DNA from: a bacterium
GTDB taxonomy: Bacteria > Patescibacteriota > Microgenomatia > Curtissbacterales > GWA2-41-24
DNA: 64,000 nucleotides
NCBI GenBank assembly: GCA_021813945.1
Contig: JAKAJD010000002.1
Coordinates: 33,343-97,342, forward strand
Direction: 5' to 3'
Under the pieces are notes generated by a model. That model saw only the letters and a list, made by a program, of their open reading frames with translations. It did not search any database and was not told the DNA's origin. How positions within the stretch are numbered: the first letter of the stretch is position 1; the number at the start of each line of letters is the position of its first letter. The position numbers and the translations under genes were made by a program. Positions 1 to 64,000 of the stretch are shown piece after piece.

Positions 1-201
1 CTGGCTGCGGCAAAAAAGCCACATGTTCAGTGACTTGAGCCGTCCATCGTCAAGGCCTGGCCTTGGCCTAAGCCGTATCTTGGAAAAAGGCCTGATCTTT
101 ATATCCAATTTATTTGACTTCACACTACGCTTCTGCCTAATATGGAATTAGAACTCGAGTTTCTAAAACGCCGAGCTTTCAAAGCGGAAGGACAGCCTGC
201 A

Positions 202-2673
202 ATGAAGCCCAAATTTAATCTGCCGTGGTTTTCTAAATACTTATTCTCATTCTTTCTCGTCGCCTTCGTTTTTCTTCTTGCCGGATATATCACAAAACCA
301 GCCAATGCCGCATTTTTTAACATAGTTGATCCGCCAACCTGGTCAGGCGACAATGTGACCTTTAAATGGGACAATCCTGGAACCTCAGCTGCAGTTTTAA
401 TCATTGTTGACTGGGACGACCCAACACATCCATCGGTGTATGACAGTGCAGCCAAAGGTGTATCTCTTTTGGGTAAAACTCAACTAACCGTTTCTACGAC
501 AGATTGGAATATCGCAGTTCACCCACCTGATGGTAGGTTTAAAGTTTCAATTGTCGTCGGTTTGACACTGGTTTCAAACGAAGTAATTTTTACGGTTCCT
601 GTGGTTGGCGCACCCTTATGCGCCTTTACATTCACCCCTACCTCGGTAGCACCAAGTGGACAATTCTTCATACAAAATATAAATGGTGTTGCCGGAAATC
701 CGTTTACTGCCGGATTAAAGGACAGCTCCGGTAGTATTTTATCTAATCCTCCTACTCAAAGTGGCAATTTCCCAGCTTCAAGCTTAACATTCACTGCCCC
801 CTCAAGTGCGGGAAATTATACAGTCTTCGTCCAAGATAATTCCACTAGCCCAGCTACTCAATGTGTAATCCCAGGCCTTTCAAGCAATATCTTAACCGTC
901 GGCTCTGCTTCTCCCCCACCCGGCACTGGCTGCAACATAGTGCCTGCCAATACCAGCTGGGACCCCTTAAAAGCCAGCGTTAACGGCTATGCAGTCACCT
1001 TCACCCTTCCAAAACCTTCAGATGGGATTGCCGGCATAGTCATCGAAAAAGACACAGACGGCACCGTCGCCCAGGATAGCGGCCCTTTGGCGTCTGGCAC
1101 TAACCAATGGATTTGGAACGCTCCAACCGGCTCAGACGGCTCGTATTGTGCCGCAATTTTTTGGACCACGTCTGCAGTTTCCACAGTCATACATTTTACC
1201 GTCCCAAGTGCTGGTAACGACACCTGTACCAGTAACGCTCTAAATTGGGTCAACGACGTCCGCTGCAAAGCTATAGGCGGCGGCTGGTTCGACAGTGATA
1301 TTTTTACCCTAGGCCAAGTTGGAGCCACATTTGACACTGGCAACGTCTTAGTCTGGGGTAAATCTCAACTTAATAGAAACATCAGTGATGCCACCCAAGG
1401 AAGAGGAGCACTTGCCTTAACCAGTAATTTGATTGCATCGCTGTATGCAGCTCCCCCGGCTTCCGGCGTCACTTATTTTGCCCAAAAAATCCAGGACTTA
1501 AACCCTGTCAGATCCGCTTATGCGGGTGCCGGCGGGCAATTCCCCGGTGGCATCGGCTATCAGGCCCTAGGACCGGTTCAAAAAATTTGGGTTGCATTTC
1601 GCAATATTTCCTATATCGGGTTCATAATAGTTTTTGTTGTCATGGGCTTTATGATCATGTTTCGGGCCCACATCTCCCCCCAAGCTGTTGCAACTGTCCA
1701 GGATTCTATCCCCAGAATCGTAATCGCGCTAATTTTGGTCACATTCAGTTACGCCATCGCCGGCTTTATGATCGATTTGATGTTTCTCTTTTTAAACATT
1801 GCAGTACAAGCTCTGGTTAGCACTCATTTGATTTCCAATGCTGACTTCGTTTTCAAAGATAACGTCTTCACGGTAATCTTTAGCAACTGGAAAGACGCGT
1901 TTGGAACCGTCTCTGATGCAATATCAAAAATAATCACTCAAACAATCGATCTTGGGATGTTCAATTTTGTATCTAAGGTGCTGGGATGGGCCGGTGGCAC
2001 ATTAGCAGGCTTGGTAGTTGGCATAGCCCTGCTCTTTATTATGTTCAGGGTATTTTTAATGCTTCTTATGGCCTACGTCATGATTATTCTTTTAACAATG
2101 TTCGCACCTTTCTTTTTCTTAATCCAGGCTCTTCCTGGCAATAACGGCGCCAAGGAGTGGTTTAAGCAAATGGCTTCCAATGTTGCCGTTTTCCCAGTTA
2201 CAGCTATGATGTTTATTTTTGCAGGCATCTTAAGTGGTATGACTGGTCTTGGCGGAACAGGATCCGGGGCAATTCAGCCAGCCCAAGTCGGCCAATTCCC
2301 GCTTTTGATTGGAGGATTGGATGCTGGCGCAATCGGAAATCTAATAGGTATTGGGTTTTTACTTATCACCCCCACTGCAGCCGACATGGTCAAAAACATG
2401 GTTGGCGGCGGCAGAGGCGGAGGCGGCGGTATGGGCAACATCGGCGCAGCGGCCCTTGGCGGGCTTGCTGGCGGCGCTGCAGTTGTAGGCGCAGCAGGCA
2501 GAGGAGCCGGCGGCGCACTAATCTCACGGGGCCCAATCGGCGGCTGGAGAAGAGCCCAAGAGGCAAGGCGTGGTGAAGAAGCGCAACGTACAGCTCACGC
2601 AGGCATTTACAGCAAAGAGTACCGTGAATGGCAAGAACAACTTGCCAAGACTAGAGCCAAAAAAGATGAGTAG
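202..2673 (+). CDS. VirB6/TrbL-like (PrgH/TcpH-type) polytopic membrane protein: N-terminal signal/TM, ~450-aa beta-rich extracellular domain, ~6 C-terminal TM helices, Gly-rich charged C-terminal tail
   Basis: Long ORF (table 142..2673). Start moved to the Met of MKPKF at 202, which has a GGAAGGA RBS 9 nt upstream and precedes the hydrophobic signal segment. The C-terminal half is multi-TM and Trp/Phe-rich like TrbL/VirB6. Family assignment is from architecture and genomic context only. Confidence 0.5.
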   Translation: MKPKFNLPWFSKYLFSFFLVAFVFLLAGYITKPANAAFFNIVDPPTWSGDNVTFKWDNPGTSAAVLIIVDWDDPTHPSVYDSAAKGVSLLGKTQLTVSTTDWNIAVHPPDGRFKVSIVVGLTLVSNEVIFTVPVVGAPLCAFTFTPTSVAPSGQFFIQNINGVAGNPFTAGLKDSSGSILSNPPTQSGNFPASSLTFTAPSSAGNYTVFVQDNSTSPATQCVIPGLSSNILTVGSASPPPGTGCNIVPANTSWDPLKASVNGYAVTFTLPKPSDGIAGIVIEKDTDGTVAQDSGPLASGTNQWIWNAPTGSDGSYCAAIFWTTSAVSTVIHFTVPSAGNDTCTSNALNWVNDVRCKAIGGGWFDSDIFTLGQVGATFDTGNVLVWGKSQLNRNISDATQGRGALALTSNLIASLYAAPPASGVTYFAQKIQDLNPVRSAYAGAGGQFPGGIGYQALGPVQKIWVAFRNISYIGFIIVFVVMGFMIMFRAHISPQAVATVQDSIPRIVIALILVTFSYAIAGFMIDLMFLFLNIAVQALVSTHLISNADFVFKDNVFTVIFSNWKDAFGTVSDAISKIITQTIDLGMFNFVSKVLGWAGGTLAGLVVGIALLFIMFRVFLMLLMAYVMIILLTMFAPFFFLIQALPGNNGAKEWFKQMASNVAVFPVTAMMFIFAGILSGMTGLGGTGSGAIQPAQVGQFPLLIGGLDAGAIGNLIGIGFLLITPTAADMVKNMVGGGRGGGGGMGNIGAAALGGLAGGAAVVGAAGRGAGGALISRGPIGGWRRAQEARRGEEAQRTAHAGIYSKEYREWQEQLAKTRAKKDE

Positions 2674-2675
2674 TT

Positions 2676-5600
2676 TCAGCGTGTTCCAGGTAAAGATTGT
2701 CTTGGCAACTGCTTAAAAAATTCCTTGACAGCTTCCCAAAAAGCCGAAAGCGGCGCATCAGCAACTAGGGTACCTTTAATGTCCCAAGCAATCCTGCGCC
2801 ACTTCTCTCCAAACCGTCTGATATACCTAAATGGCACTGTCCCGAAGAATTCTCCTAATGTTAGGCTTAATTCTTTATCCGTAAAAGGAACCTTCCCTCC
2901 AATTTTGGCAAAACCGAAAAACTTCGTCTTTTCCTTCTCTCCTTGTTTTCTTTCCATATCACCCTGTTGAATCATATCCTGTATGACTTGTTCACCACCG
3001 GCTGCGGTTAGATTAGGTCTGTCAAACAGATCACGCCGATACTTGCTCGCAAATCCCCAATGACCTCTGAATGCTAAAACTGCAAGTATGTGGTCTCTTG
3101 CAAACCTTGTTGAATATGCAAATCCTTTTACACGACTTATCATCGAAACCAGTTTGCTTTCAGTAGGATTACTCAGGTAGTCCTGAATCGTTTCCGGGCC
3201 TTCGGCTTCTAACCCTTTCTTAGCATCTGAAAAATAATCTATAAAACCGAACTTAGTCATCTCCTTATCCTTCGCCACCTGGCTAAACTTTGCCCCCTTA
3301 CTCGAAAAATACAGTGCCCCGTTCTTTATCATATCCATAATAACGACTGACTTCACCCAAGACACTGCTTCCTCATGATATGCCTTAGTGTCAATATCGT
3401 AATCCTTCATCATCTGCCTAATTCGCTGCTCAAAAACTCTTTTTTGATCAGGTGTCATAAACCTATCAGCCCATCGCACCATAAATGAAATCTGGGGCGT
3501 ATAGTAATGATGCTTGCCTGGAAACGCTTGTTTAAAAATCGTGTTCACTTCGTCCTGTTTAGCCCTTCCTCTATTTTCTACATCTTGGTTGAAGTGTGCC
3601 CAAAGGTCATCTCTCGCCCTTCCATGAAAAAGGTTTGTGCTGTGGTGAAATACTACACCGTCAAAATCATCATCAAACTTGCTTTTAGTGTCTTTCGAAT
3701 AAATCCTAATGTACTCCTGTGCACTCCACTGCATCATCCAAGTCCAATTAAATGCGTTATAATCAACAGAACCGAAAAAACCAACCTCCTCAAGCTCGTC
3801 AAAATCCGCATCCTTCAAATGCTCGAAAAATTTACGATACTCATCGCTATCTTCTTCGACAACGTCCTCCATGCTTGGATGGTACGTTCCCCTATAAACC
3901 TTAAGATCCATAGCTTTAAGCTTCTGAATAAGCCTTAACTGTTCTACTTCCCTCCAAACATCCAGATAAGATTTACCAACTCTAGTTTCCAAAAATTTAC
4001 GAATTTCACCCTCATCTTTCCCTAGTCTTCCCAAGAAATCGGCCAAGTCGCCCTTTAACCTCAATGCATGATCATTGCTAATCATCGCGTCGATATCATC
4101 TTGTTTCAAAGTTCCAAAAGCTCCATGGATTGTCCTCTTTTTGTGCCACTCATCAATCAATTCTCTTGTTTCTAAAATAAACTCCCGTCTTTCATCTACT
4201 AAACCTCTTTTTACCCCGCCTAACCTTGCCCAAACATCATCTACCCCGAGTGATTTCCCAGCCCACTTTCCACCAGGTTTTGTGTTGTCTGCAATCAACA
4301 TTGCGGTTCGTTTTCTGAAATAGTCCCTTAATTTATAGAACTCATATTCCCATTTGTCCCTATACGTTCTGCCATCAACCGTCACCGACTGCCTCCATTC
4401 ATCTTCAAGATCTCCAAAACCCTCTCTTGCCTTTATTCGCGACATTAAACTCGCGGAATAATTTCCATCCGTATCTATCGAGAGCCTCGTTAGCTCCTCA
4501 ATCATGTTCATCCTTATCCTGTCGTCATTTACATCCTTACTATAAATATCCTGCAAAGAGACATCATACGTATTTAGCCTTACGTATCTGGTTTTGCCAT
4601 CTTTACCCACCTCTTTAACATAAAACGGCCTCCCCCTTGTATCCTCACCAAATCTTTCAACATAATATTCAACGGTCGTTTCTTTCCTACCTTCAAAACC
4701 GTTGAGTACACCATCAACAGCCGCAGGATGCATATCTTTCTCCTCAAGCGTCATATAAACAGAAAGCATCAGCGCAGAAGCATCGATTCTATCAGCAAGC
4801 GCAGACCTTCTCTCTCTATCTTCTTTCGTCTCAGTTGGTAATACTTGAAGCATTGATTTGGCACTCTGAATCATAGGCCTTAACTCCTCTGGGCCCAGAT
4901 CAAGATCCTCCATAAAACTAAAGATACGTGCAATATTTTTAGGAACATCATCAGGATCGCCTGGAGATCTGAATATCTGGTGCTCTTCCAAAGCTCGCTC
5001 AAGTGTGTAATAGTACCGGCTGGCTTTCCACTGGCGAAGACCTATTGGGTCATCTTTATCTTTAACAGACCCTAAAATATCGGTAGAAGCCTCGTTCAAA
5101 TCACGCCAATCACTCAGCATCGCGCTTAAGTAATGGTTACCTTTTATGACCAAATCGCCAACCTTAGCCTTTTGGTTTTCTGTTGAGTCGTTTTCGTAAA
5201 TTTGTGTGTACCTGTTGTGAATTCTCCGATATAAGTGTGTATGTTCATCGTTCCAACTGATAAACTTGTTCGCGAAGTCAACTCCCCCAAGAGCTTCCAC
5301 AATTTTCTGCCTCCCACCAGCATCCTGAAGCCTATAGACATCGTTAATTGCCTTTGCCACTTCAAAAACATACCTTGCCGAAGCCATTTTTTGAGTTTCA
5401 GTACTGCCATCAGCATTTCTAAAAGGCACATCCACGAACATATCATCGGGGTTTACATGATCTATTTTTACAGCTTCTACGCGCTTAGTGGCCTCCTCAG
5501 CCATATCGGCAAACCTTTTCAATTCGCTGGCGCGATCAGCCCATTCGCCTGATGCCCTATCTTGCTTTAGCATATCTTTAATAAGAGCCTTTAAACCTGT

Positions 5601-6602
5601 GGTCACGGTAAGCAAATGCTCGGCCATTGGAGTTTCCCGATTACTCCTAGTCTCTAATTTCAAAAGTGAATCTACTTTTCTGGAAAGAATATCTCGCACT
5701 TCTGATACTTTAGGATCACTAGCCTCTAATGTTCCATCTAAAACTGCGTTATCGATTGCACTTTCTATATCCGGAAACTTTATTCTCTGAACTTCAAATG
5801 GCCTTAGTTTAGCGAGCTTAATCTCCCGTACGAACCTTTTGAATTTATCATCGATTGTGCTTAAATCTACTTCATCGATCTCCTCGTCAACAGTTTTGGT
5901 TCCACTAGCCCCTGGGCCACCAGTTTTTGGCTCCCAGTCACCTTTTCCTTTATAAGCAGACGAATATTTCTCAATCTTTTCCAGAGTTAAAAACTCACCA
6001 TCATCCAAATCTTTTGCACGCATGACTTCCTCACGTTTCAGTGCTTCTTCAACTCTCCGTTGGTCGCTTCCGGCAGCATATTTGAAATCATCATCAGCCG
6101 GGTCATCCACAACACTGTAATGGAAAATTATCTGCCCAATTGCCATAGCTTCTGTATCACTAATCTTGCCAATCTTCTCATCATCAAAAACTCCGCTTCG
6201 TTTAAGAAGTCGCCTGAAAAGATCCCTGTCTGTATCTGACTCCACGACTTCTTGCCCGTCTCGAATCCTGTTATAAGTAGTCGAGAGTGCTTGCGCCTCC
6301 GCAAATGAAACATGGGGATTCTGCGCAGAACCGGCTTCATTCATGCGCTTTAATACCTCTCGCAATCTTACAGGGTCGAGTGTCAGGCAGAAACTCTCCA
6401 CATCCATTCGCATATCTCCGGATGGCTTAAACCGGGTTTCCCTGGGCTTAGTCGCACTATTTTCTGGAGTAGGCCTTTCTAGTACCGCAACACCAGCCCC
6501 AACAGGCTGCTTTTCCACCACACCAGCATCAGGCATAACAAATATCCCTCCACCTTGAGCGTAGCTGGTTTGGGCAGCGTATGCAACATTTCTCTCGTTC
6601 AT
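2676..6602 (-). CDS. Large (1308 aa) highly charged soluble hypothetical protein; no TM, no Walker motifs, no recognisable catalytic motif
   Basis: Uninterrupted 3.9-kb ORF, divergent from the regulator gene. The composition is D/E/K/R/W-rich. I could find no known domain by eye. Confidence 0.6.
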   Translation of the reverse strand: MNERNVAYAAQTSYAQGGGIFVMPDAGVVEKQPVGAGVAVLERPTPENSATKPRETRFKPSGDMRMDVESFCLTLDPVRLREVLKRMNEAGSAQNPHVSFAEAQALSTTYNRIRDGQEVVESDTDRDLFRRLLKRSGVFDDEKIGKISDTEAMAIGQIIFHYSVVDDPADDDFKYAAGSDQRRVEEALKREEVMRAKDLDDGEFLTLEKIEKYSSAYKGKGDWEPKTGGPGASGTKTVDEEIDEVDLSTIDDKFKRFVREIKLAKLRPFEVQRIKFPDIESAIDNAVLDGTLEASDPKVSEVRDILSRKVDSLLKLETRSNRETPMAEHLLTVTTGLKALIKDMLKQDRASGEWADRASELKRFADMAEEATKRVEAVKIDHVNPDDMFVDVPFRNADGSTETQKMASARYVFEVAKAINDVYRLQDAGGRQKIVEALGGVDFANKFISWNDEHTHLYRRIHNRYTQIYENDSTENQKAKVGDLVIKGNHYLSAMLSDWRDLNEASTDILGSVKDKDDPIGLRQWKASRYYYTLERALEEHQIFRSPGDPDDVPKNIARIFSFMEDLDLGPEELRPMIQSAKSMLQVLPTETKEDRERRSALADRIDASALMLSVYMTLEEKDMHPAAVDGVLNGFEGRKETTVEYYVERFGEDTRGRPFYVKEVGKDGKTRYVRLNTYDVSLQDIYSKDVNDDRIRMNMIEELTRLSIDTDGNYSASLMSRIKAREGFGDLEDEWRQSVTVDGRTYRDKWEYEFYKLRDYFRKRTAMLIADNTKPGGKWAGKSLGVDDVWARLGGVKRGLVDERREFILETRELIDEWHKKRTIHGAFGTLKQDDIDAMISNDHALRLKGDLADFLGRLGKDEGEIRKFLETRVGKSYLDVWREVEQLRLIQKLKAMDLKVYRGTYHPSMEDVVEEDSDEYRKFFEHLKDADFDELEEVGFFGSVDYNAFNWTWMMQWSAQEYIRIYSKDTKSKFDDDFDGVVFHHSTNLFHGRARDDLWAHFNQDVENRGRAKQDEVNTIFKQAFPGKHHYYTPQISFMVRWADRFMTPDQKRVFEQRIRQMMKDYDIDTKAYHEEAVSWVKSVVIMDMIKNGALYFSSKGAKFSQVAKDKEMTKFGFIDYFSDAKKGLEAEGPETIQDYLSNPTESKLVSMISRVKGFAYSTRFARDHILAVLAFRGHWGFASKYRRDLFDRPNLTAAGGEQVIQDMIQQGDMERKQGEKEKTKFFGFAKIGGKVPFTDKELSLTLGEFFGTVPFRYIRRFGEKWRRIAWDIKGTLVADAPLSAFWEAVKEFFKQLPRQSLPGTR

Positions 6603-6647
6603 GTTGCACGTAGATTAACCTAGGCATAAAATGTGTGCTTGATATTT

Positions 6648-6667
6648 AGCTAACAGGAAGCTAACAG
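6648..6667. promoter_or_regulatory. Tandem direct repeat AGCTAACAG-GA-AGCTAACAG overlapping the -35 position of a TATAAT (6682..6687) upstream of the regulator gene; candidate operator
   Basis: Read directly from the sequence. The same GCTAAC core recurs at 8138..8246. Confidence 0.3.
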
Positions 6668-6717
6668 TTCACCCAGTTAGATATAATAGGGATATGTATT
6701 TTGCAACAACGGGGTAA

Positions 6718-7974
6718 ATGAAAATATTTGAATCAGATTTTCCTCCTGATTACCGGTCGGCCGAAATAAAAGCAATTTTGGCCTATATAACAACAGGCAA
6801 ATTCTGCCAGCTTATTTGCATACCAGGGGCCGGCAAGGCAACTATCCTTCGGCTTCTTGCCCATAACCGCAAGCTTTTAAAATCTCACCTCGGCGAAAAA
6901 GAAAAGGGCCTTCGTTTTGTCTATATCAACTTTTTCGAACTCACAAATTTTACAGAAGCCGAAATCATAAAGTTGCTGCTAATCGGTTTGGATGAAAAGT
7001 TCCAAAACTCAGACGACCCACTTCTTCTTGGTAGAGATCTTCATGAGGCAGTAAACCGTCTTTCCCAAAATGGCCAAACCATTATTTTTCTTTTTGACCA
7101 TTTCGACGAACACCAAAACCGGCTACCGCATACTTTTTTCCAAATGCTAAAAAGCCTGAGAAACTTGGCAAAATTCAAGTTTTCCGTTGTTTTCGCAACA
7201 AGAAGAGATCTTGCCGGTCTTGTCGATGAAGACATTCTCAAAGATTATTGGGATTTTTTTGTTGGCAATACTGTTTACTTAAAAGTCTACGACAAGGTTG
7301 CCGTAGAGTATTTATTCACACAAATTGAAAACGTTTTCGGCCAAAAAATTAAAGCCGAACAAAAAACGCAGATCACAAAATTAACAGGCGGCCATGCAAA
7401 GCTGACAAAAATAATCTCCGAGCTCGTTCTTGGTAAGGCTGTCAAACCCCAAACAGAAAATCTCCTAAAAGAGACCCCGGTCATGGCTGCTCTTTATGAA
7501 ATCTGGCTGTTTTTAACAAGTTCGGAACAACAGCTACTATCAAAAATCTCAGAAGGTAAAACTTCAGATCAAATAGATGAAAACCTTATCAAGTTAGACC
7601 TGGTTTCTTATCAAAACAAATTCACCATTCCATTACTGGAAGATTTTGTAAAAAGTGCCAAATTAAATGTCCAAACGAAAATTATCTTTGACCCCCAAAC
7701 CAATGAAATTAAAAGGGGTGAAAGTATCATCTCCGAAATTCTCTCCGCCCAAGAATATCGCTTGCTTAAATTTCTAATCGAAAATCCTAATAAAGTAATA
7801 GGTCGAGACGAAATAATTAAAGCGGTTTGGCCGCAAACCGAAGTTACAGAAGCGATAAGCGACGAGGCCATAGATCAAATGGTTTTTCGACTTAGAAAGA
7901 AGATAGAGGACGAGCCACAAAAACCCATCCACATTCAAACCGTAAAGGGCATAGGTCTCAAATTCGAACCCTAG
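6718..7974 (+). CDS. Transcriptional regulator: N-terminal P-loop ATPase (GAGKAT, Walker B-like FLFDHFDE) fused to a C-terminal OmpR/PhoB-type winged-helix DNA-binding domain
   Basis: The C-terminal ~100 aa (EYRLLKFLIENPNKVIGRDEI...VFRLRKKIE...IQTVKGIGLKF) match the trans_reg_C fold pattern. The N-terminus has a Walker A. Confidence 0.65.
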   Translation: MKIFESDFPPDYRSAEIKAILAYITTGKFCQLICIPGAGKATILRLLAHNRKLLKSHLGEKEKGLRFVYINFFELTNFTEAEIIKLLLIGLDEKFQNSDDPLLLGRDLHEAVNRLSQNGQTIIFLFDHFDEHQNRLPHTFFQMLKSLRNLAKFKFSVVFATRRDLAGLVDEDILKDYWDFFVGNTVYLKVYDKVAVEYLFTQIENVFGQKIKAEQKTQITKLTGGHAKLTKIISELVLGKAVKPQTENLLKETPVMAALYEIWLFLTSSEQQLLSKISEGKTSDQIDENLIKLDLVSYQNKFTIPLLEDFVKSAKLNVQTKIIFDPQTNEIKRGESIISEILSAQEYRLLKFLIENPNKVIGRDEIIKAVWPQTEVTEAISDEAIDQMVFRLRKKIEDEPQKPIHIQTVKGIGLKFEP

Positions 7975-8137
7975 CAAAATTTGTCGTCAGAATCATTAAC
8001 AAAGGTCAGGCCTTTGTTGGGATATTCATAGCCTAAGACCTGACCTTGAGATAAAGACTGGTCGGTCTCCATCAGCGATAGTTACCAAAACATATCCCAC
8101 CATATCATCAAATTTCTGTGAAAATCGCAAACTTTTG

Positions 8138-8246
8138 AAGCTAATGAGGCCACTTCTCGCACTTGATTTCATATGTTATGGTGGCATAGAAGCTAACCTA
8201 ACGCAAAAATTGCACCGCATTAATCTTTTGTCGTTAGTCGTTAGAC
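8138..8246. promoter_or_regulatory. Cluster of GAAGCTAA(C/T) / CTAAC / GTCGTTAG repeat motifs upstream of the PrgI-like/VirB4 operon
   Basis: GAAGCTAAT at 8138, GAAGCTAACCTAACGC at 8190, and tandem GTCGTTAGTCGTTAG at 8231. GTTAG is the reverse complement of CTAAC. Confidence 0.3.
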
Positions 8247-8252
8247 CTAAAA

Positions 8253-9803
8253 ATGGAGCAGCATCCTGTCCCGCAGCATATAGCGGCTTTTGAATTTAAA
8301 CTATTTGGCAACCTTACTGCAAGACAGTTTATAACTCTCATCTTTCCCCTTTCAATAGCAGCTATAACCTATTTCTCTTCACTTCCTATATTGGTGCGTA
8401 TACCCTTAGCTTTGACAATAGGCATCGTTGGCGCTTTTATTGCCCTTGTTCCTGTCGGCGGTAGACCTTTTGACAAATGGATTTTCGCCTTCATAAAAGC
8501 TGTGTCAGCCCCGACACAAAGAGTCTGGATAAAAGAAAAGCGGATCCCTGGATTTTTAAGTATTGTCACCAAACCTCCCCAAAAAGAGGTCAAAATTCCC
8601 CAGGAAATCACCGAAAAAGGTAGAGAAAGAATGATTGCTTATTTACGTTCTCTTCCAAAAGAAAATGTCACTTCTTTAGACATCAAGGAACAACTGGCCC
8701 TAGATAGGCTTGGCTTTCCGGCAAGCCAGTATGAAGGCAACTTGCCGCCCGCAATTCTTTGGCCCGTTAGCCCTTGGGAAGATAAATACGTAGCAATAGG
8801 GCAAGGCGAATCAGGTTATCTTTTGGGTTCTTTGCCACAAGTTGCTGGTCCGCTTGAGGAAATTCCCCAAAGCCAGACAGCTCCGGTTTTAGAACCCGAA
8901 CCAAGACCCCAAATAACATCCCAACAGGCTGCCCCATCAGCTGTTACGCGTGCAAAAATCCAGCCGCAAGCAAAACAGTTTACTCTTTCTGGCCTCGAAA
9001 AGCGCCTGGATCATAAACCACAGGAAATAATTGATCTTGCCAGACCCAGCGCCCATCTTGCCTCGGAAACAAACTATTCGCTCGACAACGTAATTCCCAT
9101 CAAAATCTCCGAGGGCCAATTTCGCCTTGTGCACGGAGTCGGCAACACCAGGGTCAGAAAGCTTCACTTTGCACCTCCAGCAAATTTTGATCTTTCTAAA
9201 CTACCAATTCGCGGAGAGCGCAAATTCGACATTTCAGACGAACTTAAAAAAAGATATCATTTCGAAGACGATTCTCCAGCAGTAGTTTTACCTATTCAAC
9301 AAGAAAAGATTCAAGCTGCACCGCAAGCAGTTGATGTTCCCGAGGCAAACCCAATACCCTTACCCAAACCAGAAGCCGTCCACTTACCCGACGAGCATCA
9401 TGCCAAACTAGCACCCAAACAGGAGGAAAAACCCAAAGTGGAAAAAAGTGAATTTTCTCAATTTTCTATATCGGATAAAGATCAAAACCAGCAAACTGGA
9501 AACGTCCAGCAAGCTCAAATCATTCCCCTAACTGACAAGCCAAACATCCTTTCGGGACTCGTAACAGACGAAAAAGGAAGCCCCATCGAAAGTGCCGTTC
9601 TGGTTGTCCGCGACGAAAGCGGAATACCGGTCAGAGCCTTAAAAACCAACAAGCTTGGCCAATTTCTTTCCGCCACCCCGCTTTCCAGCGGTAGCTACAC
9701 AATTGAGGCAGAAAGTGATCTTGCCTCCTTTAAACCAGTCTCAATACATTTAACCGGCCAAATTCTCGCTCCGATTGGAGTCAAAGGAGAAAGGATAAAC
9801 TAA
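8253..9803 (+). CDS. PrgI/VirB3-like N-terminal two-TM domain fused via a Pro/Gln-rich linker to a C-terminal carboxypeptidase-regulatory-like (CarboxypepD_reg / Cna-B-like) beta-sandwich domain
   Basis: The N-terminus (FEFKLFGNLTARQFITL...GGRPFDKWIFAF) matches the PrgI-family pattern. The C-terminus (GLVTDEKGSPIESAVLVV...GSYTIEAE) matches CarboxypepD_reg. Confidence 0.5.
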   Translation: MEQHPVPQHIAAFEFKLFGNLTARQFITLIFPLSIAAITYFSSLPILVRIPLALTIGIVGAFIALVPVGGRPFDKWIFAFIKAVSAPTQRVWIKEKRIPGFLSIVTKPPQKEVKIPQEITEKGRERMIAYLRSLPKENVTSLDIKEQLALDRLGFPASQYEGNLPPAILWPVSPWEDKYVAIGQGESGYLLGSLPQVAGPLEEIPQSQTAPVLEPEPRPQITSQQAAPSAVTRAKIQPQAKQFTLSGLEKRLDHKPQEIIDLARPSAHLASETNYSLDNVIPIKISEGQFRLVHGVGNTRVRKLHFAPPANFDLSKLPIRGERKFDISDELKKRYHFEDDSPAVVLPIQQEKIQAAPQAVDVPEANPIPLPKPEAVHLPDEHHAKLAPKQEEKPKVEKSEFSQFSISDKDQNQQTGNVQQAQIIPLTDKPNILSGLVTDEKGSPIESAVLVVRDESGIPVRALKTNKLGQFLSATPLSSGSYTIEAESDLASFKPVSIHLTGQILAPIGVKGERIN

Positions 9804-9804
9804 A

Positions 9805-10707
9805 GTGGCTCCTTCTGCCCAAAAAATTAAGGCTTCAACCCAAGAGCATTTGGATATTGAAGACATAACCGAAGACTTTGTAATTTTAAAAACCGGCTGG
9901 GTTGCTATGGTCCTTTCCACAACCGCAGTTAATTTTGACATCCTCTCCGAAGCCGAGCAAGATGCGACTATTTACGCTTATGGTGCCCTTTTAAATTCCC
10001 TAACCTTCCCCATCCAGATTTTAATCCGTTCCAAAAGAGCAGATATAACAGCCTATTATCAACATTTAGTCGAAGCGGAAAGAAACCAGCAAAACCCTGA
10101 TCTCAAACGCCAAATTCAAAAATATATGGACTTCATCCAGTCTACCGTTCAGCAAAAAACCATTCTTGACAAGCGCTTTTACCTTATACTTAGCTTTTCC
10201 CCAATCGAACTCGGCTTAACTGGCATCAAAAAACCTGCAAAAACCAGCAACAAAGAGCAACAAGTTCAAGACGCTAAAGTTGCCCTAGCGCCAAAACGCG
10301 AACATTTAATTAAACAAACGGCCCGCCTAGGTCTTACTACCAAACAGCTCACCACAAAAGAGTTAATTGAACTGTTTTATGACATTTACAATCCTGCTCC
10401 CACTGGCACCCAAAGAGTTATTCTGGACTCCGCCTCCTACACAACCCCCATGGTCGAGCCAGCCGTTGAAGTGCCAAGCCCCGCGCCGAATCAGCCACCA
10501 CCAACTTATACTCAGGAACCTTCCCAGGCACCTATACCACAACCAGCTTATGCCGATTCTCTGCCTAATATTAACGGGCAACAATCAGCCCCTTCACAAA
10601 TGGAGGCTCTGGAAAACCTCAAGGCGGCAACCGCCAAAGCCGCGCAATCAATACGCGGAGAACAGCAAATAAGTCCCAACCAAACAAACCAAACAATCCA
10701 GCAATGA
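9805..10707 (+). CDS. Hypothetical T4SS-associated protein, translationally coupled to VirB4 (ATGA overlap); Pro-rich C-terminus
   Basis: ORF lying between the PrgI-like and VirB4 genes. The N-terminal segment (DIEDITEDFVILKTGW...NFDILSEAEQDATIYAYGALLNSL) loosely resembles the N-terminal region of VirB4/TraC proteins. Confidence 0.45.
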   Translation: MAPSAQKIKASTQEHLDIEDITEDFVILKTGWVAMVLSTTAVNFDILSEAEQDATIYAYGALLNSLTFPIQILIRSKRADITAYYQHLVEAERNQQNPDLKRQIQKYMDFIQSTVQQKTILDKRFYLILSFSPIELGLTGIKKPAKTSNKEQQVQDAKVALAPKREHLIKQTARLGLTTKQLTTKELIELFYDIYNPAPTGTQRVILDSASYTTPMVEPAVEVPSPAPNQPPPTYTQEPSQAPIPQPAYADSLPNINGQQSAPSQMEALENLKAATAKAAQSIRGEQQISPNQTNQTIQQ

Positions 10708-12578
10708 ACCTCGTTAGCATTCTAAAACCAAAAAACAAAAACCCCCAGGAATCTTTAAGTGATAAGGAGAAACAGTGGTCGCAGAGCCTGGCCAAAGGTG
10801 TCGTTTCCGTCAAAGACATTATTGCTCCACCAGCCATCGAGGTTGACTTCGACTATATCAAAATCGGCTCAACCTACTTTCGTACTCTTTTTGTCGTCGG
10901 CTACCCAAGGTACGTCCAAGCCAATTGGCTTTCACCTCTAATTAATTTCGTCCACACTTTGGAAATTTCCATGTACCAATATCCGGTAGAAGCCAAAGGT
11001 GTTTTGGATGATCTTAAGCGTAAAGTTACCGAAATGGAAGCTACCATCGCATCTGACATCCAGCACGGTAAAGTCTTAGACCCTGCCGTTCAAGCTGCCC
11101 TAGAAGACGCCCAGATGCTTCAGGAAGAGCTGGTCAAAGGACAGGAGCGCTTTTTCCAGTTCGGCCTTTATGTCACCATCCCGGCCGACTCAAAAGAGGA
11201 GTTGGACCTGGTCACCAGACAGGTTGAATCGACAATGGGCGCCCTACTTTTGGTTCCTAAACACGCTACATTGCAAATGGAAGATGCCTTCAAAACAACT
11301 CTTCCTCAACAAACCGACCATCTCTATATCACCCGCAACATGGACACCACCTCCCTTGCCACAACTTTTCCATTCATCTCCTCATCGCTAACCTCCAACA
11401 CTGGCATCATGTACGGCATAAACGAGCACAATGGTTCGTTGGTTATTTTCGACCGATTCACTCAAGAAAACGCCAATTCCGTAATCTTTGCCAAATCCGG
11501 AGCCGGAAAATCTTACCTTGTCAAACTAGAGGCCCTAAGGTCGCTGATGTTTGGTACGGAAGTAATCGTCGTCGACCCTGAAGAAGAATATAAAAACCTT
11601 TGTGAAGCCATCGGTGGTGAATACATCACTTTTAGCTTTGACTCGCCGGCTAAAATTAACCCTTTTGACCTTTCGGGCGTTTATGAAGAAGGCGAAAACG
11701 AGCTTGGCTTAAAAATTCTTTCTCTTCACGGCTTTTTCAAAGTCGTCATGGGCAATATGAGCCCCGCCGAAGATGCGGTTTTAGACAAAGCCCTTGTTGA
11801 CACTTACAGACAAAAAGGCATTACTCCCGACCCGTCTACCCAGAAAAACGAGCCGCCTCTCATGGAAGATCTCTACAAGGTGCTACTCGGCATGGAAGAA
11901 GTTGAAGCCAAAAGCCTTGCTGATCGCATTGAAAAATTCGTCAAAGGTTCTTTAATCGGCATTTTTAACCAACAATCCAATATCGATCTGCGCAACACCT
12001 TTACCGTCTTTTCCGTCAAAAGCCTGGAGGAAGAACTTCGGCCAATTGCCATGTATCTCATTTTGGATTTTATCTGGACAAGAATTAAAAACGACATCCG
12101 AAAACGCCTTCTTGTTGTCGATGAGGCCTGGTACATGATGGAATTCCCAGACAGCGCTACCTTCCTTTATTCAATCGCCAAACGCGCTCGCAAATACTAC
12201 CTTGGCCTCACCACCATTTCCCAGGACGTTGAAGATTTTTTAAGTACTGATTACGGCAAAGCTATCGTCACTAACTCCTCCTTTCAAATACTTTTGAAAC
12301 AATCTCCTGCTGCAATCGACAAAGTTGCCGAAGTCTTTTACCTTTCCGAGGGTGAAAGGCACTTGCTTTTGGCAGCCGACGTTGGTGAAGGCATCTTTTT
12401 TGCTGGTCCTAACCATGTAGCGGTCCGTATTATGGCATCAGAAGAGGAACACGCCTTGGTTACTACCAACCCGGAAGAGCTAAAACAAAGACGAGATCAG
12501 CAAGAAGCAGCATCAGCACACCAAAACCAAGATTCCCAACCATCGCAAACACCATCTCTTCCAAACACATCTCAATAA
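10704..12578 (+). CDS. virB4: VirB4/TraC/TrsE-like type IV secretion ATPase
   Basis: Walker A FAKSGAGKSY and Walker B RLLVVDEAWYMM. The N-terminal segment IEVDFDYIKIGSTYFRTLFVVGYPRYV is typical of Gram-positive-type VirB4. Length is 624 aa. Confidence 0.8.
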   Translation: MNLVSILKPKNKNPQESLSDKEKQWSQSLAKGVVSVKDIIAPPAIEVDFDYIKIGSTYFRTLFVVGYPRYVQANWLSPLINFVHTLEISMYQYPVEAKGVLDDLKRKVTEMEATIASDIQHGKVLDPAVQAALEDAQMLQEELVKGQERFFQFGLYVTIPADSKEELDLVTRQVESTMGALLLVPKHATLQMEDAFKTTLPQQTDHLYITRNMDTTSLATTFPFISSSLTSNTGIMYGINEHNGSLVIFDRFTQENANSVIFAKSGAGKSYLVKLEALRSLMFGTEVIVVDPEEEYKNLCEAIGGEYITFSFDSPAKINPFDLSGVYEEGENELGLKILSLHGFFKVVMGNMSPAEDAVLDKALVDTYRQKGITPDPSTQKNEPPLMEDLYKVLLGMEEVEAKSLADRIEKFVKGSLIGIFNQQSNIDLRNTFTVFSVKSLEEELRPIAMYLILDFIWTRIKNDIRKRLLVVDEAWYMMEFPDSATFLYSIAKRARKYYLGLTTISQDVEDFLSTDYGKAIVTNSSFQILLKQSPAAIDKVAEVFYLSEGERHLLLAADVGEGIFFAGPNHVAVRIMASEEEHALVTTNPEELKQRRDQQEAASAHQNQDSQPSQTPSLPNTSQ

Positions 12579-12665
12579 CTTTAGATTTACTCCCCAGCCT
12601 TTTTCATCATTATTAAGTCTACTTTGCTTTAAGTTAGAAGTTGCTAGTATATTTAATTAGGCCCC

Positions 12666-14669
12666 ATGTCTGTTTTGGATAAAATCAAAAAACTTAAAAA
12701 TCTTAAAAACCTCAACCCCGAAAGCCAAGTATCGCAGCTTGCCAAAAAAGCCGCAATGTATCTATCTCTTGGTGTCTCAGCCGCATTTTTAGCCGCCTTG
12801 GCATATTTCGCCCACCTCGGAAAAGTTGCTTTCTTTGGTTTCAAAATCGGCGCAACTGCAGGTGGTACGGCAGGCGCAATATGGGGTGGATATATAGGTA
12901 TTCAAGTTGGAATCGCATTAGCACCATACACCTTTGGCATTTCATTGATAGTCGCCCCGCCCCTTGGAGTACTTATTGGTGCCATAGGTGGTGCCACCTT
13001 GCTGGGAATAGCCGGCGGTCTGATCGCCCTCGGCCTCGATCAAGGCTCTGCAGGCCTGGTTTCAACCGGAGTCGGAGCGGGTGTGGGAGGCATCATTGGC
13101 ACCTACGTAGCAGGCGCATTTATTTCGTTTGCAATTGGAGCGTGCGCAGCTACAGTCTTTGGGTGCCTTTTAGTGCCTATCGCAGTGGTATCCGCCCCAA
13201 TCATAATTGTAACCTTCAGTGCTATAGGAGCTGGTGCGGGTTACCTAATTGGCAACTATGTAATTGATCCTGTCAAATCTTATATTGGTGGAGTCTCGAT
13301 AAGTGGTTCCGCCTCAGGCTTCTTGTCTTGGCTTGGCGGGGGAATTACTGGATTGGGATCTTGGGCTGTGGGCGGTCTCTTCAGCCTTGGTGGCTTAGCA
13401 GTAGACGGTATAACCAGCATTGGTAGTAAGCTCTTGGGAACGCTTTCCACCAGCGCAGGTCCTCTTGCTGGGAAATTAGCGGGTATCTCAGTAGGGACAG
13501 CTTTCACATCGGCAGCTACACTGAGCTTACTTCAAACAGGGGTCCTAACCCCTGGGAAATTCGCAACAACCCAGACGGATATATCTAAACCGGCTGGGGC
13601 CAACCAATATGTAACCGTCACTAAAACCGCCAACCCTACTACAATCTCCAATTCAAGCTTACCAACCGACATCAACTACTTGGTTACAGTAAAGGTCAAT
13701 TCTTACGCCTTAACCAACGTCGTCTGCACCGATGTTACAACATTGAAAAAGAGTGATGGAACTACTCAAAACTTAACTAATACTTTAATAGGGCCCCTTT
13801 GCCCTTCACAACTTAACCCTGCCCAAGTTCTTACATTTAATCTTTCAACTCATGCGGACAACACTCCCGACTTTATCAATTCGACAGTTTCCAACACTTT
13901 CACCATTAACTTTGACGTCACCGGTGGAGGGGCTCCACCTCCCACGGGAGGCGGCGGCCCATGCAGTGCAAACAGCGGTTTTAATGCTCTCCTGCCTAAC
14001 CCTATACCACCAAGCGTCGGCGCCACATCACCCAGCTCTTTGCCTCCAGACCCTGCAATCATCCAGGCAGCCCAGCAAGCAACTTTGCAAACTGGCGTAC
14101 CTTGCGAAATGCTAGTCGGCATTCAATACCGCGAAGCCGGCTGGGATGCCAATAGCTCGTTTTTAAGCGGAACCACATTGTGTTCGTCAGGAAATTTTGC
14201 CATATGCAAACCGGAACCCAACATTACGTCTTCATCAGCATGTACCGGTTATGGCGGTACCTGGTACTCTGGCGGGTGCTATTTTACAAGTTTAAATCAA
14301 ACCGCTTTAGCATCAGCAAGTTACATTCTGGGCGAGGTCTCGTCACTTACTCGCGGGCCCGAACGCCCACCAAAAAATTACGATGAAATGATAGGAGCAA
14401 TGTCATATTATAATGGCGGCGGCAATGCTAATTGCGGAGCCGGGGTACCTTACACGGGGCCTTGCCCTGGCCCTATTGGGATTGACGATCCTTATGCAGT
14501 CAATCATTTTGATTCTGACCACGCAACAATGTACCTTCTCTATTGCAGCCAATATACCGACGCCAGCGGAGTTGTCCATGGGATACCTTGCGACCCTCCC
14601 CGAGTCTTAACAACAGACGGTGCGGCAACCGCAGCCAAAGAGTATTATTTAAAGATAGGCGGTCACTAG
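12666..14669 (+). CDS. Polytopic membrane protein with an extreme Gly-zipper N-terminal region (~280 aa, many GxxxG) and a Cys-rich extracellular C-terminal domain; possible cell-wall-lytic or adhesin-like function
   Basis: The composition comes from the translation. The C-terminal segment VPCEMLVGIQYREAGWD is weakly lysozyme/SLT-like but not convincing. Confidence 0.5.
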   Translation: MSVLDKIKKLKNLKNLNPESQVSQLAKKAAMYLSLGVSAAFLAALAYFAHLGKVAFFGFKIGATAGGTAGAIWGGYIGIQVGIALAPYTFGISLIVAPPLGVLIGAIGGATLLGIAGGLIALGLDQGSAGLVSTGVGAGVGGIIGTYVAGAFISFAIGACAATVFGCLLVPIAVVSAPIIIVTFSAIGAGAGYLIGNYVIDPVKSYIGGVSISGSASGFLSWLGGGITGLGSWAVGGLFSLGGLAVDGITSIGSKLLGTLSTSAGPLAGKLAGISVGTAFTSAATLSLLQTGVLTPGKFATTQTDISKPAGANQYVTVTKTANPTTISNSSLPTDINYLVTVKVNSYALTNVVCTDVTTLKKSDGTTQNLTNTLIGPLCPSQLNPAQVLTFNLSTHADNTPDFINSTVSNTFTINFDVTGGGAPPPTGGGGPCSANSGFNALLPNPIPPSVGATSPSSLPPDPAIIQAAQQATLQTGVPCEMLVGIQYREAGWDANSSFLSGTTLCSSGNFAICKPEPNITSSSACTGYGGTWYSGGCYFTSLNQTALASASYILGEVSSLTRGPERPPKNYDEMIGAMSYYNGGGNANCGAGVPYTGPCPGPIGIDDPYAVNHFDSDHATMYLLYCSQYTDASGVVHGIPCDPPRVLTTDGAATAAKEYYLKIGGH

Positions 14670-15256
14670 TGAAACTAAGTCTTACATCGGTCAAAAAAGA
14701 AACTCTCCCTTTAGCTATTTTGGCAACCATTATTATCATTCTATTGGGCTTTGTAATTACCCAGCAAATACTGAAAAACAGACCGTTCCAAACTGCACAA
14801 TTACCTCCCCCCATCAAACTTCAGCCCGTTGTTAATGGAAAATTTGACACAAATGCTCCAATAAGCCAAAAATCTAAAGCTTCGGTTGAGCTTTTAAAAC
14901 AACATCTGCCTTACAAAGCAGATTTTGTTAGTACAACAGGAGATAAAATAACCTACACCCTGTATGGCAAAACTATAGACCCTTATACATTGTATGTGGA
15001 TATATCCAATATAGATTTTTTAATACCTTCAACAAATCCCAATTATCCCAAAACTATTCAAGATTTCCGTGACACAGCTAATCATATTTTCGAATATATG
15101 AAACAATATAACGCCAACCCGTCAGATGTTTTTATTTCCTGGGGCAGCCAAGCATACATTCAAAACAACGCAGAGTTGTGGCTTACTGTTTCTGACAAAT
15201 TTCCACCCGTGGTAAAAAAGGATAACCAATATATTTTTGAAACACCGCCGAAATGA
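14669..15256 (+). CDS. Bitopic membrane protein (N-terminal TM, ~160-aa ectodomain); candidate VirB8-like subunit (speculative)
   Basis: The table ORF at 14543 overlaps the preceding gene. A GTG at 14669 overlaps the upstream TAG by 1 nt and precedes the TM helix LPLAILATIIIILLGFVI. Confidence 0.4.
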   Translation: MKLSLTSVKKETLPLAILATIIIILLGFVITQQILKNRPFQTAQLPPPIKLQPVVNGKFDTNAPISQKSKASVELLKQHLPYKADFVSTTGDKITYTLYGKTIDPYTLYVDISNIDFLIPSTNPNYPKTIQDFRDTANHIFEYMKQYNANPSDVFISWGSQAYIQNNAELWLTVSDKFPPVVKKDNQYIFETPPK

Positions 15257-15867
15257 TAAGAACGACTTTCTATATTCAGAAATTAAGATTAATAATCGCT
15301 ATTATCGACGCAATAATCATATTAATAATGTTCCCTTATACGGTTTTTGCCGCCAGCTTTTCCGGTTCCGCAACGGCCGTGACCATAATCGGCACCTCAT
15401 CATCTCAATGCCCACAAAGCTGGCCTTTGGCTCATGGTTACATCACTCAAGGACCTCAAGGAACAACAAGTCATTACCGGCTATATCCAAATGAGCAAGC
15501 AATTGACATCGGCGGCAATCCTACAGATACTCCTGCTTTCGCCACATTTTCTGGAACTGTGCTTGTTGCCCAAACCGACTATACCCCCGGTGTTGGTTAT
15601 GGCAGATATGTCGATATTCAAGGCACTTGCAATGGCGCTGCCTTTACAGGCCGCTGGGCTCACTTAGACTATATCGATGGAGCGGTCACAGTTGGAAGTA
15701 AGGTCAATTTCGGACAACTAATAGGAGGTATTGACAACACAGGTAATAGTGAGGGCACGCATTTGCATTATTCTTTTCTAGGTCTAACAATGGGAACACC
15801 ATACATCCCTCAAAATCCGGCTTTTTCGACGTGTAATTCAAACGTTGCTTGTAATATTAATTGGTAA
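15253..15867 (+). CDS. Secreted peptidase M23 (LytM-type) family protein
   Basis: Signal peptide present. M23 motifs are HYRLYPNEQAIDIGG and the C-terminal NSEGTHLHYSF (HxH). Confidence 0.8.
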   Translation: MIRTTFYIQKLRLIIAIIDAIIILIMFPYTVFAASFSGSATAVTIIGTSSSQCPQSWPLAHGYITQGPQGTTSHYRLYPNEQAIDIGGNPTDTPAFATFSGTVLVAQTDYTPGVGYGRYVDIQGTCNGAAFTGRWAHLDYIDGAVTVGSKVNFGQLIGGIDNTGNSEGTHLHYSFLGLTMGTPYIPQNPAFSTCNSNVACNINW

Positions 15868-16916
15868 ATATGTTTGACTTAACTACAATTCAAAAAAATA
15901 AATTTAAAATAGCTGCAGGGATTTTCCTGGTCCTAGTCTTAATCTTTATAAATTTGGCAATCTTAGGGAAAATACAAAGCAAAAGTAAAAAGACCTCAGA
16001 ACAGCCCCAGTCCCCAAAAATTCCAACGATTTACCAAAATCCAGCACAAAAGCAACCAAAACGCTTTGATTTTTCAACTCTGAATCAAATTGCATACCCG
16101 CAAAATCTTCCGGTATATACTGCACAGAAAAATCAGATCGACCTAAGTAAAGCGCAAGCCATTGCGGCTAAATTTTCCTTCACTGGAGAGCCATCGAAAG
16201 TCATTAACAGCACAGCAGACGGAACACAGTTTAGCTGGTTTGACAAAAATCGCATCTTGGCAATAAGCCAGACAACAATTAGGTTCGACGACCAAACTCA
16301 AAACTCTTCCAACTCGCTAGCAGAGGAAGACCTTAAAAATAAAGCCTCAGATTTTATTAATTCTTTACCCTTAATTGGGTCAGGTCTCGTATTAAATGAT
16401 AAAAAAACCGCCTACTACGCTTACAGCAACTCCAAGCTTATCAGTGCTTCATCTTTTGCTGATTCACAGTATGTCCAGTTTTCTTTTGACAGAAATCTGT
16501 CGAATAATCCAATATACAATTCGGCCTTAAATCCCTCTTACTTAACAATTTCAATCAAAAAAGATGGAAACATCAATCAACTTTACACTAAAATATTTTC
16601 AGATTTTACCGCCAATGGTCAATACCCGCTCAAAACATTGGATGAAGCAAAAAAGGAGATAGAAAATGGGCAAGGTAAAATTGTTAATACCTTCATGCCA
16701 GATAAAAACGGCCAAGCATTACAGCTCTATCAACTCCAGCCAAACGATATTTCAATTGCCAAATTTAACAACGTGGCCCTTGCCTATTTTTTGCCAGTCT
16801 CAACCTCAGAAAATATTGTGCCAATATTTGTTTTTACCGGCGATTTCCTAACCTACTCAAACCAAACAGGCAAAATAGTACTCTACTTACCGGCTATCCA
16901 AACCTCTCAACCTTAA
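15861..16916 (+). CDS. Bitopic membrane protein (N-terminal TM, ~310-aa ectodomain), hypothetical
   Basis: ORF with an N-terminal TM helix (IAAGIFLVLVLIFINLAILG). No domain recognised. Confidence 0.45.
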   Translation: MVNMFDLTTIQKNKFKIAAGIFLVLVLIFINLAILGKIQSKSKKTSEQPQSPKIPTIYQNPAQKQPKRFDFSTLNQIAYPQNLPVYTAQKNQIDLSKAQAIAAKFSFTGEPSKVINSTADGTQFSWFDKNRILAISQTTIRFDDQTQNSSNSLAEEDLKNKASDFINSLPLIGSGLVLNDKKTAYYAYSNSKLISASSFADSQYVQFSFDRNLSNNPIYNSALNPSYLTISIKKDGNINQLYTKIFSDFTANGQYPLKTLDEAKKEIENGQGKIVNTFMPDKNGQALQLYQLQPNDISIAKFNNVALAYFLPVSTSENIVPIFVFTGDFLTYSNQTGKIVLYLPAIQTSQP

Positions 16917-17201
16917 ATCTTTGATAATTTTTCCCCCGAGCTCTTTATTTATTGTCTCTCTCAGCCCGCTAAAGCGCATTTGAAGTTCGGCAGCGACAAT
17001 CTGCGGTGCAGAAACCGTCAGTACACCTCTCTTGTAAGATCTAACCTTAACCGCATCAAGCAAATCTTTAGGGAAATCAAAAAACTCTCTTTCAATCGAT
17101 GCTTTTGCAATTTGCCTTATTCTTAGAGCCAAAATCGCATCAGGGGTCTTTGATCGCGAAACAGAAGTACCAATAAGACTTCCTAAAGATTTAAAGGCCA
17201 T
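16887..17201 (-). CDS. dciA: DUF721-family protein (DciA-like helicase-loader candidate) downstream of dnaN
   Basis: 104 aa. The segment GVLTVSAPQIVAAELQMRFSGLRETIN fits the DUF721 pattern, and its position next to dnaA-dnaN is typical for DciA. Confidence 0.55.
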   Translation of the reverse strand: MAFKSLGSLIGTSVSRSKTPDAILALRIRQIAKASIEREFFDFPKDLLDAVKVRSYKRGVLTVSAPQIVAAELQMRFSGLRETINKELGGKIIKDLRLRGLDSR

Positions 17202-17213
17202 ACAAATTCTATT

Positions 17214-18353
17214 TTATCCCTGCAGTCTCACAGGCATCACGATATGAAAAAATTTGTCTTTGGGGTCAACTGATGTAATTTTCCCTGGGTTCAAACTCTC
17301 ATTCATCTCAAACACCACTTCATCCGAATTTATAACCGAAAGGGCCTCCAAAAGATATCTAAAATTAAAAGCTATTTCTCCGCCTTTTCCCTCTAGCTGA
17401 ACAGCAATCTGCGCATCCCCAGATCCAACTTGCGCTGTTGCAGCACTCAGACCCAAATTTCCTTGTCCGTTTTTGCCCGATTCAAGCTTTAGCTTAACAA
17501 TACTTCCCGATTCCCTTGCAAATATAGAAGCAGTTCTCACTACATTTATAAAATCTTGTTTGGAAGCAATAGCTCTTGATCCAAAATTTGTAGGAATAAT
17601 CTTTTGCCAAGCAGGAAATTCTCCCTCAATAAGCCGTGAAGTAAACTCAACGTCGCCGATTTTGAGGTTCACTTGACTAAGGTTATCAGCAATAACAATT
17701 GATACTTTACCACCCCCTCCTCCCGCTTCTCCAATAATCTTTGAAGCCTCCGCAACTGCCTTTGCTGGAATTACCATTCCTAAACCTGCCAAACCTTCAT
17801 TCGCCTCCACCGCTGTTTCGTCGTAACTTAGCCTGTAACCATCCGTTGCCACCATCACTAAACCTTTCTTTTGAAATTCACATAGAACCCCAGAAAGAAT
17901 CGGCCTGCTTTCATCCTGTGCCGCCGCAAAAGAAACTTTGGTAACGCTATCAACAAATTTCTGCCCATCAACGCCCACCACCTTTCCTCCACTAATTTTT
18001 GGGATTGCAGGAAACTCCTCAGTTGGCAAAGTAGCAAAGCGGGCACTATATCCTTTTGTAGAAACGACTGCCTCTTCACCTAGTTTCTCTAAAGTTATAT
18101 CTCCGTCCGGCAACTGAGAAACGTACTCTAGAAAAACCTTTCCGGGAACAGTAACTTTTCCCTCACTATCAACCCTGCATTCTGTACTTGCTTTTACTGC
18201 GGTTTCCAAATTTGTTGTTACAACCTCAAGTTTTGACCCGCCAGCACTAAGTAAAATGTTGGAAAGAATAGGTAAATTAGCTTTTGCCAATATAGATCTG
18301 CTGCCTACAATAAGCGTTCTTAAAAGATCAGCTTTCAAAACTACGGCTTTCAT
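17214..18353 (-). CDS. dnaN: DNA polymerase III beta sliding clamp
   Basis: 379 aa with a three-domain beta-clamp pattern, immediately downstream of dnaA. Confidence 0.9.
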   Translation of the reverse strand: MKAVVLKADLLRTLIVGSRSILAKANLPILSNILLSAGGSKLEVVTTNLETAVKASTECRVDSEGKVTVPGKVFLEYVSQLPDGDITLEKLGEEAVVSTKGYSARFATLPTEEFPAIPKISGGKVVGVDGQKFVDSVTKVSFAAAQDESRPILSGVLCEFQKKGLVMVATDGYRLSYDETAVEANEGLAGLGMVIPAKAVAEASKIIGEAGGGGGKVSIVIADNLSQVNLKIGDVEFTSRLIEGEFPAWQKIIPTNFGSRAIASKQDFINVVRTASIFARESGSIVKLKLESGKNGQGNLGLSAATAQVGSGDAQIAVQLEGKGGEIAFNFRYLLEALSVINSDEVVFEMNESLNPGKITSVDPKDKFFHIVMPVRLQG

Positions 18354-18578
18354 AATTGTTGGTGGACAGACCCTGGGGATTATAACACCTTCATTATAAA
18401 CACCTTAAACATTCAAATCTATACATACTAAGCAATATTCTAAAACGTAGTTGTAGTTTAATATATGTTGATAAGTTTAAACCTATTAATAAATTGTGCG
18501 CAGACTTATGTTCAAAAATGTGTGTAAAATTTTCAATTTAAAGTTAAATATTCGAAAAAAAGTGTGGAGAAAATACCT
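18354..18578. other. Candidate oriC / DNA-unwinding element: AT-rich dnaA-dnaN intergenic region with DnaA-box-like 9-mers
   Basis: TGTTGATAA (18467..18475), TGTGGAGAA near 18565, TTATAAACA near 18395, and very AT-rich runs. Confidence 0.5.
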
Positions 18579-19937
18579 TTATGCGTGGATTAGTGATTGA
18601 ATTCTCAAAATGTCATCCTTCCTTTTCTGATTTGCTGAAATCAGCCTACCGACTTTTTCAACACCGTGTATTACTGTTGAATGATCCCTTCCACCGGTGA
18701 TATCACCTATTTGCTCAAGCGGCAAACCCAATTCGGTCCTTAAAAAATACATCAAAACCTGCCTCGCCTGAACAATATTTGCCTTCCGGCTTGAGCCCCT
18801 TAAAGTAATTGAGTCAACTTTAAAATGTTTTGATACCACCTCCATTATTCGCCCTGGTGTGGGTGGGTTTTTTAAAGATGGCTTGTTACCAGAAACCGCT
18901 AATTTGATATCTTCAAAAGAAGCCTTACCGGCGTTTATTTTCATGTAAGCAAGCATGGAGGTTAAAATTCCTTCAAGCTCTCGCACACCTCCGGTACTCT
19001 CTTTAGCAACCCAATCGACAAGCTCTGGGTCTAAATGCATTCCCCGTTCTGCACATTTCGCGCGAATAATTGCGGTTCGCATTTCCAAATCTGGTAGCCC
19101 AATGTCGGCTGTCATCCCACCCAAAAATCGACTAACAAGCCTCTCCTTTAAGCGTCCCAAATCCCTGGGATGTCTGTCGCTGGCTAAAACCACCTGTTTC
19201 CCCGAAAGGCAAATTTCGTTGAATGTATGGAAAAATTCATCCTGCGTACTCTCTTTACCCGCCAAAAATTGAATATCGTCCACCAAAAGTAAATCGCAAG
19301 TGCGATATTTTTGCCTAAAAGAAGCTTGAGTTTTATTTCTCAAAGAATCCAAAAAATCATTTGTAAATTTTTCCGATGTCACATAAAGAACTTTTGCATC
19401 AATCACTGTTGAAAGTACCTGGTTACCAATAGCCTGCAAAAGATGGGTTTTTCCAACACCGACTGAACCGTAAATCATTAGAGGGTTGTAAGCACCACCC
19501 AAATTTCCTGCAACCTTTGTTGCTGCAAGGTAAGCAAGGTTATTGGAAAATCCAACCACAAAATTGGAAAAAGTGTGATTTGGATTCAACGAATCCAATC
19601 TTGTTTTTGCGGTGATCACCTCTTGGACAACACCGGTAAAAATAGGTGCCTTTATTGAATCTGTTTTTGGCTCCTTGTTGGCAACAACAAAAATTGCTGA
19701 AGTATCTTTAAACCCAGAATCTAAAATCGCCTTAGACACTGTGTCCTTGTAACGGTTTTCAATCTGTTCCTTGAGAAAATTGTTTTTAATTCCAACCACC
19801 AAAAGTAACTTTTCTCCATCTTCTTTTGAGTCCAAAACAAAGGACCCAGAAAACCATGTCCTAAAAGCCGACGCAGAAATTTGTAATTTTAGCCGAGAGC
19901 AAACATCACTCCAGACCTTTTGTCCGTCTTTTTGCAT
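18579..19937 (-). CDS. dnaA: Chromosomal replication initiator DnaA
   Basis: AAA+ Walker A GSVGVGKTHLLQAIGN, Walker B LLVDDIQF, and the C-terminal DNA-binding domain (VDSITLRGSSR...IGDITGGRDHSTVIH). Confidence 0.95.
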   Translation of the reverse strand: MQKDGQKVWSDVCSRLKLQISASAFRTWFSGSFVLDSKEDGEKLLLVVGIKNNFLKEQIENRYKDTVSKAILDSGFKDTSAIFVVANKEPKTDSIKAPIFTGVVQEVITAKTRLDSLNPNHTFSNFVVGFSNNLAYLAATKVAGNLGGAYNPLMIYGSVGVGKTHLLQAIGNQVLSTVIDAKVLYVTSEKFTNDFLDSLRNKTQASFRQKYRTCDLLLVDDIQFLAGKESTQDEFFHTFNEICLSGKQVVLASDRHPRDLGRLKERLVSRFLGGMTADIGLPDLEMRTAIIRAKCAERGMHLDPELVDWVAKESTGGVRELEGILTSMLAYMKINAGKASFEDIKLAVSGNKPSLKNPPTPGRIMEVVSKHFKVDSITLRGSSRKANIVQARQVLMYFLRTELGLPLEQIGDITGGRDHSTVIHGVEKVGRLISANQKRKDDILRIQSLIHA

Positions 19938-20151
19938 TCAATAGATTTGTATAAATTTGGAGCTTTGCGCGGTTTGCGCTCTTGCAGGCTTTTGAAGATC
20001 TTGCAGGTAAAAAAGATCTTGAATTTTTGCTCCGGAACTAATCATTGCAAAACTTATAAACACTTGTCAACACCCCAAAACACTTTGTGGATAAGTCCAA
20101 AAATTAGCCTCGCCTCTTGCAAATTTTATACTTCTCATATATGCTTTTCCC
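19938..20151. promoter_or_regulatory. dnaA/rpmH divergent promoter region with a perfect DnaA box TGTGGATAA (20087..20095), a TTATAAACA variant (20054..20062) and AAGATCTTG direct repeats
   Basis: Read directly from the sequence. This is the classic dnaA-rpmH divergence point. Confidence 0.5.
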
Positions 20152-20289
20152 ATGCCAAAGCGCACTTATCAGCCCAAAAAAAAGAAGAGAGCCAGAACGC
20201 ACGGATTTAGAAAAAGAATGCAAAAATCAGGAGGCAAAAAAGTCCTAAAAAGACGAAGGGCAAAAAACAGGTCGAAATTAGCCGTTTAA
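20152..20289 (+). CDS. rpmH: 50S ribosomal protein L34
   Basis: Not in the ORF table because it is under 60 aa. I translated it by hand as [45 protein letters not shown]. Confidence 0.85.
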
Positions 20290-20603
20290 TGTCATCTTCC
20301 TCAATAGGCAAGAATTTACCACCTAAAAAATTAACTGGCATAAGTTTGAACAGGGAGGGAAATAAATCTGATTTTGGGCTAATTTACAAAAAAAATCTAA
20401 AATCAAAACTTACAATTGTAATAACTAAAAAAATAGTTCCAAAAGCAGTTTCCAGAAATAGAATCAGACGGCTAATCAAGGAAGTACTGAGGAAAATAAA
20501 TCTAAAAGGAGATTTAAAAATAATTGTCAAACAGGACTTGTCCGGATTAAAATTACAAGACGTTAAAAAAAATCTCGAGCCGCAGATTAAAAAGCTAATT
20601 TAA
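20289..20603 (+). CDS. rnpA: RNase P protein component
   Basis: TAATG overlap with rpmH. The SRNRIRRLIKE motif is present. 104 aa. Confidence 0.85.
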   Translation: MSSSSIGKNLPPKKLTGISLNREGNKSDFGLIYKKNLKSKLTIVITKKIVPKAVSRNRIRRLIKEVLRKINLKGDLKIIVKQDLSGLKLQDVKKNLEPQIKKLI

Positions 20604-20800
20604 TGATTACAATTCTATATAACATTTACCATCTCATTTTTCCCTCGAAAATTAGATCCTGCAGATATGACCCAACCTGTTCTGAATACATGTTGGATGC
20701 CACCAAAAAGTACGGGTTGGCAAGAGGTCTCATCAAGGGTACCATCAGAATATTATCATGTCATCCGTTATCAAAAAGACCATACTTTGACCCGGCATAA
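20603..20800 (+). CDS. yidD: Membrane protein insertion efficiency factor YidD
   Basis: CRYDPTCSEYMLDATKKYG motif. TAATG overlap with rnpA. Confidence 0.85.
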   Translation: MITILYNIYHLIFPSKIRSCRYDPTCSEYMLDATKKYGLARGLIKGTIRILSCHPLSKRPYFDPA

Positions 20801-20803
20801 AAA

Positions 20804-21628
20804 ATGAATCCATTTGACGCGCTTCTAATTAACCCCATCCTAAACGTACTTATTGTTTTCTATAAGGCACTTATCTTTTTACATATTCCCGGCGCGCTTG
20901 GCCTTGCAATAATCTTTCTTACAGTATTAATTCGCCTTATCCTATGGCCCTTAACCGCAGCCCAGCTTAAAAGCACCCAAAAAATGGCAGCCCTAAAACC
21001 ACACCTTGATCGCATCAAGGCCGAACATGGTCACGACAAAGTTCGCCACCAAGAAGAAGTTACCAAACTCTACAAAGAACATGGAGTAAACCCTCTTGCT
21101 GGTTGTCTTCCACTTCTTGTTCAAATACCTGTCTTTATTGCTCTTTATAGAGTGCTTCTGGAAATAGTCGATCCGACAAAAACAGATTTTCTAACCAAGA
21201 TCAACTCAAAAATATATTTTCCTGCTATGCACCTTGATAAAATTCCCAACACCTTCTTTTTTGGCCTAAGACTGGAAGACAAACCGAGCAACTGGGCTCA
21301 TATTGGCTTTTTCATTTTGGTAATCCCGATTTTGACTGGGCTTTTCCAGTATGTTCAATCAAAGATGCTCATGCCGGCTGTCCAAACTCCCACAGTCAAA
21401 CCAAAAACCAGCGGCAAGGAAAAAGAAAGCATGGAAGACGCCATGGCCTCAATGCAATCCCAAATGTCTTTTATCATGCCGGCAATGATAGCCTTCTTTT
21501 CTTATGGGTTTCCAGTTGGCCTCTCGCTTTATTGGAACACTTTTACTATAATCGGCATCATTCAGCAGTATTTGATATCTGGCGCAGGTTCTTTTAATAA
21601 GTTTCTCCCAGAAAAATACAGAAAATAA
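20804..21628 (+). CDS. yidC: Membrane protein insertase YidC/Oxa1 (short form)
   Basis: 274-aa polytopic protein in the rnpA-yidD-yidC-jag syntenic context. Confidence 0.85.
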   Translation: MNPFDALLINPILNVLIVFYKALIFLHIPGALGLAIIFLTVLIRLILWPLTAAQLKSTQKMAALKPHLDRIKAEHGHDKVRHQEEVTKLYKEHGVNPLAGCLPLLVQIPVFIALYRVLLEIVDPTKTDFLTKINSKIYFPAMHLDKIPNTFFFGLRLEDKPSNWAHIGFFILVIPILTGLFQYVQSKMLMPAVQTPTVKPKTSGKEKESMEDAMASMQSQMSFIMPAMIAFFSYGFPVGLSLYWNTFTIIGIIQQYLISGAGSFNKFLPEKYRK

Positions 21629-21629
21629 A

Positions 21630-22103
21630 ATGGCAAAAACACAAGTAAACACTAAGTTAGATGAAAACCTTGTTGCCCAAAACGTCAAGGAATTAATTGA
21701 ACTCCTTGACGTTTCCGCAACTGCGGAAATATCCAAAATCGACAATACTTACTTCGTCGATGTTTCTTCCAAAGATTCATCACTTTTAATCGGCAAACTC
21801 GGTGCAAATCTCGAAAGCTTGCAATTTATTTTAGCTGTTCGCTTAAAATCACAAACAAAAAATGACGACTTTGAAGTTTTTCTCGATATAGACGGCTGGC
21901 GTAAACAAAAAGAGCAAAGGCTAGAAAAAATGGCAGATTCCATAGCAGGACGTGTAGAAGAAACCGGTAAAGAAGAAATTTTATATAATCTCAAACCATC
22001 AGAAAGAAGAGTAATTCATGCATATCTTACCAATCATCCGGCCGTGACTACCATTTCCGAAGGCGAAGGCGACTCAAGGTATTTGATAATCAAACCCAAG
22101 TAA
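21630..22103 (+). CDS. jag: Jag/KhpB-like KH + R3H RNA-binding protein
   Basis: C-terminal R3H motif (SERRVIHAYLTNHPAVTTISEGEG). It follows yidC. Confidence 0.8.
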   Translation: MAKTQVNTKLDENLVAQNVKELIELLDVSATAEISKIDNTYFVDVSSKDSSLLIGKLGANLESLQFILAVRLKSQTKNDDFEVFLDIDGWRKQKEQRLEKMADSIAGRVEETGKEEILYNLKPSERRVIHAYLTNHPAVTTISEGEGDSRYLIIKPK

Positions 22104-22128
22104 CTTAATCTGCTGTCCACAAAACCTG

Positions 22129-23352
22129 ATGCCAAAAAGAAAGATACTCTTTCTTCTCGTCCTAGCGGCTGTTCCAATTCAACTTGGAAAATTCTTTTTC
22201 CCTAATTACTCCTATGTACTTGGCATACCTATAGATTACCGAGCCCAAAATTTATATCTTTCCGACATAATCGTTCTTGCGTATCTTTTAACCTCAATCG
22301 TGACCTTATCATTATCGAAAAAAAAATTAAAATCAAACTTTGGAAAATTTTGCAAAGAAAGGTCATTTTACCTTTTTAGTCTATGCCTTTTTTTAAGTTA
22401 TCTTTTGGTGAATTCGCTTTTCTTCTCGATTTCCAAGTACGCATCCTTATACTTTTTTGCCAAATCCTTGGAATTTGGCCTGCTTTCCATTTTTGCCGCT
22501 TATGATTTTTCAGAAATAAAACTCAAGCCGCTTATTCCTCAAGTCATAACCTTCTCAATTATATGGCAGTCATCAATTGCCCTTTTGCAGTTTTTAAATC
22601 AGCGGTCTTTAGGATTTTGGATTTTAGGTGAAAGATCCTTTAATATCACAACTCCTGATATTGCCCATTTCGAGGTTTTTGGCTACCAGCTCTTGAGGCC
22701 ATACGGGACTTTCTCCCACCCCAACGTTTTGGGTGCTTTTTTAGTTATCTACACTCTAATTTTGATCTCTACTAGGCCAAACAAAACTACACTTTTTATT
22801 AGTCCCGCAACCACCGTTTTGACTTTCTCAAAAGGAGCAATTTTAACCTTGTTAACAGCCTCGATTATAATCTCAAAAAACTTAAAGGATTTTACTCTAA
22901 AAATCATTTTGCTTGGCGTGATAGCGCTAATGTTAGCCAGAATCGCCTCAACCACCCAGGTCGCCTCTGTTGCTGAGAGGCTAACCTTAATCAAGGCTGC
23001 TCTCGATATTTCCCTAAAAAACCTAATATTCGGGATCGGCTCCAATAATTTTATTCTCGAATTATCTAAATTAGATTTAACTTCTATATCTCAAATAAGA
23101 CTTCTTCAACCTGTTCATAATGTTTTTCTGCTTGTCCTTGTTGAAAATGGCCTAGTAGGACTTTTTCTTTTTGCCACCATGCTTTTTGCTGTTTCCCAAA
23201 AAGCCCAAACTAAAGAAAAAACTGCCATTTTTATTGCTATTTTGATCTTTGCCACAATCGATCACTTTCTTTGGACTCTTCAGCAAGGCCTTTTAATCTT
23301 CTGGCTTTCACTAAGCTTCATTTTAAGCTCGCAAAAGCAATCTGCTTCCTGA
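22129..23352 (+). CDS. O-antigen ligase/polymerase (Wzy_C)-like polytopic membrane protein
   Basis: ~12-TM protein. Architecture and context (next to a flippase) support the call, but the family motif is weak. Confidence 0.5.
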   Translation: MPKRKILFLLVLAAVPIQLGKFFFPNYSYVLGIPIDYRAQNLYLSDIIVLAYLLTSIVTLSLSKKKLKSNFGKFCKERSFYLFSLCLFLSYLLVNSLFFSISKYASLYFFAKSLEFGLLSIFAAYDFSEIKLKPLIPQVITFSIIWQSSIALLQFLNQRSLGFWILGERSFNITTPDIAHFEVFGYQLLRPYGTFSHPNVLGAFLVIYTLILISTRPNKTTLFISPATTVLTFSKGAILTLLTASIIISKNLKDFTLKIILLGVIALMLARIASTTQVASVAERLTLIKAALDISLKNLIFGIGSNNFILELSKLDLTSISQIRLLQPVHNVFLLVLVENGLVGLFLFATMLFAVSQKAQTKEKTAIFIAILIFATIDHFLWTLQQGLLIFWLSLSFILSSQKQSAS

Positions 23353-23367
23353 TATATTTACCATTAG

Positions 23368-24648
23368 ATGTTTAAAAAAGTAATTTATAATACGGCGTCA
23401 CAAATAGTTGGTAAATTCACAACAGCTACATCTAGTTTAATAATAACAATTTTAATTGGACGAACACTGGGCCCTGCTGGTTATGGAGACTTCACTAAAA
23501 TCTTTACATTCGTCGGCTATTTTTATACCTTTGCAGACTTTGGTTTTAACGCAATTTATATCAAGCAAGAAACCAAATCAGAAACCGGCAATTTAATCCG
23601 TTATCTTTTTGGATTACGTCTTCTAATATCCATTTCCTTAGCAATAGCGGCTATGCTTATAAGCCTTGCTCTTCCATATAACTCGGCGTTAGGTTTAGGC
23701 TTTAGCCCGCTTGTAAAAGTTGGAATCGCTATTGCTTCGCTGACTATAATTACCCAAGCACTTTTTACAACTGCGAATGCCGTTTTCCAAAAAAATTTAC
23801 GCTACGATCTTTCCACAATAGCCAGTGTCATTGGTACATTTTTAATTCTTGCCCTAACAATTTTGGCAGTTTTGGAAAAATCGCCGATTTTTTTCTACGT
23901 TGCCGCCTACGTATTTGGAGGCATAACTTTTGTAACAATTGCTTATTTTTTAATATTAAAAAAATTTAACCTTTCTATTTTGCCGCTATTTTCCAAAACC
24001 GTCTTTCAAAAGCTCCTAAGTGCTGCTTGGCCAATTGGCATGGCACTTATTTTTAACTTAATCTACTTTAGAGTTGATGTTTTAATTCTTTCCTACACTT
24101 GGCCATCTCAAGAGGTTGGTCTTTATGGTATTGCCTATCAGTTTTTTGAAGTTGCGCTGGCGGTTCCTATATTTTTTGCAAATGCTCTTTATCCTCTACT
24201 TTCAAATCTCTACATCCAAAGTCAAAGCGAATACCAAAAACAGACAAAGTTATGGACCTTAATCCTCTTTGTTTTTTCTCTTGCTCTTTCACTGGCTCTT
24301 ATGGTCGCCGCTGAAATTATCCCTATACTTTTAGGGTCTCGATTTGCCCCTTCAAAAACGGCACTTATAATTTTGGCACTTGGCATGCCTTTCTTTTTCA
24401 TCTCTGCTCTCTTTTGGCATATGATAATAATTCACAACAAACAAAAGACCCTAATTGCAATTTATGGTCTTGGGGCAATTTTCAATATCACATCAAATCT
24501 TATCTTTATTCCCAAATATGGTTTTTTGGCAGCAGCGATAACAACAGTTGCCTCAGAAGCACTTGTACTTCTTCTTTTGGCTCTGGTTTTAAAATCGCCT
24601 TTTGGCCGTGGTATTCCATCGCCCGTTGCCCCAAACACGCTCGAATGA
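23368..24648 (+). CDS. MOP-superfamily oligosaccharide flippase (Wzx/MurJ-like)
   Basis: 426-aa protein with ~12-14 TM helices. The pattern is that of a polysaccharide biosynthesis protein. Confidence 0.6.
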   Translation: MFKKVIYNTASQIVGKFTTATSSLIITILIGRTLGPAGYGDFTKIFTFVGYFYTFADFGFNAIYIKQETKSETGNLIRYLFGLRLLISISLAIAAMLISLALPYNSALGLGFSPLVKVGIAIASLTIITQALFTTANAVFQKNLRYDLSTIASVIGTFLILALTILAVLEKSPIFFYVAAYVFGGITFVTIAYFLILKKFNLSILPLFSKTVFQKLLSAAWPIGMALIFNLIYFRVDVLILSYTWPSQEVGLYGIAYQFFEVALAVPIFFANALYPLLSNLYIQSQSEYQKQTKLWTLILFVFSLALSLALMVAAEIIPILLGSRFAPSKTALIILALGMPFFFISALFWHMIIIHNKQKTLIAIYGLGAIFNITSNLIFIPKYGFLAAAITTVASEALVLLLLALVLKSPFGRGIPSPVAPNTLE

Positions 24649-24661
24649 TTAAAATACCTAC

Positions 24662-25063
24662 GTGATAGAAATTTACACAGATGGCGGCTCTCGCGGCAAT
24701 CCTGGTCCGGCAGCATATGGATTTATAGTCAAAAGCCAAGGGCAAACTATCCATAAGCAAAACGGCTACATCGGAATTGCCACAAACAATACCGCCGAGT
24801 ATACTGCGGTTTTAGAAGCGCTCAAATGGTTAACAGAAAAATTTAAAAATGAAAATTTGAAATTTTTTATGGATTCTCAACTTGTTGTTTCTCAAATGTC
24901 AGGTCTATATAAAGTCAAAAATAACAACATCCGCGATTTGCTTTTCAAAATTCGTGAGCTAGAGTCAAATTTTACAAGTGTTTCCCTAACTCATATTCCC
25001 CGAGAAGAAAATATGGAGGCAGACCGTCAAGTTAATCTTGCGCTAGATAACCATGGAGCTTAA
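24662..25063 (+). CDS. rnhA: Ribonuclease HI
   Basis: IEIYTDGGSRGNPGPAAYG...NNTAEY...DSQLVV with a conserved DEDD arrangement. GTG start. Confidence 0.85.
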   Translation: MIEIYTDGGSRGNPGPAAYGFIVKSQGQTIHKQNGYIGIATNNTAEYTAVLEALKWLTEKFKNENLKFFMDSQLVVSQMSGLYKVKNNNIRDLLFKIRELESNFTSVSLTHIPREENMEADRQVNLALDNHGA

Positions 25064-25619
25064 GAAATATTTCAAAACTGTCAAGAATGATTTTGTTTTA
25101 GCTTTAGCAATCGGTCTTATAATTGGCATTGTCTCTTACTTTAGCGCCCCACATATCCAGTCCGGTTTTAGATCCCAGAAAACCTTTTATCTGGCAAGCT
25201 CAGACACTCAGTCTGCTCAAGGTTACAATTTCGGCGGATATTTTTCGCAAAGCACTGCTATCAATGAAACTGACACCGCAGTTGCTGTGCTTGAGAGCCC
25301 AGATTTTCAAAGCTTAATACCCGGATCAAATGCTGCGATCGCGACTAGAAAGCTTGCTCCTCAAGTAATCCAAATCACAATTACCTCGAAAAATGCCGAT
25401 ATCACAAGGCAGGTTATGGAAAGGCTGCCTAATTTATTTAATCTTAAGATGCATGATTTGAATCCAAATGGGCCCAATCTTTCCTTAAATAAAATTTCTG
25501 ATGAAGTTGTTACCTCCTACCACTCAATTAATTCTAAATTCGTTTCAATAGCTGGTTTTATTTTTGGTATGATACTTGCCTTTTTGATCCTTGGCTTAAA
25601 AACATACCTGGAAATTTAA
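25053..25619 (+). CDS. Membrane protein with TM helices at both ends (Wzz/PCP-like topology, tentative)
   Basis: Topology only. Confidence 0.35.
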   Translation: MELKKYFKTVKNDFVLALAIGLIIGIVSYFSAPHIQSGFRSQKTFYLASSDTQSAQGYNFGGYFSQSTAINETDTAVAVLESPDFQSLIPGSNAAIATRKLAPQVIQITITSKNADITRQVMERLPNLFNLKMHDLNPNGPNLSLNKISDEVVTSYHSINSKFVSIAGFIFGMILAFLILGLKTYLEI

Positions 25620-28490
25620 ATGGAACCAACTGCCCCAAAGAAGCTGCATATATTAATAACTAATGCTGGTTCATATTTAGGGGCTTCGCTTTCAAAAGTT
25701 TTTTTATCCGAAGGCCACGTTGTTTTTGGTGTAGGAAATCTAAGTCCAACAGATGAAGTTTTAAAAAACCCCAATTTCACGTTTGCACAGCTAGATTTAG
25801 CCCAACCGATCCCTGCCCAATTCCCACACTTTGATTTAATTTTCAATCTGGTAAACGAACTCCCTCAAATAGGAAGTTTCAATCTATCTTCAAGTTTGCC
25901 GCCCCAAACAGCTAATTTGCTAAACATCGCCAAAGAGGGTAAAACTAAAGTTTTTTTTCTCGCTCCAATCACCTCAAATCCACAAATTTTTGAACATCTC
26001 GCACACGATCAAAATTTAAAGGAGAATCTAAAACTTCTTTTAGTGGGCAACGTTTACGGTCAAGATATGCCAGTTGTTCTTTCATGGGTAAATAACGCAA
26101 GTAAAAACGATTACTTTTCCGAGGGCAATATTCTTGCAAATCTAATTGGCCAAGCCTCCAAAACGGATAAAGTCATTCTAGAAAAGGAAGGTATAGAAAT
26201 GATCTACCCTACTTATATTGAAGATGCAACAGACGCAATTAAAAAACTCATTTTCTCAAAAGACCACAAAAACGTAAGATTTATTGTTTCACAACCAGCG
26301 GTAAGATCCCTTTCTGCAGCCTATGAAATTCAAACAGCAGCCAGAAGCGTGCTCTCAAAAGAGCTTAAACTCTTTTTTGCCGGAGAAAAACAACTTATAG
26401 AAAAAGTTCCGGAACCTATTATCAGAACATCAGATCTGGGGTACTCACCGAAATTCAACCTTCAAGAAGGTTTAAAATTAACCCTCGAATCGCTCAAAGA
26501 AAGAGAATTGGTTTCATACCAAGCAGCTTTTCAGCCTACTTTAAAATTAGAAACCCAGCATTCGCAAGCTATTGAACAAAAAAAGCAAAATCTCGCAAAA
26601 TCTTCTAAAAAAATTTTTAAAATGCCCAAACTTACAAACCGCTTTAACTTTAAAAAAGCGCTCTTTGCAGCAGCAGTAATAATAATTTTAATAATTGTCA
26701 AAACTGCCATAGATACCATTTGGGCGGTTCATAACCTGTCACAAGCAAAAATCGAAATAATGGCAGGAAATTTTAATAAAGCGCAAAAAGAAGCAGACTC
26801 AGCTGCTAAATCATTTAAAGCAGCCTACAATAAAGCAGCGATTTTAACATACCCAGTTAAGATTTTTTACAAAAAATCGCCGTCCCCAGCAGAAGTGTTT
26901 CTGGCAGCGCAAAAAAGTGCCCAATCAGCATCTTTTTTTATTCAAGGAACACAGTCATTTACTCAAAATATCAAATCTATTTTTGATAAAAACATGAATA
27001 CAGATTCAAACTATGACATTCCGACTGTTGACTATCAAAATGCCTACTTACTTTCATCTCAGTCAGAAGAATTGCTCAAAAACCTGCCTGTTCAGTTTCC
27101 GAAGTCAAAAATCGAAGCGGCAGAGAATTCAATTCAGACCTTAAAAAATCTTTCGCAGTCTGCGCTTGAACTGGTAAATTTCACAAATGACTTTGTTTCT
27201 CAAGACGGTAAAAAAACATATCTCGTACTTTTAGAAAACAATACTGAACTTAGACCAGGCGGCGGCTTTATCGGAAGTTACGCCATCGTTAATTTTGAAA
27301 AAGGCAAATTTCAGGATGTAATCGTTAGCGACATTTACAATATTGACGGCCAACTTAAGGAAAAAATTACTCCACCAGCTCAATTAACAGAAAAACTCGG
27401 TATCAAACAGCTTTATCTTCGTGATTCCAACTGGAGCACTGATTTTGCATTAAATGCAGCAACAGCCAAAGATTTTTACAAAAAGGAAACCGGTTCAGAC
27501 ATCAACGGTGTCATCTCAACTGATCTGACCTATATCCAGTGGCTTTTGGACAAAATTGGTCCCATCAAGCTTTCTGACTACAATGAGACAATAACCGCCC
27601 AAAATATTTTTGAAAGAGGAGAATACCATTCTGAAGTTGGCTTTTTCCCCGGATCAACACAAAAGAAGGATTTCTTCGCCACATTAACTGGTAGCCTTTT
27701 TCAAAATATTACAACCAACTTGGCCTCCACCCCGACTAAAGATCACCCGGCTCCTTGGGCCGGTATAATTCTGGCTACCAAAGACGCACTTGACCAGTCT
27801 CATTTAATGCTTTCTTTTGACGATCAAAATTTAGCCTCTTTTGTAAAAGGTAAAGGCTGGGATCATCCTCTTCCACCAACATTTTACAATCCGACAGACG
27901 ACACCAAAGGCACTCGAGATTTCCTGGCTCTTTCAGAAGCCAATCTCGGTGCAAATAAAGTCAACAGACTCATAGAAAGGAGCATTGACTACGAAATGAC
28001 AATCGGCAAAGACGCAGACTTGGTCGCAAAATTGAAAATAACTTACAAAAACAACAGCCAGGCAGACACTTGGCCAGCAGGAAAATACACTAATTATCTA
28101 AGAGTCTATACCCCATTTGCATCAAGCCTTTTCGCAATCCAAAACGGTGATGATACTAACCTCAAAGACGTTGAAGTTACAAATCAAAACAGTATGACAG
28201 TTTTTGGAACCTATGTGGAAGTACCAATTAAATCAACAAAAACAATCACCTTTACATACCGCATTCCTAAAAATATTAAACTGGAACAAGCTCCTTCTTA
28301 TAATTTTTACATTCAAAAACAGCCTGGAACAGATAAAGACCCTCTAGCCTTCCATTTTAATCTACCAGGCTATCTTGCAGTTAAATCAGTAAATGGTGAG
28401 CAGCAGTCATATCAAGATAAACAAAACATCCAAGTCAACACGGACCTTTCAGTAGATAGACGCTATGAAATAGATTTACTAAAAAAGTGA
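25620..28490 (+). CDS. Fusion protein: N-terminal NAD-dependent epimerase/dehydratase-like Rossmann domain + TM + C-terminal DUF4012 domain
   Basis: N-terminal LHILITNAGSYLGASL. The C-terminal segment LLENNTELRPGGGFIGSYAIVNF is the DUF4012 signature. Confidence 0.6.
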   Translation: MEPTAPKKLHILITNAGSYLGASLSKVFLSEGHVVFGVGNLSPTDEVLKNPNFTFAQLDLAQPIPAQFPHFDLIFNLVNELPQIGSFNLSSSLPPQTANLLNIAKEGKTKVFFLAPITSNPQIFEHLAHDQNLKENLKLLLVGNVYGQDMPVVLSWVNNASKNDYFSEGNILANLIGQASKTDKVILEKEGIEMIYPTYIEDATDAIKKLIFSKDHKNVRFIVSQPAVRSLSAAYEIQTAARSVLSKELKLFFAGEKQLIEKVPEPIIRTSDLGYSPKFNLQEGLKLTLESLKERELVSYQAAFQPTLKLETQHSQAIEQKKQNLAKSSKKIFKMPKLTNRFNFKKALFAAAVIIILIIVKTAIDTIWAVHNLSQAKIEIMAGNFNKAQKEADSAAKSFKAAYNKAAILTYPVKIFYKKSPSPAEVFLAAQKSAQSASFFIQGTQSFTQNIKSIFDKNMNTDSNYDIPTVDYQNAYLLSSQSEELLKNLPVQFPKSKIEAAENSIQTLKNLSQSALELVNFTNDFVSQDGKKTYLVLLENNTELRPGGGFIGSYAIVNFEKGKFQDVIVSDIYNIDGQLKEKITPPAQLTEKLGIKQLYLRDSNWSTDFALNAATAKDFYKKETGSDINGVISTDLTYIQWLLDKIGPIKLSDYNETITAQNIFERGEYHSEVGFFPGSTQKKDFFATLTGSLFQNITTNLASTPTKDHPAPWAGIILATKDALDQSHLMLSFDDQNLASFVKGKGWDHPLPPTFYNPTDDTKGTRDFLALSEANLGANKVNRLIERSIDYEMTIGKDADLVAKLKITYKNNSQADTWPAGKYTNYLRVYTPFASSLFAIQNGDDTNLKDVEVTNQNSMTVFGTYVEVPIKSTKTITFTYRIPKNIKLEQAPSYNFYIQKQPGTDKDPLAFHFNLPGYLAVKSVNGEQQSYQDKQNIQVNTDLSVDRRYEIDLLKK

Positions 28491-28571
28491 GTTGACCGCA
28501 AAGTCCTATATTTGTTATCATCCACCAGATGGACCTTCTAAATGGGGTCCATGCTTATTAAAAAAGAAACT

Positions 28572-29309
28572 ATGGAACAAACACCGTTGGCAGCACAAGC
28601 AAGAACGACTCTTGGCCGCAAGGTTAAAAAACTAAGGGCGGAAGGCCTCATCCCGGCTCACGTTTTTGGCCACAAAATAACAACCACCCATGTCCAGGTC
28701 AAATCTAGCGACTTTTCTAAGGTTTTCGAAAAAGTCGGAGAAACGGGAATTATCGATCTTACTGTCGATGGAAAAAAGAAACCAGTCTTGGTTAAAAACG
28801 TGCAAATACATCCTGTTTCCGGCGAGCCTCTACATATTGATTTCTATCAGGTTAACCTTTCTGAAAAAGTCAAAGTCAATGTGCCTTTGGAAATCACAGG
28901 CGAAGCACCAGCAGTTGAAAAGAAAATCGGCCTTCTTCTAACTCCTGTTTCAGAAATCGAAATTGAAGCGCTGCCTGCAGACCTTCCAGAAAATATCCAA
29001 GTAGATATTTCTAAACTGGAAAATATCGGCGACGAAATTAGAATTAAAGACCTTAAAATTGATAGGTCAAAAATTGAAATTCATACAGATGAAGAATTAA
29101 TTGTCGCCTCAATCGGAGAGCTCGTTACCAAAGAAATGGAAGCCCTTGAAGCGGAAGTTGAAGCCGAACAAGCAGAAGCAGCAGCCGAGTCAGCAGCGGC
29201 TGAGGGGGCAGAAGCTCCTGCAGAAGGCGAACAGAAAGCAGAAGGGGAACCCACTCCAGCAGAAGGTGGAGAATCCACCGAAAAACCTCAAGAAGAAAAG
29301 TCAGAATAA
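28572..29309 (+). CDS. rplY: 50S ribosomal protein L25 / general stress protein Ctc with an acidic Ala/Glu-rich C-terminal extension
   Basis: LAAQARTTLGRKVKKLRAEGLIPAHVFGHK matches the L25 N-terminus. Start moved to the Met at 28572. Confidence 0.8.
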   Translation: MEQTPLAAQARTTLGRKVKKLRAEGLIPAHVFGHKITTTHVQVKSSDFSKVFEKVGETGIIDLTVDGKKKPVLVKNVQIHPVSGEPLHIDFYQVNLSEKVKVNVPLEITGEAPAVEKKIGLLLTPVSEIEIEALPADLPENIQVDISKLENIGDEIRIKDLKIDRSKIEIHTDEELIVASIGELVTKEMEALEAEVEAEQAEAAAESAAAEGAEAPAEGEQKAEGEPTPAEGGESTEKPQEEKSE

Positions 29310-29474
29310 GTGCGGATAAATTTGCCTCTGTCAATTTTTTATACTGAGGAGTGTAACGACCAAGTGCGGTAATTATTGCGTTAAATATGCGTTAATATTG
29401 AACGTCTTGAGGGAAGTCGTAGGACGGATATTATGCGGTAATCTTGTTTACACTGAATGTAATGAAGTACAGAA

Positions 29475-31574
29475 TTATTTTGAGGTAGATGGCCAGTCCT
29501 CTATCATTATCGATTTTCTCTTAATTTCAAACTTTTGATACAACTCTTCTGTCAAAAACGGCATAAACGGATGCAGCAAAATCAAAACTTCCTTTAGTAC
29601 ATACTCTAGTGTCGGTTGTGCCTCTACCCTTCTTCCCTTTGACTGCTCAATATATTTGTCCGCAAATTGATGCCAAACAAATTCATAAATCTCATCCACT
29701 GCCAAATGTAATTCTAAAGATTCCAGATTTTTAGTCACCTTTTTAATAGTTTTTATTAATTCAGCCTCAATCCAAATATCATCCGCGTTTATAGTTTTAA
29801 CTTTTGAACTTTCAGATTTAAGATCAATTACATACCGCGCAACATTCCTCAACTTTGTCCCAAAATTACGAAAATTCTTTCCCCTCTCATCAAGCGAGGC
29901 TTTACTCACCCTCCCGTCACGCCCCGGGATTGCATATGTATAAAGTGCCATTCTGGTTGCATCCACTCCCCAATTGTCGATCAAATATTGCGGATCTATA
30001 CCATTGCCTAATGATTTTGAAAACTTTCGTCCCTCCAAATCTCTAAGCATCCCATGGAAAAACATTGTTTTAAAAGGAATATCATCGACAAAATATTTCG
30101 AAAGCATAATCATTCTGGCGATCCAAAGGTATTTAATTTCCGGGGCCGTTATTTCAAAATCCCAAGGAAAAAACTTAGCAAGGTCCGGATCAAATTCCCC
30201 TTTACCCTTTGAGGGTTCACCCTGAGCATTAGCGAAGGGCCACCCTAAAGTGGACATTGGCCAAAGGCCGGAAGAAAACCAGGTGTCTAAAACCTGTTCG
30301 TCCTGTTCCCATCCTTTACCCGGAGAATCAAGTGAAACTTTCATCTCACCGTCTTTATACCAAACAGGTATTCTATGCCCCCACCAAAGCGACCTGGAAA
30401 TACACCAGTCGTGAATCGAATCGAGCCATTCCACTAAAATCTTTTTGTAGTTTTTCGGCAAAAATTTAATCTTGTCGGAATTGATCTCATGAACAGCTTC
30501 TTTTGCAATCTCCCCTACTTTTACAAACCATTCTTCAGATATCAGAGGTTCAACAACGCTTTTGCACCTTTCGCAAACAGCAACGTTGTGGACGTAATCT
30601 TCAGTTTTGACAAGGATCCCCTTTTCCTCAAGTTCCCCAAGCATTGCCTCCCTCGCCTCGAGAACTTTCATGCCGGCATATTTTCCGGCAATATCGGTCA
30701 GTCGACCGTGTTTATCAATCACTTGAACAATAGGTAAATTATGGCGCTTGCCAATCTCGTAATCGGCAAAGTCATGACCAGGGGTGACCTTAATAACTCC
30801 TGTACCAAATTCAGGATCGACTGCCTTGTCTGAAACGACTTTCATTTTCTTTTTTCCAGCTAACGTTTCAATTTCAAATTCTTTGCCAACATATTGTTTG
30901 TACCTCTTGTCATCCGGATGAACCGCCATTGCCGTGTCGCCAAATTTCGTTTCGGGTCTTGCTGTCGCCAAAGTTAGTGGTCCGTATTTTAGAAAGTACA
31001 ATTTTTCTTTTCTTTCCTCGTACTCCAGCTCCGCGTTTTCTATAGCCGTATTATCTTTTGGACACCACTGGACTATGTATGGCCCTTTATAAATGAGCCC
31101 CCTATCCCAAAAAGTTTTAAACTCAAAAAAAACGGCTTTTCTTGGACCCTCATCCAAAGTAAAAACTTCCCGAGACCAATCAGCAGAAATTCCTAAAAAT
31201 CTCCAGGTGTGCGAAACGGATTTGTAAACTTCCTCTTTAAATTTCCAAGCTTCTTCAAGCCACTTTTCTCGACCCAACTTTTGTTTGGAAAGCTTTTCTC
31301 GTGCAATTTTCTTGTCGAAGGTTGACTCAAACTGAATGCCGGCGTGATCAACACCCGGAAGCAGTAAAACATTAAAACCTTGGAACCTCTTAAATCTTGC
31401 AACAGCATCGAGTACTGAATGCTGCATCGCGTGGCCAAGGTGTAACTCGCCGGTCAAATTAGGCGGAGGCATCAATAGGGAATAGGTCGGCTTTTTGGAT
31501 TTTATATCAGCGCCGAAATATCCATTATCTTCCCAAAATTTGTAAATATTTTTTGCGTCAAAACCACTCTTCAT
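29475..31574 (-). CDS. valS: Valyl-tRNA synthetase (compact, 699 aa)
   Basis: PPPNLTGELHLGHA (HIGH), GVDHAGIQFE, and KFSKSLGN (KMSKS). Confidence 0.85.
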   Translation of the reverse strand: MKSGFDAKNIYKFWEDNGYFGADIKSKKPTYSLLMPPPNLTGELHLGHAMQHSVLDAVARFKRFQGFNVLLLPGVDHAGIQFESTFDKKIAREKLSKQKLGREKWLEEAWKFKEEVYKSVSHTWRFLGISADWSREVFTLDEGPRKAVFFEFKTFWDRGLIYKGPYIVQWCPKDNTAIENAELEYEERKEKLYFLKYGPLTLATARPETKFGDTAMAVHPDDKRYKQYVGKEFEIETLAGKKKMKVVSDKAVDPEFGTGVIKVTPGHDFADYEIGKRHNLPIVQVIDKHGRLTDIAGKYAGMKVLEAREAMLGELEEKGILVKTEDYVHNVAVCERCKSVVEPLISEEWFVKVGEIAKEAVHEINSDKIKFLPKNYKKILVEWLDSIHDWCISRSLWWGHRIPVWYKDGEMKVSLDSPGKGWEQDEQVLDTWFSSGLWPMSTLGWPFANAQGEPSKGKGEFDPDLAKFFPWDFEITAPEIKYLWIARMIMLSKYFVDDIPFKTMFFHGMLRDLEGRKFSKSLGNGIDPQYLIDNWGVDATRMALYTYAIPGRDGRVSKASLDERGKNFRNFGTKLRNVARYVIDLKSESSKVKTINADDIWIEAELIKTIKKVTKNLESLELHLAVDEIYEFVWHQFADKYIEQSKGRRVEAQPTLEYVLKEVLILLHPFMPFLTEELYQKFEIKRKSIMIEDWPSTSK

Positions 31575-31946
31575 ATTTGCGCTTTCACGTCACAGAGAAA
31601 TTGGCCTGCTCCCACGTGCAAAAAAAAGGTCAAAATCTGAGTCATGTGGATAACATTAATGTCCTTATTCTACTTTCTAATTATTGCAGAGTCTATAAAA
31701 TATGTGAAATGCCGTGAAAGCTAAGTTTTAAAAAAAAATTAAAAACTCACAAAAGCCACAAAATTATCAAAAATATTCTAAATCTTAGAATTCTCTATAA
31801 ATTGCACAGTTTTTAAATGTAATCTTTCCCGCCAGAGGAAATGCTGGGAGATATTATTTCCTGTTCTAAGACCGTCGAAATAGTTTGTTTTGACGTACAA
31901 TTTAGCATAAAACGATTTTGAAAAATGGAGTGAAAATTTAGATGAT

Positions 31947-32951
31947 TCAATCAAAATGAAGGCCACTATCTGCTTGAATTGTCAAAGGATCAACAGGTTT
32001 GCCAGCAAAAAATGCGGCAGCTGCTATCATTGCTCCATTATCAACACTAAATCCGATTTTAGGAAAGTAGACTTCGGTTTTTGTTTCGCTCGCTACCCTT
32101 AAAAGGGCCCTCCTTAGCCTTTTATTGGCAGCTACACCCCCTCCTATAACTAGCGAGCGAACTTTATACGAAGTTGCAGACTTTTTAACCCGAGATGCAA
32201 TCGAGTCAACAACGGCATTTTCAAAGTAAAAAGCAACCATTGAAATATAATTATTTGTTAATTTAAGATGATTTTTCTCAACATATCTTACAACTGCAGT
32301 TTTTATACCTGAAAAAGAAAAGTCGGAATTATCCTTTCCTGCCATACTAACAGGAAAAGGATTTTTGCCTGCCACGCCACAGAAGCCTATTGCAGCTTTT
32401 TCAATTTGCGGCCCACCTGGGTAGGGAAGTCCCAAATACCTTGCAACCTTGTCAAATGCTTCTCCGGCAGCATCGTCCAGTGTAGATCCAATAAGATTAA
32501 AGTCTCTACTGTTTCTCATGTAAACTAAATCTGTGTGGCCACCAGAAACAACAAGTCCGATTAGCGGGAATTGTGGCAATCTTTTTGCTTCTAGCCAATT
32601 TGAGTAAATATGGCCAACCAGGTGGTTTACAGGAATTAAAGGCTTTTCCCAAGCTAACGCTAAAGCTTTTGCACTCTCGACTCCAACCAAAAGAGAGCCT
32701 ATTAGCCCTGGCCCGTATGAAACGGCTATGGCATCAATTGAATCAAAGTTAACGTCTTTGACAGCGGAAGCCAAAGTAGGGACTAAAACCTTAACTTGCT
32801 CACGTGCCGCAACCTCAGGTACTACACCACCAAATCTTGCATGCTCCAAAGCAGAGGTGGCCAAGCTGTTTGCCAAAACTTTTGTGCCATTTTCAACTAC
32901 AGCAGCGCCTGTCTCGTCACAAGTAGATTCTATTCCCAGAATTTTCATCAA
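31947..32951 (-). CDS. tsaD: tRNA N6-adenosine threonylcarbamoyltransferase TsaD (Kae1/YgjD family)
   Basis: MMKILGIESTCDETGAAVV and HxxGH metal-binding motifs. Confidence 0.9.
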   Translation of the reverse strand: MMKILGIESTCDETGAAVVENGTKVLANSLATSALEHARFGGVVPEVAAREQVKVLVPTLASAVKDVNFDSIDAIAVSYGPGLIGSLLVGVESAKALALAWEKPLIPVNHLVGHIYSNWLEAKRLPQFPLIGLVVSGGHTDLVYMRNSRDFNLIGSTLDDAAGEAFDKVARYLGLPYPGGPQIEKAAIGFCGVAGKNPFPVSMAGKDNSDFSFSGIKTAVVRYVEKNHLKLTNNYISMVAFYFENAVVDSIASRVKKSATSYKVRSLVIGGGVAANKRLRRALLRVASETKTEVYFPKIGFSVDNGAMIAAAAFFAGKPVDPLTIQADSGLHFD

Positions 32952-32953
32952 AA

Positions 32954-33490
32954 TTAAAGCTGGAAGCTGGCAATATCACCTTCGTGAATGCCGTATAAAT
33001 CCGAAAGACCCGCATTAACCTCAAGCACATACTTTGCAGCACCGGCGGGCTTGTACTGTGTAAGCTGAAGGTCATTTTTTCCAAGTTCCGGTGAGAGATT
33101 TTTGGCAATACTCACAACTTTTTTGCTTTCGTCAATCCATATAATATCAATTGCGAATTTCATGTCTTTCATCCAAAAAACATAAGAGTCACTTTTGTCA
33201 AAAACAAAAAGCATACCTTGATCAAGGGGCAGGGAATCGACCTTTGAAAGCCCTTTTTGGCGATCACTGGAATTAGCTGCAATCTTGGCCTTAACGTTAA
33301 GCTTGCCGATTGAAACATTAGTCGCATCAGTGGAAATCTTTGTGCTTGTCCCGGAAGCGGAAGACGTACCGCTAACACCAAAACCGCCGCGCAAAATTCC
33401 GGTAGTCCCAAAAAAATTTCCAAATAGAATAAGAACTATAATAATGACGAACAGACCACCGATTACAGAAAGATCTTTCTTCACAAGCAA
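32954..33490 (-). CDS. DUF192-family secreted/membrane-anchored protein
   Basis: QGMLFVFDK...FWMKDMKFAIDIIWID matches the DUF192 core. Confidence 0.7.
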   Translation of the reverse strand: MLVKKDLSVIGGLFVIIIVLILFGNFFGTTGILRGGFGVSGTSSASGTSTKISTDATNVSIGKLNVKAKIAANSSDRQKGLSKVDSLPLDQGMLFVFDKSDSYVFWMKDMKFAIDIIWIDESKKVVSIAKNLSPELGKNDLQLTQYKPAGAAKYVLEVNAGLSDLYGIHEGDIASFQL

Positions 33491-33525
33491 AATTATATAT
33501 CAGTTGAAGATATTTAAGAAGAATC

Positions 33526-35400
33526 TTAACCAGTTCCGACCAAAAATACTGCTTGCCAAGGTTTGAAATTAGAGTAAAAAGCCTTATCAATCACCAGTTG
33601 GTCTCCTTTGTAGACTTTTTGCGTAAAGGCACTTTTGGCACCCCAGGCTGCAAAATCAACTTGCTTGACTGTTCCTTTTGGCAAGCTAGGGTCATCTTGA
33701 TATAAAGGTGGCGGGGGAGGGACCTGACTTGTGATTATCGGGTCGGAGATCTCAACACGTCTACCGTCTAATGTTCCATAAATATCAACCTCAATTTTAG
33801 CGTTCGCAGGATCCATAACGGCTTGAATCAAAATATGTTTCTCTGTGTCGTTTTTAAATTTTAAATCGACAGAAGGGGACCATATGGTTGCATCAAGTCC
33901 AGCCCCAAATCCGCGTTGCTCGTAATAGCCGACTCTGTAAGCATGGGCAGTTCTCTCAAGTATTGGAAAACCTGCATTCAAAGCCGCCCTAAAAACCGTT
34001 GTTGAAACCTGGCAAATTCCGCCCCCGTCGTCTAAAACAGTTCTTCCCGAAGAAATTACATAGGCTTGTTTAAAACCTTGAGCGGCAGAAACCGGCCCAA
34101 CTAGTTTATCAAAAGAAAAGGTTTCACCAGGCGGTACTAAAGTGCCGCTTATAAGACTGGCCCCCAAGCCGATATTGAATATTCTGTTTGGAATCGATCC
34201 AGCGTAATAAGAAACACCTCGGCCAATGAGATCTTTAATACCTAAAGAGTTTACCTCAGGGTTTGCAATCTCTGCTTTTGTAATATGTACAGGTAGATCA
34301 ATGTTAATATTTTTAGCTTCATCTATATTTTCGATAGACACTTTTGAAAGCAGCAAATTTTTAGTTTGCAAAACATCCAGCTTTTGCCCATCCTGTGCAG
34401 GCTGAAATTGTGTAATTTTTCCATTTTCAAATTTTAAGGTTGCATTAACTGTTGGCTTATTAACGCTTGTCGCGATATCAGCTATAAATGCATCGAGTTT
34501 CTGCTGATTCAGTGATAAATCTAGTTCAGGAGGTGAAGCAGAATCTATGCTTGCAGTTTTAATATAGATATCACTACCCAAATTTAATGACATAAAACTT
34601 CCGTCTTCATAATCTGTAGGTTGAAATTGCAAAATCGAAAGCAAACTCTCTCCGGTTAAATTCCACTTGTCGTAGCCATAAACTAAGTTGATATTTCGCG
34701 CATTTAGCTCGTTCACTTTTACTAAAGCTTTCTGCGCTTGCTCCTTGGCAATAATCGGCTTAATTTCAATCATTTCAGCCTTAATTGGCGCATGGGAGAG
34801 GTTGTTAATATCTGCCTTTAGATTATCAGCGAGTAAAGATTCATCAATTACTTTCCCCGTGATTTCATCAACAATCACTGGTTTTGCTCCAGAAATGTCA
34901 ATGGATGCATCTTTAGCCGCTTTCTCAAACGAAGAAAGCTTCGAGGACAAATTTTGAGAAAACAAATCATAATCAACTGCATACGAAGGCGATATGTTAA
35001 CAGGTCGAAATGGCAAGATCAGTCTCTGAACGAATATCGAAGCCGGTTCGCCACTTCTGCCTATTTCCATCAGGCGATTTAAAGTCTTTTGCTTATCGAA
35101 AGAAAATCCCAATTCAGAATCTGTAATACTGAAACTTTTATTATCCACATTAACAACAAGTGGGCTATTTTTAAAATTATCTATAGTATTTGATACGAAA
35201 ATGCCCGCCTGCTGCTGGTCCATTCCCATCATGCTTTTTCCAGCAAAATAAACACCCGGAACAATTTTATTGGCGTAGTAAAGGTTATAAATTAAAATGA
35301 GGAATAAAACAAAGAATCCAACTCCGATTAAGACGAACTTATATTTCTTTAAAAAGAGTGGTTTCGAAGCATTTATTTCTTTTTTTTTCGGTCTGGGCAT
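33526..35400 (-). CDS. VanW-domain protein, membrane-anchored
   Basis: N-terminal TM. The C-terminal GGGICQVSTTVFRAALNAGFPILERTAHAYRVGYY is a VanW signature. Confidence 0.8.
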   Translation of the reverse strand: MPRPKKKEINASKPLFLKKYKFVLIGVGFFVLFLILIYNLYYANKIVPGVYFAGKSMMGMDQQQAGIFVSNTIDNFKNSPLVVNVDNKSFSITDSELGFSFDKQKTLNRLMEIGRSGEPASIFVQRLILPFRPVNISPSYAVDYDLFSQNLSSKLSSFEKAAKDASIDISGAKPVIVDEITGKVIDESLLADNLKADINNLSHAPIKAEMIEIKPIIAKEQAQKALVKVNELNARNINLVYGYDKWNLTGESLLSILQFQPTDYEDGSFMSLNLGSDIYIKTASIDSASPPELDLSLNQQKLDAFIADIATSVNKPTVNATLKFENGKITQFQPAQDGQKLDVLQTKNLLLSKVSIENIDEAKNINIDLPVHITKAEIANPEVNSLGIKDLIGRGVSYYAGSIPNRIFNIGLGASLISGTLVPPGETFSFDKLVGPVSAAQGFKQAYVISSGRTVLDDGGGICQVSTTVFRAALNAGFPILERTAHAYRVGYYEQRGFGAGLDATIWSPSVDLKFKNDTEKHILIQAVMDPANAKIEVDIYGTLDGRRVEISDPIITSQVPPPPPLYQDDPSLPKGTVKQVDFAAWGAKSAFTQKVYKGDQLVIDKAFYSNFKPWQAVFLVGTG

Positions 35401-35483
35401 GAATTGAAAATCGAATAATTTGTAAGCGTCTTGGCTCTGAGCTTATGATATCATAGAAATAGGCCAGTCTATATTCAAATTAC

Positions 35484-36788
35484 TTGAAAAAAGAACAGAA
35501 AAAAGTGATCAGGTTTTTTCCTAAATTTGCCGCAATTTTAATATTGAGCTTAGCACTTTCTGCGTGTTCTATTATCCCCCTGAAAAAAAGCAGTGGACCG
35601 GTAACTATAAAACTTTGGGGTTTATGGGAGTCAGCAACGACCATGAATCAGGTAATAAACGATTACAAAAAATCTCACCCCGACGTTAACGTTGTTTATG
35701 AGAAAAAGAGCGTTCAACAATATCGTGAGTCGCTTCAAACTCAAGTTCAGGCCGGAAAAGGGCCGGATATATTTATGTTTCACAATACCTGGACGCCAAT
35801 GCTTAAAAATGAACTTACAGCTGTACCTTCAAGCGTAGTTTCACCTTCTGATTTTAAAGCCAATTATTTCCCGACAATTGCCTCGGACATGCGCAATTCT
35901 ACCGGAAGTTATGTTGGAGTGCCTGCCGGCATTGACGGTTTGGGTTTGTATTGGAATCAGGATATTTTTAACGCTGCGGGCATTGTAGCCCCTCCAACTA
36001 CCTGGCAAGATTTAGCCCAGGTCGCTGCCAAATTAACAGTCAGAGACACATCAGGAAACATCCGAACTGCAGGTATTGCCCTAGGTACTGCATCTAACGT
36101 GGATCAATTCTCCGACATTTTGGGCATGATGATTATGCAAAATGGGGGAGATCTTAAAAAGCCTACAAGTCAACTAACAGCTGATGCTCTAGACTATTAC
36201 ACCCATTTTGCCAAAGGTCAAAACCGTGTTTGGGACGAAACTTTACCTTCTTCAACAATTGCTTTTGCCGGCGGCAATTTGGCAATGTATCTTGGCCCAA
36301 GCTGGCGTGCTGCCGAAATCAAACAAGCAAACCCACTTTTGAATTTCAAAGTTGCGCCAGTGCCGCAACTTCAAGGTGGTAAGCTCGCTTGGGCTAGCTA
36401 CTGGGCCTATGGAGTATCAGCCAAAAGCCCTAACCAAAAAGCGGCTTGGGATTTTGTTAAATACCTTCAAGATGACCAAACTCTCATAAAAATCTATAGC
36501 GAAGATGCCAAAACTCCCGGCATGTTGTTTGGAGAACCATATCCTAAAGTAGCTCTAGCCCAAAAGCTGGGCGCAGACCCGATAGTAGGTGCCTTCGTTT
36601 CAGATGCACCGTACATGCGGTCCTTTCCTATGGCATCAAGAACATATGATAATGGCCTAAACGACCAAATCATAAAAGCCTACGAAGATGCGGTCAATAA
36701 AGTGTTAGCAGGCTCAGCTCCTTCATCAGCCCTAACAACAACCGCCACCAACGTCCAAAACGTCCTCAATCGCTTCGGCGCGCAGTAA
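35484..36788 (+). CDS. ABC transporter extracellular solute-binding lipoprotein (family 1, sugar-type); no cognate permease/ATPase in the window
   Basis: Lipobox LALSACS, and SBP_bac_1-like length and pattern. Confidence 0.7.
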   Translation: MKKEQKKVIRFFPKFAAILILSLALSACSIIPLKKSSGPVTIKLWGLWESATTMNQVINDYKKSHPDVNVVYEKKSVQQYRESLQTQVQAGKGPDIFMFHNTWTPMLKNELTAVPSSVVSPSDFKANYFPTIASDMRNSTGSYVGVPAGIDGLGLYWNQDIFNAAGIVAPPTTWQDLAQVAAKLTVRDTSGNIRTAGIALGTASNVDQFSDILGMMIMQNGGDLKKPTSQLTADALDYYTHFAKGQNRVWDETLPSSTIAFAGGNLAMYLGPSWRAAEIKQANPLLNFKVAPVPQLQGGKLAWASYWAYGVSAKSPNQKAAWDFVKYLQDDQTLIKIYSEDAKTPGMLFGEPYPKVALAQKLGADPIVGAFVSDAPYMRSFPMASRTYDNGLNDQIIKAYEDAVNKVLAGSAPSSALTTTATNVQNVLNRFGAQ

Positions 36789-36835
36789 AATCTTAAAACT
36801 TGCCATAAATAACCACTCACTGTTATATTTGCCGC

Positions 36836-37732
36836 GTGAATAATTCCGCCTCAGTAATTGCCGCCTTAATCTATCATGGCTTATTTGATTATCCCTTAAC
36901 TGCTGAAGAAATTCACAAATTCCAGACAAAAAAAACAACTCTAGTTCAAACTCGAAAAGAGCTCGAAAAATTAATTAAAGACAGAAAAATATTAAGAAAA
37001 GGTGAGTTCTACTTTTTAGGTAAAAATAAAAAACTTGCCACTATTCGCAAAAACCGCCAAAAGATATCAGCAAAAAAATTAAAACGTGCAAAATTTTATG
37101 CAAATATTCTTAAGTCAATTCCTACAATAAAATTGGTTGCTATATCAGGTGCGTTGGCGATGGAAAACAGCACCATGTCAGATGATATAGATTTTTTGAT
37201 AATTGCGGCTAAAAACTCGCTTTGGACAACTCGATTTCTGTCAAACATAATGCTTCTACCCTTCAAACGTGATTCCAAAAGCCAAAAGCAAAAAGACAAA
37301 GCCTGTTTGAATCTCTTCGTAGACGAATTGGGCCTTAAAATAAAAGAGCAAAATCTTTACAAAGCGCACGAAATTTGTCAGGTGAAAGTACTATGGGATA
37401 GAAATGGCACTTATCAAAAATTTTTGAATGCTAACAGATGGATCAAAAAATTTCTGCCAAATTGGACACCGGAATACAAATCAAAGCTCTCAAAGAGGGG
37501 AGTCACTAAGTGGTCTCCGATTCCTGGAAACTGGAGTCTTCTCGAAATTCTTCTTAAGAATTTTCAACTTAGCTACATGAAATCAAAAATAACAACCGAA
37601 AAAATAGGGGAGCATCAGCTCTTTTTCCATCCAGGCCACACGCAATCTAAAGTCTTAAAGGATTATCGAAATTTGACAAATAAGCTCTTCAGATCTACAA
37701 TCACCCCTCATGGATCCAGAAAAAAGGCCTAG
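36836..37732 (+). CDS. Pol-beta-superfamily nucleotidyltransferase-fold protein (hypothetical)
   Basis: ISGALAMENSTMSDDIDFLII fits the hG[GS]x9-13DhD pattern. Confidence 0.4.
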   Translation: MNNSASVIAALIYHGLFDYPLTAEEIHKFQTKKTTLVQTRKELEKLIKDRKILRKGEFYFLGKNKKLATIRKNRQKISAKKLKRAKFYANILKSIPTIKLVAISGALAMENSTMSDDIDFLIIAAKNSLWTTRFLSNIMLLPFKRDSKSQKQKDKACLNLFVDELGLKIKEQNLYKAHEICQVKVLWDRNGTYQKFLNANRWIKKFLPNWTPEYKSKLSKRGVTKWSPIPGNWSLLEILLKNFQLSYMKSKITTEKIGEHQLFFHPGHTQSKVLKDYRNLTNKLFRSTITPHGSRKKA

Positions 37733-37790
37733 TTTTTTGGCCAGAGCCAAAACTGCTGGTGAACGCCTCTTAAAAGAAGAGTTCGGCGGT

Positions 37791-37991
37791 ATGCTGATTT
37801 TAGTCAGAAAATCTCAACAGGGAATATGGATTCAGAGTGATAAAGGTGATGTTTGGGTTAGAGTGCTTAGTGTTGAAAGAGACAGAGTCAAACTTGGTAT
37901 TACCGCTCCCAGGGATGTTAAGGTTATGCGCCAAGAGCTACTTACAGGAGATGCTCCTCCACAAGCACATCCTAAAAAGCCTCGTTCTTGA
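37791..37991 (+). CDS. csrA: Carbon storage regulator CsrA
   Basis: MLILVRKSQQGIWIQ...VRVLSVERDRVKLGITAPRDVKVMRQEL aligns to the CsrA consensus. Start taken at an internal Met of table ORF 37710. Confidence 0.75.
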   Translation: MLILVRKSQQGIWIQSDKGDVWVRVLSVERDRVKLGITAPRDVKVMRQELLTGDAPPQAHPKKPRS

Positions 37992-38049
37992 CAAAAACGA
38001 ACCTAATTTGAGATAATTCTAGCGGGCACCCCAAGCGGGTGTATTTTTT

Positions 38050-39669
38050 TTGAATACAAAGTTCATCTTCGTTTCAGGCGGTGTCATTTCCGGAATCGGA
38101 AAAGGCATAGCCACCTCTTCAATTGCCCTTATTTTAAAATCTCGAGGCTTTAGGGTGACTGCCATGAAAGCCGATCCATACTTAAACGTTGATGCCGGAA
38201 CTCTAAATCCAATAGAGCACGGCGAAGTATTTGTTTTGGACGACGGCATGGAGTGCGACCAGGATCTTGGTAATTACGAACGCTTTTTAGAACAAAACCT
38301 CAATTCCACCAACTACATGACAACCGGCCAAGTTTTCAAATCCATAATAGATAGGGAAAGGTCCCTAGGCTACGAAGGCAAAACTGTCGAATTTTTCCAA
38401 GACCCGCCAAGAGAAATAATAAGCCGCATCTTAAAGTGCGCCAAAACCAACAAAGCCGAAATCGTCGTGTTTGAAGTTGGCGGAACAGTAGGGGAATACC
38501 AAAACCTTCTATTTTTGGAAGCCAACCGTCTTTTAAAACTCGAACACCCCCGCGACGTATTACACGTCCATGTTACTTATCTTCCAATCCCATCATCGGT
38601 TGGAGAGATGAAATCTAAACCAGCCCAAATGTCTATTCAACAGCTGGCTTCCTCCGGTATTGTCGCCGATTTTGTTCTGGCTCGCTCTCAGTTTGCTGTA
38701 GACGAAAAACGACGCGAGAAAATAGCCATCGCCTGCGGTTTGCAAAAAGAAGATATTCTTTCTGCGCCCGACGTTGAAAATATCTATCAAGTGCCTCTAA
38801 ATTTCGAAAATCAGGGCCTTTCCGAAAAAATCCTCAAAAAATTAAATACAAAACCGCGAAAATCAAACCTTGCAGACTGGAAAGTCATGGTCAATTCGGC
38901 TTTAACTGCCAAAAAACATGCCAAAATCGCTATGGTTGGCAAATACTTTTCGACCGGTGATTACACTTTATCTGATGCATATTTATCAGTCATAGAATCA
39001 ATAAAACACGCCGCCGCCTGCTTTGACATCAAACCGAAAATGTCTTGGATCGATTCCGCCCAAATCGAAAAGGAAGGAACAGACATGCTCAAAGGCTTTG
39101 ACGCCATTATTGTCCCAGGCGGTTATGGTACTCGTGCGGTCGAGGGCATCGTCCAATCCATAAAATATGCCCGCGAAAACAAAGTGCCTTATTTTGGCCT
39201 CTGCTACGGTATGCAACAGGCGGCAGTAGAATTTGCCCGAAACGTCCTTGGTTATAAAGATGCCAACACCACCGAAATTAATCCCAAAACTAAGCACCCA
39301 ATAATTCATGTTATGGATTCTCAAAAGGATTTGGTCAAATACCACAAACTTGGTGGTACCCAGCGCCTTGGCTCTTGGGAATGGAAAGCCAAACCTGGCA
39401 CGATTTTTGCCAAAGCCTACAAATCGCAAACCGGCGCCGATCGCCACCGCCACCGATACGAATTTAACAATATATATAGGGAAGAATTTGAAAAGCACGG
39501 CATGGTAATTTCAGCCACCACCAAAGACGGTTATTTGGTCGAGGCACTAGAGCTAAAAGACCATCCGTTTTTCATTGGTACCCAGTTCCATCCCGAACTT
39601 AAATCACGCCCTCTGCACCCGCACCCTCTCTACATGGCCTTCATGGAAGCGGTCGCGAAGCAAAAGTAG
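38050..39669 (+). CDS. pyrG: CTP synthase
   Basis: FIFVSGGVISGIGKGIATSS, glutamine amidotransferase C-terminus (GLCYGMQ). TTG start. Confidence 0.95.
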   Translation: MNTKFIFVSGGVISGIGKGIATSSIALILKSRGFRVTAMKADPYLNVDAGTLNPIEHGEVFVLDDGMECDQDLGNYERFLEQNLNSTNYMTTGQVFKSIIDRERSLGYEGKTVEFFQDPPREIISRILKCAKTNKAEIVVFEVGGTVGEYQNLLFLEANRLLKLEHPRDVLHVHVTYLPIPSSVGEMKSKPAQMSIQQLASSGIVADFVLARSQFAVDEKRREKIAIACGLQKEDILSAPDVENIYQVPLNFENQGLSEKILKKLNTKPRKSNLADWKVMVNSALTAKKHAKIAMVGKYFSTGDYTLSDAYLSVIESIKHAAACFDIKPKMSWIDSAQIEKEGTDMLKGFDAIIVPGGYGTRAVEGIVQSIKYARENKVPYFGLCYGMQQAAVEFARNVLGYKDANTTEINPKTKHPIIHVMDSQKDLVKYHKLGGTQRLGSWEWKAKPGTIFAKAYKSQTGADRHRHRYEFNNIYREEFEKHGMVISATTKDGYLVEALELKDHPFFIGTQFHPELKSRPLHPHPLYMAFMEAVAKQK

Positions 39670-39684
39670 AGTATAATAGCTTCA

Positions 39685-39951
39685 ATGAAGGTCGAATTAG
39701 CTATACCTAATCCGGACTTTGATGCGGCTTGGCAGTGGATTGAATCTAACGGCGAGCTTATACGTGCAACTTATCCCGGCGAACATATTCAAGTCGCTAA
39801 TGACCCCACGAATCCTGTTAAGGGTCACGGAAAAACTCTGGAAGAATCATTAAGAATGATAGATAAAGACATGCTACGTAGTACACCACTTATTAGCTAC
39901 CGGGTTCCTGGACCATCCGATGGAACTATTTATGTGTGCGATCATCCATAA
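39685..39951 (+). CDS. Hypothetical small protein
   Basis: ORF only. Confidence 0.3.
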   Translation: MKVELAIPNPDFDAAWQWIESNGELIRATYPGEHIQVANDPTNPVKGHGKTLEESLRMIDKDMLRSTPLISYRVPGPSDGTIYVCDHP

Positions 39952-39965
39952 AAACGCGCAACCCC

Positions 39966-40021
39966 TTGACAAATAAAAAACAATTGCTAAAATATTAGCA
40001 GTCACGAACATCAAGTGCTCG
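39966..40021 (+). promoter_or_regulatory. groESL promoter (TTGACA-N16-TAAAAT at 39966..39993) followed by a degenerate CIRCE-like inverted repeat TTAGCAGTC-N9-AAGTGCTCG (39995..40021)
   Basis: Read from the sequence. The left half matches the CIRCE consensus TTAGCACTC-N9-GAGTGCTAA at 8 of 9 positions and the right half at 6 of 9. Confidence 0.4.
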
Positions 40022-40062
40022 TGATTTTTTCTCTAAAAACTGTCCAAAATAAGAATCGATCA

Positions 40063-40347
40063 ATGATTAAACCTTTAGCCGGATACGTCTTAATAGAACC
40101 TGCTCCCAAAGAAACTAAAACGGCCAGTGGAATTGTCCTACCGGAATCGGCAGAAGAAAAACCCCAAGAGGGAAAAGTTATCGCCTGTGGAGATGACCTC
40201 CTCGAAGAAGGCAAAACTGTAAAATGCCCTGTTAAAGTAGGGGACAAAGTCATCTACAAAAAATGGGGCGGAAACGAACTCAAATCCGAAGGTAAAGACC
40301 TAATGCTCATTAAATTCGACGATTTAATGGCAATTGTAGCAAAATAA
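40063..40347 (+). CDS. groES: Co-chaperonin GroES
   Basis: [13 protein letters not shown]...KVIYKKWGG. Start taken at an internal Met of the table ORF. Confidence 0.9.
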
Positions 40348-40348
40348 C

Positions 40349-41971
40349 ATGGCTAAACAACTTTTATACGCAGAAGAAGCAAGAACAAAACTAAAAGCAG
40401 GTGTCGACAAGCTCGCAGCCGCAGTCGCAACCACCCTTGGTCCAAAAGGCAGAAATGTAGCTTTAGATAAAAAATGGGGCGCTCCCAATGTTATCCACGA
40501 CGGAGTAACAGTCGCCAAAGAAATTGAACTCGAAGACCCATTCGAAAACATGGGCGCATCTCTTGTTAAAGAAGCAGCTTCGAAAACCAACGATTCGGCA
40601 GGCGACGGAACCACAACGGCAACAGTTCTAGCTCAAGCCATAATCGAAGAAGGCTTAAAAAACGTAACTGCTGGCGCCAACCCAATGATTCTTAAACATG
40701 GTGTTGAAAAAGCAACCGACGCAGTTGTAGCGGAACTTAAAAAGATGGCCAAAAAGGTCGCAGGAGCTGAAGAAATTGAAAAAATAGCCACCATTTCGGC
40801 TGCTGATTCCACAATCGGCAAAATGATAGCCGATGCTTTAGACAAGGTCGGTTCCGACGGTGTAGTCACGGTAGAAGAATCCAAAGGCTTGGAAACATAC
40901 GTTGACACCAAAGAAGGTATGGAATTTGACCGCGGATTTGTCTCTCCATACTTTGTCACCGACACCGACAAAATGAAGGCTATTGTCGACGATGCCCATA
41001 TTCTCATAACCGATCAAAAAATTGCCTCTTTAAACGATCTTCTCCAATTTTTAGAAAACTTTGTCAAGGTTAGCAAAAACCTAGTTATTATTGCCGATGA
41101 GGTGGAAGGCGAAGCACTAGCCACATTGGTCATCAACAGAATCAAAAGCACTTTTAACGTTCTGGCTGTCAAAGCTCCAGGCTTTGGTGACCGCCGAAAA
41201 GAAATGCTTGAAGACATTGCCACTCTCACAGGAGGAAATGTTATTTCTGAGGATATGGGCAGAAAGCTGGAATCTGTCACAATTGAAGATCTGGGTCGCG
41301 CCGACCAGGTTATCTCCGACAAAGAAAACACAATAATTGTCGGCGGCAAAGGAACCAAAAGCGCAATCGATGGCCGCATTAAGCAAATCAAAAACGAAAT
41401 TGAGCAAACAGACTCCGATTTTGATCGCGAAAAGCTTCAGGAACGTTTGGCTAAACTTTCCGGCGGAGTAGCTGTCATCAACGTCGGTGCTGCCACAGAA
41501 ATCGAACTCAAGGAGAAGAAAGAAAGAGTAGACGACGCGGTTCATGCAACCAAAGCTGCCGTTGAAGAAGGCTATGTTGTGGGCGGTGGAGTCGCCTTGG
41601 TTCGCGCTGCCAAATCTCTTGAAAAACTCGCAAACACCACAGAAGGCGACGAAAGAATCGGAGTCGAAATAGTCAGAGACGCACTCAATAAACCCCTGGC
41701 AATGCTTGCCAAAAACGCAGGAATCGACAGCGGCTGGGCAGTCAAAGAGGTAGAAAAAGCAACCGGAAATGTTGGCTTAAACGCCCTAAACGGTAAATTC
41801 GAGGATTTAGTAGCAGCCGGTGTTATTGACCCTGTAAAAGTCACCAGATCTGCACTTCAAAATGCAGCTTCAGTTGCTATGATGGTTTTAACCACAGAAG
41901 CCCTTGTTACCGACCTTCCCGAAAAAGAAAAAGGCCCAATAATGCCGCCGGGCGGAATGGGCGACTATTAA
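40349..41971 (+). CDS. groEL: Chaperonin GroEL
   Basis: [11 protein letters not shown]...[11 protein letters not shown]...C-terminal GGM. Confidence 0.95.
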
Positions 41972-41980
41972 GGCCAAACT

Positions 41981-42691
41981 TCACTTCAAAACAATCTTGA
42001 TCATCGCATTTCCCACGTTGGCCGCAAAATCAGTCATATCGGTTTTTGCCTGAATTCTGTAGGTTTTTGGTCCGTAATTAAAAGGAATTTTTCCTGAAGT
42101 CCTAAATTCTCCTGTTCCTGAGGATGAAGATATTTCGCTTTCATAAAACGGATTATTGTCGTTAACGTTGATTATTCTAGCCCAGGCTTTGCCATTCCCA
42201 TTATCTACCCAAATTGAGGCTTGAAACACCATATAATCTATTGGCGGATACTGCGTGGTGTCTATTATAACTTGCGCTCCGCTTAAATCGGCATAGGTTC
42301 CACTTTTTGTTGAACCAGAGCCAATCGGAATATAAATCTCTTTTTGAGGTGTTTGGATAATGGTCTGGGTTTCTTTCTGTACTACAGTTTGTACCGGCTG
42401 GGATTGACTTTGGTTTTGAGGCTGGGTTTGTGCCTGTGGCGCAGGAGTCGACTGTACTTGGCTTGATGGTGATGGGGTCTGCGATACCAGTGGTATAGAA
42501 GCCGGTGAACTAAAACCAAGAGATCCGGGCGGACTTGCTGCTACGGTTCCTTTATCAGTCGCAGTTTGAAAAGTCTCATTAGGGTTTTTTTTAAAAATCC
42601 ACCAGTTCAAAAGAACCAAATCGAAAAGTGCCACAACCAAAATTGCCAAACCAATTTTAGAAAGGATTTTGGATGCCAGAGATTGTTCCAT
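41981..42691 (-). CDS. Membrane-anchored secreted protein with a Ser/Pro/Gln-rich linker, hypothetical
   Basis: N-terminal TM, low-complexity linker, C-terminal beta-rich domain. Confidence 0.45.
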   Translation of the reverse strand: MEQSLASKILSKIGLAILVVALFDLVLLNWWIFKKNPNETFQTATDKGTVAASPPGSLGFSSPASIPLVSQTPSPSSQVQSTPAPQAQTQPQNQSQSQPVQTVVQKETQTIIQTPQKEIYIPIGSGSTKSGTYADLSGAQVIIDTTQYPPIDYMVFQASIWVDNGNGKAWARIINVNDNNPFYESEISSSSGTGEFRTSGKIPFNYGPKTYRIQAKTDMTDFAANVGNAMIKIVLK

Positions 42692-42726
42692 AGGCAGTAA
42701 CCCTATTTTAGTAGCAAAAAGGGTTC

Positions 42727-43377
42727 TTGTCTAAAGATATTTCAAAAAGTCATTATGATAAACTTAAAGTTGGCATGGAGCACAAGCCGCCTCCAAAAGG
42801 CAAAAAGAAGAAACTCCAAAAATTACTGGGAAGCGGAGAAGAAGTTGTCTACGTTACATCAATTGGCCCCAGGTATTTTTGGGTGAACATGATAATACTT
42901 CTTTTTATTCCATTAATTCTAACTTACGTCGCCATTTTCATGTTCTTTGGCGTATTTTCAATCCCAAATTACGAGTGGATTAAATACCTGGGCGTTATTC
43001 CTCTTTTGATTCTCATCTACAACACACCGAAATATTCACATCTTATTCGCATGAAACAATCATTCACATATGCTCTCACAAATAGAAGGTTTATGATAAT
43101 CCGCGGAATTTTCTCCAGAAAAATAGTAACTGCTCCCTTAACTGCTATCACCCACGTCACTATTGAACAGTCATTTATTCAAAGGTTTATTTATAATACT
43201 GGCCATTTGGTCATTATCACCGCTGGGTTTGATCAAAGGGAAATAGTTATCGAAAATATTGGAAATCCAGTCGAATTTAAAATAATGATCGAGGAATTAA
43301 CCAGAAAAATAGAAGATTCCTGGGAAGGTGAGGACGAGAAAAAAGAAACGTTTAAGTTGCGTTCGCTCTCTGCTTAA
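42727..43377 (+). CDS. Membrane protein with a bacterial PH (bPH_2/DUF304-like) domain
   Basis: Two TM helices followed by FTYALTNRRFMIIRGIFSRKIVTAPLTAITHVTIEQS. TTG start at 42727, or ATG at 42775. Confidence 0.5.
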   Translation: MSKDISKSHYDKLKVGMEHKPPPKGKKKKLQKLLGSGEEVVYVTSIGPRYFWVNMIILLFIPLILTYVAIFMFFGVFSIPNYEWIKYLGVIPLLILIYNTPKYSHLIRMKQSFTYALTNRRFMIIRGIFSRKIVTAPLTAITHVTIEQSFIQRFIYNTGHLVIITAGFDQREIVIENIGNPVEFKIMIEELTRKIEDSWEGEDEKKETFKLRSLSA

Positions 43378-44135
43378 TTATCCGGTAGCACAGAGGAAGG
43401 GTTTATCATAACTCCATTATCAAAAACTTCTATATGAACGTGCGGCCCGGTTGTGTGGCCGGTTAGTCCAATATTCCCAATTTTTGTAGTTTCGGAAATC
43501 ACGTTTCCTACCCCTACGTCAATTTGGCTCATATGTGCATAAAGGGTCTTCAAGCCGTCGCCGTGGTCTATAACCACAGTATCACCATGCCCATCCGTCA
43601 TATACCCTGCAAACTCCACTTTGCCACCGCCTAATGGGTATATAGGTGTACCGTAAGAGGCTGCAATGTCATCAGCATGGTGATAAGAACTAAATCCCTG
43701 GGTTATGATTCCATCTGAAACCGGCATTCTAAAATCAAAAGGAGATCTTTTTGAGCTAACACTTGCTTGAAGTAGGGTTTCCTCAGGATTTTGGGATTCA
43801 CTATTTTTTGCAACTAAAATTTGTTGACCGTTAACTTTGATTTCAGGCTCTTTTGCCTTAAAATATGAAGCACCCATATTCGTCAAAAACAGCAACACGA
43901 TAAGGATCAAAGTAAACTTTGAAAAGAGTCTAATTCTAGGTCTTATGGCAATTTGCCTTTGAACACCCTTAAATCCACGTTTTATAGCTTGAAAAGCTTC
44001 CATCTTCGCGTATTTACGAACTATTCGGCTGTATTTGTTTTTGAAAACGACAAACTTAAAGGAGCGCCTTATGGCTCTTTTGCCAAGTACCACTTGTCTT
44101 TTTATAGACTTTTTAAGTTGTTTTTTTAACTTCAT
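43374..44135 (-). CDS. Peptidase M23 family protein (second copy), membrane-anchored
   Basis: HHADDIAASYGTPIY...HGDTVVIDHGDG...GPHVHIEV. Confidence 0.8.
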   Translation of the reverse strand: MKLKKQLKKSIKRQVVLGKRAIRRSFKFVVFKNKYSRIVRKYAKMEAFQAIKRGFKGVQRQIAIRPRIRLFSKFTLILIVLLFLTNMGASYFKAKEPEIKVNGQQILVAKNSESQNPEETLLQASVSSKRSPFDFRMPVSDGIITQGFSSYHHADDIAASYGTPIYPLGGGKVEFAGYMTDGHGDTVVIDHGDGLKTLYAHMSQIDVGVGNVISETTKIGNIGLTGHTTGPHVHIEVFDNGVMINPSSVLPDN

Positions 44136-44355
44136 TTATTCAAATTCCTCAAAAAAATCCCACAAAAACCTAATTCAAAAAGCAGGGGATTAATATGGAC
44201 TATTCAGCCCATAGTGAGGAATTTATTAGGCCAAAGTATACCATAATTCAAAGGTAAAGTCAAATAGTCACCAACAGCTAATAAGTCCTATAGTAAGAGC
44301 AGGGAATACTCTAAATTATTGCTTATTTCTAATCTAAAATGTTAACTTAAATCCA

Positions 44356-45186
44356 ATGCCTCGTGACAAAATTAGCCAGTCAAATGGAAAAATACTTAAG
44401 GCCTTGTCAGTCATATTAGTTTATTTCTTAGCCGGGTTTATTCTTTCCGGGTGCAACCTCACAGCTTTTTCCAAACCTGCAGCTCTCCAGATAACATCGG
44501 TTCCAGATTCATCCGTGTTTATGGATGGCAAGCTGCTTGGCAAAACCCCTTTCTATTCTGATCAGCTTTCACCGGGTGATCACACAGTTAAACTTTCAGC
44601 TTCGCTATCAAGCTATAGTGCCAGAATAAGCTTAACTTCAGGTACACTAACGGTCGTAAATCGCGAACTGGCTGACAATTTTTTAGCTCAATCCGGCGAA
44701 AATCTTTGGCTAGACCCTGGTTTATCAGGAACGTTCTTAGTCTCACGCCCAGAAGGGACGGAAATTACAATAGATGGCAAATTCTATGGCAATGCCACAA
44801 AACTCATTCAGAACTTGGAAGATGGTGACCACCAAGTACAACTTACAAAAGCCGGTTATGTAACTCGTCAGTTTCAAATTAAAACTTCCTCGAAGTACAG
44901 GCTCAATGCCGATATCACCTTAGCTTCTGAAATTGCCAGGGGCCAAGTAGCAGTTGCTGAACCAAGTCCCCAGGTTCAAGTCAAAAAAGTCGAAGTTCTT
45001 AAAACACCGCAAGGGTTTTTGAGAGTCAGAAAAGATGCTTCCCTAACAAGTGATGAAATTGGCAGAGTCTCGACTGGAGACCAGTTAGAAGTTATTCAGG
45101 AAACAGACGACTGGGTAAAAGTTCTTTTCGGCGACAACAAACAAGGTTGGATTTCCAAAACTTACACCAAAGATATTGCTCAATAA
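44356..45186 (+). CDS. Lipoprotein with PEGA domains and a C-terminal SH3b domain
   Basis: Lipobox LSGCN. PEGA-like segments PDSSVFMDGKLLGKTP and PEGTEITIDGKFYG. SH3b segment GFLRVRKDASLTSDEIGRVSTGDQLEV...WVKV. Confidence 0.7.
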   Translation: MPRDKISQSNGKILKALSVILVYFLAGFILSGCNLTAFSKPAALQITSVPDSSVFMDGKLLGKTPFYSDQLSPGDHTVKLSASLSSYSARISLTSGTLTVVNRELADNFLAQSGENLWLDPGLSGTFLVSRPEGTEITIDGKFYGNATKLIQNLEDGDHQVQLTKAGYVTRQFQIKTSSKYRLNADITLASEIARGQVAVAEPSPQVQVKKVEVLKTPQGFLRVRKDASLTSDEIGRVSTGDQLEVIQETDDWVKVLFGDNKQGWISKTYTKDIAQ

Positions 45187-45249
45187 TTGAGCTTACTATT
45201 CATACCTCTTAACCTTGATTCTTACTAGCTGATACTCGATACTTAAATT

Positions 45250-45789
45250 ATGGTTGCCAAAAGCCTTATCAAATTAATAGATGAAGCGATTTTTCCCGCT
45301 TTAACCCTGGTTGTTGCCAAAATGCTGGGACTTCTTTTGAGTGCTTATTTTCTTTCCCTACCCTTTGAAATCAAAACTAGAGCGTTTTTGGGCCTTATGC
45401 CCGCTCTAAACTTTTTAAGTATTTCAGACTATATTAAAGCTGAAAATTACTCTAACCTTGCCATGTTTCTAGCAGCTGCAATAGGAGCAGCTTTTATTTT
45501 GGCAAGAGCTTATTTTTTCCATGAAAGCCATATTCACCCTAATCTCCAAGCAAAACTAGCTAGTTTTAATTTGGAAAGCATTATTGCCCCAAGCTACCAT
45601 TTGTATCATCAGGCTTTAATTTGGTTAATTTTTGTTTGGATGACCGTCGGCTTCCTGGTCGTGTCAACATTTCTTAAAATTACATATCCTCAAATATCGA
45701 TAATTGCCTTTATTCTAGCTGCTAATCTTTCTTGGATTTTTGCAATCGATGTTGAAAAAGAAATAGAAATAACAAGATCTATCGAATGA
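45250..45789 (+). CDS. Hypothetical polytopic membrane protein
   Basis: ORF with hydrophobic segments. Confidence 0.4.
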   Translation: MVAKSLIKLIDEAIFPALTLVVAKMLGLLLSAYFLSLPFEIKTRAFLGLMPALNFLSISDYIKAENYSNLAMFLAAAIGAAFILARAYFFHESHIHPNLQAKLASFNLESIIAPSYHLYHQALIWLIFVWMTVGFLVVSTFLKITYPQISIIAFILAANLSWIFAIDVEKEIEITRSIE

Positions 45790-46226
45790 AAATAACACCT
45801 CAAGCAGCAGTAGCTAATTTTATTGCGACCTTTTTACTTGTTGCCCTTATCATAACTCCCATTTACTTTGCCAAAAATTTTTCCCAGGTCGCTGGAGTCA
45901 AAACAGAATCTCGATATTTGCTAATATCCCAAACGGACAAATTCCCTAATATGACTTTCACGCAAAACAGCAACATATATCAGCTCTCATTCACTAAGCA
46001 AAGCCAAAATCAGGCATATTTGAGCGTTTTTATTATCAATAACCCCACTCAAAGTCCCCAAAAATACACTCTTAAAACTCAATCACCAGAAACGAACCTT
46101 TTTTTTGGCGATGACCTTAACAATTTACAAAATTCAGCTATTGCACCTCCCGGCTCATCAATTCCCATTAGTATCATAACCAAATCTACTTCTCAGTCTG
46201 ATCTGATATCATTTACCATCAACTAG
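45786..46226 (+). CDS. Hypothetical membrane-anchored protein
   Basis: ORF with 4-nt overlap to the upstream gene and an N-terminal TM. Confidence 0.4.
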   Translation: MKITPQAAVANFIATFLLVALIITPIYFAKNFSQVAGVKTESRYLLISQTDKFPNMTFTQNSNIYQLSFTKQSQNQAYLSVFIINNPTQSPQKYTLKTQSPETNLFFGDDLNNLQNSAIAPPGSSIPISIITKSTSQSDLISFTIN

Positions 46227-46265
46227 CTCAAGATAATTCAAGTCAAAAAGTCTAAAAGTAAAAAA

Positions 46266-47381
46266 TCACTGCAGATAATGAAGAAGCCTTGTCGGGAGAA
46301 TATCAGCGCCATAAATTACCACAAAAACCAAAAATACCCATACCACAACAGTTACAAGTAGCGGCGTGTCGGAAAGCAAAATTCTCTCTGGTGATTCACC
46401 TTCCTTTTTCTCATAAATTACATAAAGATATCTCATAACTCCATAAATCACAAAAGGTACACTTCCCATAAGCCATTTGGATGCCAAAAAGGTTCGAGGC
46501 AAATAGTCACCGAAAAGAACCAATACCTGAGGACCCGCAGAAGGAGGCGGTTGCAAAAAAGTAAACATTGTATACGAAAACCAGCAAGCTGTAGCAAACA
46601 TTACAGTCAAAGAATCCAAAAGTGTTTCGGGATAATGATGAAGAATTTCCCTTGTGTTAAGGTCCTTAACGCCTGCACCCAAAAGAAGTGTGCGCTCTGA
46701 TCGTCTTTTTCCTATGGCTAAAAATAATGCTAGAGAGGCAACCGTCAATATAAACCAGACGGTTACATGTGCGTCTATCAAAACTGCTCCGGTATAAACC
46801 CTTAGCAAAAATCCCGAAGCAATTGCCATCACATCAATTAAAATCAAAGATCTCAAAAACAAAGAGTAGGCTACTTGCAGTATTGCGTAAGCAAAAATAC
46901 CCCAAAAGAAAAAAGTTCCCAGCCCCCTAGCTAAAGTTAATGAGACCAAAACCAAAACCACAGCAGCAACGGATGCAACCTGGCGGCTAATTCTTCCTGC
47001 GGCAATGGGCCTTTTACTTTTAAAGGGGTGAGCTAAATCTGCCTTAAGATCTATGATGTCGTTCAGGATATAAATTCCCGAGGTCATCATCGAAAACACA
47101 AAAAAACCATAAATCGTCAGAAAAAATTTATCTGGATTAAAAAAGGCACCCTCAAATACGAGCGGTGCAAATATGGCGAGATTTTTTAACCATTGCCTGG
47201 GCCTTGCTGAAACAAGAACCCAAAATGGCAGCCATACTATGCCCGGCCCTTTGTTTGTAAATTGGTATTTAGCCAAACTAAACCTCCTAAAATTATTATA
47301 CCGATTAAGGCACCGGCAAAAACTTTCCCATTGCTTGGTAAAATTAGGGCAACGGCACCCAAAATAGCACACAAAAACCAA
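46266..47381 (-). CDS. UbiA-family prenyltransferase (decaprenyl-phosphate phosphoribosyltransferase-like, COG0382)
   Basis: RPRQWLKN, NDIIDLKADLAHPFKSKRPIAAGRIS (NDxxDxxxD), second D-rich motif. The annotated N-terminus overlaps the upstream gene by 145 nt, so the start is uncertain. Confidence 0.7.
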   Translation of the reverse strand: MVFVCYFGCRCPNFTKQWESFCRCLNRYNNFRRFSLAKYQFTNKGPGIVWLPFWVLVSARPRQWLKNLAIFAPLVFEGAFFNPDKFFLTIYGFFVFSMMTSGIYILNDIIDLKADLAHPFKSKRPIAAGRISRQVASVAAVVLVLVSLTLARGLGTFFFWGIFAYAILQVAYSLFLRSLILIDVMAIASGFLLRVYTGAVLIDAHVTVWFILTVASLALFLAIGKRRSERTLLLGAGVKDLNTREILHHYPETLLDSLTVMFATACWFSYTMFTFLQPPPSAGPQVLVLFGDYLPRTFLASKWLMGSVPFVIYGVMRYLYVIYEKKEGESPERILLSDTPLLVTVVVWVFLVFVVIYGADILPTRLLHYLQ

Positions 47382-48325
47382 TAAAACAAGGCAACTTGCC
47401 TTTGCGAAAAACCAATTTCCAAGAGTCTATGATGAAGATGACCCCTGTCTCCCAAAAAAGGAGATTTACCCGAAGCTATTCTTCTAATAACTGTAAAAAC
47501 ACCATCAGTTAAAGGCACTGCCATAACCAGAATTGCGGTTCCAACTTTTGCACCGGAAATAATGGAAAGAACAGCAATTAAAAATCCTAAAAAATATGAT
47601 GCCGAGTCGCCTGGAAAAATTTTTGCCGGATAAAAATTAAAGACTAAAAATCCCAGTGTTGCTCCGGCTCCTACTAAGGCGAGTTTGGCAACCATCATTT
47701 GTGTCGGGTCGACAAGCGAAAATCTTAAAGAAACAGCAAAGATTATAAAAAGAGCTACAAATGCAATGCCACCAAGTTGCCCGTCCACACCTGCCGAAAA
47801 GTTAACCATGTTAATAACCCAGATAATCCAAAAGACTGCAAAAAGATCTGCTATAACATAAATTGAATGGGTTCCAGCAAAATTGATTACAATTCTTAAT
47901 GTATCGAGCCTTATAATCTCTCCCAATCCAAAACCACCAAAAACATTAAGTGGGTTTGCAATAAAAGAAATTCCAATCCCAAATCCAACTACAACTAAAC
48001 TAGCGGCAATTTGCATTGCGAATTTAATCCATTTGCCCAAATCAGATCTATCGTCCCAAATACCTCCTAAAGTAAGAATAGCGCCTCCTAATAAAATTCC
48101 AGCGATTTGCTTCGTCGGACCTATCGTAAAAAGTACTGTAGCCAAAAATGAAAGAAAAATTGCCAAACCTCCCGCTCTAGGCACTGTTTTTTTATGAAGT
48201 ATGGCAGGATGCGCATGTTTTTTGGGATCATCAACCATTCCAAATTTTGTAGCAAATATCATGGTTACTGGAATTAAAATCAAAGAAAGCCCCAAAGCTG
48301 TTAAAAACAATAAAAAAAGACTCAT
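47237..48325 (-). CDS. Glycosyltransferase family 4 polyprenyl-phosphate sugar-1-phosphate transferase (MraY/WecA-like)
   Basis: ~10 TM helices, PRAGGLAIFLSF, and a DD-containing loop. Confidence 0.7.
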   Translation of the reverse strand: MSLFLLFLTALGLSLILIPVTMIFATKFGMVDDPKKHAHPAILHKKTVPRAGGLAIFLSFLATVLFTIGPTKQIAGILLGGAILTLGGIWDDRSDLGKWIKFAMQIAASLVVVGFGIGISFIANPLNVFGGFGLGEIIRLDTLRIVINFAGTHSIYVIADLFAVFWIIWVINMVNFSAGVDGQLGGIAFVALFIIFAVSLRFSLVDPTQMMVAKLALVGAGATLGFLVFNFYPAKIFPGDSASYFLGFLIAVLSIISGAKVGTAILVMAVPLTDGVFTVIRRIASGKSPFLGDRGHLHHRLLEIGFSQRQVALFYWFLCAILGAVALILPSNGKVFAGALIGIIILGGLVWLNTNLQTKGRA

Positions 48326-48756
48326 GCGATAAGTGAAATTATCTTGAAAAGATCATAAAAAGTAGCAATACCAACAACCAAAGCCGAAATAACCAATATT
48401 CTGTGCAAAAATCTATCCTCACCAAATATAGTAACTGCCAAAAGAAAATTTAAACTGCTAAAAATTGCAGTGGCTCCGGGTAAGATAAAAAGTTCATAAG
48501 GATTTGCAAGAACTGCCTCGCCCCATGGATGTGAATAAAAAAGCGGCAGTTGCGGCGGCAGCTTATGCCAAGAAACCAAAAGTAACAGAATTTGCAAAAC
48601 TACAGATCCCAGGCAAATAATAAATCCCCAAAAAAAGAATTTATCAGCCGCAAAATTTTTTTGAGCCTCCCGCCTAATTTCGAGTTTTCTGAATGGATTA
48701 TCTCTTATTCCCGAGCTGGTTGGAACGAAGGATGCATTTGCTTTTATATAACTCAT
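48322..48756 (-). CDS. Hypothetical small polytopic membrane protein
   Basis: ORF overlapping its neighbour by 4 nt; hydrophobic. Confidence 0.4.
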   Translation of the reverse strand: MSYIKANASFVPTSSGIRDNPFRKLEIRREAQKNFAADKFFFWGFIICLGSVVLQILLLLVSWHKLPPQLPLFYSHPWGEAVLANPYELFILPGATAIFSSLNFLLAVTIFGEDRFLHRILVISALVVGIATFYDLFKIISLIA

Positions 48757-48761
48757 AAAGT

Positions 48762-50252
48762 CTATCTTCCACTGTCCTTAACAAACACCTCAGCGCCGTT
48801 TATTTTTGCAACCGAAGTATACCTATTCGCAAGAAGCTTCTCAAGGCCTTCAAAATAACCTATCGAACTTTGGGGTTTGATGATATACGTTGGGGGATTT
48901 TTCTCTAGAGCTCGACTAACTTCCTCCTTGCCATTTGGAACTCCAAAAACATGAAACGAAGTCACGTATCTTGATGGGTTATGAAGATCTGCTATTGCAT
49001 AGAGCCAGGAAATATCTCCCCAAATATAAACCGATTTACCACTGGCCTTATTAAAATATAAAAAGTCAGAAAGTGCCATAATGGTATTAACATTTTTATC
49101 AAAAAAATCGTTATAAGCCCCTTCATTTTTGGCTCCTGTCGAATAGTCGACAAAATTGCGCCAATATCGAATCTGGTTAATCGGGCCGCCTGTTATAAAG
49201 TCCGAAAAAATTAATCTCGTCAGAAAAAGTAGTGGTATAAAAAAGCAAACCGCAAAAATTACCTTAGTTCTGTCGAGCTTAATTTTGGAAAAAGAAATTG
49301 AAGCCAAAAGAAGTGCGGTGCCTGGAGTTGCCTGGACCAAATAGTGTCCGTAAGTTCTCCCCGAAAAATAACTGCCTAAAAAAGAAATTGCCATCCACAG
49401 CAAAAAAAGGTGCCAAACTTCAACTTTTTTAAATTTAACTTTTTTGTAAAATCCATACAAAAAGGCCGCTAAAAGCGGCAAATATTTTGCAATATTTATA
49501 AGTTTCGCGTATTTAGGGCTTTCATTTAGGTAGATACGATAATATGTGTAAGCTGCGAATATGTAGTCACCGACTAGATGTTTTGGAGCAAAGTAGAAAA
49601 TTGTGACAATATATGGGATTAGAAACCCGAAAGTTAGTGCAAAACCCTTTTTAAAAAAATCAAAAAAATTCTCACTAGAAAGAAACAAAAACAACCCCAA
49701 AGCGCCAGCCTCAAATGCCCCAACCTGCTTATATAAAGACGCTATCGCAAATAGTATGCCTGCTAAAAAGCAAGATAACAAATCGAACTTTCGCTTAATA
49801 GCAACCATCATTGCAAGCGAAATTGGCAAGATCATAAATATCTCGGTTAAAGCCAAATCCCCTTCGATAAGCCTTAGTGATGTAATAAACCCAAAGATAC
49901 CGGCAGCCAAAAGCGCTCTTTTTTCGCCCAATACTTCTTGTGCAATTTCGTAAATCACAGCCGCAGTTGCAACTACCACCAAAGCTGCAACCAAATGCAG
50001 CCAAAACATCGAAACCCCGAAAACTTTAAAAATTGCCTGATATGTTAGATAAATCATCGGTGGTTTGTTATCCCAGGCAGTTTGGTACAAAACCCCTCCT
50101 TGATTTAAATTCCTCGCAACAGCAGCAAAAATACCCTCGTCTCCGTACCAGAATGGCTCAAAAATAGAAGGAAATCTCAAAAGAAATGTAGCAAAAAAGA
50201 TAAGGGAAAGAAAAATATGATGTGTCCTAAAATCTTTAACTAATTTTTTCAT
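48762..50252 (-). CDS. GT-C fold membrane glycosyltransferase (GT39/GT83, ArnT/PMT-like)
   Basis: Multi-TM N-terminal half with a DE-containing first loop (FWYGDEGIF) and a soluble C-terminal domain. Confidence 0.6.
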   Translation of the reverse strand: MKKLVKDFRTHHIFLSLIFFATFLLRFPSIFEPFWYGDEGIFAAVARNLNQGGVLYQTAWDNKPPMIYLTYQAIFKVFGVSMFWLHLVAALVVVATAAVIYEIAQEVLGEKRALLAAGIFGFITSLRLIEGDLALTEIFMILPISLAMMVAIKRKFDLLSCFLAGILFAIASLYKQVGAFEAGALGLFLFLSSENFFDFFKKGFALTFGFLIPYIVTIFYFAPKHLVGDYIFAAYTYYRIYLNESPKYAKLINIAKYLPLLAAFLYGFYKKVKFKKVEVWHLFLLWMAISFLGSYFSGRTYGHYLVQATPGTALLLASISFSKIKLDRTKVIFAVCFFIPLLFLTRLIFSDFITGGPINQIRYWRNFVDYSTGAKNEGAYNDFFDKNVNTIMALSDFLYFNKASGKSVYIWGDISWLYAIADLHNPSRYVTSFHVFGVPNGKEEVSRALEKNPPTYIIKPQSSIGYFEGLEKLLANRYTSVAKINGAEVFVKDSGR

Positions 50253-51616
50253 TGAGCCTTAAGTTTAAACCCATGATCTTTTATCTCAGTTGTGGGGCCT
50301 GGAGTCATCAAAAATACTTTGCCGCCAATGTCATCACTTAAAGTGACTTTACCGTCTAAAACGTATGTATCCAAAAGACTTTTTCCCGAAAACTGGACTA
50401 ATCCTTCAGGTAAAACCACTAGCTTATTGGTTAAGTTATTTCTTTCCTTATAATAAATTACTTCGGCAAAAGAAGGCAAAACCGTCACAATCGTATCACT
50501 GCTTTTAATTTTACTAACGACATTTTCGCTGTACTGCTCCCTAAAACCTCTAGGCTGGCTTGCAAAAGTTAAATAATCTATAACCAAACTTAAAATTAAA
50601 ATAAAACCAACACTAATTCTAAAAAGTTTCTCAGGTAATTTTTGAGATGCTTGCACAACTATCATCGAAAGTGGAATTGAGGCGCCAATTAAATATCTCC
50701 AGAAAAAAATGGGCCTGAAGGGAAACCTAACACCATCTATTTTTAGCCCTGGCAAAGAAGCCAGAATAAAGGGTACGATTGCCCATAACCATACCAAAAG
50801 ATAAGGTTTTTCAAATTTTTTATGGACTAGATGTTGAATTACACTTACAAGAAGAAGAATAATTGAAATCGAAAATAAAATAGTTCTCCAAATCGACTGA
50901 CTTTCGCCACCCAAAATTCGCTCGAATGCGTCAAAATACGTTTGTTTGAAATCAATAGGTGGAATCCAGTAGCTTGAGCCTACAGAGGCTATTTGGCCCA
51001 AAAGCACCTTAAGCCAAGGCAAAAAGAGAACCCCAATGATGGTATAAAGACCCATCATTCGCCAAAAAATTTTGCGATCAAAAAGTAAAAGATATAACCC
51101 CTGCGCTCCCAAGACAAACAGCATGTAGTAGTGGGTATAAACGCCTAAAGTGGTAAAAAGTATAAAAGAAACGGCTCGAAATTTATTGATTTTTTTTGAA
51201 AGCTCTAAAAGAAAAAAGACCGAACCGGTTGCGGCAAATGCAAACATTGTATAATTTCTAGCCTCAAATGCGTATCTAAAAAAAATAGGGTTTAGCGCCA
51301 CAACTGCTGCAGAAACAATACCGAACTGATGCCCCCTTACATAAGAGGCAAGCTTATAAACCATAAAAACTGTCAGAAAAAAGAAAACAATTGAGGGAAT
51401 TCTACTTATCACCTCTGTAGGCGGAAAAAATTTATACACAAGCTCAATTACGGTGTAATAACCAGGTGGGTGAAAATCCGCTGCAGTGGTTTTGAGCATC
51501 TGGTTATATGGTAGCCTTGAAATCATTGAGGTCCACGCCTCATCACCCCAAAATCCGCGGCTCAAATAGTTTTGGGCAAGTAAAGTAAACACACCTAGTC
51601 CTAAGTATATGCTCAA
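50249..51616 (-). CDS. GT-C fold membrane glycosyltransferase (GT39/GT83, ArnT/PMT-like), paralogue
   Basis: FWGDEAWT in the first loop, ~11 TM helices, and a 4-nt overlap with the downstream paralogue. Confidence 0.6.
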   Translation of the reverse strand: MSIYLGLGVFTLLAQNYLSRGFWGDEAWTSMISRLPYNQMLKTTAADFHPPGYYTVIELVYKFFPPTEVISRIPSIVFFFLTVFMVYKLASYVRGHQFGIVSAAVVALNPIFFRYAFEARNYTMFAFAATGSVFFLLELSKKINKFRAVSFILFTTLGVYTHYYMLFVLGAQGLYLLLFDRKIFWRMMGLYTIIGVLFLPWLKVLLGQIASVGSSYWIPPIDFKQTYFDAFERILGGESQSIWRTILFSISIILLLVSVIQHLVHKKFEKPYLLVWLWAIVPFILASLPGLKIDGVRFPFRPIFFWRYLIGASIPLSMIVVQASQKLPEKLFRISVGFILILSLVIDYLTFASQPRGFREQYSENVVSKIKSSDTIVTVLPSFAEVIYYKERNNLTNKLVVLPEGLVQFSGKSLLDTYVLDGKVTLSDDIGGKVFLMTPGPTTEIKDHGFKLKAQ

Positions 51617-51666
51617 AAATTCTCTCTGACAATTAACCTCCCCCTAAAATATGTATAATAAAATTA

Positions 51667-52368
51667 ATGCCCGTAAAAAGAAGCCAAAATAAAGAAAAAA
51701 ATTACAACCTTTCATCTTCTTGGATCATAAATAACACTTCAGGCCTTTTTTTTGGATTTATCTTAGTTTCAGCAGTTGGTTTAGTTTATAGTCTGGTTTT
51801 GTCAATGGACCCAGCACTTAAAGTTTCTGGCTATGCTGTTATATTTGCAGGCATACTTCAGGGTACAATTTTGGCTGAGTGGCAAATTAAAGCGCTCAAA
51901 AGCTCATTTCCGAAGATAAATGCGATAAATTGGATCCTCCTTACCGCAATAGCCTCGGGCTTGGTTTGGTTTTCTGTTATTGCCCTACCTGTATCTAAGA
52001 TTTTTCCAACCGTATCTCAAGAATCTACAAGACAAACTTTTGTTTATACTCAAGCTGCCAAATCATTAAGCATCGGTTTACTTTTCACCTCAACAATAAG
52101 CTTTCTTGCCGGCCTATTCTTAGGGTATATAGTTAGCTTTCTTCAGTGGCTTGAACTTGGAAGGCACGTTAAAACGTCATTTGCTTGGATTTTCTACAGT
52201 TCTCTGGCTTGGGCCTTTGGCTTCAGCTCAATCATAATTTTGTTAACTAAGCTTCCTTACACTAATCTATCAACCCTAGTCTTATCAGCTATACTAACTT
52301 TTCTAGTAAGTTCCTTTATCATTTCCATGGTATCTCTTTTAGGAGTGCTGGCTCTTAAGAAGAAATAA
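51667..52368 (+). CDS. Hypothetical polytopic membrane protein
   Basis: ORF; hydrophobic. Confidence 0.4.
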   Translation: MPVKRSQNKEKNYNLSSSWIINNTSGLFFGFILVSAVGLVYSLVLSMDPALKVSGYAVIFAGILQGTILAEWQIKALKSSFPKINAINWILLTAIASGLVWFSVIALPVSKIFPTVSQESTRQTFVYTQAAKSLSIGLLFTSTISFLAGLFLGYIVSFLQWLELGRHVKTSFAWIFYSSLAWAFGFSSIIILLTKLPYTNLSTLVLSAILTFLVSSFIISMVSLLGVLALKKK

Positions 52369-53454
52369 TTAGTGAGCCCCAGACAGCTCTTCCTTCCAGT
52401 CATTAAAACGTTTTGTCAGATCAATACTGTCAAGTGGGAAACTCCCTAAGTTAAATTTTCCAAATCCGTAATTTAAAAGAGTTGCCGCCGCCATGTCTCT
52501 ATCTTGGATAGAACTTGCTCCGGAGATTATGGCCATTAATTTATGCCCTTCACGCTCGGAAGTTACAATTGTTGAATAACCTGCATTTTCCGTATAACCA
52601 ATTTTTAATCCATCAACACCTGGATAAGTTCCCAAAAGGGCATTCCAGTTAGGTAAATCGTAAAGTTTATGATTTTGATTGGCATCAAGCTTCTTATATA
52701 AGTCAGAGGCAGCATTGGCAATATCAGGATAGTTCACTTTTGCATCATGGGCAATTATTGCCAAGTCGTAAACGGTTGAAAAGTGATTTGCATCATCAAG
52801 ACCCGTTGCTGTTACAAAATGCGAATCGGCAGCCCCTAATTTTGAAAGCTTAAAATTTACCAGGCCCATAAAGCCGGATAGGCCTATTCTGTATTCGGAC
52901 CCTATTGAATCTGCTATTGCTTGGGCCGCATCATTAGCACTTGTCATAATGGCTCCCCCTATAGCTTCATCCAATGTTAATTTTTCCCCAGTTTTTAATC
53001 CTAAAATTGTCGGGATTTGTCCGCTGGCATTGTCCGTTACGGAAATCAAATGTTCGCCTCTTGCCAAATCCAGTGCCGTTGTCACAGTCGCCAGCTTAGA
53101 AAGGGAAGCGGGAGCAATTTTCTGCTTTAGGTTCATCGACCATAAAACGTCTCCTGTGTCAAAATCTAAGATTGCACCCGCCTTAATAATCGGCAGTGTG
53201 TCCAAGTATTCACCGGAACCCCAGCCTTTTGGGTGCCAAGTTGAATCGCCTTTAATATTCGCCTGTGCGGCAACCAGTGTAGATTTACTATCCAGAACTG
53301 TAGCAGAGGTTCCTTTTTGCACACTTGGATTCACCACAAACATCAAAGCAATAAGCGCTGACATGATAAAAATTACCAAAATCCTTTTATTGAAAAACCT
53401 CAGTAAGTCTAAAAATCTAAAAAGCCTGTTTTGTAAAGTTGAAAGTGAAATCAT
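52369..53454 (-). CDS. dacA: D-alanyl-D-alanine carboxypeptidase (peptidase S11, PBP5/DacA-like)
   Basis: SxxK (ASLSKL), SxN (TSAND) and KxG (KIGYT) motifs, plus an N-terminal TM/signal. Confidence 0.75.
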   Translation of the reverse strand: MISLSTLQNRLFRFLDLLRFFNKRILVIFIMSALIALMFVVNPSVQKGTSATVLDSKSTLVAAQANIKGDSTWHPKGWGSGEYLDTLPIIKAGAILDFDTGDVLWSMNLKQKIAPASLSKLATVTTALDLARGEHLISVTDNASGQIPTILGLKTGEKLTLDEAIGGAIMTSANDAAQAIADSIGSEYRIGLSGFMGLVNFKLSKLGAADSHFVTATGLDDANHFSTVYDLAIIAHDAKVNYPDIANAASDLYKKLDANQNHKLYDLPNWNALLGTYPGVDGLKIGYTENAGYSTIVTSEREGHKLMAIISGASSIQDRDMAAATLLNYGFGKFNLGSFPLDSIDLTKRFNDWKEELSGAH

Positions 53455-54680
53455 AGCTTATACGCCAGTTCGCTTGGTGCAAATTTTTCCTTAAGAAGTG
53501 CCCATAAATTATTATCACCAGAATCATATCCCAAGGCCCATATTCCCACTCCCGCCAAATTCTTTTCTTTTGCAAAATCATACTTTAGGCCAAGCGAATT
53601 CTTGTCCTCCATATAGACAACATGCCATCCCTCATTGTCCCAATAGCCCCTCCATGAAACTTTAGCTGTGTTATCCCACCCTCCAACAGGAGTTGTCGCG
53701 AGAAGTTTTTCTGAGTCTGCCTTATCAGCTGTTGTTGGAGTGGCCTCTGTCCAGCTGACGCTATCTGAACGGGGTGACGGATTGTAAGCATAATAATTCC
53801 AGCCATAATAAGGAACGCCAAGAATAATTTTTCGGGGATCGGCTACTTTTATAAAATCGTCAACTGCAGTTGAAACATCATACCAGAATGGACCGTGGCC
53901 ATCGTTGTAACCATAAAGAGGCGCGGAAGGGCCAATAGATTTTGAATCTGGGGTGTAATAATCGTAAGCCATCATAAATATTCCATCAGTAGATTTTGAA
54001 AGAGATGAAATATCGTATATTTTATCGAAGCGTACTGATGATGCCAAAACCGAAACAGTCACATATGGGTTATTAAGCCGTTTATGGAGTTCTCCACTAT
54101 AAAATGCCATAAATTTAGAAAATTGTGATTTTAAAGAATCATCAGATGGAATATATTCGAAATCTATGTTCACGCCATCCAAATTTCGGCTTTTTAAAAC
54201 ATCTACAGAATCATCCGCAAGCCGGCTCCAAGCACTTTCGTCTCCCAAAAAAGTTTCAATATCGGCCGAATTCATTTGCGTTAAAGTAACAACTTTTCTA
54301 ACCTTATGGTCGTTCGCATTTTTGAAAAGGGAAGCAAGCCTTGGTCCATTAAAGGTTTCCCATTCGAAAGATGTTTTATCAATCGACCCGTCGGAATTAA
54401 CCGGCAGCGAAAAATATGCAAAAGTTGTAAGAGTATTCCAATCCACGTTATCTAACTTATCCAACAACCAGAAAGGTGCAAAACCGAAAACTTCGCTAGA
54501 TTTATGCACTACTGGCTGCAAATGAAGCATGCCCTGAATACTTTTGTTTTTTGAGATCAATAATGAACCCAAAAAATATGTTCCAATGATCAAAACCGCA
54601 ACCAGGATAAAAAGCCCAAAAAAAAAGATTCTCCGGAGGGGATCTGGCAGATTTAAGTCCATGAGTTGCGACTTTACCAA
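53451..54680 (-). CDS. Glycoside hydrolase family 18 (chitinase/YaaH-like) protein, membrane-anchored
   Basis: LDGVNIDFEY matches the DGxDxDWE catalytic motif. Confidence 0.65.
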   Translation of the reverse strand: MVKSQLMDLNLPDPLRRIFFFGLFILVAVLIIGTYFLGSLLISKNKSIQGMLHLQPVVHKSSEVFGFAPFWLLDKLDNVDWNTLTTFAYFSLPVNSDGSIDKTSFEWETFNGPRLASLFKNANDHKVRKVVTLTQMNSADIETFLGDESAWSRLADDSVDVLKSRNLDGVNIDFEYIPSDDSLKSQFSKFMAFYSGELHKRLNNPYVTVSVLASSVRFDKIYDISSLSKSTDGIFMMAYDYYTPDSKSIGPSAPLYGYNDGHGPFWYDVSTAVDDFIKVADPRKIILGVPYYGWNYYAYNPSPRSDSVSWTEATPTTADKADSEKLLATTPVGGWDNTAKVSWRGYWDNEGWHVVYMEDKNSLGLKYDFAKEKNLAGVGIWALGYDSGDNNLWALLKEKFAPSELAYKL

Positions 54681-54736
54681 GTGAAAACTTGCATGTCAAA
54701 TTTTAGCTTCAAGGCCAAAAACGATATAATCAATAT

Positions 54737-54994
54737 ATGGATGTACCAAAAGGTGAACCGGAGAAAATCGCCGATATAACAGCTAGAAAAATAATCGACC
54801 TCATTGGCCGCCCCGCTCCTGTCAAACGAATCCGAAATAGCCAACTCGCATCTGCAATCTTAGGGGCGGTAGGTTTTGCTCTTTTTATGAGCGGAGCAGG
54901 TAGAATCCTCGGTGATATTTCGCCACTCACTTCAATTTTTTTGGGAATTTTAGTAATGGTTATTGCAGGGGTTCTATTTCAAAAACTTCAATAA
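54737..54994 (+). CDS. Hypothetical small membrane protein
   Basis: ORF with a C-terminal hydrophobic helix. Confidence 0.3.
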   Translation: MDVPKGEPEKIADITARKIIDLIGRPAPVKRIRNSQLASAILGAVGFALFMSGAGRILGDISPLTSIFLGILVMVIAGVLFQKLQ

Positions 54995-55043
54995 CTTCAA
55001 TAACTTGTCTGCCAAGCCTAGGTAAATATTGATTGAATCGTTT

Positions 55044-56093
55044 TTAATTTTCAGGTCTCCACTCACCAGTAGTAAAATCAAGCCCTTTTTTCCCTATATT
55101 TAGCCAATACTTATTTTCTTCAGCGCTAATGTAGTTATTTGAATCAGCCGCACTTGCCCCAATAACATTCATTGCATGTGCAAGTCTCACAAAAAGAGGT
55201 AAAGTTTTTAGCTCATTTTCGCTTAAGCTAATCCCGGCTTTCTGATACTCACTAAGCGCCCATGAGTACATGTCTGGAAATTTTTCAGGATCTTTGGGAT
55301 CAAACAGAAGGTCGCTGCACAGTACAGCCAAGTCGACAATCCGTGGATACCAGTTAGCAACAGAAAAATCAATAATATAAATTTTTCCGTCACTATGCCT
55401 CATAACGTTTGTCGATCTAATGTCTCCGTGAACAAAAGCTTGTGGCAAATCATCTGGCCTGACTAAACTCAATTCGCCCAGCAAACTTTCAATAGTTTGC
55501 CTTTGTCTTTCTTCGATTCGCTCTTTATTTTTCTGGTAAGTTTCTGAAGCATTCGTTATTGCCCACGAGTCTTTTACAGGTGTTGGTTGATATTGGCAAC
55601 TGTTAATTTTGGCAGTTTCTTGAACTACTGCAGCCAGCTCATTTGTACTCAATTGCTCTTGGCTTTCCCACACATTTCCTCCATCTAAATATTCCATAGT
55701 ACATACCCAAACATCACTGTCGCCAATAGATATAGTTGTTAAAGGGGAATGTTCACTATTTGAGTAAATAAACGGAGTTGTTACCTTGCCCCTTCCTAGA
55801 GCTGCTTGAATCATCTCGATATACCTAACGCATTCTTCTTGGCTTCTCCAAGCTGCAAAACATTTTGTGAAGAATTTTCCGTTTGAAGTTTCTAAAACTA
55901 AATTAAAATCTTCGTAACCGTTCTGTTTTATTTCGTGACCTACATAGCTGCCAAAATCATAATTTGCTACAACAGCCTCCATGAATGGTTTTAAATCACC
56001 ATGATAGGCAATTCGTTCTTGAGAACCGATACCTGGATAACTTGAAGGGTGTCTCTCAATTTTTCCAAAGCTCATTGTTGGATCAAATATCAA
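55044..56093 (-). CDS. Aminoglycoside/choline-kinase-like phosphotransferase (APH family)
   Basis: VHGDIRSTNVM and IIDFSVANW (Brenner and DFG-like motifs). Confidence 0.65.
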   Translation of the reverse strand: MIFDPTMSFGKIERHPSSYPGIGSQERIAYHGDLKPFMEAVVANYDFGSYVGHEIKQNGYEDFNLVLETSNGKFFTKCFAAWRSQEECVRYIEMIQAALGRGKVTTPFIYSNSEHSPLTTISIGDSDVWVCTMEYLDGGNVWESQEQLSTNELAAVVQETAKINSCQYQPTPVKDSWAITNASETYQKNKERIEERQRQTIESLLGELSLVRPDDLPQAFVHGDIRSTNVMRHSDGKIYIIDFSVANWYPRIVDLAVLCSDLLFDPKDPEKFPDMYSWALSEYQKAGISLSENELKTLPLFVRLAHAMNVIGASAADSNNYISAEENKYWLNIGKKGLDFTTGEWRPEN

Positions 56094-56136
56094 ATATCAA
56101 GCATTCTCAGTTACTCTATTCACAGAAAGGGTCTAG

Positions 56137-57627
56137 TTAGACCTTCTCAGTTACTCTATATTCGAGATATTTTCCAAGCATCAGCCTTGTGTGAGCATCA
56201 ATTCCTGGTAAAGCGGTAAAAATTAAAGTTACAATTGGCATTAGGATAAATTCAAGTGGCATAGTAAGTTTTTTGAAAAGAGTTGCATGTTCAGATCTTT
56301 TTGGCCTTTGCCTCAAATCGACAACTAAAATAACTGCTAAAAATAGCCAGCAAGTCGTAAGTATCCCAAAAGAAATCCTAGGTAAATTTTGTCCCATTAC
56401 AGTTTGTGCAAATACTGGGTTTAAAAGCACTGGAATTGTTGCACCAAGTGTAACTGCAAACCAATTTACAGGCCAAAGGAAATGATCTTCTAATACAATA
56501 AAAACCCTTACAGTTTTTTTCCAAAAAGGGATGCGCGTTGAAGTTAGCCATTTTTTTATAAAGTAGGCATCATCAGAAACCCCCCAAGCCCAGCGTTTTT
56601 CCTGTTCATATAAATTAAGTAGCGATTTGAAATAACTTGTTGATTCAGCAGCATCGGTAATTGCCGAAAGAAATATTGGTTCAACATCAACGTTTCCGTC
56701 TTTGGCAAAAAAAGTTTTAAAAAATATCCTGAAATCCTCAGGTATTACGTCGACGTCCCAATATCCAACATCGTCTAAAAGTTTCATAGACACCGAATAG
56801 ATCGAGCAGTTAACCAACCTATCTGTCCTCGAATTAACAGCAGTCTGCCAAACTGAAGAAAGTGAACTAATGACCCTAATTGGCGCCGGTACTCTCCAAA
56901 TATTTGCATAAAATAAAACAACCGGCTGCCAAAATCTTAAATATCTGTGCCTGCTAGTTAGAAAGTTATAAGTTAGGCATGAAAAATATTTAGGTGAAAG
57001 CTCGCCGTCTGCATCTTTAGATGTAACAGTCATCATTTTTATATCCATTTTCTTGTCTATTATTAGCTGTTGTTTTGCGACCTTAACCGCATAAGCTTGG
57101 TTGGATGACTTTCCTTTAACTTCTCTTGCGATATCTGGATGGAAAGTCACAATCAAATTCGCAAACGCACCCTTATATTTTTTGGTTAAAATCTGCGCTT
57201 TTTCATAAGCATCATTGCCTTCCCGCTCTTCAAAGGCTAAAACGACCGAAATTTGCTTTTTGTTAAAATCCTGTTTAAGCAAGGATTCAATTCCACGGGT
57301 AATAGTTCCGAGCGGTTCTTTGTAAGTTGGCACAATTACCAAATGATGAATTTTTTTGTAACCTTTAATTTTTTTGGCGTCAGTTAACCAATCGTATTTT
57401 TCACTAGCTCTAAGTTTCAAGTGTGAAACCACTGCAGAAATAGCCATGGCTGCCGATTTATAAAACCAGAAAATATCAAAAAGAATAATATAGTAGGCAA
57501 CGTAATGAGGAATCCAAAAAGAACCCCAAACCGGAAAAAGTATTAAAGTCCACGAAAAAGTCCCTGGCAAAATTTCCAGGAACCGGTGTACCGGTCTATC
57601 GTGTCGCTCAACGAAGTCCTTAACCAT
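56137..57627 (-). CDS. Membrane-embedded glycosyltransferase family 2 (processive synthase-like architecture)
   Basis: LVIVPTYKEP..., GKSSNQAYAV, and TM helices at both ends. Confidence 0.55.
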   Translation of the reverse strand: MVKDFVERHDRPVHRFLEILPGTFSWTLILFPVWGSFWIPHYVAYYIILFDIFWFYKSAAMAISAVVSHLKLRASEKYDWLTDAKKIKGYKKIHHLVIVPTYKEPLGTITRGIESLLKQDFNKKQISVVLAFEEREGNDAYEKAQILTKKYKGAFANLIVTFHPDIAREVKGKSSNQAYAVKVAKQQLIIDKKMDIKMMTVTSKDADGELSPKYFSCLTYNFLTSRHRYLRFWQPVVLFYANIWRVPAPIRVISSLSSVWQTAVNSRTDRLVNCSIYSVSMKLLDDVGYWDVDVIPEDFRIFFKTFFAKDGNVDVEPIFLSAITDAAESTSYFKSLLNLYEQEKRWAWGVSDDAYFIKKWLTSTRIPFWKKTVRVFIVLEDHFLWPVNWFAVTLGATIPVLLNPVFAQTVMGQNLPRISFGILTTCWLFLAVILVVDLRQRPKRSEHATLFKKLTMPLEFILMPIVTLIFTALPGIDAHTRLMLGKYLEYRVTEKV

Positions 57628-57662
57628 ACTATCCTCTAGTAATTATACAAATTGGAATTTTA

Positions 57663-58475
57663 TCATAATCGGAACAAATTTTGCGCGTTGGAAGATGTGG
57701 CAGTGGCAATATCATCAAAAGACTGGTTTCTGATTTTACTTAGGAAGCTAGCAATTATTTTAACATTCTCTGGTGTATTTTTCTTGCCACGCAAAGGCTC
57801 TGGAGAAAGGAAAGGGGAATCCGTCTCAACAAGAATTCTCTCAATAGGTGCCGTTTTGGCAACTTCTTGGATCTCAGAAGCGTTTTTGAACGTTACAATT
57901 CCTGAAAACGAAACGTAAAATCCTAAATTCAAAGCTTTCTCCATTGCTCTGAAATCACCGGTCCATGAATGAAAAACGCCTCTTAATTTGGAGTTTGGAG
58001 TTTGGAATTTGGGAATTTGGTCAAATATTTCATCCCAAGCATTCCTACAATGAACAATCAAAGGCAAATTCAAATCAGCCGCCAATTCTATTTGTTCGTC
58101 AAATAATCTTCTCTGAAATTCTTTCTCTTTATCACTTGTTTCTGGTCTTTGGCTACTTGTTTCCAAATGAAAATCCAACCCGCATTCACCAATTCCGACA
58201 ACTCTTTTAGATGATTTGGCAATTTTTTCCAACTCGCCAATCAATTTATCACCATATTGATCGATATCAGTTCTCCCATCTTCCGGATGAATTCCACAAG
58301 TTGCGTAAATCGAAATATCATTGTCTGAGTATTTTTCCGCAATCTCAATGCATTTTTTTGATCCTTCAATCGATGTTCCAATTGTCACAATTTTCAAAAC
58401 TCCAGCCTGCTTGGCTCGATAAATTGTACCTTCCAAATCTTCAACAAAATCCAGATGGGCGTGTGAATCAAGCAT
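57663..58475 (-). CDS. tatD: TatD-family metal-dependent DNase/hydrolase
   Basis: MLDSHAHLDF...IGECGLD...HCR...ETDSPF. Confidence 0.85.
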   Translation of the reverse strand: MLDSHAHLDFVEDLEGTIYRAKQAGVLKIVTIGTSIEGSKKCIEIAEKYSDNDISIYATCGIHPEDGRTDIDQYGDKLIGELEKIAKSSKRVVGIGECGLDFHLETSSQRPETSDKEKEFQRRLFDEQIELAADLNLPLIVHCRNAWDEIFDQIPKFQTPNSKLRGVFHSWTGDFRAMEKALNLGFYVSFSGIVTFKNASEIQEVAKTAPIERILVETDSPFLSPEPLRGKKNTPENVKIIASFLSKIRNQSFDDIATATSSNAQNLFRL

Positions 58476-59903
58476 TTAAATTCGGGGAAACAAAGGTTTC
58501 TCAGCAGTTACCTTTCCGGTAAACTGATTTAAAATTTTTACAGAAGTTTGGGGCAAAAATGGACCTAAATTAAATGCAATTTCGCGAATTTCCTGGGCAA
58601 TCGGTGAAATCACTTGCTTTAGATCAGCACCTTCAAGCTCCCATGGTTTTTCTTCGTTAATTTTTTTATCCAGTTTTGAAATTTCCTCCCAAAGTGAAAG
58701 AATTGCTAAATCAAATCTGTAATTTCTTAAATTATTAGAGACAGCATTTTTAAAAAAGAAATTTTTCTTTGGAGGTAAAGCAAGATTTGTATCACTTGCA
58801 AGCCGTGCCACTCTTGCCACCAAATTACCTAACCCGTTTGCCAACTCACCATTATATAAATCACGAAATCGGTTTAGAGAAAAGTCACCATCACCCCATG
58901 CCGGAATCTCACGCAATAAATAAAATCGGACGGCTTCAGACCCAAAGTCACTTACCAAATTAAAAGGGTCAATCACATTACCTAAAGTCTTGGAAATTTT
59001 TTGTCCGTCAACTGTAATGTAACCGTGTACAAACTCTTCATCCGGCAGTGGCAAACCAGCCGATTGAAGCATTGCTATCCAATAAACAGCATGAAATCTT
59101 AAAATTCCTTTCCCTAATACCTGAATTTTTTTGGAATTTGCATCCTCCCAAAATTTGTTAAATAGTTTTTGATCAGAACCTCCATATCCCAATGCCGTCA
59201 AATACGTCGTCAACGCATCAAACCAAACATACATAACCTGCGAATCGTCACCTGGCACCGGCACACCCCAGCCTCGGGCGCGTTCTCTTGACCTGGAAAT
59301 GGAAAAATCTTCGAGTCCACTTTTTATAAAACTCAAAACCTCATTCTTTCTCGTTTGTGGAACAATCAAAAGTTTATCTTTTTCAATTAAATTTTCTAGA
59401 AATTTTTGATAGTTTGACAGGTTAAAGAAATAGTTTTCCTCCTCAACTTCATCTGGTTCGGTTAAATGCTCAGGGCACTTGCCACTAACGAGCTCGTCTG
59501 GTGTATAAAATAACTCACAGCCGATACAATACAAGCCGCGATACTGCTTTTTATAAATATCTTCTTTTTTACAAAGCGACCAGAGTTTTTGTGCACCGTA
59601 AAAATGCTCCTTAGAGCTTGTCCTGTTAAAAACATCAAACGTTAAATTCAAAGCGCCCTTAAGGTCAAAAAATCGCTTTGAGTATTTATCAACCAAATCC
59701 TTAGTTTCAACACCTTCTTTTTCCGCCGCCTGAACATTTTTCAGGGAATTTTCATCCGCTCCATCCGAATAAAAAGTCTCATATCCCAAAGCTCTGTAAA
59801 ACCTTGCCAAACAATCGGCTTGCACGTACTCCAGCGCATGTCCTACATGTGGTGCCGCATTAACATAAGGAATTGCCTGTGCTATGTAAATATGCTTTTT
59901 CAT
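58476..59903 (-). CDS. metG: Methionyl-tRNA synthetase (compact, 475 aa)
   Basis: PYVNAAPHVGHA and KISKTLGN. Confidence 0.9.
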   Translation of the reverse strand: MKKHIYIAQAIPYVNAAPHVGHALEYVQADCLARFYRALGYETFYSDGADENSLKNVQAAEKEGVETKDLVDKYSKRFFDLKGALNLTFDVFNRTSSKEHFYGAQKLWSLCKKEDIYKKQYRGLYCIGCELFYTPDELVSGKCPEHLTEPDEVEEENYFFNLSNYQKFLENLIEKDKLLIVPQTRKNEVLSFIKSGLEDFSISRSRERARGWGVPVPGDDSQVMYVWFDALTTYLTALGYGGSDQKLFNKFWEDANSKKIQVLGKGILRFHAVYWIAMLQSAGLPLPDEEFVHGYITVDGQKISKTLGNVIDPFNLVSDFGSEAVRFYLLREIPAWGDGDFSLNRFRDLYNGELANGLGNLVARVARLASDTNLALPPKKNFFFKNAVSNNLRNYRFDLAILSLWEEISKLDKKINEEKPWELEGADLKQVISPIAQEIREIAFNLGPFLPQTSVKILNQFTGKVTAEKPLFPRI

Positions 59904-60014
59904 AAGGTCCGATTATATCCAGAAAAGCCTTACTAATCCATTCTCAATCAATTATTATTTGAAGGATATATCAAGTTAAATTATAATCGACAGAAAAATC
60001 TAACAGAAGCCATC

Positions 60015-60839
60015 ATGAATTTGCAAAATATTTCCCAGTATTATGATTCAATGTTACCTTTTTACCGTATTCGCTTCAGCACCAGCTACGGCTTTCATGT
60101 TGGTTATTATGATGAAGATACAAAAAGTAGAAAGGATGCAATTCTCAACTTAAACAAATTAATGGCAGAAAAGGCCGAAATAAAAGATGGAGACCTAATC
60201 TTGGATTCGGGCTGCGGCGTAGGAGGTAGTTGCCTTTGGCTAGTCGATAATTATGATGTAAAAACTATTGGAATAACAATCTCGAAAAAGCAGTTGGATG
60301 TAGCAAAAAAACTGGCTAAAAATTCAAGAATCTCAAAAAAGGCACAGTACTACTTAAGAGATTATACAAAAACTGGTTTCGAAGAAAATATGTTTGATGT
60401 GATTTGGGCAGCAGAGAGTGTTTGCTATGCAACAAGCAAGCCCGATTTCTTAAAAGAATCGTACAGAATTTTAAAAAAAGGTGGTCGCTTGATTGTTGCA
60501 GATGGAATCCTAAAAAGAAAACCAAAAGACGAGAAAGAAAAAAAGCTTTTAGTACAACTTAACAATGGATATGCATTAGAAAATAATACTTTACAAAAAG
60601 ATTTTGAAGCAGACTTGACTAGAGCAAAATTTAAGAAAATAAAATATTTGGATATAAGTAAACGTATTCTTCCTGGTCTGAAGATTCCCTACAAAATCTT
60701 TGTACCAATAGCAACTTTAACTGAAAAGTTAATGCTAACCCCAAAATCTTTGACAGGGACACTTAAAGCAAGCGCTGCCCTTAAAGAACTTGTCAAAAAC
60801 GGTTTGGTGAAATACATGATTTTTTATGCTGAAAAGTAG
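60015..60839 (+). CDS. Class I SAM-dependent methyltransferase (Methyltransf_11/CFA-synthase-like)
   Basis: ILDSGCGVGGSCLWL motif I and RILKKGGRLIV post-I. Confidence 0.75.
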   Translation: MNLQNISQYYDSMLPFYRIRFSTSYGFHVGYYDEDTKSRKDAILNLNKLMAEKAEIKDGDLILDSGCGVGGSCLWLVDNYDVKTIGITISKKQLDVAKKLAKNSRISKKAQYYLRDYTKTGFEENMFDVIWAAESVCYATSKPDFLKESYRILKKGGRLIVADGILKRKPKDEKEKKLLVQLNNGYALENNTLQKDFEADLTRAKFKKIKYLDISKRILPGLKIPYKIFVPIATLTEKLMLTPKSLTGTLKASAALKELVKNGLVKYMIFYAEK

Positions 60840-60841
60840 TC

Positions 60842-62245
60842 TTAACGGAGAGGATACTTTGAGGGCGATCTAATGATTGAAATTAAGCCTCCCAAGTATG
60901 ACATTTTGTATTTTCCTTTCACTGTAACTTTTTCCCATACATCCGGTAAAGTTTGCCTAGCGAAAAACTTTCTTCTTAAGTAGTCATATTTTTTGAAATC
61001 GTAAATTTCCCAGAAATCTTTTTTAGAATAATAACTGTGCGCATACATAACCTTCCTTCCCCCCAAAGCTTTAAGTTTTTTCTCGATAACATGATTTAAG
61101 CTAAGAAGTGTTTCAACTGATTCGCTTTGCCTTTGCCATACTCCAATGTCTAAAGAGTCCTCATTTACAAAAGTTGGTGAAAGAAATCTCTCTCCCGTTC
61201 TTTTTAAAGGACATAACCATATTGGGTATATTTTTATTTTTTTATGGCAGAAGTCCAAAAATTTTTGGGCACTTTTGTTAGGCAAAATTAGATCCTGAAT
61301 GATGGAATTTTGGGGGCTTTTTAAAGCTTGTAGGAGCCGATACATTCGGTGTGTTTTAAATATTGGGTTTAATAAAAACCGAGTAATCCTATTAAAAGGA
61401 ACTTTGTATGTTTTAAGAATAAATTTACCGGTCCAAAACGCTCCGCGGTCGTATCTGAATAAATATTCACGGATTGGAATGGTCTCATTCCAGATTTTAT
61501 ATTTTTTTGCTATCTCTTCTGCGTGCACATAGAACCAGTCATCAGTTGCTTTTGAAAAGGTAGAAACAGGTGATTCTTCTTTATCGTCCATGGTTCCCAC
61601 CATTACTACTCCCAAATTTTTTGAAAAAAGAATACCATCCACAAAATCAACATTTTTCTTTGTATTGTTTTTTATAACGTTTAGCACCTTTTTAAAACTG
61701 GTTGTTCGAATATAGGTAAGCCGCACGTATTTTTTAGCTGGAATCAATTTGAGCTTTGCACATGTGGTTATCCCGATAGAGCCGTATGAACTAGCAATTC
61801 CATGAAACAAATCCGAATTTTTGCTTTTGCTCACATTTAATGTTTTTCCGTTCCCAAGCACAATTTCATATTCGCTGAAACTTTCGTCAAACAGTCCCCA
61901 TTTAAATGAGCTACTTTCACCGGCACCACCCTGGATTCCTCCACCCACGGTAATTCCAGGAAATTCCATAACAACGGGAGGTATAAGTCCATACTTCAGA
62001 GTCTCATCAACAAGCCTATCCATTGGAACATTTGGCTCAACTATTGCATATCTTCTAGTCTTGTTAACATTTAATACCTGATCAAAATTGCTAATATCTA
62101 TAATTTCATTTTTCTTAAAAGAAAGAACTCTCGTTGAATTTGATGACCCATGGTAAATTCTCACTTTTCTTGCAAGTCTATAATTTTCTGCCATTTCAAG
62201 ACTCAGCATAGAAACCTTGCTAACGTGGTTTTTAGACAACTCCAT
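60842..62245 (-). CDS. FAD-binding oxidoreductase (FAD_binding_4; DprE1/ALO-like)
   Basis: RYAIVEPNVPMDRLVDETLKYGL...GITVGGGIQGGAGESSSFKWG. Start taken at the internal Met MELSKN, 2 nt after the PBP stop. Confidence 0.7.
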   Translation of the reverse strand: MELSKNHVSKVSMLSLEMAENYRLARKVRIYHGSSNSTRVLSFKKNEIIDISNFDQVLNVNKTRRYAIVEPNVPMDRLVDETLKYGLIPPVVMEFPGITVGGGIQGGAGESSSFKWGLFDESFSEYEIVLGNGKTLNVSKSKNSDLFHGIASSYGSIGITTCAKLKLIPAKKYVRLTYIRTTSFKKVLNVIKNNTKKNVDFVDGILFSKNLGVVMVGTMDDKEESPVSTFSKATDDWFYVHAEEIAKKYKIWNETIPIREYLFRYDRGAFWTGKFILKTYKVPFNRITRFLLNPIFKTHRMYRLLQALKSPQNSIIQDLILPNKSAQKFLDFCHKKIKIYPIWLCPLKRTGERFLSPTFVNEDSLDIGVWQRQSESVETLLSLNHVIEKKLKALGGRKVMYAHSYYSKKDFWEIYDFKKYDYLRRKFFARQTLPDVWEKVTVKGKYKMSYLGGLISIIRSPSKYPLR

Positions 62246-62247
62246 AA

Positions 62248-64000
62248 TTATGGATGAGGAGAAGGTGAAGGTGTTGGAGGAGCTGCAGTCTGGGGGCATG
62301 AAACACAATATTGCTTATCCTGATAAACATCTTTAACTACAACTTGGTCTTGCTCCTCTGCATTTGGTGATCCGGCGGAAACGACCTGGCCTGTTGTTTT
62401 ATCAATCCAAAACTTTGCCTTAACGAATGTGTCCTGTTTAGGCTCGGTTCCAGATATAAAATACTCAAAATGGTTGTTTGGACAGGAGTCGTTTTTTGAT
62501 CCACCTGTTGTGCCACAGACATTAATTCCGACCACACCGCTTGGCACATTAAACGATTCGTTAATTTTATCTTTCAAAACATAAGCCATAATCTGATTCC
62601 AGATAGGAGCAGCACCGGTAATACCGGATGCCAGATATTGATTCATCGGCGTATTATCATTATTTCCTACCCAAACCGCAGTAAGATAGGTTGGCGTATA
62701 GCCAATAGTCCAGTTATCCCGCTTATCGTCCGTCGTACCTGTTTTAACCGCAACGGTTTTACCTGGGATAACGAGCCCACTGGTTGGTCCAAACTCCATA
62801 AGCCTTGCCGAATTATCAGAAAGAATTGACGACATCAAAAACGATGTTTGGGGAGAAAGTACTCTTGTACCAGAACGTGGCGTCGATTCTTCAATGACAT
62901 GATCTTGTGCATCCTCGACTTTTAAAATCGGATTTAAATCAACCCTCTTACCTTGGTTTGCAAAAACTCCAAAAGCAGTTGCCATGTCAACCATTTTTAC
63001 CTCGCCGCCGCCTAATGTTAGTGAAAGGCCATAACGTGAAGGATCGGTAAAAGTAGTAATGCCCATAGCCTCGGCTTGAGTAATCATTGCCGGGACACCA
63101 TTTAAGGCAAGAACCTTAACAGCCGGAATATTGAATGAATTACCCAGGGCGATTCTTACCGTTACTGCCCCATGGAATTTCCCGTCGTAATTTACCGGTC
63201 TATACGGCCGGGGACCACCAGAAAAAGTCGTTGGCACATCCATGATTATTGTGGCCGGTGTAATCAGTTTATGTTCAAGTGCGGTTGCGTAGTTTATCGG
63301 CTTAATTGAAGATCCAGGCTGCCTCAGTGCCGTTGTTAAATTTACCGCTCCGTCAATTGAAGTATCAAAATAATCCTTAGAACCAACCATTGCTAAAATT
63401 TCTCCGGTAGATGGTTTCGTCACTAAAGCTGCGCCGTTTGTTACATGCAAATATCCGAGTTTATCAATATTAGACTTCACAATCTCTTCTGCTTTTTCCT
63501 GTAAATCTAAATCCAACGTAGTGGTTACCTTGAGTCCTCCTCTAGAAACAACAGCATCACCATATTTCTCGGCCAAATATTCTCTGACAAACATTACAAA
63601 GTGTGGAGCTTTTATATTTGTTGCTGATGGCTTGAAATCCAACGCCTCCTTTCCTGCCTCATCGGCTTGCGCTTGAGTGATGTAATGCTCATCCACCATT
63701 CGTTTTAAAACCAGAAGTTGCCTGTCCTTTGCCCTTTGAGGGTCTTGGCCATAAGGCGAATAGTAAGTTGGTGCTGCAGGAAGACCGGCCAAAAGAGCAG
63801 ATTGTGCAAGATCCAAATCCTTAACCGATTTGCCAAAGTACTGCTCGCTCGCAGCCTCGACCCCAAATGCTGTTCCACCGTATGGCACTTGATTTAAATA
63901 CATCTCTAAAATCTTATCTTTGGAAAAAGCCATCTCGACCCGAAAAGCCAAGTACAGCTCTTTCGCCTTTCTTGTCAAAGTTCTCTCAGGGGAAAGAAAC
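62248..64000 (-). CDS. Class A penicillin-binding protein (transglycosylase + transpeptidase), 5'-truncated by the window edge
   Basis: The GT51 motif segment ILEMYLNQVPYGGTAFGVEAASEQYFGK lies at the window end. Transpeptidase motifs are SxxK (GSSIKP) and KTGT. The ORF runs off the window. Confidence 0.8.
   Translation of the reverse strand, partial: FLSPERTLTRKAKELYLAFRVEMAFSKDKILEMYLNQVPYGGTAFGVEAASEQYFGKSVKDLDLAQSALLAGLPAAPTYYSPYGQDPQRAKDRQLLVLKRMVDEHYITQAQADEAGKEALDFKPSATNIKAPHFVMFVREYLAEKYGDAVVSRGGLKVTTTLDLDLQEKAEEIVKSNIDKLGYLHVTNGAALVTKPSTGEILAMVGSKDYFDTSIDGAVNLTTALRQPGSSIKPINYATALEHKLITPATIIMDVPTTFSGGPRPYRPVNYDGKFHGAVTVRIALGNSFNIPAVKVLALNGVPAMITQAEAMGITTFTDPSRYGLSLTLGGGEVKMVDMATAFGVFANQGKRVDLNPILKVEDAQDHVIEESTPRSGTRVLSPQTSFLMSSILSDNSARLMEFGPTSGLVIPGKTVAVKTGTTDDKRDNWTIGYTPTYLTAVWVGNNDNTPMNQYLASGITGAAPIWNQIMAYVLKDKINESFNVPSGVVGINVCGTTGGSKNDSCPNNHFEYFISGTEPKQDTFVKAKFWIDKTTGQVVSAGSPNAEEQDQVVVKDVYQDKQYCVSCPQTAAPPTPSPSPHP

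Follow-up and report, generated by a model that had tools for sequence, protein, structure and literature searches.

Gene content and organization of the locus

We confirm that a type IV secretion system (T4SS) locus occupies positions 142-16916 of the window (the whole 64-kb stretch of DNA analyzed), beside dciA, dnaN, and dnaA. The locus encodes a PrgI/VirB3-like protein, a split VirB4, an M23 hydrolase, and several membrane proteins (Table 1). Every ORF named in the initial annotation is present where that annotation placed it, with gene A starting at 142 on public contigs and not at 202. The nine co-directional genes that it counted are indeed nine plus-strand genes, but their run is broken by a large minus-strand gene, gene B, that it did not describe. 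The apparatus is of the T4SS type that had been proposed, and specifically of the monoderm, MPF_FATA-like kind. Judging by the names of homologues, which are labeled Curtissbacteria, Microgenomates, Roizmanbacteria, Shapirobacteria, Chisholmbacteria, and similar, the organism is a Curtissbacteria-like Microgenomates bacterium of the CPR.

Table 1. Genes of the T4SS locus and of the adjoining replication cluster
Gene	Coordinates	Strand	Length	Description
A	142..2673	+	843 aa	candidate "extended VirB6-like" channel protein
B	2676..6602	-	1308 aa	soluble acidic orphan, against the direction of the remaining locus
C	6718..7974	+	418 aa	P-loop (AAA_22) domain, then OmpR/CadC-type winged-helix DNA-binding domain
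prgI	8253..9803	+	516 aa	extended PrgI/VirB3-like protein (PF12666, PF13620, TM prediction)
trsD-like	9805..10707	+	300 aa	TrsD-like protein (NF041427, NF045975, PF26593)
virB4	10704..12578	+	624 aa	VirB4 motor ATPase, CD1110/MPF_FATA type (NF045971, P-loop_TraG, AAA_10, 4ag5)
G	12666..14669	+	667 aa	N-terminal fragment of T4SS wall hydrolase
H	14669..15256	+	195 aa	TM anchor and ectodomain of ~150 aa
I	15253..15867	+	204 aa	TM/signal segment and M23 metallopeptidase domain
J	15861..16916	+	351 aa (348 aa from ATG at 15870)	TM anchor and three PepSY/YycI-like alpha/beta repeats
dciA-like	16887..17201	-
dnaN	17214..18353	-
dnaA	18579..19937	-

The motor module

The extended PrgI/VirB3-like protein begins with the two-TM VirB3 module that had been proposed for it: PF12666 matches residues 5-91 (E = 3.5e-9; 37.5 bits, cutoff 27), and transmembrane (TM) helices are predicted at residues 26-44 and 46-71. 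This module is followed by a Pro/Gln-rich linker of ≈340 residues and a C-terminal CarboxypepD_reg-like β-sandwich (PF13620 in Pfam, E = 3e-6). Of 80 loci, 73-77 carry prgI, with a median product length of 396 residues. The TrsD-like gene, present in 74-79 of the 80, encodes a protein that matches NF041427 (TrsD/TraD, 2.9e-9) and positions 99-234 of NF045975 (VirB4_plasma, 2.3e-8) and that carries a precomputed Pfam assignment as TraC-like PF26593; it represents the N-terminal domain of VirB4 as a separate protein. Its stop codon overlaps the start of virB4 by 4 nt (10704-10707), and the two genes are translationally coupled. The prgI, trsD-like, and virB4 genes are tightly coupled as a set of three, and 73-79 of 80 related species share this triad.

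The VirB4 product matches the NCBIfam model NF045971, "VirB4-like conjugal transfer ATPase, CD1110 family," with E = 1e-114 and 384 bits (cutoff 325), as well as P-loop_TraG (3e-30) and AAA_10 (2e-12) in Pfam and the solved VirB4 ATPase domain 4ag5 (E = 2.6e-51), matches that rule out a generic P-loop protein. The Walker A and Walker B motifs noted earlier can be read in the translation as AKSGAGKS and LLVVDEAW. VirB4 is 63-93% identical across 80 Microgenomatia species, ≤39% identical to plasmid VirB4s among the matches listed (at least 5000), and ≈26% identical to PrgJ of pCF10.

Genes A and C

TM prediction divides gene A into a signal/TM segment, an N-terminal ectodomain of ≈430 residues, at least six TM helices (residues 482-701), and a charged tail rich in Gly. 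Searches of Pfam, NCBIfam, and PHROG returned no hit, and the AF2 model is poor (pLDDT 52.7). The gene A family, for which a library of 1.84 billion proteins contains 3,699 cluster representatives (E ≤ 1e-3), occurs in 21 of 80 Microgenomatia loci and always upstream of PrgI-TrsD-VirB4. Among 89 family members, five weakly match TrbL/VirB6 (PF04610, best E = 2.4e-4) and seven match TrbC/VirB2 (best 1.4e-5). An hhalign comparison with a 779-residue polytopic protein encoded at the corresponding point of a VirB4 cluster in Pontibacillus gave a probability of 64.6% (E = 6.3e-5), and similarity to PrgH and to Tn916 Orf15 was not significant. The "VirB6/PrgH-like" label first suggested for gene A is an argument from architecture, and the VirB6 assignment is weak: topology, position, and weak profile matches hint at a VirB6 analogue, whereas the PrgH and Orf15 comparisons, the lack of a family hit, and an unusable structure model speak against the claim.

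In gene C, Pfam identifies AAA_22 (2.3e-5) and, at residues 342-415, Trans_reg_C (E = 1.1e-19); many OmpR-family NCBIfam models match the C terminus only. The gene occurs in seven Curtissbacteria-like loci and in one further related locus, L085, mostly directly upstream of prgI, as it does in the window, and its domains suggest that it is probably a transcriptional regulator of the downstream operon.

A fragmented wall hydrolase and its partner

Gene G comprises a Gly-zipper multi-TM region (residues 29-192), a conserved β-rich ectodomain (≈300-435), and a lineage-specific C-terminal domain (435-667), and gene I carries the M23 wall hydrolase domain recognized in the initial annotation (Peptidase_M23, E = 1.2e-13). 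In 32 related loci, a single protein of ≈690-1610 residues combines the M23 domain with the region equivalent to G residues 300-435. G and I are pieces of one such giant membrane-anchored M23 hydrolase, which in the window lineage has come apart into G, H, and I. As the C-terminal fragment of this enzyme, gene I is the functional equivalent of VirB1; its HxH motif and central His are kept, but E replaces the first Zn-ligand His of HxxxD, a non-canonical ligand that weighs against the overall reading of the locus given below.

Gene H separates the two fragments as a lineage-specific insert; its sole homologue, 41% identical, is in locus L005. Gene J, which constantly follows the hydrolase gene as its conserved partner, is a YycI/PepSY-like ectoprotein in the position of PrgL/TcpC (VirB8-like); a canonical VirB8 is rejected for it. 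Genes G, H, and J had been described as belonging to no known family, a description that holds for H, which matched nothing in Pfam or NCBIfam, and fails for the other two. The C-terminal domain of G, found only in the window species and L005, contains an SLT-like motif, GVPCEMLVGIQYREAGWDANS ... SYYNGGG, read by eye and without HMM or PDB support.

Searches for conjugation genes and the upstream flank

Consistent with the initial annotation, no VirD4 coupling ATPase, VirB11, or relaxase was found in the window by Pfam and Walker-A scans of its ORFs, which were the sole check for VirB11; for the coupling protein and relaxase, tblastn was added. The Pfam scan covered 30 ORFs (the ten of the locus plus 20 elsewhere, among them all remaining ORFs of at least 400 residues) and revealed no second T4SS ATPase or relaxase among them, the ORFs outside the locus being housekeeping genes. 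In the Walker-A scan, the only real P-loops of the window are those of VirB4 and DnaA. Queries with PcfC (VirD4) and PcfG (relaxase) of pCF10 and with Orf21 (FtsK-type coupling protein) and Orf20 (MobT) of Tn916 gave 0 tblastn hits in the window and 87 related loci (1.56 Mb); VirB4 positive controls gave 88 of 88 for PrgJ and 57 for Orf16. Likewise, tblastn found no coupling protein or relaxase within ±10 kb in 80 related species or in the 10 kb preceding the locus of a close relative.

The window begins 141 nt before gene A. In a close relative with a 90% identical VirB4, PF18895 pilin genes lie 6-10 kb upstream of A, and the 10 kb upstream of the locus encodes pilins and surface proteins but lacks any relaxase, coupling protein (T4CP), or integrase. 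The upstream 3 kb of the window organism is syntenic with this relative and encodes a 938-residue protein whose homologue there is 61-65% identical. No pilin array is present in the window or in this upstream 3 kb. The window start probably truncates the locus, which in relatives has a pilin array upstream and here probably continues into a VirB2-like one.

Chromosomal setting and inheritance

The dciA-dnaN-dnaA context is based on the Pfam annotation of an identical public contig, and the dciA-like gene matches DciA (PF05258) with E = 2.7e-4, below the cutoff. Past dnaA, the plus strand carries rnpA, yidC, and a KH/R3H gene. In ≈57 of 80 species, spanning several Microgenomates candidate phyla, dnaN/dnaA lie ≤10 kb from VirB4. 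VirB4 identity correlates with that of DnaN (rho 0.68), YidC (0.59), and DnaA (0.39), and VirB4 exceeds all three in conservation at every compared locus (medians 66% versus 35-38%). Neither tRNA genes nor flanking direct repeats were found as borders of an integrated conjugative element (ICE). The synteny, the tracking of housekeeping identity, and the absence of such borders agree with the earlier view that this is not a conjugative element. Its placement "next to oriC" is supported by the marker genes dnaN and dnaA but not by composition: GC skew and GC3 skew are negative on both sides of dnaA throughout the 64 kb, with no switch at dnaA, and DnaA boxes are not enriched.

Discussion

A relaxase-less chromosomal T4SS locus by dnaA/dnaN in ultra-small CPR bacteria is already known and is not a new discovery; it was described in 2023 and 2025 (PMC10633639, PMC12102498). 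Quinonero-Coronel et al. (2025) delineated a monophyletic CPR VirB4 clade inside MPF_FATA, with TrsD as the most abundant component of CPR T4SSs and with the Microgenomatia T4SS in proximity to dnaA/dnaN; T4CPs are rare near virB4, being elsewhere or absent, and VirD4 homologues occur in most CPR genomes, distant from virB4 (PMC12102498). Wang et al. (2023) found the Saccharibacteria T4SS genes SEML1_0006-0019, which include no recognizable coupling protein or relaxase, to be essential for epibiotic growth (PMC10633639). The conclusions of the 2025 study are reviewed in PMC12857230. The present locus is biologically important, and the suggestion of a host-interaction role in the initial annotation agrees with these genetics.

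We conclude, with a probability of about 0.82, that the locus is a chromosomal, vertically inherited "Patescibacteria-clade" T4SS, derived from monoderm MPF_FATA conjugation machinery, in a Curtissbacteria-like Microgenomates. To our knowledge, no Microgenomates bacterium is in culture, and the function we propose draws by homology on Saccharibacteria. VirB4 hexamers, docked on PrgI/TrsD, would power assembly of a channel formed by A as a divergent VirB6 analogue, while the M23 hydrolase would open the wall locally. J may restrain or position the hydrolase, on the model of three pairings: YpeB and SleB, PepSY propeptides and the proteases they accompany, and YycI and WalK, which regulates wall hydrolases. 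The pilin array probably just upstream of the window would give rise to a VirB2-like pilus, and C would activate the operon. The machine would not conjugate DNA; most likely, it would move proteins or other molecules between episymbiont and host cell or build a contact structure for that transfer.

A machine that takes up host DNA, like H. pylori ComB or archaeal Ced, for use as a source of nucleotides or in transformation, is unlikely, and the literature disfavors the ComB-like option of the initial annotation. ComB is among the T4SSs that have no coupling protein or relaxase, CPR bacteria are unable to make nucleotides, the T4SS of the ABY1 class adjoins comF, recG, and radA (PMC12102498), and VirB4 weakly matches the Ced importer ATPase CedB (E = 8.8e-11). 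That match, however, reaches 41 bits, far below the CedB family cutoff of 700, and the CD1110 conjugative family scores 384 bits; Pfam and NCBIfam reveal no ComB/VirB7, VirB9, or VirB10 equivalents or competence genes in the locus. Moreover, competence in S. epibionticum depends on type IV pili and ComEC, and comEC deletion abolishes transformation while preserving viability, whereas the T4SS is essential (PMC12857230).

We regard as quite improbable a non-translocating role, in which VirB4 would power assembly of a surface filament or adhesin (a VirB2-like pilus) for host attachment only. In relatives the locus has linked pilin arrays, gene A and neighboring upstream genes encode large surface domains, the coupling protein, the usual substrate receptor, is absent, and VirB4 is the pilus-biogenesis ATPase of Gram-negative systems (PMC12102498). 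Adhesion in Saccharibacteria, however, has already been ascribed to type IV pili (PMC10633639), and filament assembly can coexist with secretion, the present data fitting either.

That the locus is the mating-pair-formation half of an ordinary ICE, with coupling protein, relaxase, oriT, and integrase outside the window, is very improbable. In its favor, VirB4, PrgI, and TrsD have homologues in conjugation, the upstream side lies beyond the window, and GC content is 0.42-0.47 in the locus versus 0.35-0.40 across most of the remaining window, with the exception of two stretches at 0.42-0.45. However, the higher GC is also seen in other conserved window genes (GroEL, CTP synthase), relaxases occur in just 103 of 3,035 CPR genomes (PMC12102498), and the conserved synteny, housekeeping-like divergence, missing borders, and negative searches described above all argue against it.

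Gene B is the fastest-evolving gene of the T4SS locus. Relative to L005, it is 24.5% identical over 379 residues, compared with 93% for VirB4 and 69% for A and C; relative to L085, the values are 33% for B and 90% for VirB4. Family and PDB searches gave no match, even with a 10-sequence profile, and homologues occur only in eight Curtissbacteria-like loci and L085. Speculatively, B might be an effector, substrate, or adaptor. At the same position beside A, at least nine more distant loci carry unrelated large minus-strand orphans.

The VirB4 motor module

The locus upstream of dnaN and dnaA was initially annotated as nine co-directional genes of a type IV secretion system (T4SS). All of the ORFs proposed are present, and nine plus-strand ORFs do lie between positions 142 and 16916, but gene B, which was absent from that annotation, sits among them on the minus strand. 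The proposed ATPase is a genuine VirB4. In addition to scoring above the cutoff of its NCBIfam family, it matches the Pfam models P-loop_TraG (3e-30) and AAA_10 (2e-12) as well as the solved VirB4 ATPase domain 4ag5 (2.6e-51), and its translation contains both a Walker A (AKSGAGKS) and a Walker B (LLVVDEAW) motif. A Walker A scan of the window found real P-loops in VirB4 and DnaA only. Two other ATPase models scored below their cutoffs (TIGR00929 VirB4_CagE, 122 versus 643; CedB, 41 versus 700 bits).

Features of the T4SS locus and of the genes downstream of it
Feature	Position	Strand	Length (aa)	Assignment and supporting match
A	142–2673	+	843	Candidate membrane channel
B	2676–6602	−	1308	Soluble orphan
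C	6718–7974	+		P-loop protein fused to OmpR-type winged helix; AAA_22; probable regulator
PrgI	8253–9803	+		PrgI/VirB3 module PF12666, 3.5e-9, above cutoff; two TM helices
TrsD-like	9805–10707	+		NF041427, 2.9e-9; matches N-terminal part of full-length VirB4 proteins
VirB4	10704–12578	+		NF045971 (CD1110 family), E = 1e-114, 384 bits versus cutoff of 325
G	12666–14669	+		Putative hydrolase part
H	14669–15256	+	195	TM protein, lineage-specific insert in the hydrolase region
I	15253–15867	+		M23 peptidase, Pfam 1.2e-13
J	15861–16916	+		Predicted YycI/PepSY-like ectoprotein
dciA				Weak DciA match
dnaN	from 17214
dnaA	18579–19937
rnpA
yidC
KH/R3H gene

The genes for VirB4, the TrsD-like protein, and PrgI are adjacent and overlapping. 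On the VirB4_plasma model, the TrsD-like gene covers positions 99 to 234 and the ATPase gene positions 273 to 889, and the stop of the former overlaps the start of the latter, indicating that VirB4 is split in two. The initial annotation had given the TrsD-like gene no role. The two-TM, PrgI/VirB3-like start that it had proposed for the neighboring gene is borne out by the Pfam match, and beyond this module PrgI extends for ≈420 residues through a Pro/Gln-rich linker and a CarboxypepD_reg-like β-sandwich that are predicted to be cytoplasmic. PrgI homologues of this group are generally long, with a median of 396 residues versus ≈117 in pCF10 of Enterococcus faecalis.

Conservation and mode of inheritance

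Proteins identical to those of the window were found on public contigs, and the named homologues come from Curtissbacteria, Roizmanbacteria, and the "Microgenomates group." Scanning a single genome for each species gave 80 Microgenomates loci whose VirB4 proteins are 63 to 93% identical to that of the window; gene presence in these loci was assessed by local tblastn, iterative HMMs, and clustering. The PrgI–TrsD–VirB4 triad is present in 73 to 79 of these 80 loci, and ≈57 of them have dnaN and dnaA within 10 kb. The conservation of VirB4 exceeds that of DnaA in 58 of 58 loci, that of DnaN in 57 of 57, and that of YidC in 51 of 51, with median identities of 66% for VirB4 versus 38, 35, and 36% for DnaA, DnaN, and YidC, respectively. 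This uniform ranking of VirB4 above all three across the related loci compared suggests that the motor is under very strong selection. VirB4 identity also correlates with that of DnaN (rho 0.68), YidC (0.59), and DnaA (0.39), which, together with its conservation, points to a vertically inherited and strongly constrained core function and not to a mobile element. Among the at least 5000 plasmid matches listed, no VirB4 is more than 39% identical to that of the window, and by sequence similarity, its closest matches are the CPR VirB4s of the MPF_FATA lineage.

A candidate channel protein

Gene A begins at position 142 in the recorded public gene and not at 202, as annotated initially. Its predicted product comprises a signal or TM segment, a 430-residue ectodomain, six or more TM helices, and a glycine-rich tail. 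A matched nothing in Pfam, NCBIfam, PHROG, or the PDB. It belongs to a family of at least 3699 cluster representatives at 50% identity, typically ≈500 residues long, whose members precede the triad in 21 loci. Weak matches to TrbL were obtained for 5 of 89 family members (best 2.4e-4) and matches to TrbC/VirB2 for 7 of 89. Profile comparison with hhalign gave a probability of 64.6% against the polytopic protein that occupies the corresponding position in the VirB4 cluster of a Pontibacillus megaplasmid and nothing significant against PrgH or Tn916 Orf15. The structural model of the C-terminal half, built like that of J from a shallow alignment (13 proteins found with the A profile and seven with the J profile), has a pLDDT of 52.7, too poor for fold comparison. 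As to the VirB6/PrgH-like character originally assigned to this gene, topology and position fit VirB6, but sequence support for VirB6 is weak and similarity to PrgH is not significant. These features make A the best candidate for the membrane channel, or VirB6 analogue, of the system, and the family of this candidate is very widespread.

A wall hydrolase in three genes and its conserved partner

The M23 wall hydrolase of the initial annotation is confirmed as a prediction from its domain. In gene I, the HxH motif and the central histidine of the M23 domain are kept, and the first zinc-ligand histidine of the HxxxD motif is replaced by glutamate (ExxxD). In 32 related loci, residues ≈300 to 435 of G and the M23 domain are parts of one protein of ≈690 to 1610 residues, which consists of a cytoplasmic N-terminal domain, Gly-zipper TM helices, a β-rich domain, and the M23 domain, and which is encoded either directly after VirB4 or directly before PrgI. 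In the window, this hydrolase is spread over genes G, H, and I, and the arrangement is lineage specific: the C-terminal domain of G (residues 435–667) and H, a 195-residue TM protein, are insertions that occur only in the window organism and its nearest species. An SLT-like motif can be read by eye in the C-terminal domain of G, but no SLT profile supports it. By its domain and its place beside virB4, the product is a predicted dedicated wall hydrolase, equivalent to VirB1.

Genes G, H, and J had been described as membrane or ectodomain proteins of no known family. Pfam, NCBIfam, PHROG, and PDB searches were indeed empty for all three and also for the C-terminal domain of G alone, but G can now be recognized as part of the hydrolase and J as resembling YycI and PepSY proteins. 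In 26 to 27 loci, the J family directly follows the hydrolase, and the two are conserved as a pair. An AF2 model of J (pLDDT 77.9, pTM 0.67) features a TM helix followed by three α/β repeats, for which Foldseek retrieved YycI with E = 4.6e-8. The position of J is that held by PrgL in pCF10 and by Orf13 in Tn916; hhalign comparisons with PrgL, Orf13, and a 364-residue Pontibacillus neighbor were not significant, and no TM-anchored protein with the NTF2 fold of VirB8 was found in the locus. As modeled, J is a YycI/PepSY-like ectoprotein and not a canonical VirB8. It shares no sequence similarity (10–16% identity) with the Bacillus WalK regulators YycI and YycH or with YpeB, the partner of SleB, and it differs from all of these in having three repeats and in belonging to a T4SS operon, with neither a WalK-type kinase nor SleB present. 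By analogy with these proteins, J may nonetheless have a regulatory role.

Genes B and C

Genes B and C lie between the candidate channel gene and PrgI. No gene of the locus evolves faster than B, which has only 24.5% identity over 379 residues to its counterpart in the nearest species, compared with 93% for VirB4. Neither the sequence nor a profile built from it found a match in Pfam, NCBIfam, PHROG, or the PDB, and in more distant Microgenomates loci, the same site is occupied by unrelated large minus-strand orphans. A cargo or specificity factor could plausibly be sought in this hypervariable cytoplasmic protein. C, with its winged helix, is probably a regulator. A scan for promoters and terminators gave counts at the level of shuffled sequence.

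Probable pilin genes on the upstream side

HMM searches detected no pilin in the 64-kb window or in the 3 kb upstream of it, and the intergenic gaps hold no small pilin-like ORFs. We considered the region upstream of A in a close relative, whose VirB4, PrgI, and A are 90, 75, and 47% identical to those of the window, respectively. The 10 kb upstream of A in this relative encode four T4SS_pilin (PF18895) proteins, a 938-residue surface protein, and a 396-residue protein. The pilin genes lie 6 to 10 kb upstream of A, and the intervening genes are syntenic with those of the window organism, whose own upstream 3 kb, available from public contigs with identical genes, encode a homologue of the 938-residue protein (61–65% identity). 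Pilin-like ORFs occur within ±10 kb in six of the 80 loci. From this synteny, it is likely that a VirB2-like pilin array lies just upstream of position 1 and that the locus is truncated by the window.

Genes of the PF05635 family (23S_rRNA_IVP, which includes the Avd proteins of DGRs) encode small four-helix bundles within the T4SS loci of relatives, at 4699–5067 and 9505–9876 in locus L085 and also in L011, L014, L027, L044, L045, and L047 (cluster 19). In these relatives they adjoin the pilin and surface-protein genes; the window has none.

Relation to known systems

The locus is a T4SS of the Patescibacteria clade described by Quinonero-Coronel et al. 2025 (PMC12102498), and the initial interpretation was largely right but had already been published. 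In that study, the CPR VirB4 proteins form a monophyletic clade nested in MPF_FATA, TrsD is the commonest accessory component, and pilin arrays are abundant. Relaxases were found in only 103 of 3035 genomes, coupling proteins are rarely near virB4, and proximity to dnaA/dnaN is noted for Microgenomatia and Paceibacteria. For Microgenomatia, the accompanying HMM survey called VirB6 "scarce" and left VirB8 nearly undetected. The window shares with this clade an MPF_FATA-like VirB4 with TrsD-like and PrgI/VirB3-like genes directly upstream, peptidase- or lysozyme-type hydrolase genes downstream, no relaxase or coupling protein nearby, and a chromosomal location beside dnaA/dnaN, while the linked VirB2-like pilin arrays are found here in relatives. 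It departs from the published clade in its hydrolase, which is spread over three genes with a lineage-specific insert, in the AAA_22 winged-helix regulator and hypervariable B between the VirB6-like gene and PrgI, and in the large A and YycI/PepSY-like J families at the VirB6 and VirB8 positions. In a homologous system, S. epibionticum requires the cluster SEML1_0006–0019 for its epibiotic growth (Wang et al. 2023, PMC10633639), and before the CPR T4SS, no T4SS had been shown to be essential to its own carrier bacterium (PMC12857230). The locus holds no new principle; it is a well-resolved Microgenomates example that offers incremental leads and not a new system. Ordered from the best supported, what it adds are the split hydrolase, the J partner, the conservation of VirB4, orphan B, and the A family.

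The gene order also resembles that of pCF10, which runs from a VirB6-like gene through PrgI, PrgJ, and the PrgK hydrolase to TM-anchored PrgL. The pCF10 VirB4 belongs to the same CD1110 family and is ≈26% identical. Unlike the window, pCF10 carries the VirD4 protein PcfC and the relaxase PcfG, and it has adhesins and no pilins. PrgK is a single protein ("phage tail tip lysozyme") with hydrolase domains, SLT and CHAP, that differ from the M23 domain found here, PrgL has a VirB8-like NTF2 fold in contrast to the YycI/PepSY-like fold modeled for J, and no similarity between A and PrgH was detectable.

Closer still is the Pontibacillus megaplasmid NZ_CP062975, whose CD1110-family VirB4 (38.8% identical) is the best plasmid match listed from a search of 72,556 plasmids. 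At 351 to 362 kb, it encodes, in order, two Mbov_0395-type pilin-like proteins, a 779-residue polytopic protein, a 116-residue VirB3/TraL-like protein, a 274-residue TrsD-like protein, VirB4, and a giant hydrolase (1050 residues, NlpC/P60 and M23). Relaxase and T4CP genes are absent within 12 kb, the replicon is typed as non-mobilizable, and the module sits beside flagellar genes. It differs from the window in being on a Firmicutes replicon, away from dnaA, and in lacking B, C, and any J-family homologue. The VirB4 modules of Mycoplasma ICEs (Mbov_0395 and Mbov_0397 families) likewise bear pilins, and the VirB4_plasma model matches both the TrsD-like protein and VirB4 of the window.

DNA uptake and conjugation

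The initial annotation favored a contact-dependent machine for secretion or DNA uptake, with ComB-like logic, over a conjugative element. Helicobacter pylori ComB and crenarchaeal Ced are both T4SS-derived and, as in the window, work without a relaxase. ComB, however, is a diderm system of VirB2–4 and VirB6–10 whose outer-membrane core is absent here, no CedA-type, ComB2, 3, or 6–10, or CedA/A1/A2 partners were detected with Pfam and NCBIfam, and the CedB score falls far below its cutoff. DNA uptake is accordingly a weak option.

Conjugation fares no better. The initial report of no coupling protein or relaxase in the window withstood a Pfam survey covering 30 ORFs of the window (all ten of the locus and 20 others, including all remaining ORFs of at least 400 residues). 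Beyond 20 kb, this survey returned only housekeeping genes such as those for LeuRS, TsaD, CTP synthase, GroEL, MetRS, a PBP, and glycosyltransferases. At E ≤ 0.01, tblastn of the window and 87 loci (1.56 Mb) gave zero matches for PcfC and PcfG of pCF10 and for Orf21 (FtsK-type coupling protein) and Orf20 (MobT) of Tn916, and as positive controls, PrgJ of pCF10 matched 88 of 88 sequences and Orf16 of Tn916 matched 57. The 10 kb upstream of A in the close relative are also free of Pfam matches to relaxases and coupling proteins. The hallmark of conjugative MPF_FATA systems, a linked relaxase and VirD4- or FtsK-type coupling protein, is therefore missing from the window and the related loci searched, and DNA conjugation is unlikely. 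A reading of the locus as an ICE is rejected on account of the lack of tRNA genes in the window, of flanking direct repeats in the first 22 kb (from the T4SS locus through yidC), and of an integrase.

Among cell-envelope genes elsewhere in the window, the ORF at 56137–57627 (minus strand, 496 residues) contains an incidental Walker A-like AREVKGKS motif. It matches no Pfam family, and the tests made gave no link to the T4SS.

A proposed mode of action

For this Patescibacteria-clade T4SS, we propose that VirB4 hexamers docked through the TrsD-like protein and PrgI would power assembly and transport via a membrane channel, for which A is the best candidate. The membrane-anchored M23 hydrolase would open the wall locally, and J may restrain or position it, by analogy with YpeB–SleB, PepSY propeptides, and YycI. 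The linked pilins would build an external filament, and C may regulate the operon. The role of such an apparatus would most likely be the exchange of proteins or small molecules with a host cell or the construction of a contact with it.

A more far-reaching possibility, to which we assign a probability of roughly one in five, is that the Microgenomates CPR T4SS uses components invisible to the published HMM surveys. The A family, itself very large, would then comprise divergent polytopic channel proteins analogous to VirB6, J would stand in for VirB8 as an integral controller of the giant M23 hydrolase, and B, replaced by unrelated giants elsewhere, could be a lineage-specific cargo or host-specificity factor. 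If this is true, B would give the CPR T4SS a first candidate substrate.

Position relative to the replication origin

The dnaN start lies 298 nt past the last T4SS gene, and dnaA comes next. This adjacency upholds part of the initial placement of the locus next to oriC, which is otherwise weak for this genome. Throughout the 64 kb, GC skew and GC3 skew on the plus strand keep a negative sign whichever way the genes point and do not switch at dnaA, a point on which the window also differs from the published clade. Nor are DnaA boxes enriched, with 20 matches, three of them near dnaA, versus 16.4 expected. The published idea of a gene dosage effect near oriC thus does not hold by GC skew here. 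For the group as a whole, a location next to oriC is plausible: of 41 related loci, 22 show a change in the sign of the skew at dnaA–dnaN. The T4SS side is the negative one in these loci, indicating that the T4SS genes point toward the origin, head-on to replication.

Follow-up and report, generated by a model that had tools for sequence, protein, structure and literature searches.

The window, as we call the whole 64-kb stretch of DNA analyzed here, carries a T4SS locus in which a single large gene is encoded on the strand opposite to its neighbors (Table 1). An earlier note on this DNA had placed the gene between a VirB6-like gene and a divergent regulator and had called it the largest of the window; indeed, its open reading frame lies between these two, is uninterrupted and is the longest present. 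The polytopic partner gene on one side is convergent with the large gene, their stop codons being 2 nt apart in the window, and a homologue of it lies downstream of the large gene in 21 of 24 loci, the 3 remaining contigs ending first. Its product has no Pfam match, and we call it VirB6-like from its topology and position. None of the roughly 48 window proteins scanned, all large ORFs included, has a T4CP domain, and no relaxase is encoded in the 64 kb; a coupling protein may lie elsewhere in the genome. Rfam and tRNA scans of the window returned nothing, and scans for promoter and terminator consensus sequences gave matches at or below chance level.

Table 1. Coordinates of the features of the T4SS locus and of the large gene within the window
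Feature	Position	Strand	Details
Polytopic partner gene, probably VirB6-like	142..2673	+	843 aa, ~8 hydrophobic segments
Full ORF of the large protein	2676..6602	-	1308 aa, stop codon included
Probable true CDS of the large protein	2676..6536	-	Start at Met23, ATG at 6536; 1286 aa
C-terminal tail	2679..2906	-	Residues 1233-1308; PFRxxRQ, then hydrophobic/amphipathic helix, then K/R/Q-rich end
Most conserved C-terminal domain	2898..4049	-	Residues 852-1235
Core with conserved predicted fold	2907..5648	-	Residues 319-1232; mostly alpha-helical, small beta hairpins
N-terminal variable module (N-module)	5649..6602	-	Residues 1 to ~318; charged, poorly conserved, exchanged separately from the core
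Shine-Dalgarno sequence GGTGGAGGG	6546-6554	-	9 nt upstream of the Met23 ATG
Operator-like tandem direct repeat TGTTAGCTTCCTGTTAG	6650..6666	-	11-bp period, then TAAATAT; in the divergent intergenic region
Divergent regulator	6718..7974	+	AAA-type N-terminal domain and OmpR/PhoB-type winged helix (Trans_reg_C)
PrgI/VirB3-like gene	8253-9803	+	Pfam PrgI
TrsD/TraC-N-like gene	9805-10707	+	NCBIfam TrsD
VirB4 ATPase gene	10704-12578	+	Pfam P-loop_TraG
Further locus genes (synteny)	12666..16916	+	667-aa multi-TM, 195-aa, M23 peptidase (15253-15867) and 351-aa single-TM proteins

The passages cited here from three sources (PMC10633639, PMC12102498, PMC12857230) describe the T4SSs of Patescibacteria as widespread, chromosomal and often adjoining the replication origin, as lacking a relaxase and a nearby coupling protein, and as having no substrate assigned in the literature; in a Saccharibacterium, the one species tested, the system is essential, for epibiotic growth. 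Like the systems in the cited sections of Quinonero-Coronel et al. (2025) and Wang et al. (2023), the present locus has PrgI/VirB3, TrsD and VirB4 genes, a VirB2-like pilin array, an M23/lysozyme-type hydrolase and adjacent dnaA/dnaN, with neither a relaxase nor a nearby T4CP. Those sections do not mention the family described below and assign no substrate.

Proteins identical to that of the window exist in public assemblies under both gene calls (P0067, 1308 aa; P0001, 1286 aa). The true start is probably Met23: its ATG is preceded by a Shine-Dalgarno sequence, most family members begin with MP[D/E] at this position, and in several loci a stop codon stands immediately before the equivalent Met. 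The earlier note described the protein as unusually rich in Asp, Glu, Lys, Arg and Trp. This holds for the charged residues, with D+E+K+R at 33.3% against a mean of 20.4% in the 38 other window proteins, and for Asp at 9.6%, both window maxima, but not for Trp (1.61% against a mean of 1.26%), which 14 of the 38 equal or exceed. Its statements that there is no TM segment and no repeat architecture were borne out: the best 19-residue Kyte-Doolittle mean is 1.04, below TM level, there is no signal peptide, and no internal repeats were found within the protein. The statement that P-loop and HxH motifs are lacking is right as to function, but not to the letter. A Walker-A-like string, GGKWAGKS (residues 777-784), and a single HxH, HTH (residues 454-456), are present, but neither is conserved, not even in a 56%-identical homologue. 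The family has no invariant His or Tyr. Two known classes were rejected on this basis: a coupling protein or VirB4-VirD4 ATPase, as GGKWAGKS is not conserved in the closest homologues and there is neither a P-loop Pfam match nor a TM segment; and a conjugative relaxase (HUH/MOB, Rep_trans), as neither a catalytic Tyr with a His-triad/HUH motif nor a Rep_trans fold was found.

The large protein is not an orphan in the strict sense in which the earlier note used the word. A word-index homology search retrieved just 3 close relatives, whether the query was the full protein or a 51-sequence alignment, but an exhaustive HMMER profile search revealed a family of about 65 cluster representatives at the 50% identity level, nearly all of 1000-1400 aa; in a scan of GTDB genomes, patterns from the close relatives gave no matches and a 13-sequence alignment did. 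The family is still without annotation, the sole name that its members carry being "hypothetical protein". Scans of the large protein and of family members against Pfam, NCBIfam, PHROGs and PADLOC gave no family match: the sole PHROG match was at chance level, and the PADLOC defence profiles matched nothing in the window protein and gave a chance-level SspC match (E 0.0023) in one family member. The PDB, searched by sequence with the large protein itself and then with the family profile, returned only low-complexity or coiled-coil matches to the charged N-terminal part. Homology to a housekeeping or other known family was looked for by sequence and by fold, and none was found; the exhaustive profile search, whose matches are nearly all family-sized, linked the family to no other proteins by sequence. 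Within the window the large protein matches only itself, with no paralogues or silent cassettes.

The family occurs only in an uncultivated sub-lineage of Microgenomatia type (CPR, ultra-small bacteria), and no copies were found on IMG/VR viral contigs or PLSDB plasmids. All 24 loci recovered have T4SS genes, in conserved order, wherever the contig flanks reach; homologues away from T4SS genes were looked for and none was found. The gene is intact, full-length and in the same position in at least 20 loci, and only one copy, in L002, is frameshifted.

Modelling from the family alignment gave a confident and consistent predicted fold. The N-terminal third is low-complexity. For the core, no related solved structure was found, and the weak fold matches of the protein are generic alpha-solenoids. 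The fold is likely to be new, and the protein may also be a new enzyme. Some 40 invariant or near-invariant residues are kept across the family at about 20% identity. Those invariant in the C-terminal domain are E1009-x-R1011-G1012, D1122, D1126, Q1140, R1166 and R1169; R1127 and S1164 are near-invariant, and a PGKHH motif is also present. The pattern of invariant polar residues, E-x-R-G, D-x3-D, Q and R-x2-R, would suggest a catalytic or phosphate-ligand-binding site. The tail carries PFRxxRQ as a near-invariant basic motif (R1259, R1262). Mean net charge in the family is -23 over the whole protein and +4 over the last 50 aa (+6 in the window protein). In 17 of 50 members, the helix that follows the motif attains a 17-residue hydropathy of 1.6 or more. 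Model confidence is low in the tail (block-mean pLDDT 42-71).

The product of the divergent regulator gene matches Pfam Trans_reg_C (1.1e-19) and, under the curated cut-off, AAA_22 (2.3e-05), and the gene adjoins the large gene in L001, L002, L009 and L014. The operator-like repeat between the two genes occurs once in the window, where 0.04 matches are expected by chance, is conserved in alignment A9 and, across loci, is found only where the regulator gene exists. In one sub-lineage, a dedicated AAA+/winged-helix regulator would bind the upstream tandem repeat and control the large gene.

The large protein is the fastest-diverging product of the locus, with 22-56% identity to the window protein, whereas the same comparison gives 80-93% for VirB4, 62-85% for TrsD, 42-87% for the pilins and 32-63% for the PKD surface protein. 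Between L002 and L014, VirB4 is 98% identical, TrsD 97% and PrgI 89%, but the core of the large protein just 33-45%. When pairwise identities are compared with those of VirB4, the Spearman coefficient is -0.34 in the core, as against +0.77 in TrsD; the loci behind these identity statistics, 9-24 in number and metagenomic, are not independent of one another. Between L001 and L014, the N-module and the adjacent genes (VirB4 through the regulator) have dS values of 0.44-0.78; in the core, synonymous sites are saturated (pS 0.80) and dN is 0.67. Mosaicism is also apparent at the nucleotide level, with sharp boundaries: L001 and L014 share the N-module (83%) but not the core, whereas for the window and L001 it is the core that is shared (73%), and not the N-module, so that the two parts have opposite affinities. 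Because the core is saturated while its flanks are not, and because N-module and core differ in history, the sequence comparison indicates that old core alleles have been swapped by recombination. In the VirB6-like partner, the TM core is mostly 76-100% identical between L002 and L014, and variation lies in the last ~80 aa and the first ~250 aa. The partner's C-terminal tail has been replaced along with the core of the large protein, which may reflect mere physical linkage. A diversity-generating retroelement target was rejected: there are no TR/VR-type direct repeats of at least 30 nt in window positions 1-20000 and no RT among the neighbors. An Avd-like gene occurs in 3 relatives only.

Together, these data lead us to propose, with a probability of roughly 0.45, that the large protein is a host-facing substrate exported by the T4SS, either an effector or a host-specificity determinant. 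It would be a lineage-specific, T4SS-dedicated protein that the cell synthesizes in its cytoplasm and that the neighboring T4SS most likely exports, to act at or inside the host (prey) cell. Its ~320-aa N-terminal module, variable and charged, would be joined to a ~900-aa core with a conserved, previously unseen alpha-rich fold, and the basic tail with its helix would serve in recognition by the machine, in targeting to a membrane, or in both. The proposed recognizer is VirB4 or the VirB6-like channel, as no coupling protein gene lies nearby. Divergent core alleles would be maintained and exchanged because the protein meets a variable host target, the exchange proceeding by homologous recombination in conserved flanks between otherwise nearly identical T4SS loci.

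Several observations are consistent with this proposal: the T4SS association in 24 of 24 loci, with no viral or plasmid copies found; cytoplasmic synthesis, as expected of a protein with no signal peptide or TM segment; the fastest divergence in the locus, with incongruence to VirB4, old alleles and mosaic boundaries; the predicted fold and polar residues kept at such low identity; a basic C-terminus on an acidic protein, with its conserved motif and low-confidence model; a repeat that accompanies only the regulator gene; and, from the literature cited above, an essential Patescibacteria T4SS for which neither relaxase, nearby coupling protein nor substrate is known. The substrate or effector idea of the earlier note is thereby supported in part and indirectly, the new points being the exceptional variability with its swapped alleles, the basic conserved tail and the dedicated regulator. 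Against export stand the absence from the window of a coupling protein to recognize a C-terminal signal, the single copy at a fixed position in each locus, which fits a machine component better than it does most effectors, and the lack of any recognizable toxin, enzyme or immunity gene signature; moreover, the hydrophobic C-terminal helix of about one-third of members could anchor the protein to the producer's own membrane. A polymorphic toxin was rejected, as both modules vary while the extreme C-terminus is conserved, no toxin domain was recognized, and the downstream neighbor is always the VirB6-like gene rather than a small immunity gene.

The single copy, always convergent with the polytopic partner, would also fit a cytoplasmic, membrane-docked accessory T4SS subunit, which we consider unlikely, if the best of the rival explanations. 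Such a subunit would be a large alpha-helical platform whose C-terminal helix ties it both to the inner side of the membrane and to the VirB6-like partner's C-terminal tail. It might gate or recruit substrates in place of the missing coupling protein, although the lack of an ATPase motif rules out a true coupling protein. Alternatively, it might correspond to the hydrophilic domains of "extended VirB6" proteins, whose role is not known according to a review (PMC12857230). A basic stretch followed by a hydrophobic or amphipathic helix is typical of tail anchors or in-plane anchors, the partner's tail is replaced together with the core, and the weak fold matches are generic alpha-solenoids. Large hydrophilic, partly alpha-solenoid-like regions are likewise found in the extended VirB6/TraG family (F TraG, SXT TraG, Rickettsiales VirB6 paralogues) and in SEML1_0011 and SEML1_0013, essential S. 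epibionticum T4SS proteins with ARM-repeat-like hydrophilic domains at an equivalent locus position; SEML1_0011, between PrgI/VirB3-like and VirB6-like genes, lies where the large gene does. There, as proposed here, a hydrophilic region goes with a polytopic channel protein and variable regions set partner specificity. The large protein differs in being a separate polypeptide without TM helices, and in the exhaustive profile search it had no sequence relatives beyond its family. Further, the most variable protein of the locus, with ancient swapped alleles, is not what one would expect of a subunit in contact with a VirB4/TrsD/PrgI machine that is 80-98% conserved, and the many invariant polar residues resemble an active or ligand site more than a scaffold.

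In F and SXT, exclusion specificity maps to a variable region of TraG, a VirB6-family protein. By analogy with the TraG-Eex pairs of these elements, the variable core and the variable VirB6-like tail might decide which partner cells are engaged or spared, making the large protein a self/non-self or exclusion-type specificity determinant. Allelic diversity that is maintained and exchanged between otherwise near-identical loci, and the co-variation of the adjacent VirB6-like tail with the core, would suit this role, but we regard it as improbable: no candidate cognate exclusion or immunity gene adjoins, the large protein resembles TraG C-terminal regions in neither sequence nor fold, and Patescibacteria T4SSs, in the passages cited of PMC12102498, lack relaxases and are apparently not conjugative.

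Variability without functional meaning, in a fast-drifting gene under low constraint, is very improbable. Large alpha-helical proteins do tolerate many substitutions and the N-terminal third is low-complexity, but the gene is maintained intact and in place across loci with that one frameshifted exception, its fold is predicted confidently and consistently with some 40 residues held, and the confinement of dS saturation to the core points to allele exchange and not just relaxed constraint. Least probable of all is an alternative raised in the earlier note, a novel DNA-processing enzyme in the role of the missing relaxase; in the form considered here it would supply relaxase or coupling functions in DNA transfer or uptake. 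The absence of both genes from the window and the many invariant Arg residues, potential ligands of phosphate backbones, would allow it. It is disfavored by the lack of invariant Tyr or His and of a conserved HxH or P-loop, by the strongly acidic character of the protein, and by its hypervariability and allele swapping, features unexpected in an enzyme that has to match a cis-acting site.

Returning to export toward the host, a more specific and more tentative version of that reading would make this the first identifiable Patescibacteria T4SS substrate or host-specificity factor, a new-fold enzyme injected into or presented to the host bacterium. If so, an arms race of ultra-small epibionts with their hosts would have left its record in the ancient, recombining allele classes, which could serve to predict the host parasitized by each lineage. 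In any case, a locus-constant protein with a new predicted fold and invariant polar residues is the hot spot of allelic replacement in a highly conserved machine, making it a concrete candidate for what the T4SS handles and for how host specificity evolves.

Two known T4SS substrates offer instructive parallels. Like the large protein, CagA of the Helicobacter pylori cag T4SS is a soluble protein of ~1,200-1,300 aa encoded inside its T4SS locus, mostly alpha-helical, with a structure unlike that of other proteins and no signal peptide, and it has diversified rapidly under recombination. A basic C-terminal region is needed for translocation of CagA and is suggestive here. We detected no similarity between the two in sequence or fold, and CagA structures are absent from the PDB matches listed. 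Moreover, CagA has a eukaryotic target and depends on both the chaperone CagF and the coupling protein Cag-beta, whereas here the host is presumably bacterial or archaeal, there is no coupling protein gene nearby, and export is a proposal. The bacteria-killing effectors of the Xanthomonas T4SS (X-Tfes) are substrates, bearing a C-terminal XVIPCD domain, of a system aimed at other bacteria. They have recognizable hydrolase or lipase domains, adjacent immunity genes and VirD4 binding, none of which was seen for the large protein; what the X-Tfes do have in common with this candidate substrate is a variable functional part combined with a conserved C-terminal region, which in the X-Tfes serves recognition.

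The large open reading frame proved to be real, with the 1308 codons that the earlier note assigned to it, and it is the longest in the window. Its product, the large protein, has no hydrophobic segment near transmembrane level, and window positions 1-20000 hold no notable direct or inverted repeats, in keeping with the described lack of membrane segments and repeat architecture. It is also the most highly charged protein of the window, as had been claimed: D+E+K+R make up 33.3% of it (Asp 9.6%), against a mean of 20.4% in the 38 other proteins. The supposed richness in Trp did not hold, at an ordinary 1.6%. Strings of the P-loop and HxH kind, said to be absent, do occur (GGKWAGKS, residues 777-784; one HxH, 454-456), but neither is conserved. 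Because both are lost in a 56%-identical homologue, we regard them as chance matches and rejected them as a Walker A and a functional motif.

The gene map bears out the reported placement of the large gene between a VirB6-like gene and a divergent regulator. Beyond the regulator follow, in order, genes for a PrgI/VirB3-like protein, a TrsD-like protein, VirB4, a 667-aa multi-TM protein, a 195-aa protein, an M23 peptidase, a 351-aa protein, DnaN and DnaA. In the passages covered of PMC12102498, Patescibacteria are described as having a chromosomal, origin-proximal T4SS that lacks a relaxase; this locus is that system, and the direct adjacency of dnaN and dnaA agrees with the origin-proximal placement given there. 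The rest of the window, which is housekeeping, holds no relaxase or coupling protein. Past the window edge, the same public contig carries genes for a 415-aa protein and a 1026-aa PKD protein and a T4SS_pilin gene array. The 415-aa gene adjoins the VirB6-like gene and recurs in all loci whose contigs extend that far (26-62% identity); its product has no Pfam domain and no obvious signal peptide in its first 50 residues, and may serve the system as another soluble partner or as a chaperone. Elsewhere in the window, three further genes for cell-wall-active or surface proteins may be linked to an epibiotic lifestyle.

Coordinates of features in the window and in loci carrying homologues of the large gene (L numbers)
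Feature	Record	Position	Strand	Remark
VirB6-like polytopic gene, 843 aa	window	142-2673	+	~8 hydrophobic segments; convergent with large gene, stops 2 nt apart
Large gene, 1308 aa	window	2676-6602	-	
Met23 ATG	window	6536		probable start
Shine-Dalgarno sequence	window	6546-6554	-	GGTGGAGGG
22-codon in-frame leader	window	6537-6602	-	
Tandem direct repeat	window	6650-6666	-	TGTTAGCTTCCTGTTAG, then TAAATAT
Regulator gene	window	6718-7974	+	Trans_reg_C winged helix, weak AAA_22 match; divergent from large gene
dnaN and dnaA	window	17214-19937	-	
Second M23 peptidase gene	window	43374-44135	-	
PEGA+SH3 protein gene	window	44356-45186	+	
GH18 chitinase-like gene	window	53451-54680	-	
415-aa protein gene	L003	16499-17746		just outside window, beyond position 1
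Repeat	L001	9903-9919		
Repeat	L002	9871-9887		
Repeat	L009	9939-9955		
Repeat	L014	9937-9953		
23S_rRNA_IVP gene	L001	9410-9784		
23S_rRNA_IVP gene	L002	9446-9826		
23S_rRNA_IVP gene	L010	5591-5947		
VirB4 gene with intein	L010	1896-5522		LAGLIDADG endonuclease
Split VirB4 gene	L007	4240-6139		393 + 271 aa
Frameshifted large gene	L002	10001-13844		808 + 477 aa
PhdYeFM antitoxin/PIN toxin pair	L012	338-987		

The large protein had been called an orphan; it belongs instead to a family. A word-index search returned nothing beyond the protein and two relatives. When 1.84 billion representatives were searched exhaustively with a HMMER profile, 65 proteins emerged (49 with E < 1e-30), nearly all of 1000-1430 aa. 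They are named solely 'hypothetical protein' or 'uncharacterized protein', from Candidatus Curtissbacteria, and one GTDB locus likewise derives from a Curtissbacteria MAG. Pfam, NCBIfam, PHROG, PADLOC and PDB sequences revealed no relationship, either for the window protein or for those members that were tested. Exact look-ups, GTDB genomes and JGI metagenomes together supplied 24 independent loci. The VirB6-like gene lies convergently downstream in 21, the remaining three contigs stopping before it, and every contig long enough to show them has PrgI, TrsD and VirB4 upstream; the linkage persists even in members of just 20-25% identity (L009-L012). The earlier note had held that homologues lacking T4SS genes would count against its reading. 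With these conserved neighbours, and with no homologue found on viral contigs or plasmids, none of that kind emerged: all 24 loci keep T4SS genes as far as their contigs reach.

Within this constant setting the large protein varies greatly. In all related loci VirB4 keeps 80-93% identity to that of the window; from this, together with the Curtissbacteria names and MAG, we infer that the family is restricted to a fairly narrow Microgenomatia-type lineage. TrsD is 62-85% identical, PrgI 48-76%, the transmembrane core of the VirB6-like protein 49-57%, pilins 42-87% and the PKD protein 32-63%, compared with just 22-56% for the large protein. Loci L002 and L014 share VirB4 at 98%, TrsD at 97% and PrgI at 89%, whereas the cores of their large proteins (residues 319-1232) are only 33-45% identical. 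Core similarity is decoupled from the T4SS machinery: in 36 pairs of loci, core identity gave a Spearman coefficient of -0.34 with VirB4 identity, where TrsD gave +0.77 and PrgI +0.53.

Nucleotide comparisons show sharp mosaic boundaries. Between L001 and L014, dS is 0.44-0.78 for the adjacent VirB4, TrsD, PrgI and regulator genes and 0.64 for the N-module (residues 1 to ~318), while the core is saturated at its synonymous sites (pS 0.80, dN 0.67). Identity is 75-90% over the flanks and the first ~950 nt of the large gene; beyond that the two are unalignable, up to ~200 nt inside the 3' end of the convergent VirB6-like gene. For the window and L001 the pattern is reversed, with 73% nucleotide identity in the core and an unalignable N-module, implying independent exchange of the two parts. 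So recombination moves old, divergent core alleles between near-identical loci. The C-terminal tail of the VirB6-like protein is replaced along with the core of the large gene. In the VirB6-like proteins of L002 and L014, the transmembrane core is mostly 76-100% identical, the N-terminal ~250 aa 16-46% and the C-terminal ~80 aa 17-36%. A DGR was rejected as the source of variability, no DGR signature (template/variable repeats) having been found in window positions 1-20000.

An AlphaFold2 model from a 51-sequence family alignment gave a mean pLDDT of 88.2 and pTM of 0.85 for residues 300-1308, mostly helices with several small hairpins; a linker (~845-851) and the tail beyond ~1233 are of low confidence. 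The most conserved domain (852-1235), modelled by itself, reached pLDDT 89.4. Foldseek against the PDB returned no match below E 0.04 (TM ~0.1), and within these limits the predicted fold is new relative to the PDB. Conservation is concentrated in loops: W525, N677, E1009-x-R1011-G1012, PGKHH, D1122, D1126-R1127, Q1140, S1164-x-R1166-x-x-R1169, and R1259 with R1262. Among these, W525, N677, E1009, R1011, G1012, D1122, D1126, Q1140, R1166 and R1169 are invariant, and R1127 and S1164 nearly so. Net charge averages +4 over the final 50 residues (+6 for the window protein), against a whole-protein average of -23. The tail carries a near-invariant PFRxxRQ and then a helix; in 17 of 50 members this helix is strongly hydrophobic, and the others have an amphipathic or aromatic one.

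Its unchanging position and strict linkage show that the large protein works with the T4SS, and the retained fold and polar invariants show a defined biochemical role. Ancient alleles kept and exchanged in an otherwise conserved machine are the mark of a product that confronts a variable external partner. We give a probability of about 45% to the most economical mechanism, in which the T4SS exports the large protein and it faces the host as an effector or as a specificity determinant; its conserved C-terminal tail would serve in machine recognition or membrane targeting. The substrate or effector proposed in the earlier note is thus our preferred reading, from linkage and allele exchange, with export a putative step. 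The main rival is a cytoplasmic platform that docks at the membrane and binds the VirB6-like tail. It accounts well for gene position and the C-terminal tail, and the platform could be akin to the ARM-like hydrophilic domains found in SEML1_0011 and SEML1_0013 of S. epibionticum; the reading accounts poorly for the hypervariability, and we think it unlikely. An exclusion-type specificity role seems improbable. The family alignment contains no invariant His or Tyr, and the DNA-processing relaxase substitute once offered as an alternative is disfavoured as highly improbable.

In the passages covered of PMC10633639 and PMC12857230, the Patescibacteria T4SS is essential in Southlakia epibionticum and has no known substrates, and the covered passages of this literature do not mention the large-protein family. 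We class the large protein as a T4SS-associated substrate or accessory protein of a new family with a predicted new fold, and the family is unusual in its evolution by allele swapping. The closest functional analogue is CagA, which shares large size, a fold of its own, locus encoding, shaping by recombination and a basic C-terminus, but no homology.

Upstream of the large gene, the divergent intergenic region contains a tandem direct repeat, unique in the window (0.04 chance matches expected). Across loci it takes the form TGTWAK-N5-TGTTAG with an 11-bp period, and TAAATAT comes after it. Of 26 loci, just the six records with an AAA/Trans_reg_C regulator gene have the repeat, in each case immediately upstream of the large gene. 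The repeat is probably the operator of this regulator, which suggests dedicated transcriptional control of the large gene in the regulator-bearing sub-lineage.

Several relatives show local peculiarities. A small 23S_rRNA_IVP gene (Avd-like four-helix bundle) directly adjoins the large gene in L001, L002 and L010, among whose called genes there is no reverse transcriptase. The L010 VirB4 contains an intein, VirB4 is split in the Curtissbacteria locus L007, and the L002 large gene is frameshifted. In L012, a contig of just 5 kb, a toxin-antitoxin pair directly upstream of one of the most divergent family members stands where T4SS genes are usual.

Finally, the annotated start of the large protein, Met1, looks doubtful. 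Met23 has a Shine-Dalgarno sequence upstream at the correct distance, most relatives start MP[D/E] at its position, some with a stop codon right before, and public gene calls of both 1286 and 1308 aa exist. The leader preceding Met23 (MNEQILAYGG..YAQGEG..IMP) is conserved in the window, L001, L002 and L014, more divergent in L009 and L011, and replaced by a stop codon in L006-L008, L010 and L012; it may provide an alternative start, encode a leader peptide or represent conserved 5'-UTR/RBS sequence.

Follow-up and report, generated by a model that had tools for sequence, protein, structure and literature searches.

We identified, within a 64,000-nucleotide stretch of bacterial DNA (the window), a protein that is probably a sensor-less STAND-OmpR one-component transcription factor of an uncharacterised family. 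In the model that we favour, with rather more confidence than doubt, this regulator acts through a conserved block on a large divergently transcribed gene and on its own promoter, and not on the adjacent secretion operon as had been proposed in a first-pass annotation. Gene regulation in CPR/Patescibacteria is almost unexplored, and the regulator family, its operator of approximately 31 bp and a fast-evolving giant protein as the predicted target form a testable triplet conserved across two candidate phyla (Table 1).

Table 1 Features of the regulator locus, in window coordinates (aa, residues of the regulator)
Feature	Position	Strand	Sequence or remark
Large divergent gene	2676..6602	-	1308 aa; predicted primary target
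-10 box of the large gene (predicted)	6612..6617	-	TAATCT; spaced exactly 20 nt from the block and 9 nt upstream of the ATG (6602)
Operator block (predicted)	6638..6668	.	~31 bp; CTTGATATTT-AGCTAACAG-GA-AGCTAACAG-T
Two direct repeats AGCTAACAG	6648..6656 and 6659..6667		11-bp period
-10 box of the regulator promoter (likely)	6682..6687	+	TATAAT; second repeat at its -35
Regulator gene	6718..7974	+	418 aa; genuine ORF
NBD	aa ~1-190		P-loop CIPGAGKAT (aa 34-42); Walker B IIFLFD (D127); sensor-1-like R163
Helical lid	aa ~193-240		G225-H226 invariant
Small winged helix	aa ~246-315
OmpR/PhoB wHTH	aa ~320-418 = 7675..7971	+	Pfam, PDB profile matches, AF2 fold
PrgI operon promoter block	8117..8182	+	TGTGAAAA ... 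GAAGCTAAT (8137..8145) ... CTTGATTTCATATG-T-TATGGT
Extended -10 of the PrgI promoter	8174..8182	+	TGT-TATGGT
PrgI leader	8189..8245	+	Holds GAAGCTAACCTAACGC and tandem heptamer; neither sequence-conserved in orthologs
GAAGCTAACCTAACGC	8189..8204	+	Starts at predicted transcription start
GTCGTTAGTCGTTAG	8230..8244	+	Tandem heptamer GTCGTTA x2.1; transcribed leader
T4SS-like operon, monoderm-type (PMC12102498)	8253..16916	+	PrgI-domain protein, split VirB4, polytopic membrane protein, M23 peptidase, others
Split VirB4	9805..10707 and 10704..12578	+

The domain order given in the first-pass annotation, with a nucleotide-binding module at the N-terminus and a trans_reg_C winged helix at the C-terminus, was confirmed by Pfam, PDB profile searches and the AF2 fold, the N-terminal module being a STAND/AAA+-like P-loop domain. 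Trans_reg_C (PF00486) matched aa 342-415 with 70.7 bits against a cut-off of 26.2 (E=1.1e-19), and PDB profile matches, to the DNA-binding domains of PhoB, KdpE, CovR, RegX3, OmpR and ToxR, covered aa ~320-418 only. In the AF2 model (pLDDT 91.8) the C-terminal domain takes the OmpR-type fold of an N-terminal β-sheet, three helices and a C-terminal β-hairpin wing (E322-325, E330-333, H344-355, H363-370, H382-396, E406-409, E413-416), with a TM of 0.78 and an rmsd of 2.5 to the DNA-binding domain of CovR. Across the regulator family the recognition helix DEAIDQMVFRLRKKI hardly varies, and the invariant columns of the domain are A384, D386, Q387, R391, R393 and K395. For the N-terminal part no sequence match was found in PDB and none above threshold in Pfam, where AAA_22 reached 25.2 bits (cut-off 27); its modelled P-loop fold has Cdc6/Orc1 and PAB2304 as top PDB folds. 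Archaeal ATPases were also the top whole-chain structural matches (1fnn, E=4e-8; 2qen, TM 0.47/0.55), the structural comparison with Orc1/Cdc6 giving E=4e-8 and TM 0.42-0.47, and matches to the model also include MuB and TnsC.

No Response_reg match was obtained for the regulator, the NCBIfam response-regulator models aligning to aa ~315-418 only, and no histidine kinase domain is present among its neighbours within approximately 10 kb. Searches of the regulator gave no match to BTAD or TPR domains, to a repeat-type sensor domain or to a LuxR/GerE HTH, and the OmpR domain follows directly after the small winged helix. The domain order, previously described as unusual, is indeed the reverse of that in SARP/AfsR but is unusual within the OmpR-domain family only; an ATPase followed by a DNA-binding domain is also the order of MalT/LAL, NtrC-type activators, DnaA and Orc1/Cdc6.

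More than 340 homologs of approximately 420 aa each were identified, and the N-terminal domain alone as query retrieved 515 clusters at 50 % identity, almost all of 400-470 aa. Trans_reg_C is kept at the C-terminus in ten of ten distant members sampled, the N-termini of which match nSTAND1, nSTAND2, NACHT or AAA_16, while among relatives nSTAND1, nSTAND2, NACHT and NB-ARC are matched, some with scores above threshold. In one distant relative the module forms part of a protein of 1784 aa, alongside TIR and TCAD9 domains. The family was not encountered in literature searches, and its architecture, a sensor-less combination of a P-loop switch with a C-terminal OmpR winged helix, appears to be undescribed. 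The Walker A motif of the regulator is deviant (C-IPGA-GK-A), its first G being replaced by C and its S/T by A, and the Walker A lysine is an arginine in 28 of 214 relatives, so that an ATP-driven switch is not assured; distant relatives carry the canonical GxxxxGKS. The earlier suggestion of an ATP-dependent switch is weakened by this P-loop. Nucleotide binding by the N-terminal module would probably govern oligomerisation, as in MalT, and hydrolysis may be weak or lost in the clade of the regulator.

The block upstream of the regulator was defined by conservation, using 81 loci from Curtissbacteria and Levybacteria, as a repeated core CTwACAr with an 11-bp period and CTTGATAT in front. It lies next to the regulator in 55 of the 81 loci, with one copy per locus, scores 31-45 bits as against ≤11 for non-self sites in the Curtissbacteria background, and ranked first in 50 of the 55 loci in a leave-one-out test. 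A matrix built without the window found one site only within it (25.7 bits), the second-best score of 13.8 bits falling within an ORF. An unbiased pattern scan of metagenomes returned 13 matches, ten of them adjoining a regulator homolog; the other three comprise one truncated but consistent match, one unrelated match and one beside a short ORF whose product weakly resembles the OmpR winged helix. AGCTAACAG has exactly two copies in the window, starting at 6648 and 6659. Exact 9-nt direct repeats at an offset of 10-12 number 2 in the 64 kb against 1.2 expected and are thus not rare, and the significance of the block therefore lies in its cross-genome conservation and not in the window.

The second repeat covers the -35 position (6659..6664) of the regulator TATAAT, and the placement of AGCTAACAG-GA-AGCTAACAG (6648..6667) over this position, first noted from the window, proved to be both real and conserved. 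In orthologs the distance from the second repeat to TATAAT is 2-4 nt or 11-14 nt, and Levybacteria have this repeat as the -10 itself (TTGATA-N18-TACAAT), a sequence that reads as an ordinary sigma-70 promoter, so that conservation of the block partly reflects promoter function. Domains of the OmpR/PhoB type bind 10-11-bp direct repeats at or upstream of the -35, and the conserved TwACA core is matched by the nearly invariant recognition helix. As the conserved direct repeat overlaps the regulator's own promoter, autoregulation is plausible; of the original claim the conserved cis-element stands, and autoregulation itself retains that degree of plausibility, judged from sequence. Scanning with the sigma-70 consensus yielded no complete promoter in either of the two intergenic regions, and Rfam gave no match in 6300..8500.

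We predict the large gene to be the conserved target of the block because the orientation and spacing of the block are constant relative to this gene. The geometry block-N20-TAnAcT-N6-10-ATG is found in most of the 64 loci with both a block and a long ORF, the partner gene across loci encoding 800-1600 aa and being either divergent from or downstream of the regulator; where it lies downstream, the block is inverted and sits between both genes. Relative to the PrgI/VirB4 operon the block shows no such constancy. A -35 consensus is absent at the large-gene promoter, and gene callers differ on the start, giving 1308 aa or 1286 aa (from M23), with an internal Shine-Dalgarno-like GGAGGG preceding M23 in the window sequence. 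The large protein is soluble and 33 % charged, has no TM segment and evolves very fast. It has no relatives in Pfam, NCBIfam or PDB, and word-based homolog searches, whether started from one sequence or from a profile of 12, retrieved only three proteins. When the large proteins of Curtissbacteria and Levybacteria were compared by HHalign, no significant similarity emerged (best segment E=0.61, over a short N-terminal peptide), and AF2 of the C-terminal 859 aa from a 4-row alignment yielded no usable model (pLDDT 37.8).

We infer that the regulator binds the block. Two, possibly three, protomers would be arranged head-to-tail on the 11-bp-spaced AGCTAACAG/AGCTAACAG, perhaps also occupying the degenerate adjacent ATATCAAG. 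On the minus strand the repeats would occupy about -41 to -62 of the large-gene promoter, which has a -10 only and no -35. Activators of the OmpR/PhoB type recruit RNA polymerase when bound at this position, and the sign of regulation would be that of such activators. The one site would also cover the regulator's own -35 in Curtissbacteria, or the spacer and -10 in Levybacteria, allowing self-feedback.

It is possible, although we consider it unlikely, that the block is a compact bidirectional core promoter only, in which TTGATA serves as the -35 and the repeats supply -10-like or spacer sequence, that it is conserved because it is required by both genes, and that the neighbouring regulator acts elsewhere without binding it. 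The TTGAyA-N17/18-TACAAT of Levybacteria is a good sigma-70 promoter, some Levybacteria loci have half-blocks of the same N20-(-10) geometry next to tRNA genes, and within a locus no covariation of the two half-sites was seen beyond their common consensus. However the first repeat is conserved despite its location in the spacer, which is normally unconstrained, and at loci lacking a gene in the forward direction the two repeats are retained as the quality of the -35 and -10 decays (TTTATA; TACAAA or TACAGA). At loci with the large gene downstream the second repeat keeps TTACA but not the final T needed for a -10, and the repeats are therefore argued to be protein-binding sites rather than promoter hexamers. 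The Curtissbacteria second repeat (TAACAG) also lacks the final -10 T and is followed by a separate TATAAT, TCAAG-N20-TAnAnT proved not to be a general promoter pattern in the window, and the unbiased scan finds the block essentially only beside the regulator.

Control of the secretion operon, the principal proposal of the first-pass annotation, held that GCTAAC-type motifs in both flanks are bound by the regulator, giving autoregulation together with a direct switch of the PrgI/VirB4 operon. We now regard this as improbable. Synteny between the regulator and the T4SS operon (42 of 52 loci with enough flank) would be consistent with such control, GAAGCTAA is found six times in the window with three of these in the two intergenic regions, and GAAGCTAAT (8137) is a conserved GAGGCTA element that precedes the predicted PrgI transcription start by approximately 45-50 nt and has GCTA in common with the half-site. 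The proposed enrichment check, run on the window, gave however 23 matches to GCTAAC with 24.1 expected, and counts of AGCTAACAG and GAAGCTAA showed no general enrichment. No operator-like site is present in 7975..8252, where the best half-site scored 6.6 of 14.9 bits, and the half-site matrix was not significantly enriched upstream of PrgI in orthologous loci (3.3 vs 2.2 per kb). A conserved block of a different kind, defined by eye from an alignment of 12 Curtissbacteria loci, belongs to the PrgI promoter, and the motif proposed as common to both flanks resolves into GAAGCTAAT within that block and GAAGCTAACCTAACGC and GTCGTTAGTCGTTAG within the transcribed leader; these latter two of the three cited elements are not conserved, unrelated heptamers standing at the place of GTCGTTAGTCGTTAG in other genomes. 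The orientation of the operon relative to the regulator also varies (39 loci co-directional, 11 divergent, 4 convergent). Synteny is the one observed link between the regulator and the T4SS operon, on which any effect would be hypothetical.

That the main role of the protein lies outside transcription control, and that it is instead an Orc1/Cdc6-like or T4SS-associated ATPase marking DNA near the origin or a conflict-system STAND with an invader-triggered winged-helix effector, is very unlikely: the structural matches to Cdc6/Orc1, MuB and TnsC, the location of dnaN and dnaA approximately 10 kb away (PMC12102498), the relative with TIR and TCAD9 domains and the rapid evolution of the neighbouring large protein would fit, but the DNA-binding domain is of classical transcription-factor type, the spacing to a -10 box and start codon is fixed as transcription control predicts, there are two repeats only with neither an iteron array nor an AT-rich unwinding element, and nearly all family members share a conserved chromosomal position as opposed to a variable defence-island context.

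Some genes of the T4SS-like cluster of Patescibacteria, a cluster devoid of the components for conjugation, are essential to the epibiotic growth of a cultivated relative (PMC12102498). The large protein of our preferred model, in which the regulator acts on the large gene, is encoded beside these secretion genes, and the earlier idea of which gene is controlled would be corrected accordingly on the evidence of sequence. More tentatively, and with low probability, the regulator-operator pair could be a dedicated switch for a hypervariable giant cytoplasmic protein, expressed from a near-leaderless promoter, that is a cargo or effector of the T4SS-like machine. If true, host-interaction functions in Microgenomates would be gated by a factor of the sensor-less STAND-OmpR kind, and this group would have in the large-gene family its first candidate T4SS substrate.

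Whole-chain structural likeness is to archaeal Orc1/Cdc6 and PAB2304-type ATPases, which are AAA+ proteins with a C-terminal winged helix, although the regulator lacks sequence-level membership of these families, has an extra OmpR domain and has a site geometry of promoter type. With OmpR/PhoB response regulators it shares the C-terminal winged-helix domain and tandem direct repeats of ~11-bp period at or upstream of the -35 position of a -35-less promoter, but the input module is a P-loop NTPase in place of a receiver domain and kinase. SARP/AfsR proteins likewise combine an OmpR-type winged helix with a STAND-class NTPase and use direct-repeat operators over the -35; they however have an N-terminal wHTH and BTAD, with or without NB-ARC and TPR, whereas the regulator has the reverse domain order, neither BTAD nor TPR, and comes from CPR and not Actinobacteria. 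MalT/LAL-family proteins, cited as STAND regulators (PMC13581612), differ in having a LuxR/GerE domain in place of the OmpR/PhoB type, a length of ~900 aa with a SUPR/TPR sensor as compared with 418 aa without a sensor domain, and a canonical Walker A (GxxxxGK[ST]) where that of the regulator clade is deviant. As judged from its domain order and modelled fold, the regulator resembles them in an N-terminal NTPase module of NBD-helical-winged-helix arrangement and a C-terminal DNA-binding domain. Nucleotide-dependent oligomerisation of MalT/LAL proteins is followed by binding to arrays of repeated boxes, and by analogy the regulator would be expected to bind its own repeated boxes after nucleotide-dependent oligomerisation.

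The domain order proposed in the first-pass annotation, an N-terminal ATPase followed by a C-terminal winged helix, was borne out by Pfam, PDB profile matches, structural modelling and Foldseek. Pfam placed Trans_reg_C at residues 342-415 of the regulator (E=1.1e-19, 70.7 bits vs a cut-off of 26.2) and a sub-threshold AAA_22 match at residues 28-166, NCBIfam response-regulator models aligned only within residues ~315-418, and a profile of 89 homologs matched solely OmpR/PhoB-type DNA-binding domains in the PDB (PhoB, KdpE, CovR, RegX3, OmpR, ToxR). An AlphaFold2 model computed from the alignment of these 89 homologs was confident (pLDDT 91.8, pTM 0.88). Its C-terminal domain is a canonical OmpR winged helix with a Foldseek match to CovR (TM 0.78), so the refuting condition set in the first-pass annotation, failure of this domain to model as a winged helix, did not arise. 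The model's highest-scoring PDB matches were archaeal Cdc6/Orc1 (1fnn, E=4e-8), PAB2304 (2qen, TM 0.47/0.55), MuB, TnsC, RuvB and RFC.

Homology searching recovered over 340 family members, nearly all of ~420 aa; every named one belongs to Candidatus Curtissbacteria or Levybacteria (both are CPR Microgenomates). A search with just the N-terminal 320 aa gave 515 clusters at 50 % identity, with few exceptions 400-470 aa in length. Ten distant members sampled all kept Trans_reg_C at the C-terminus and several had N-terminal matches to nSTAND1, nSTAND2, NACHT, NB-ARC or AAA_16; one was from Anaerolineae, and one carried the module within a 1784-aa protein also bearing TIR and TCAD9 domains. NCBI labels family members just 'winged helix-turn-helix domain-containing protein' and our literature search found no paper describing the family. 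The N-terminal module is best described as STAND-like; R163, after strand 4, resembles the 'TTR' sensor of NB-ARC, and G225-H226, which is invariant, takes the place of the GxP motif. Walker A in the window regulator (CIPGAGKAT) is deviant, with Cys for the first Gly and Ala for the Mg-binding Ser/Thr; its Lys is Arg in 28 of 214 sequences, and canonical GxxxxGKS is present in distant relatives. Nucleotide binding is plausible, a hydrolysis-driven switch is not assured, and the ATP dependence proposed earlier is uncertain given the deviant Walker A.

Upstream of the regulator, AGCTAACAG occurs at 6648 and 6659 and nowhere else in the window, the second copy covering the -35 position of a TATAAT at 6682..6687. 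Window statistics alone do not establish this feature: 9-nt direct repeats at an offset of 10-12 are not rare in the 64 kb (2 observed vs 1.2 expected), GAAGCTAA is unremarkable (6 copies, three of them in the two intergenic regions flanking the regulator, vs 3.25 expected; 12 of 100 shuffles give at least as many), and GCTAAC is not enriched in the window (23 matches vs 24.1 expected). Conservation in related loci, matrix scores and a metagenome scan together indicate a real cis-element tied to the regulator, in line with the upstream direct repeat first reported. Within a comparison set of 81 sequences (80 fetched related loci and the window) the block CTTGAyAtTTa-sCTwACAr-n4-CTwACAr was present in 55, its distance upstream of the regulator being 45-100 bp, or ~500-600 bp where a small ORF is inserted between. 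Own sites scored 31-45 bits with a position-weight matrix and the best non-self site ≤11 bits in 227 kb of Curtissbacteria loci; in leave-one-out with a repeats-only matrix the site ranked first in 50 of the 55 loci and second in the remaining 5; and a matrix made without the window gave 25.7 bits at 6648, the runner-up (13.8 bits) lying within an ORF. An unbiased search for the exact pattern in 241 million metagenome records returned 13 matches, 10 beside a regulator homolog, one on an incomplete contig with the expected large-gene start present, one beside a 198-aa ORF weakly similar to the OmpR winged helix and one unrelated.

The inserted ORF, seen between block and regulator in 23 related loci, is of 120-187 aa; L002 has the same kind of insertion between promoter and PrgI. 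Five inserted ORFs were tested and all match PF05635, the 23S rRNA-IVS four-helix-bundle family (four exceed the Pfam cut-off, one falls just short of it); the insertions are bordered by locus-specific tandem 7-8-nt repeats, e.g. CTAGTNG, AACAATN, GAATTTN.

In ~20 Levybacteria loci without the block upstream of the regulator, it lies inverted just past the regulator stop codon and precedes a gene of ~1000-1180 aa, so that its orientation is constant relative to this large gene. Read on the large-gene strand, the order is repeat-n4-repeat-ctaa-ATATCAAG, N20, a -10 of TAAACT, TACACT or TAAAAT, N6-10 and ATG, a geometry kept in most of the 64 loci with both block and long ORF. No -35 consensus was found in these sequences, and within the window block-N20-(-10) does not behave as a general promoter motif. 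The spacing would put the repeats at roughly -41 to -62; activators of the OmpR family act from there at promoters without a -35. The large divergent gene is thus the conserved predicted target of the regulator, in place of the secretion operon first proposed. The short distance from -10 to ATG suggests a near-leaderless mRNA. Both starts of the large gene may be in use, since gene callers disagree (1308 or 1286 aa) and an SD-like GGAGGG precedes the internal M23 that some of them choose. A second half-block, weaker and made up of TTGAyA and a single repeat, is present in some Levybacteria loci with the same N20-(-10) geometry, in several cases back-to-back with a tRNA gene, ahead of another gene that encodes an Ala/Pro/Glu-rich protein and may be a second target.

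The large protein is soluble (33 % charged, no TM segment), and no relatives were found in Pfam, NCBIfam or PDB. Identity between the window and L001, the closest locus, is 69 % for the regulator, 93 % for VirB4 and just 24 % for the large protein (partial alignment), indicating very fast evolution of the latter. The one stretch common to Curtissbacteria and Levybacteria large proteins is a short peptide at the N-terminus, ..LT..(Y/L)...G.IF-MP(E/D).G; M[PASD][EDG] falls within residues 4-50 in 39 of 64 proteins vs 5 % of other equal-length windows, and 'G.IF-MPE' may partly reflect the internal ribosome-binding site ahead of M23. A role as T4SS cargo or effector is speculation. The neighbouring gene (142..2673) encodes a polytopic membrane protein and is likewise syntenic.

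At the regulator's own promoter, TTGATA-N18-TACAAT forms a good sigma-70 promoter in Levybacteria, the second repeat being its -10; in Curtissbacteria the TATAAT is separate and is found 2-4 nt or 11-14 nt past the repeats, two spacings that differ by about one helical turn. In loci with no gene in the forward direction, TTACA persists in the repeats as the hexamers degenerate to TTTATA and TACAAA or TACAGA, which speaks for the repeats as protein-binding sites rather than promoter hexamers alone. Because these predicted sites overlie the regulator promoter, autoregulation is plausible. Just past the regulator stop codon (7995-8060), AAGGTCAGG ... CCTGACCTT form a long inverted repeat that encloses a further hairpin, ACAAAGG/CCTTTGT; having no T-tract, it is not a canonical terminator.

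Feature coordinates in the window and in related loci (L-numbers)
Feature	Position	Strand	Remark
Regulator ORF	6718..7974	+	418 aa
P-loop domain	regulator aa ~1-190		AlphaFold2 model; five-stranded
Helical lid	regulator aa 193-240		AlphaFold2 model
Small winged helix	regulator aa 246-315		AlphaFold2 model
Canonical OmpR domain	regulator aa 320-418		AlphaFold2 model
Large gene	2676..6602	-	block orientation constant relative to it
Predicted -10 box of large gene	6612..6617	-	TAATCT; window version of block-N20-(-10)
Ambiguous large-gene start	6536-6602	-	ATG 9 nt after -10 (1308 aa) vs Met23 (1286 aa)
PrgI promoter block	8117..8182		TGTGAAAA, GAGGCTA, CTACTTTCCGCC, palindromic CATATG, extended -10 TGnTATGGT
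VirB4 ORF 1	9805-10707		300 aa; N-terminal TraC/TrsD-like part
VirB4 ORF 2	10704-12578		624 aa; ATPase
dnaN + dnaA	17214-19937	-	directly after T4SS cluster
Insertions (examples)	L002:1754-2282, L021:5479-6001, L006:5497-6001
Second half-blocks	L029:12633, L068:12783, L071:12864, L026:12955, L064:168

The first-pass annotation also placed the same motif upstream of PrgI, and here it did not hold: no match of ≥8 bits to the operator matrix lies in 7975..8252, and orthologs show no half-site enrichment upstream of PrgI. None of the three elements cited there matches the conserved operator: GAAGCTAAT (8137) is the GAGGCTA element of another block, GAAGCTAACCTAACGC (8189..8204) starts at the predicted transcription start, and GTCGTTAGTCGTTAG (8230..8244) belongs to the leader as a tandem heptamer, at a place where other genomes have unrelated heptamers. 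This heptamer pair (TCGTTAG x2) may be a footprint of the insertion phenomenon. The block that precedes PrgI, TGTGAAAA...GAGGCTA...CTACTTTCCGCCnCTTGTTTCATATGkTATGGTG with an extended -10, is unlike the operator and strongly conserved, which suggests a second regulator. These comparisons do not support direct control of the secretion operon by way of a shared motif. A functional link is suggested by synteny only: of the 52 loci with flanks of at least 5 kb on each side, 42 have the PrgI/VirB4 cluster ≤6 kb from the regulator. In the full set of 54 loci where a T4SS gene was detected, the cluster is downstream and co-directional in 39, upstream and divergent in 11, and convergent in 4. Two overlapping ORFs encode VirB4 in the window, a split found in all related loci. 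Since dnaN and dnaA directly follow the cluster, the whole module lies close to the replication origin; Patescibacteria T4SS loci are reported to adjoin dnaN and dnaA (PMC12102498).

Of the original proposal, the gene, its domain order, the upstream repeat and a regulator with probable autoregulation stand; the motif common to both intergenic regions does not. The closest known systems are MalT/LAL regulators, SARP regulators and OmpR/PhoB domains, from which the regulator is set apart because it lacks defining features of each: the LuxR HTH and sensor domain of MalT/LAL, the BTAD of SARP and the receiver of OmpR/PhoB response regulators.
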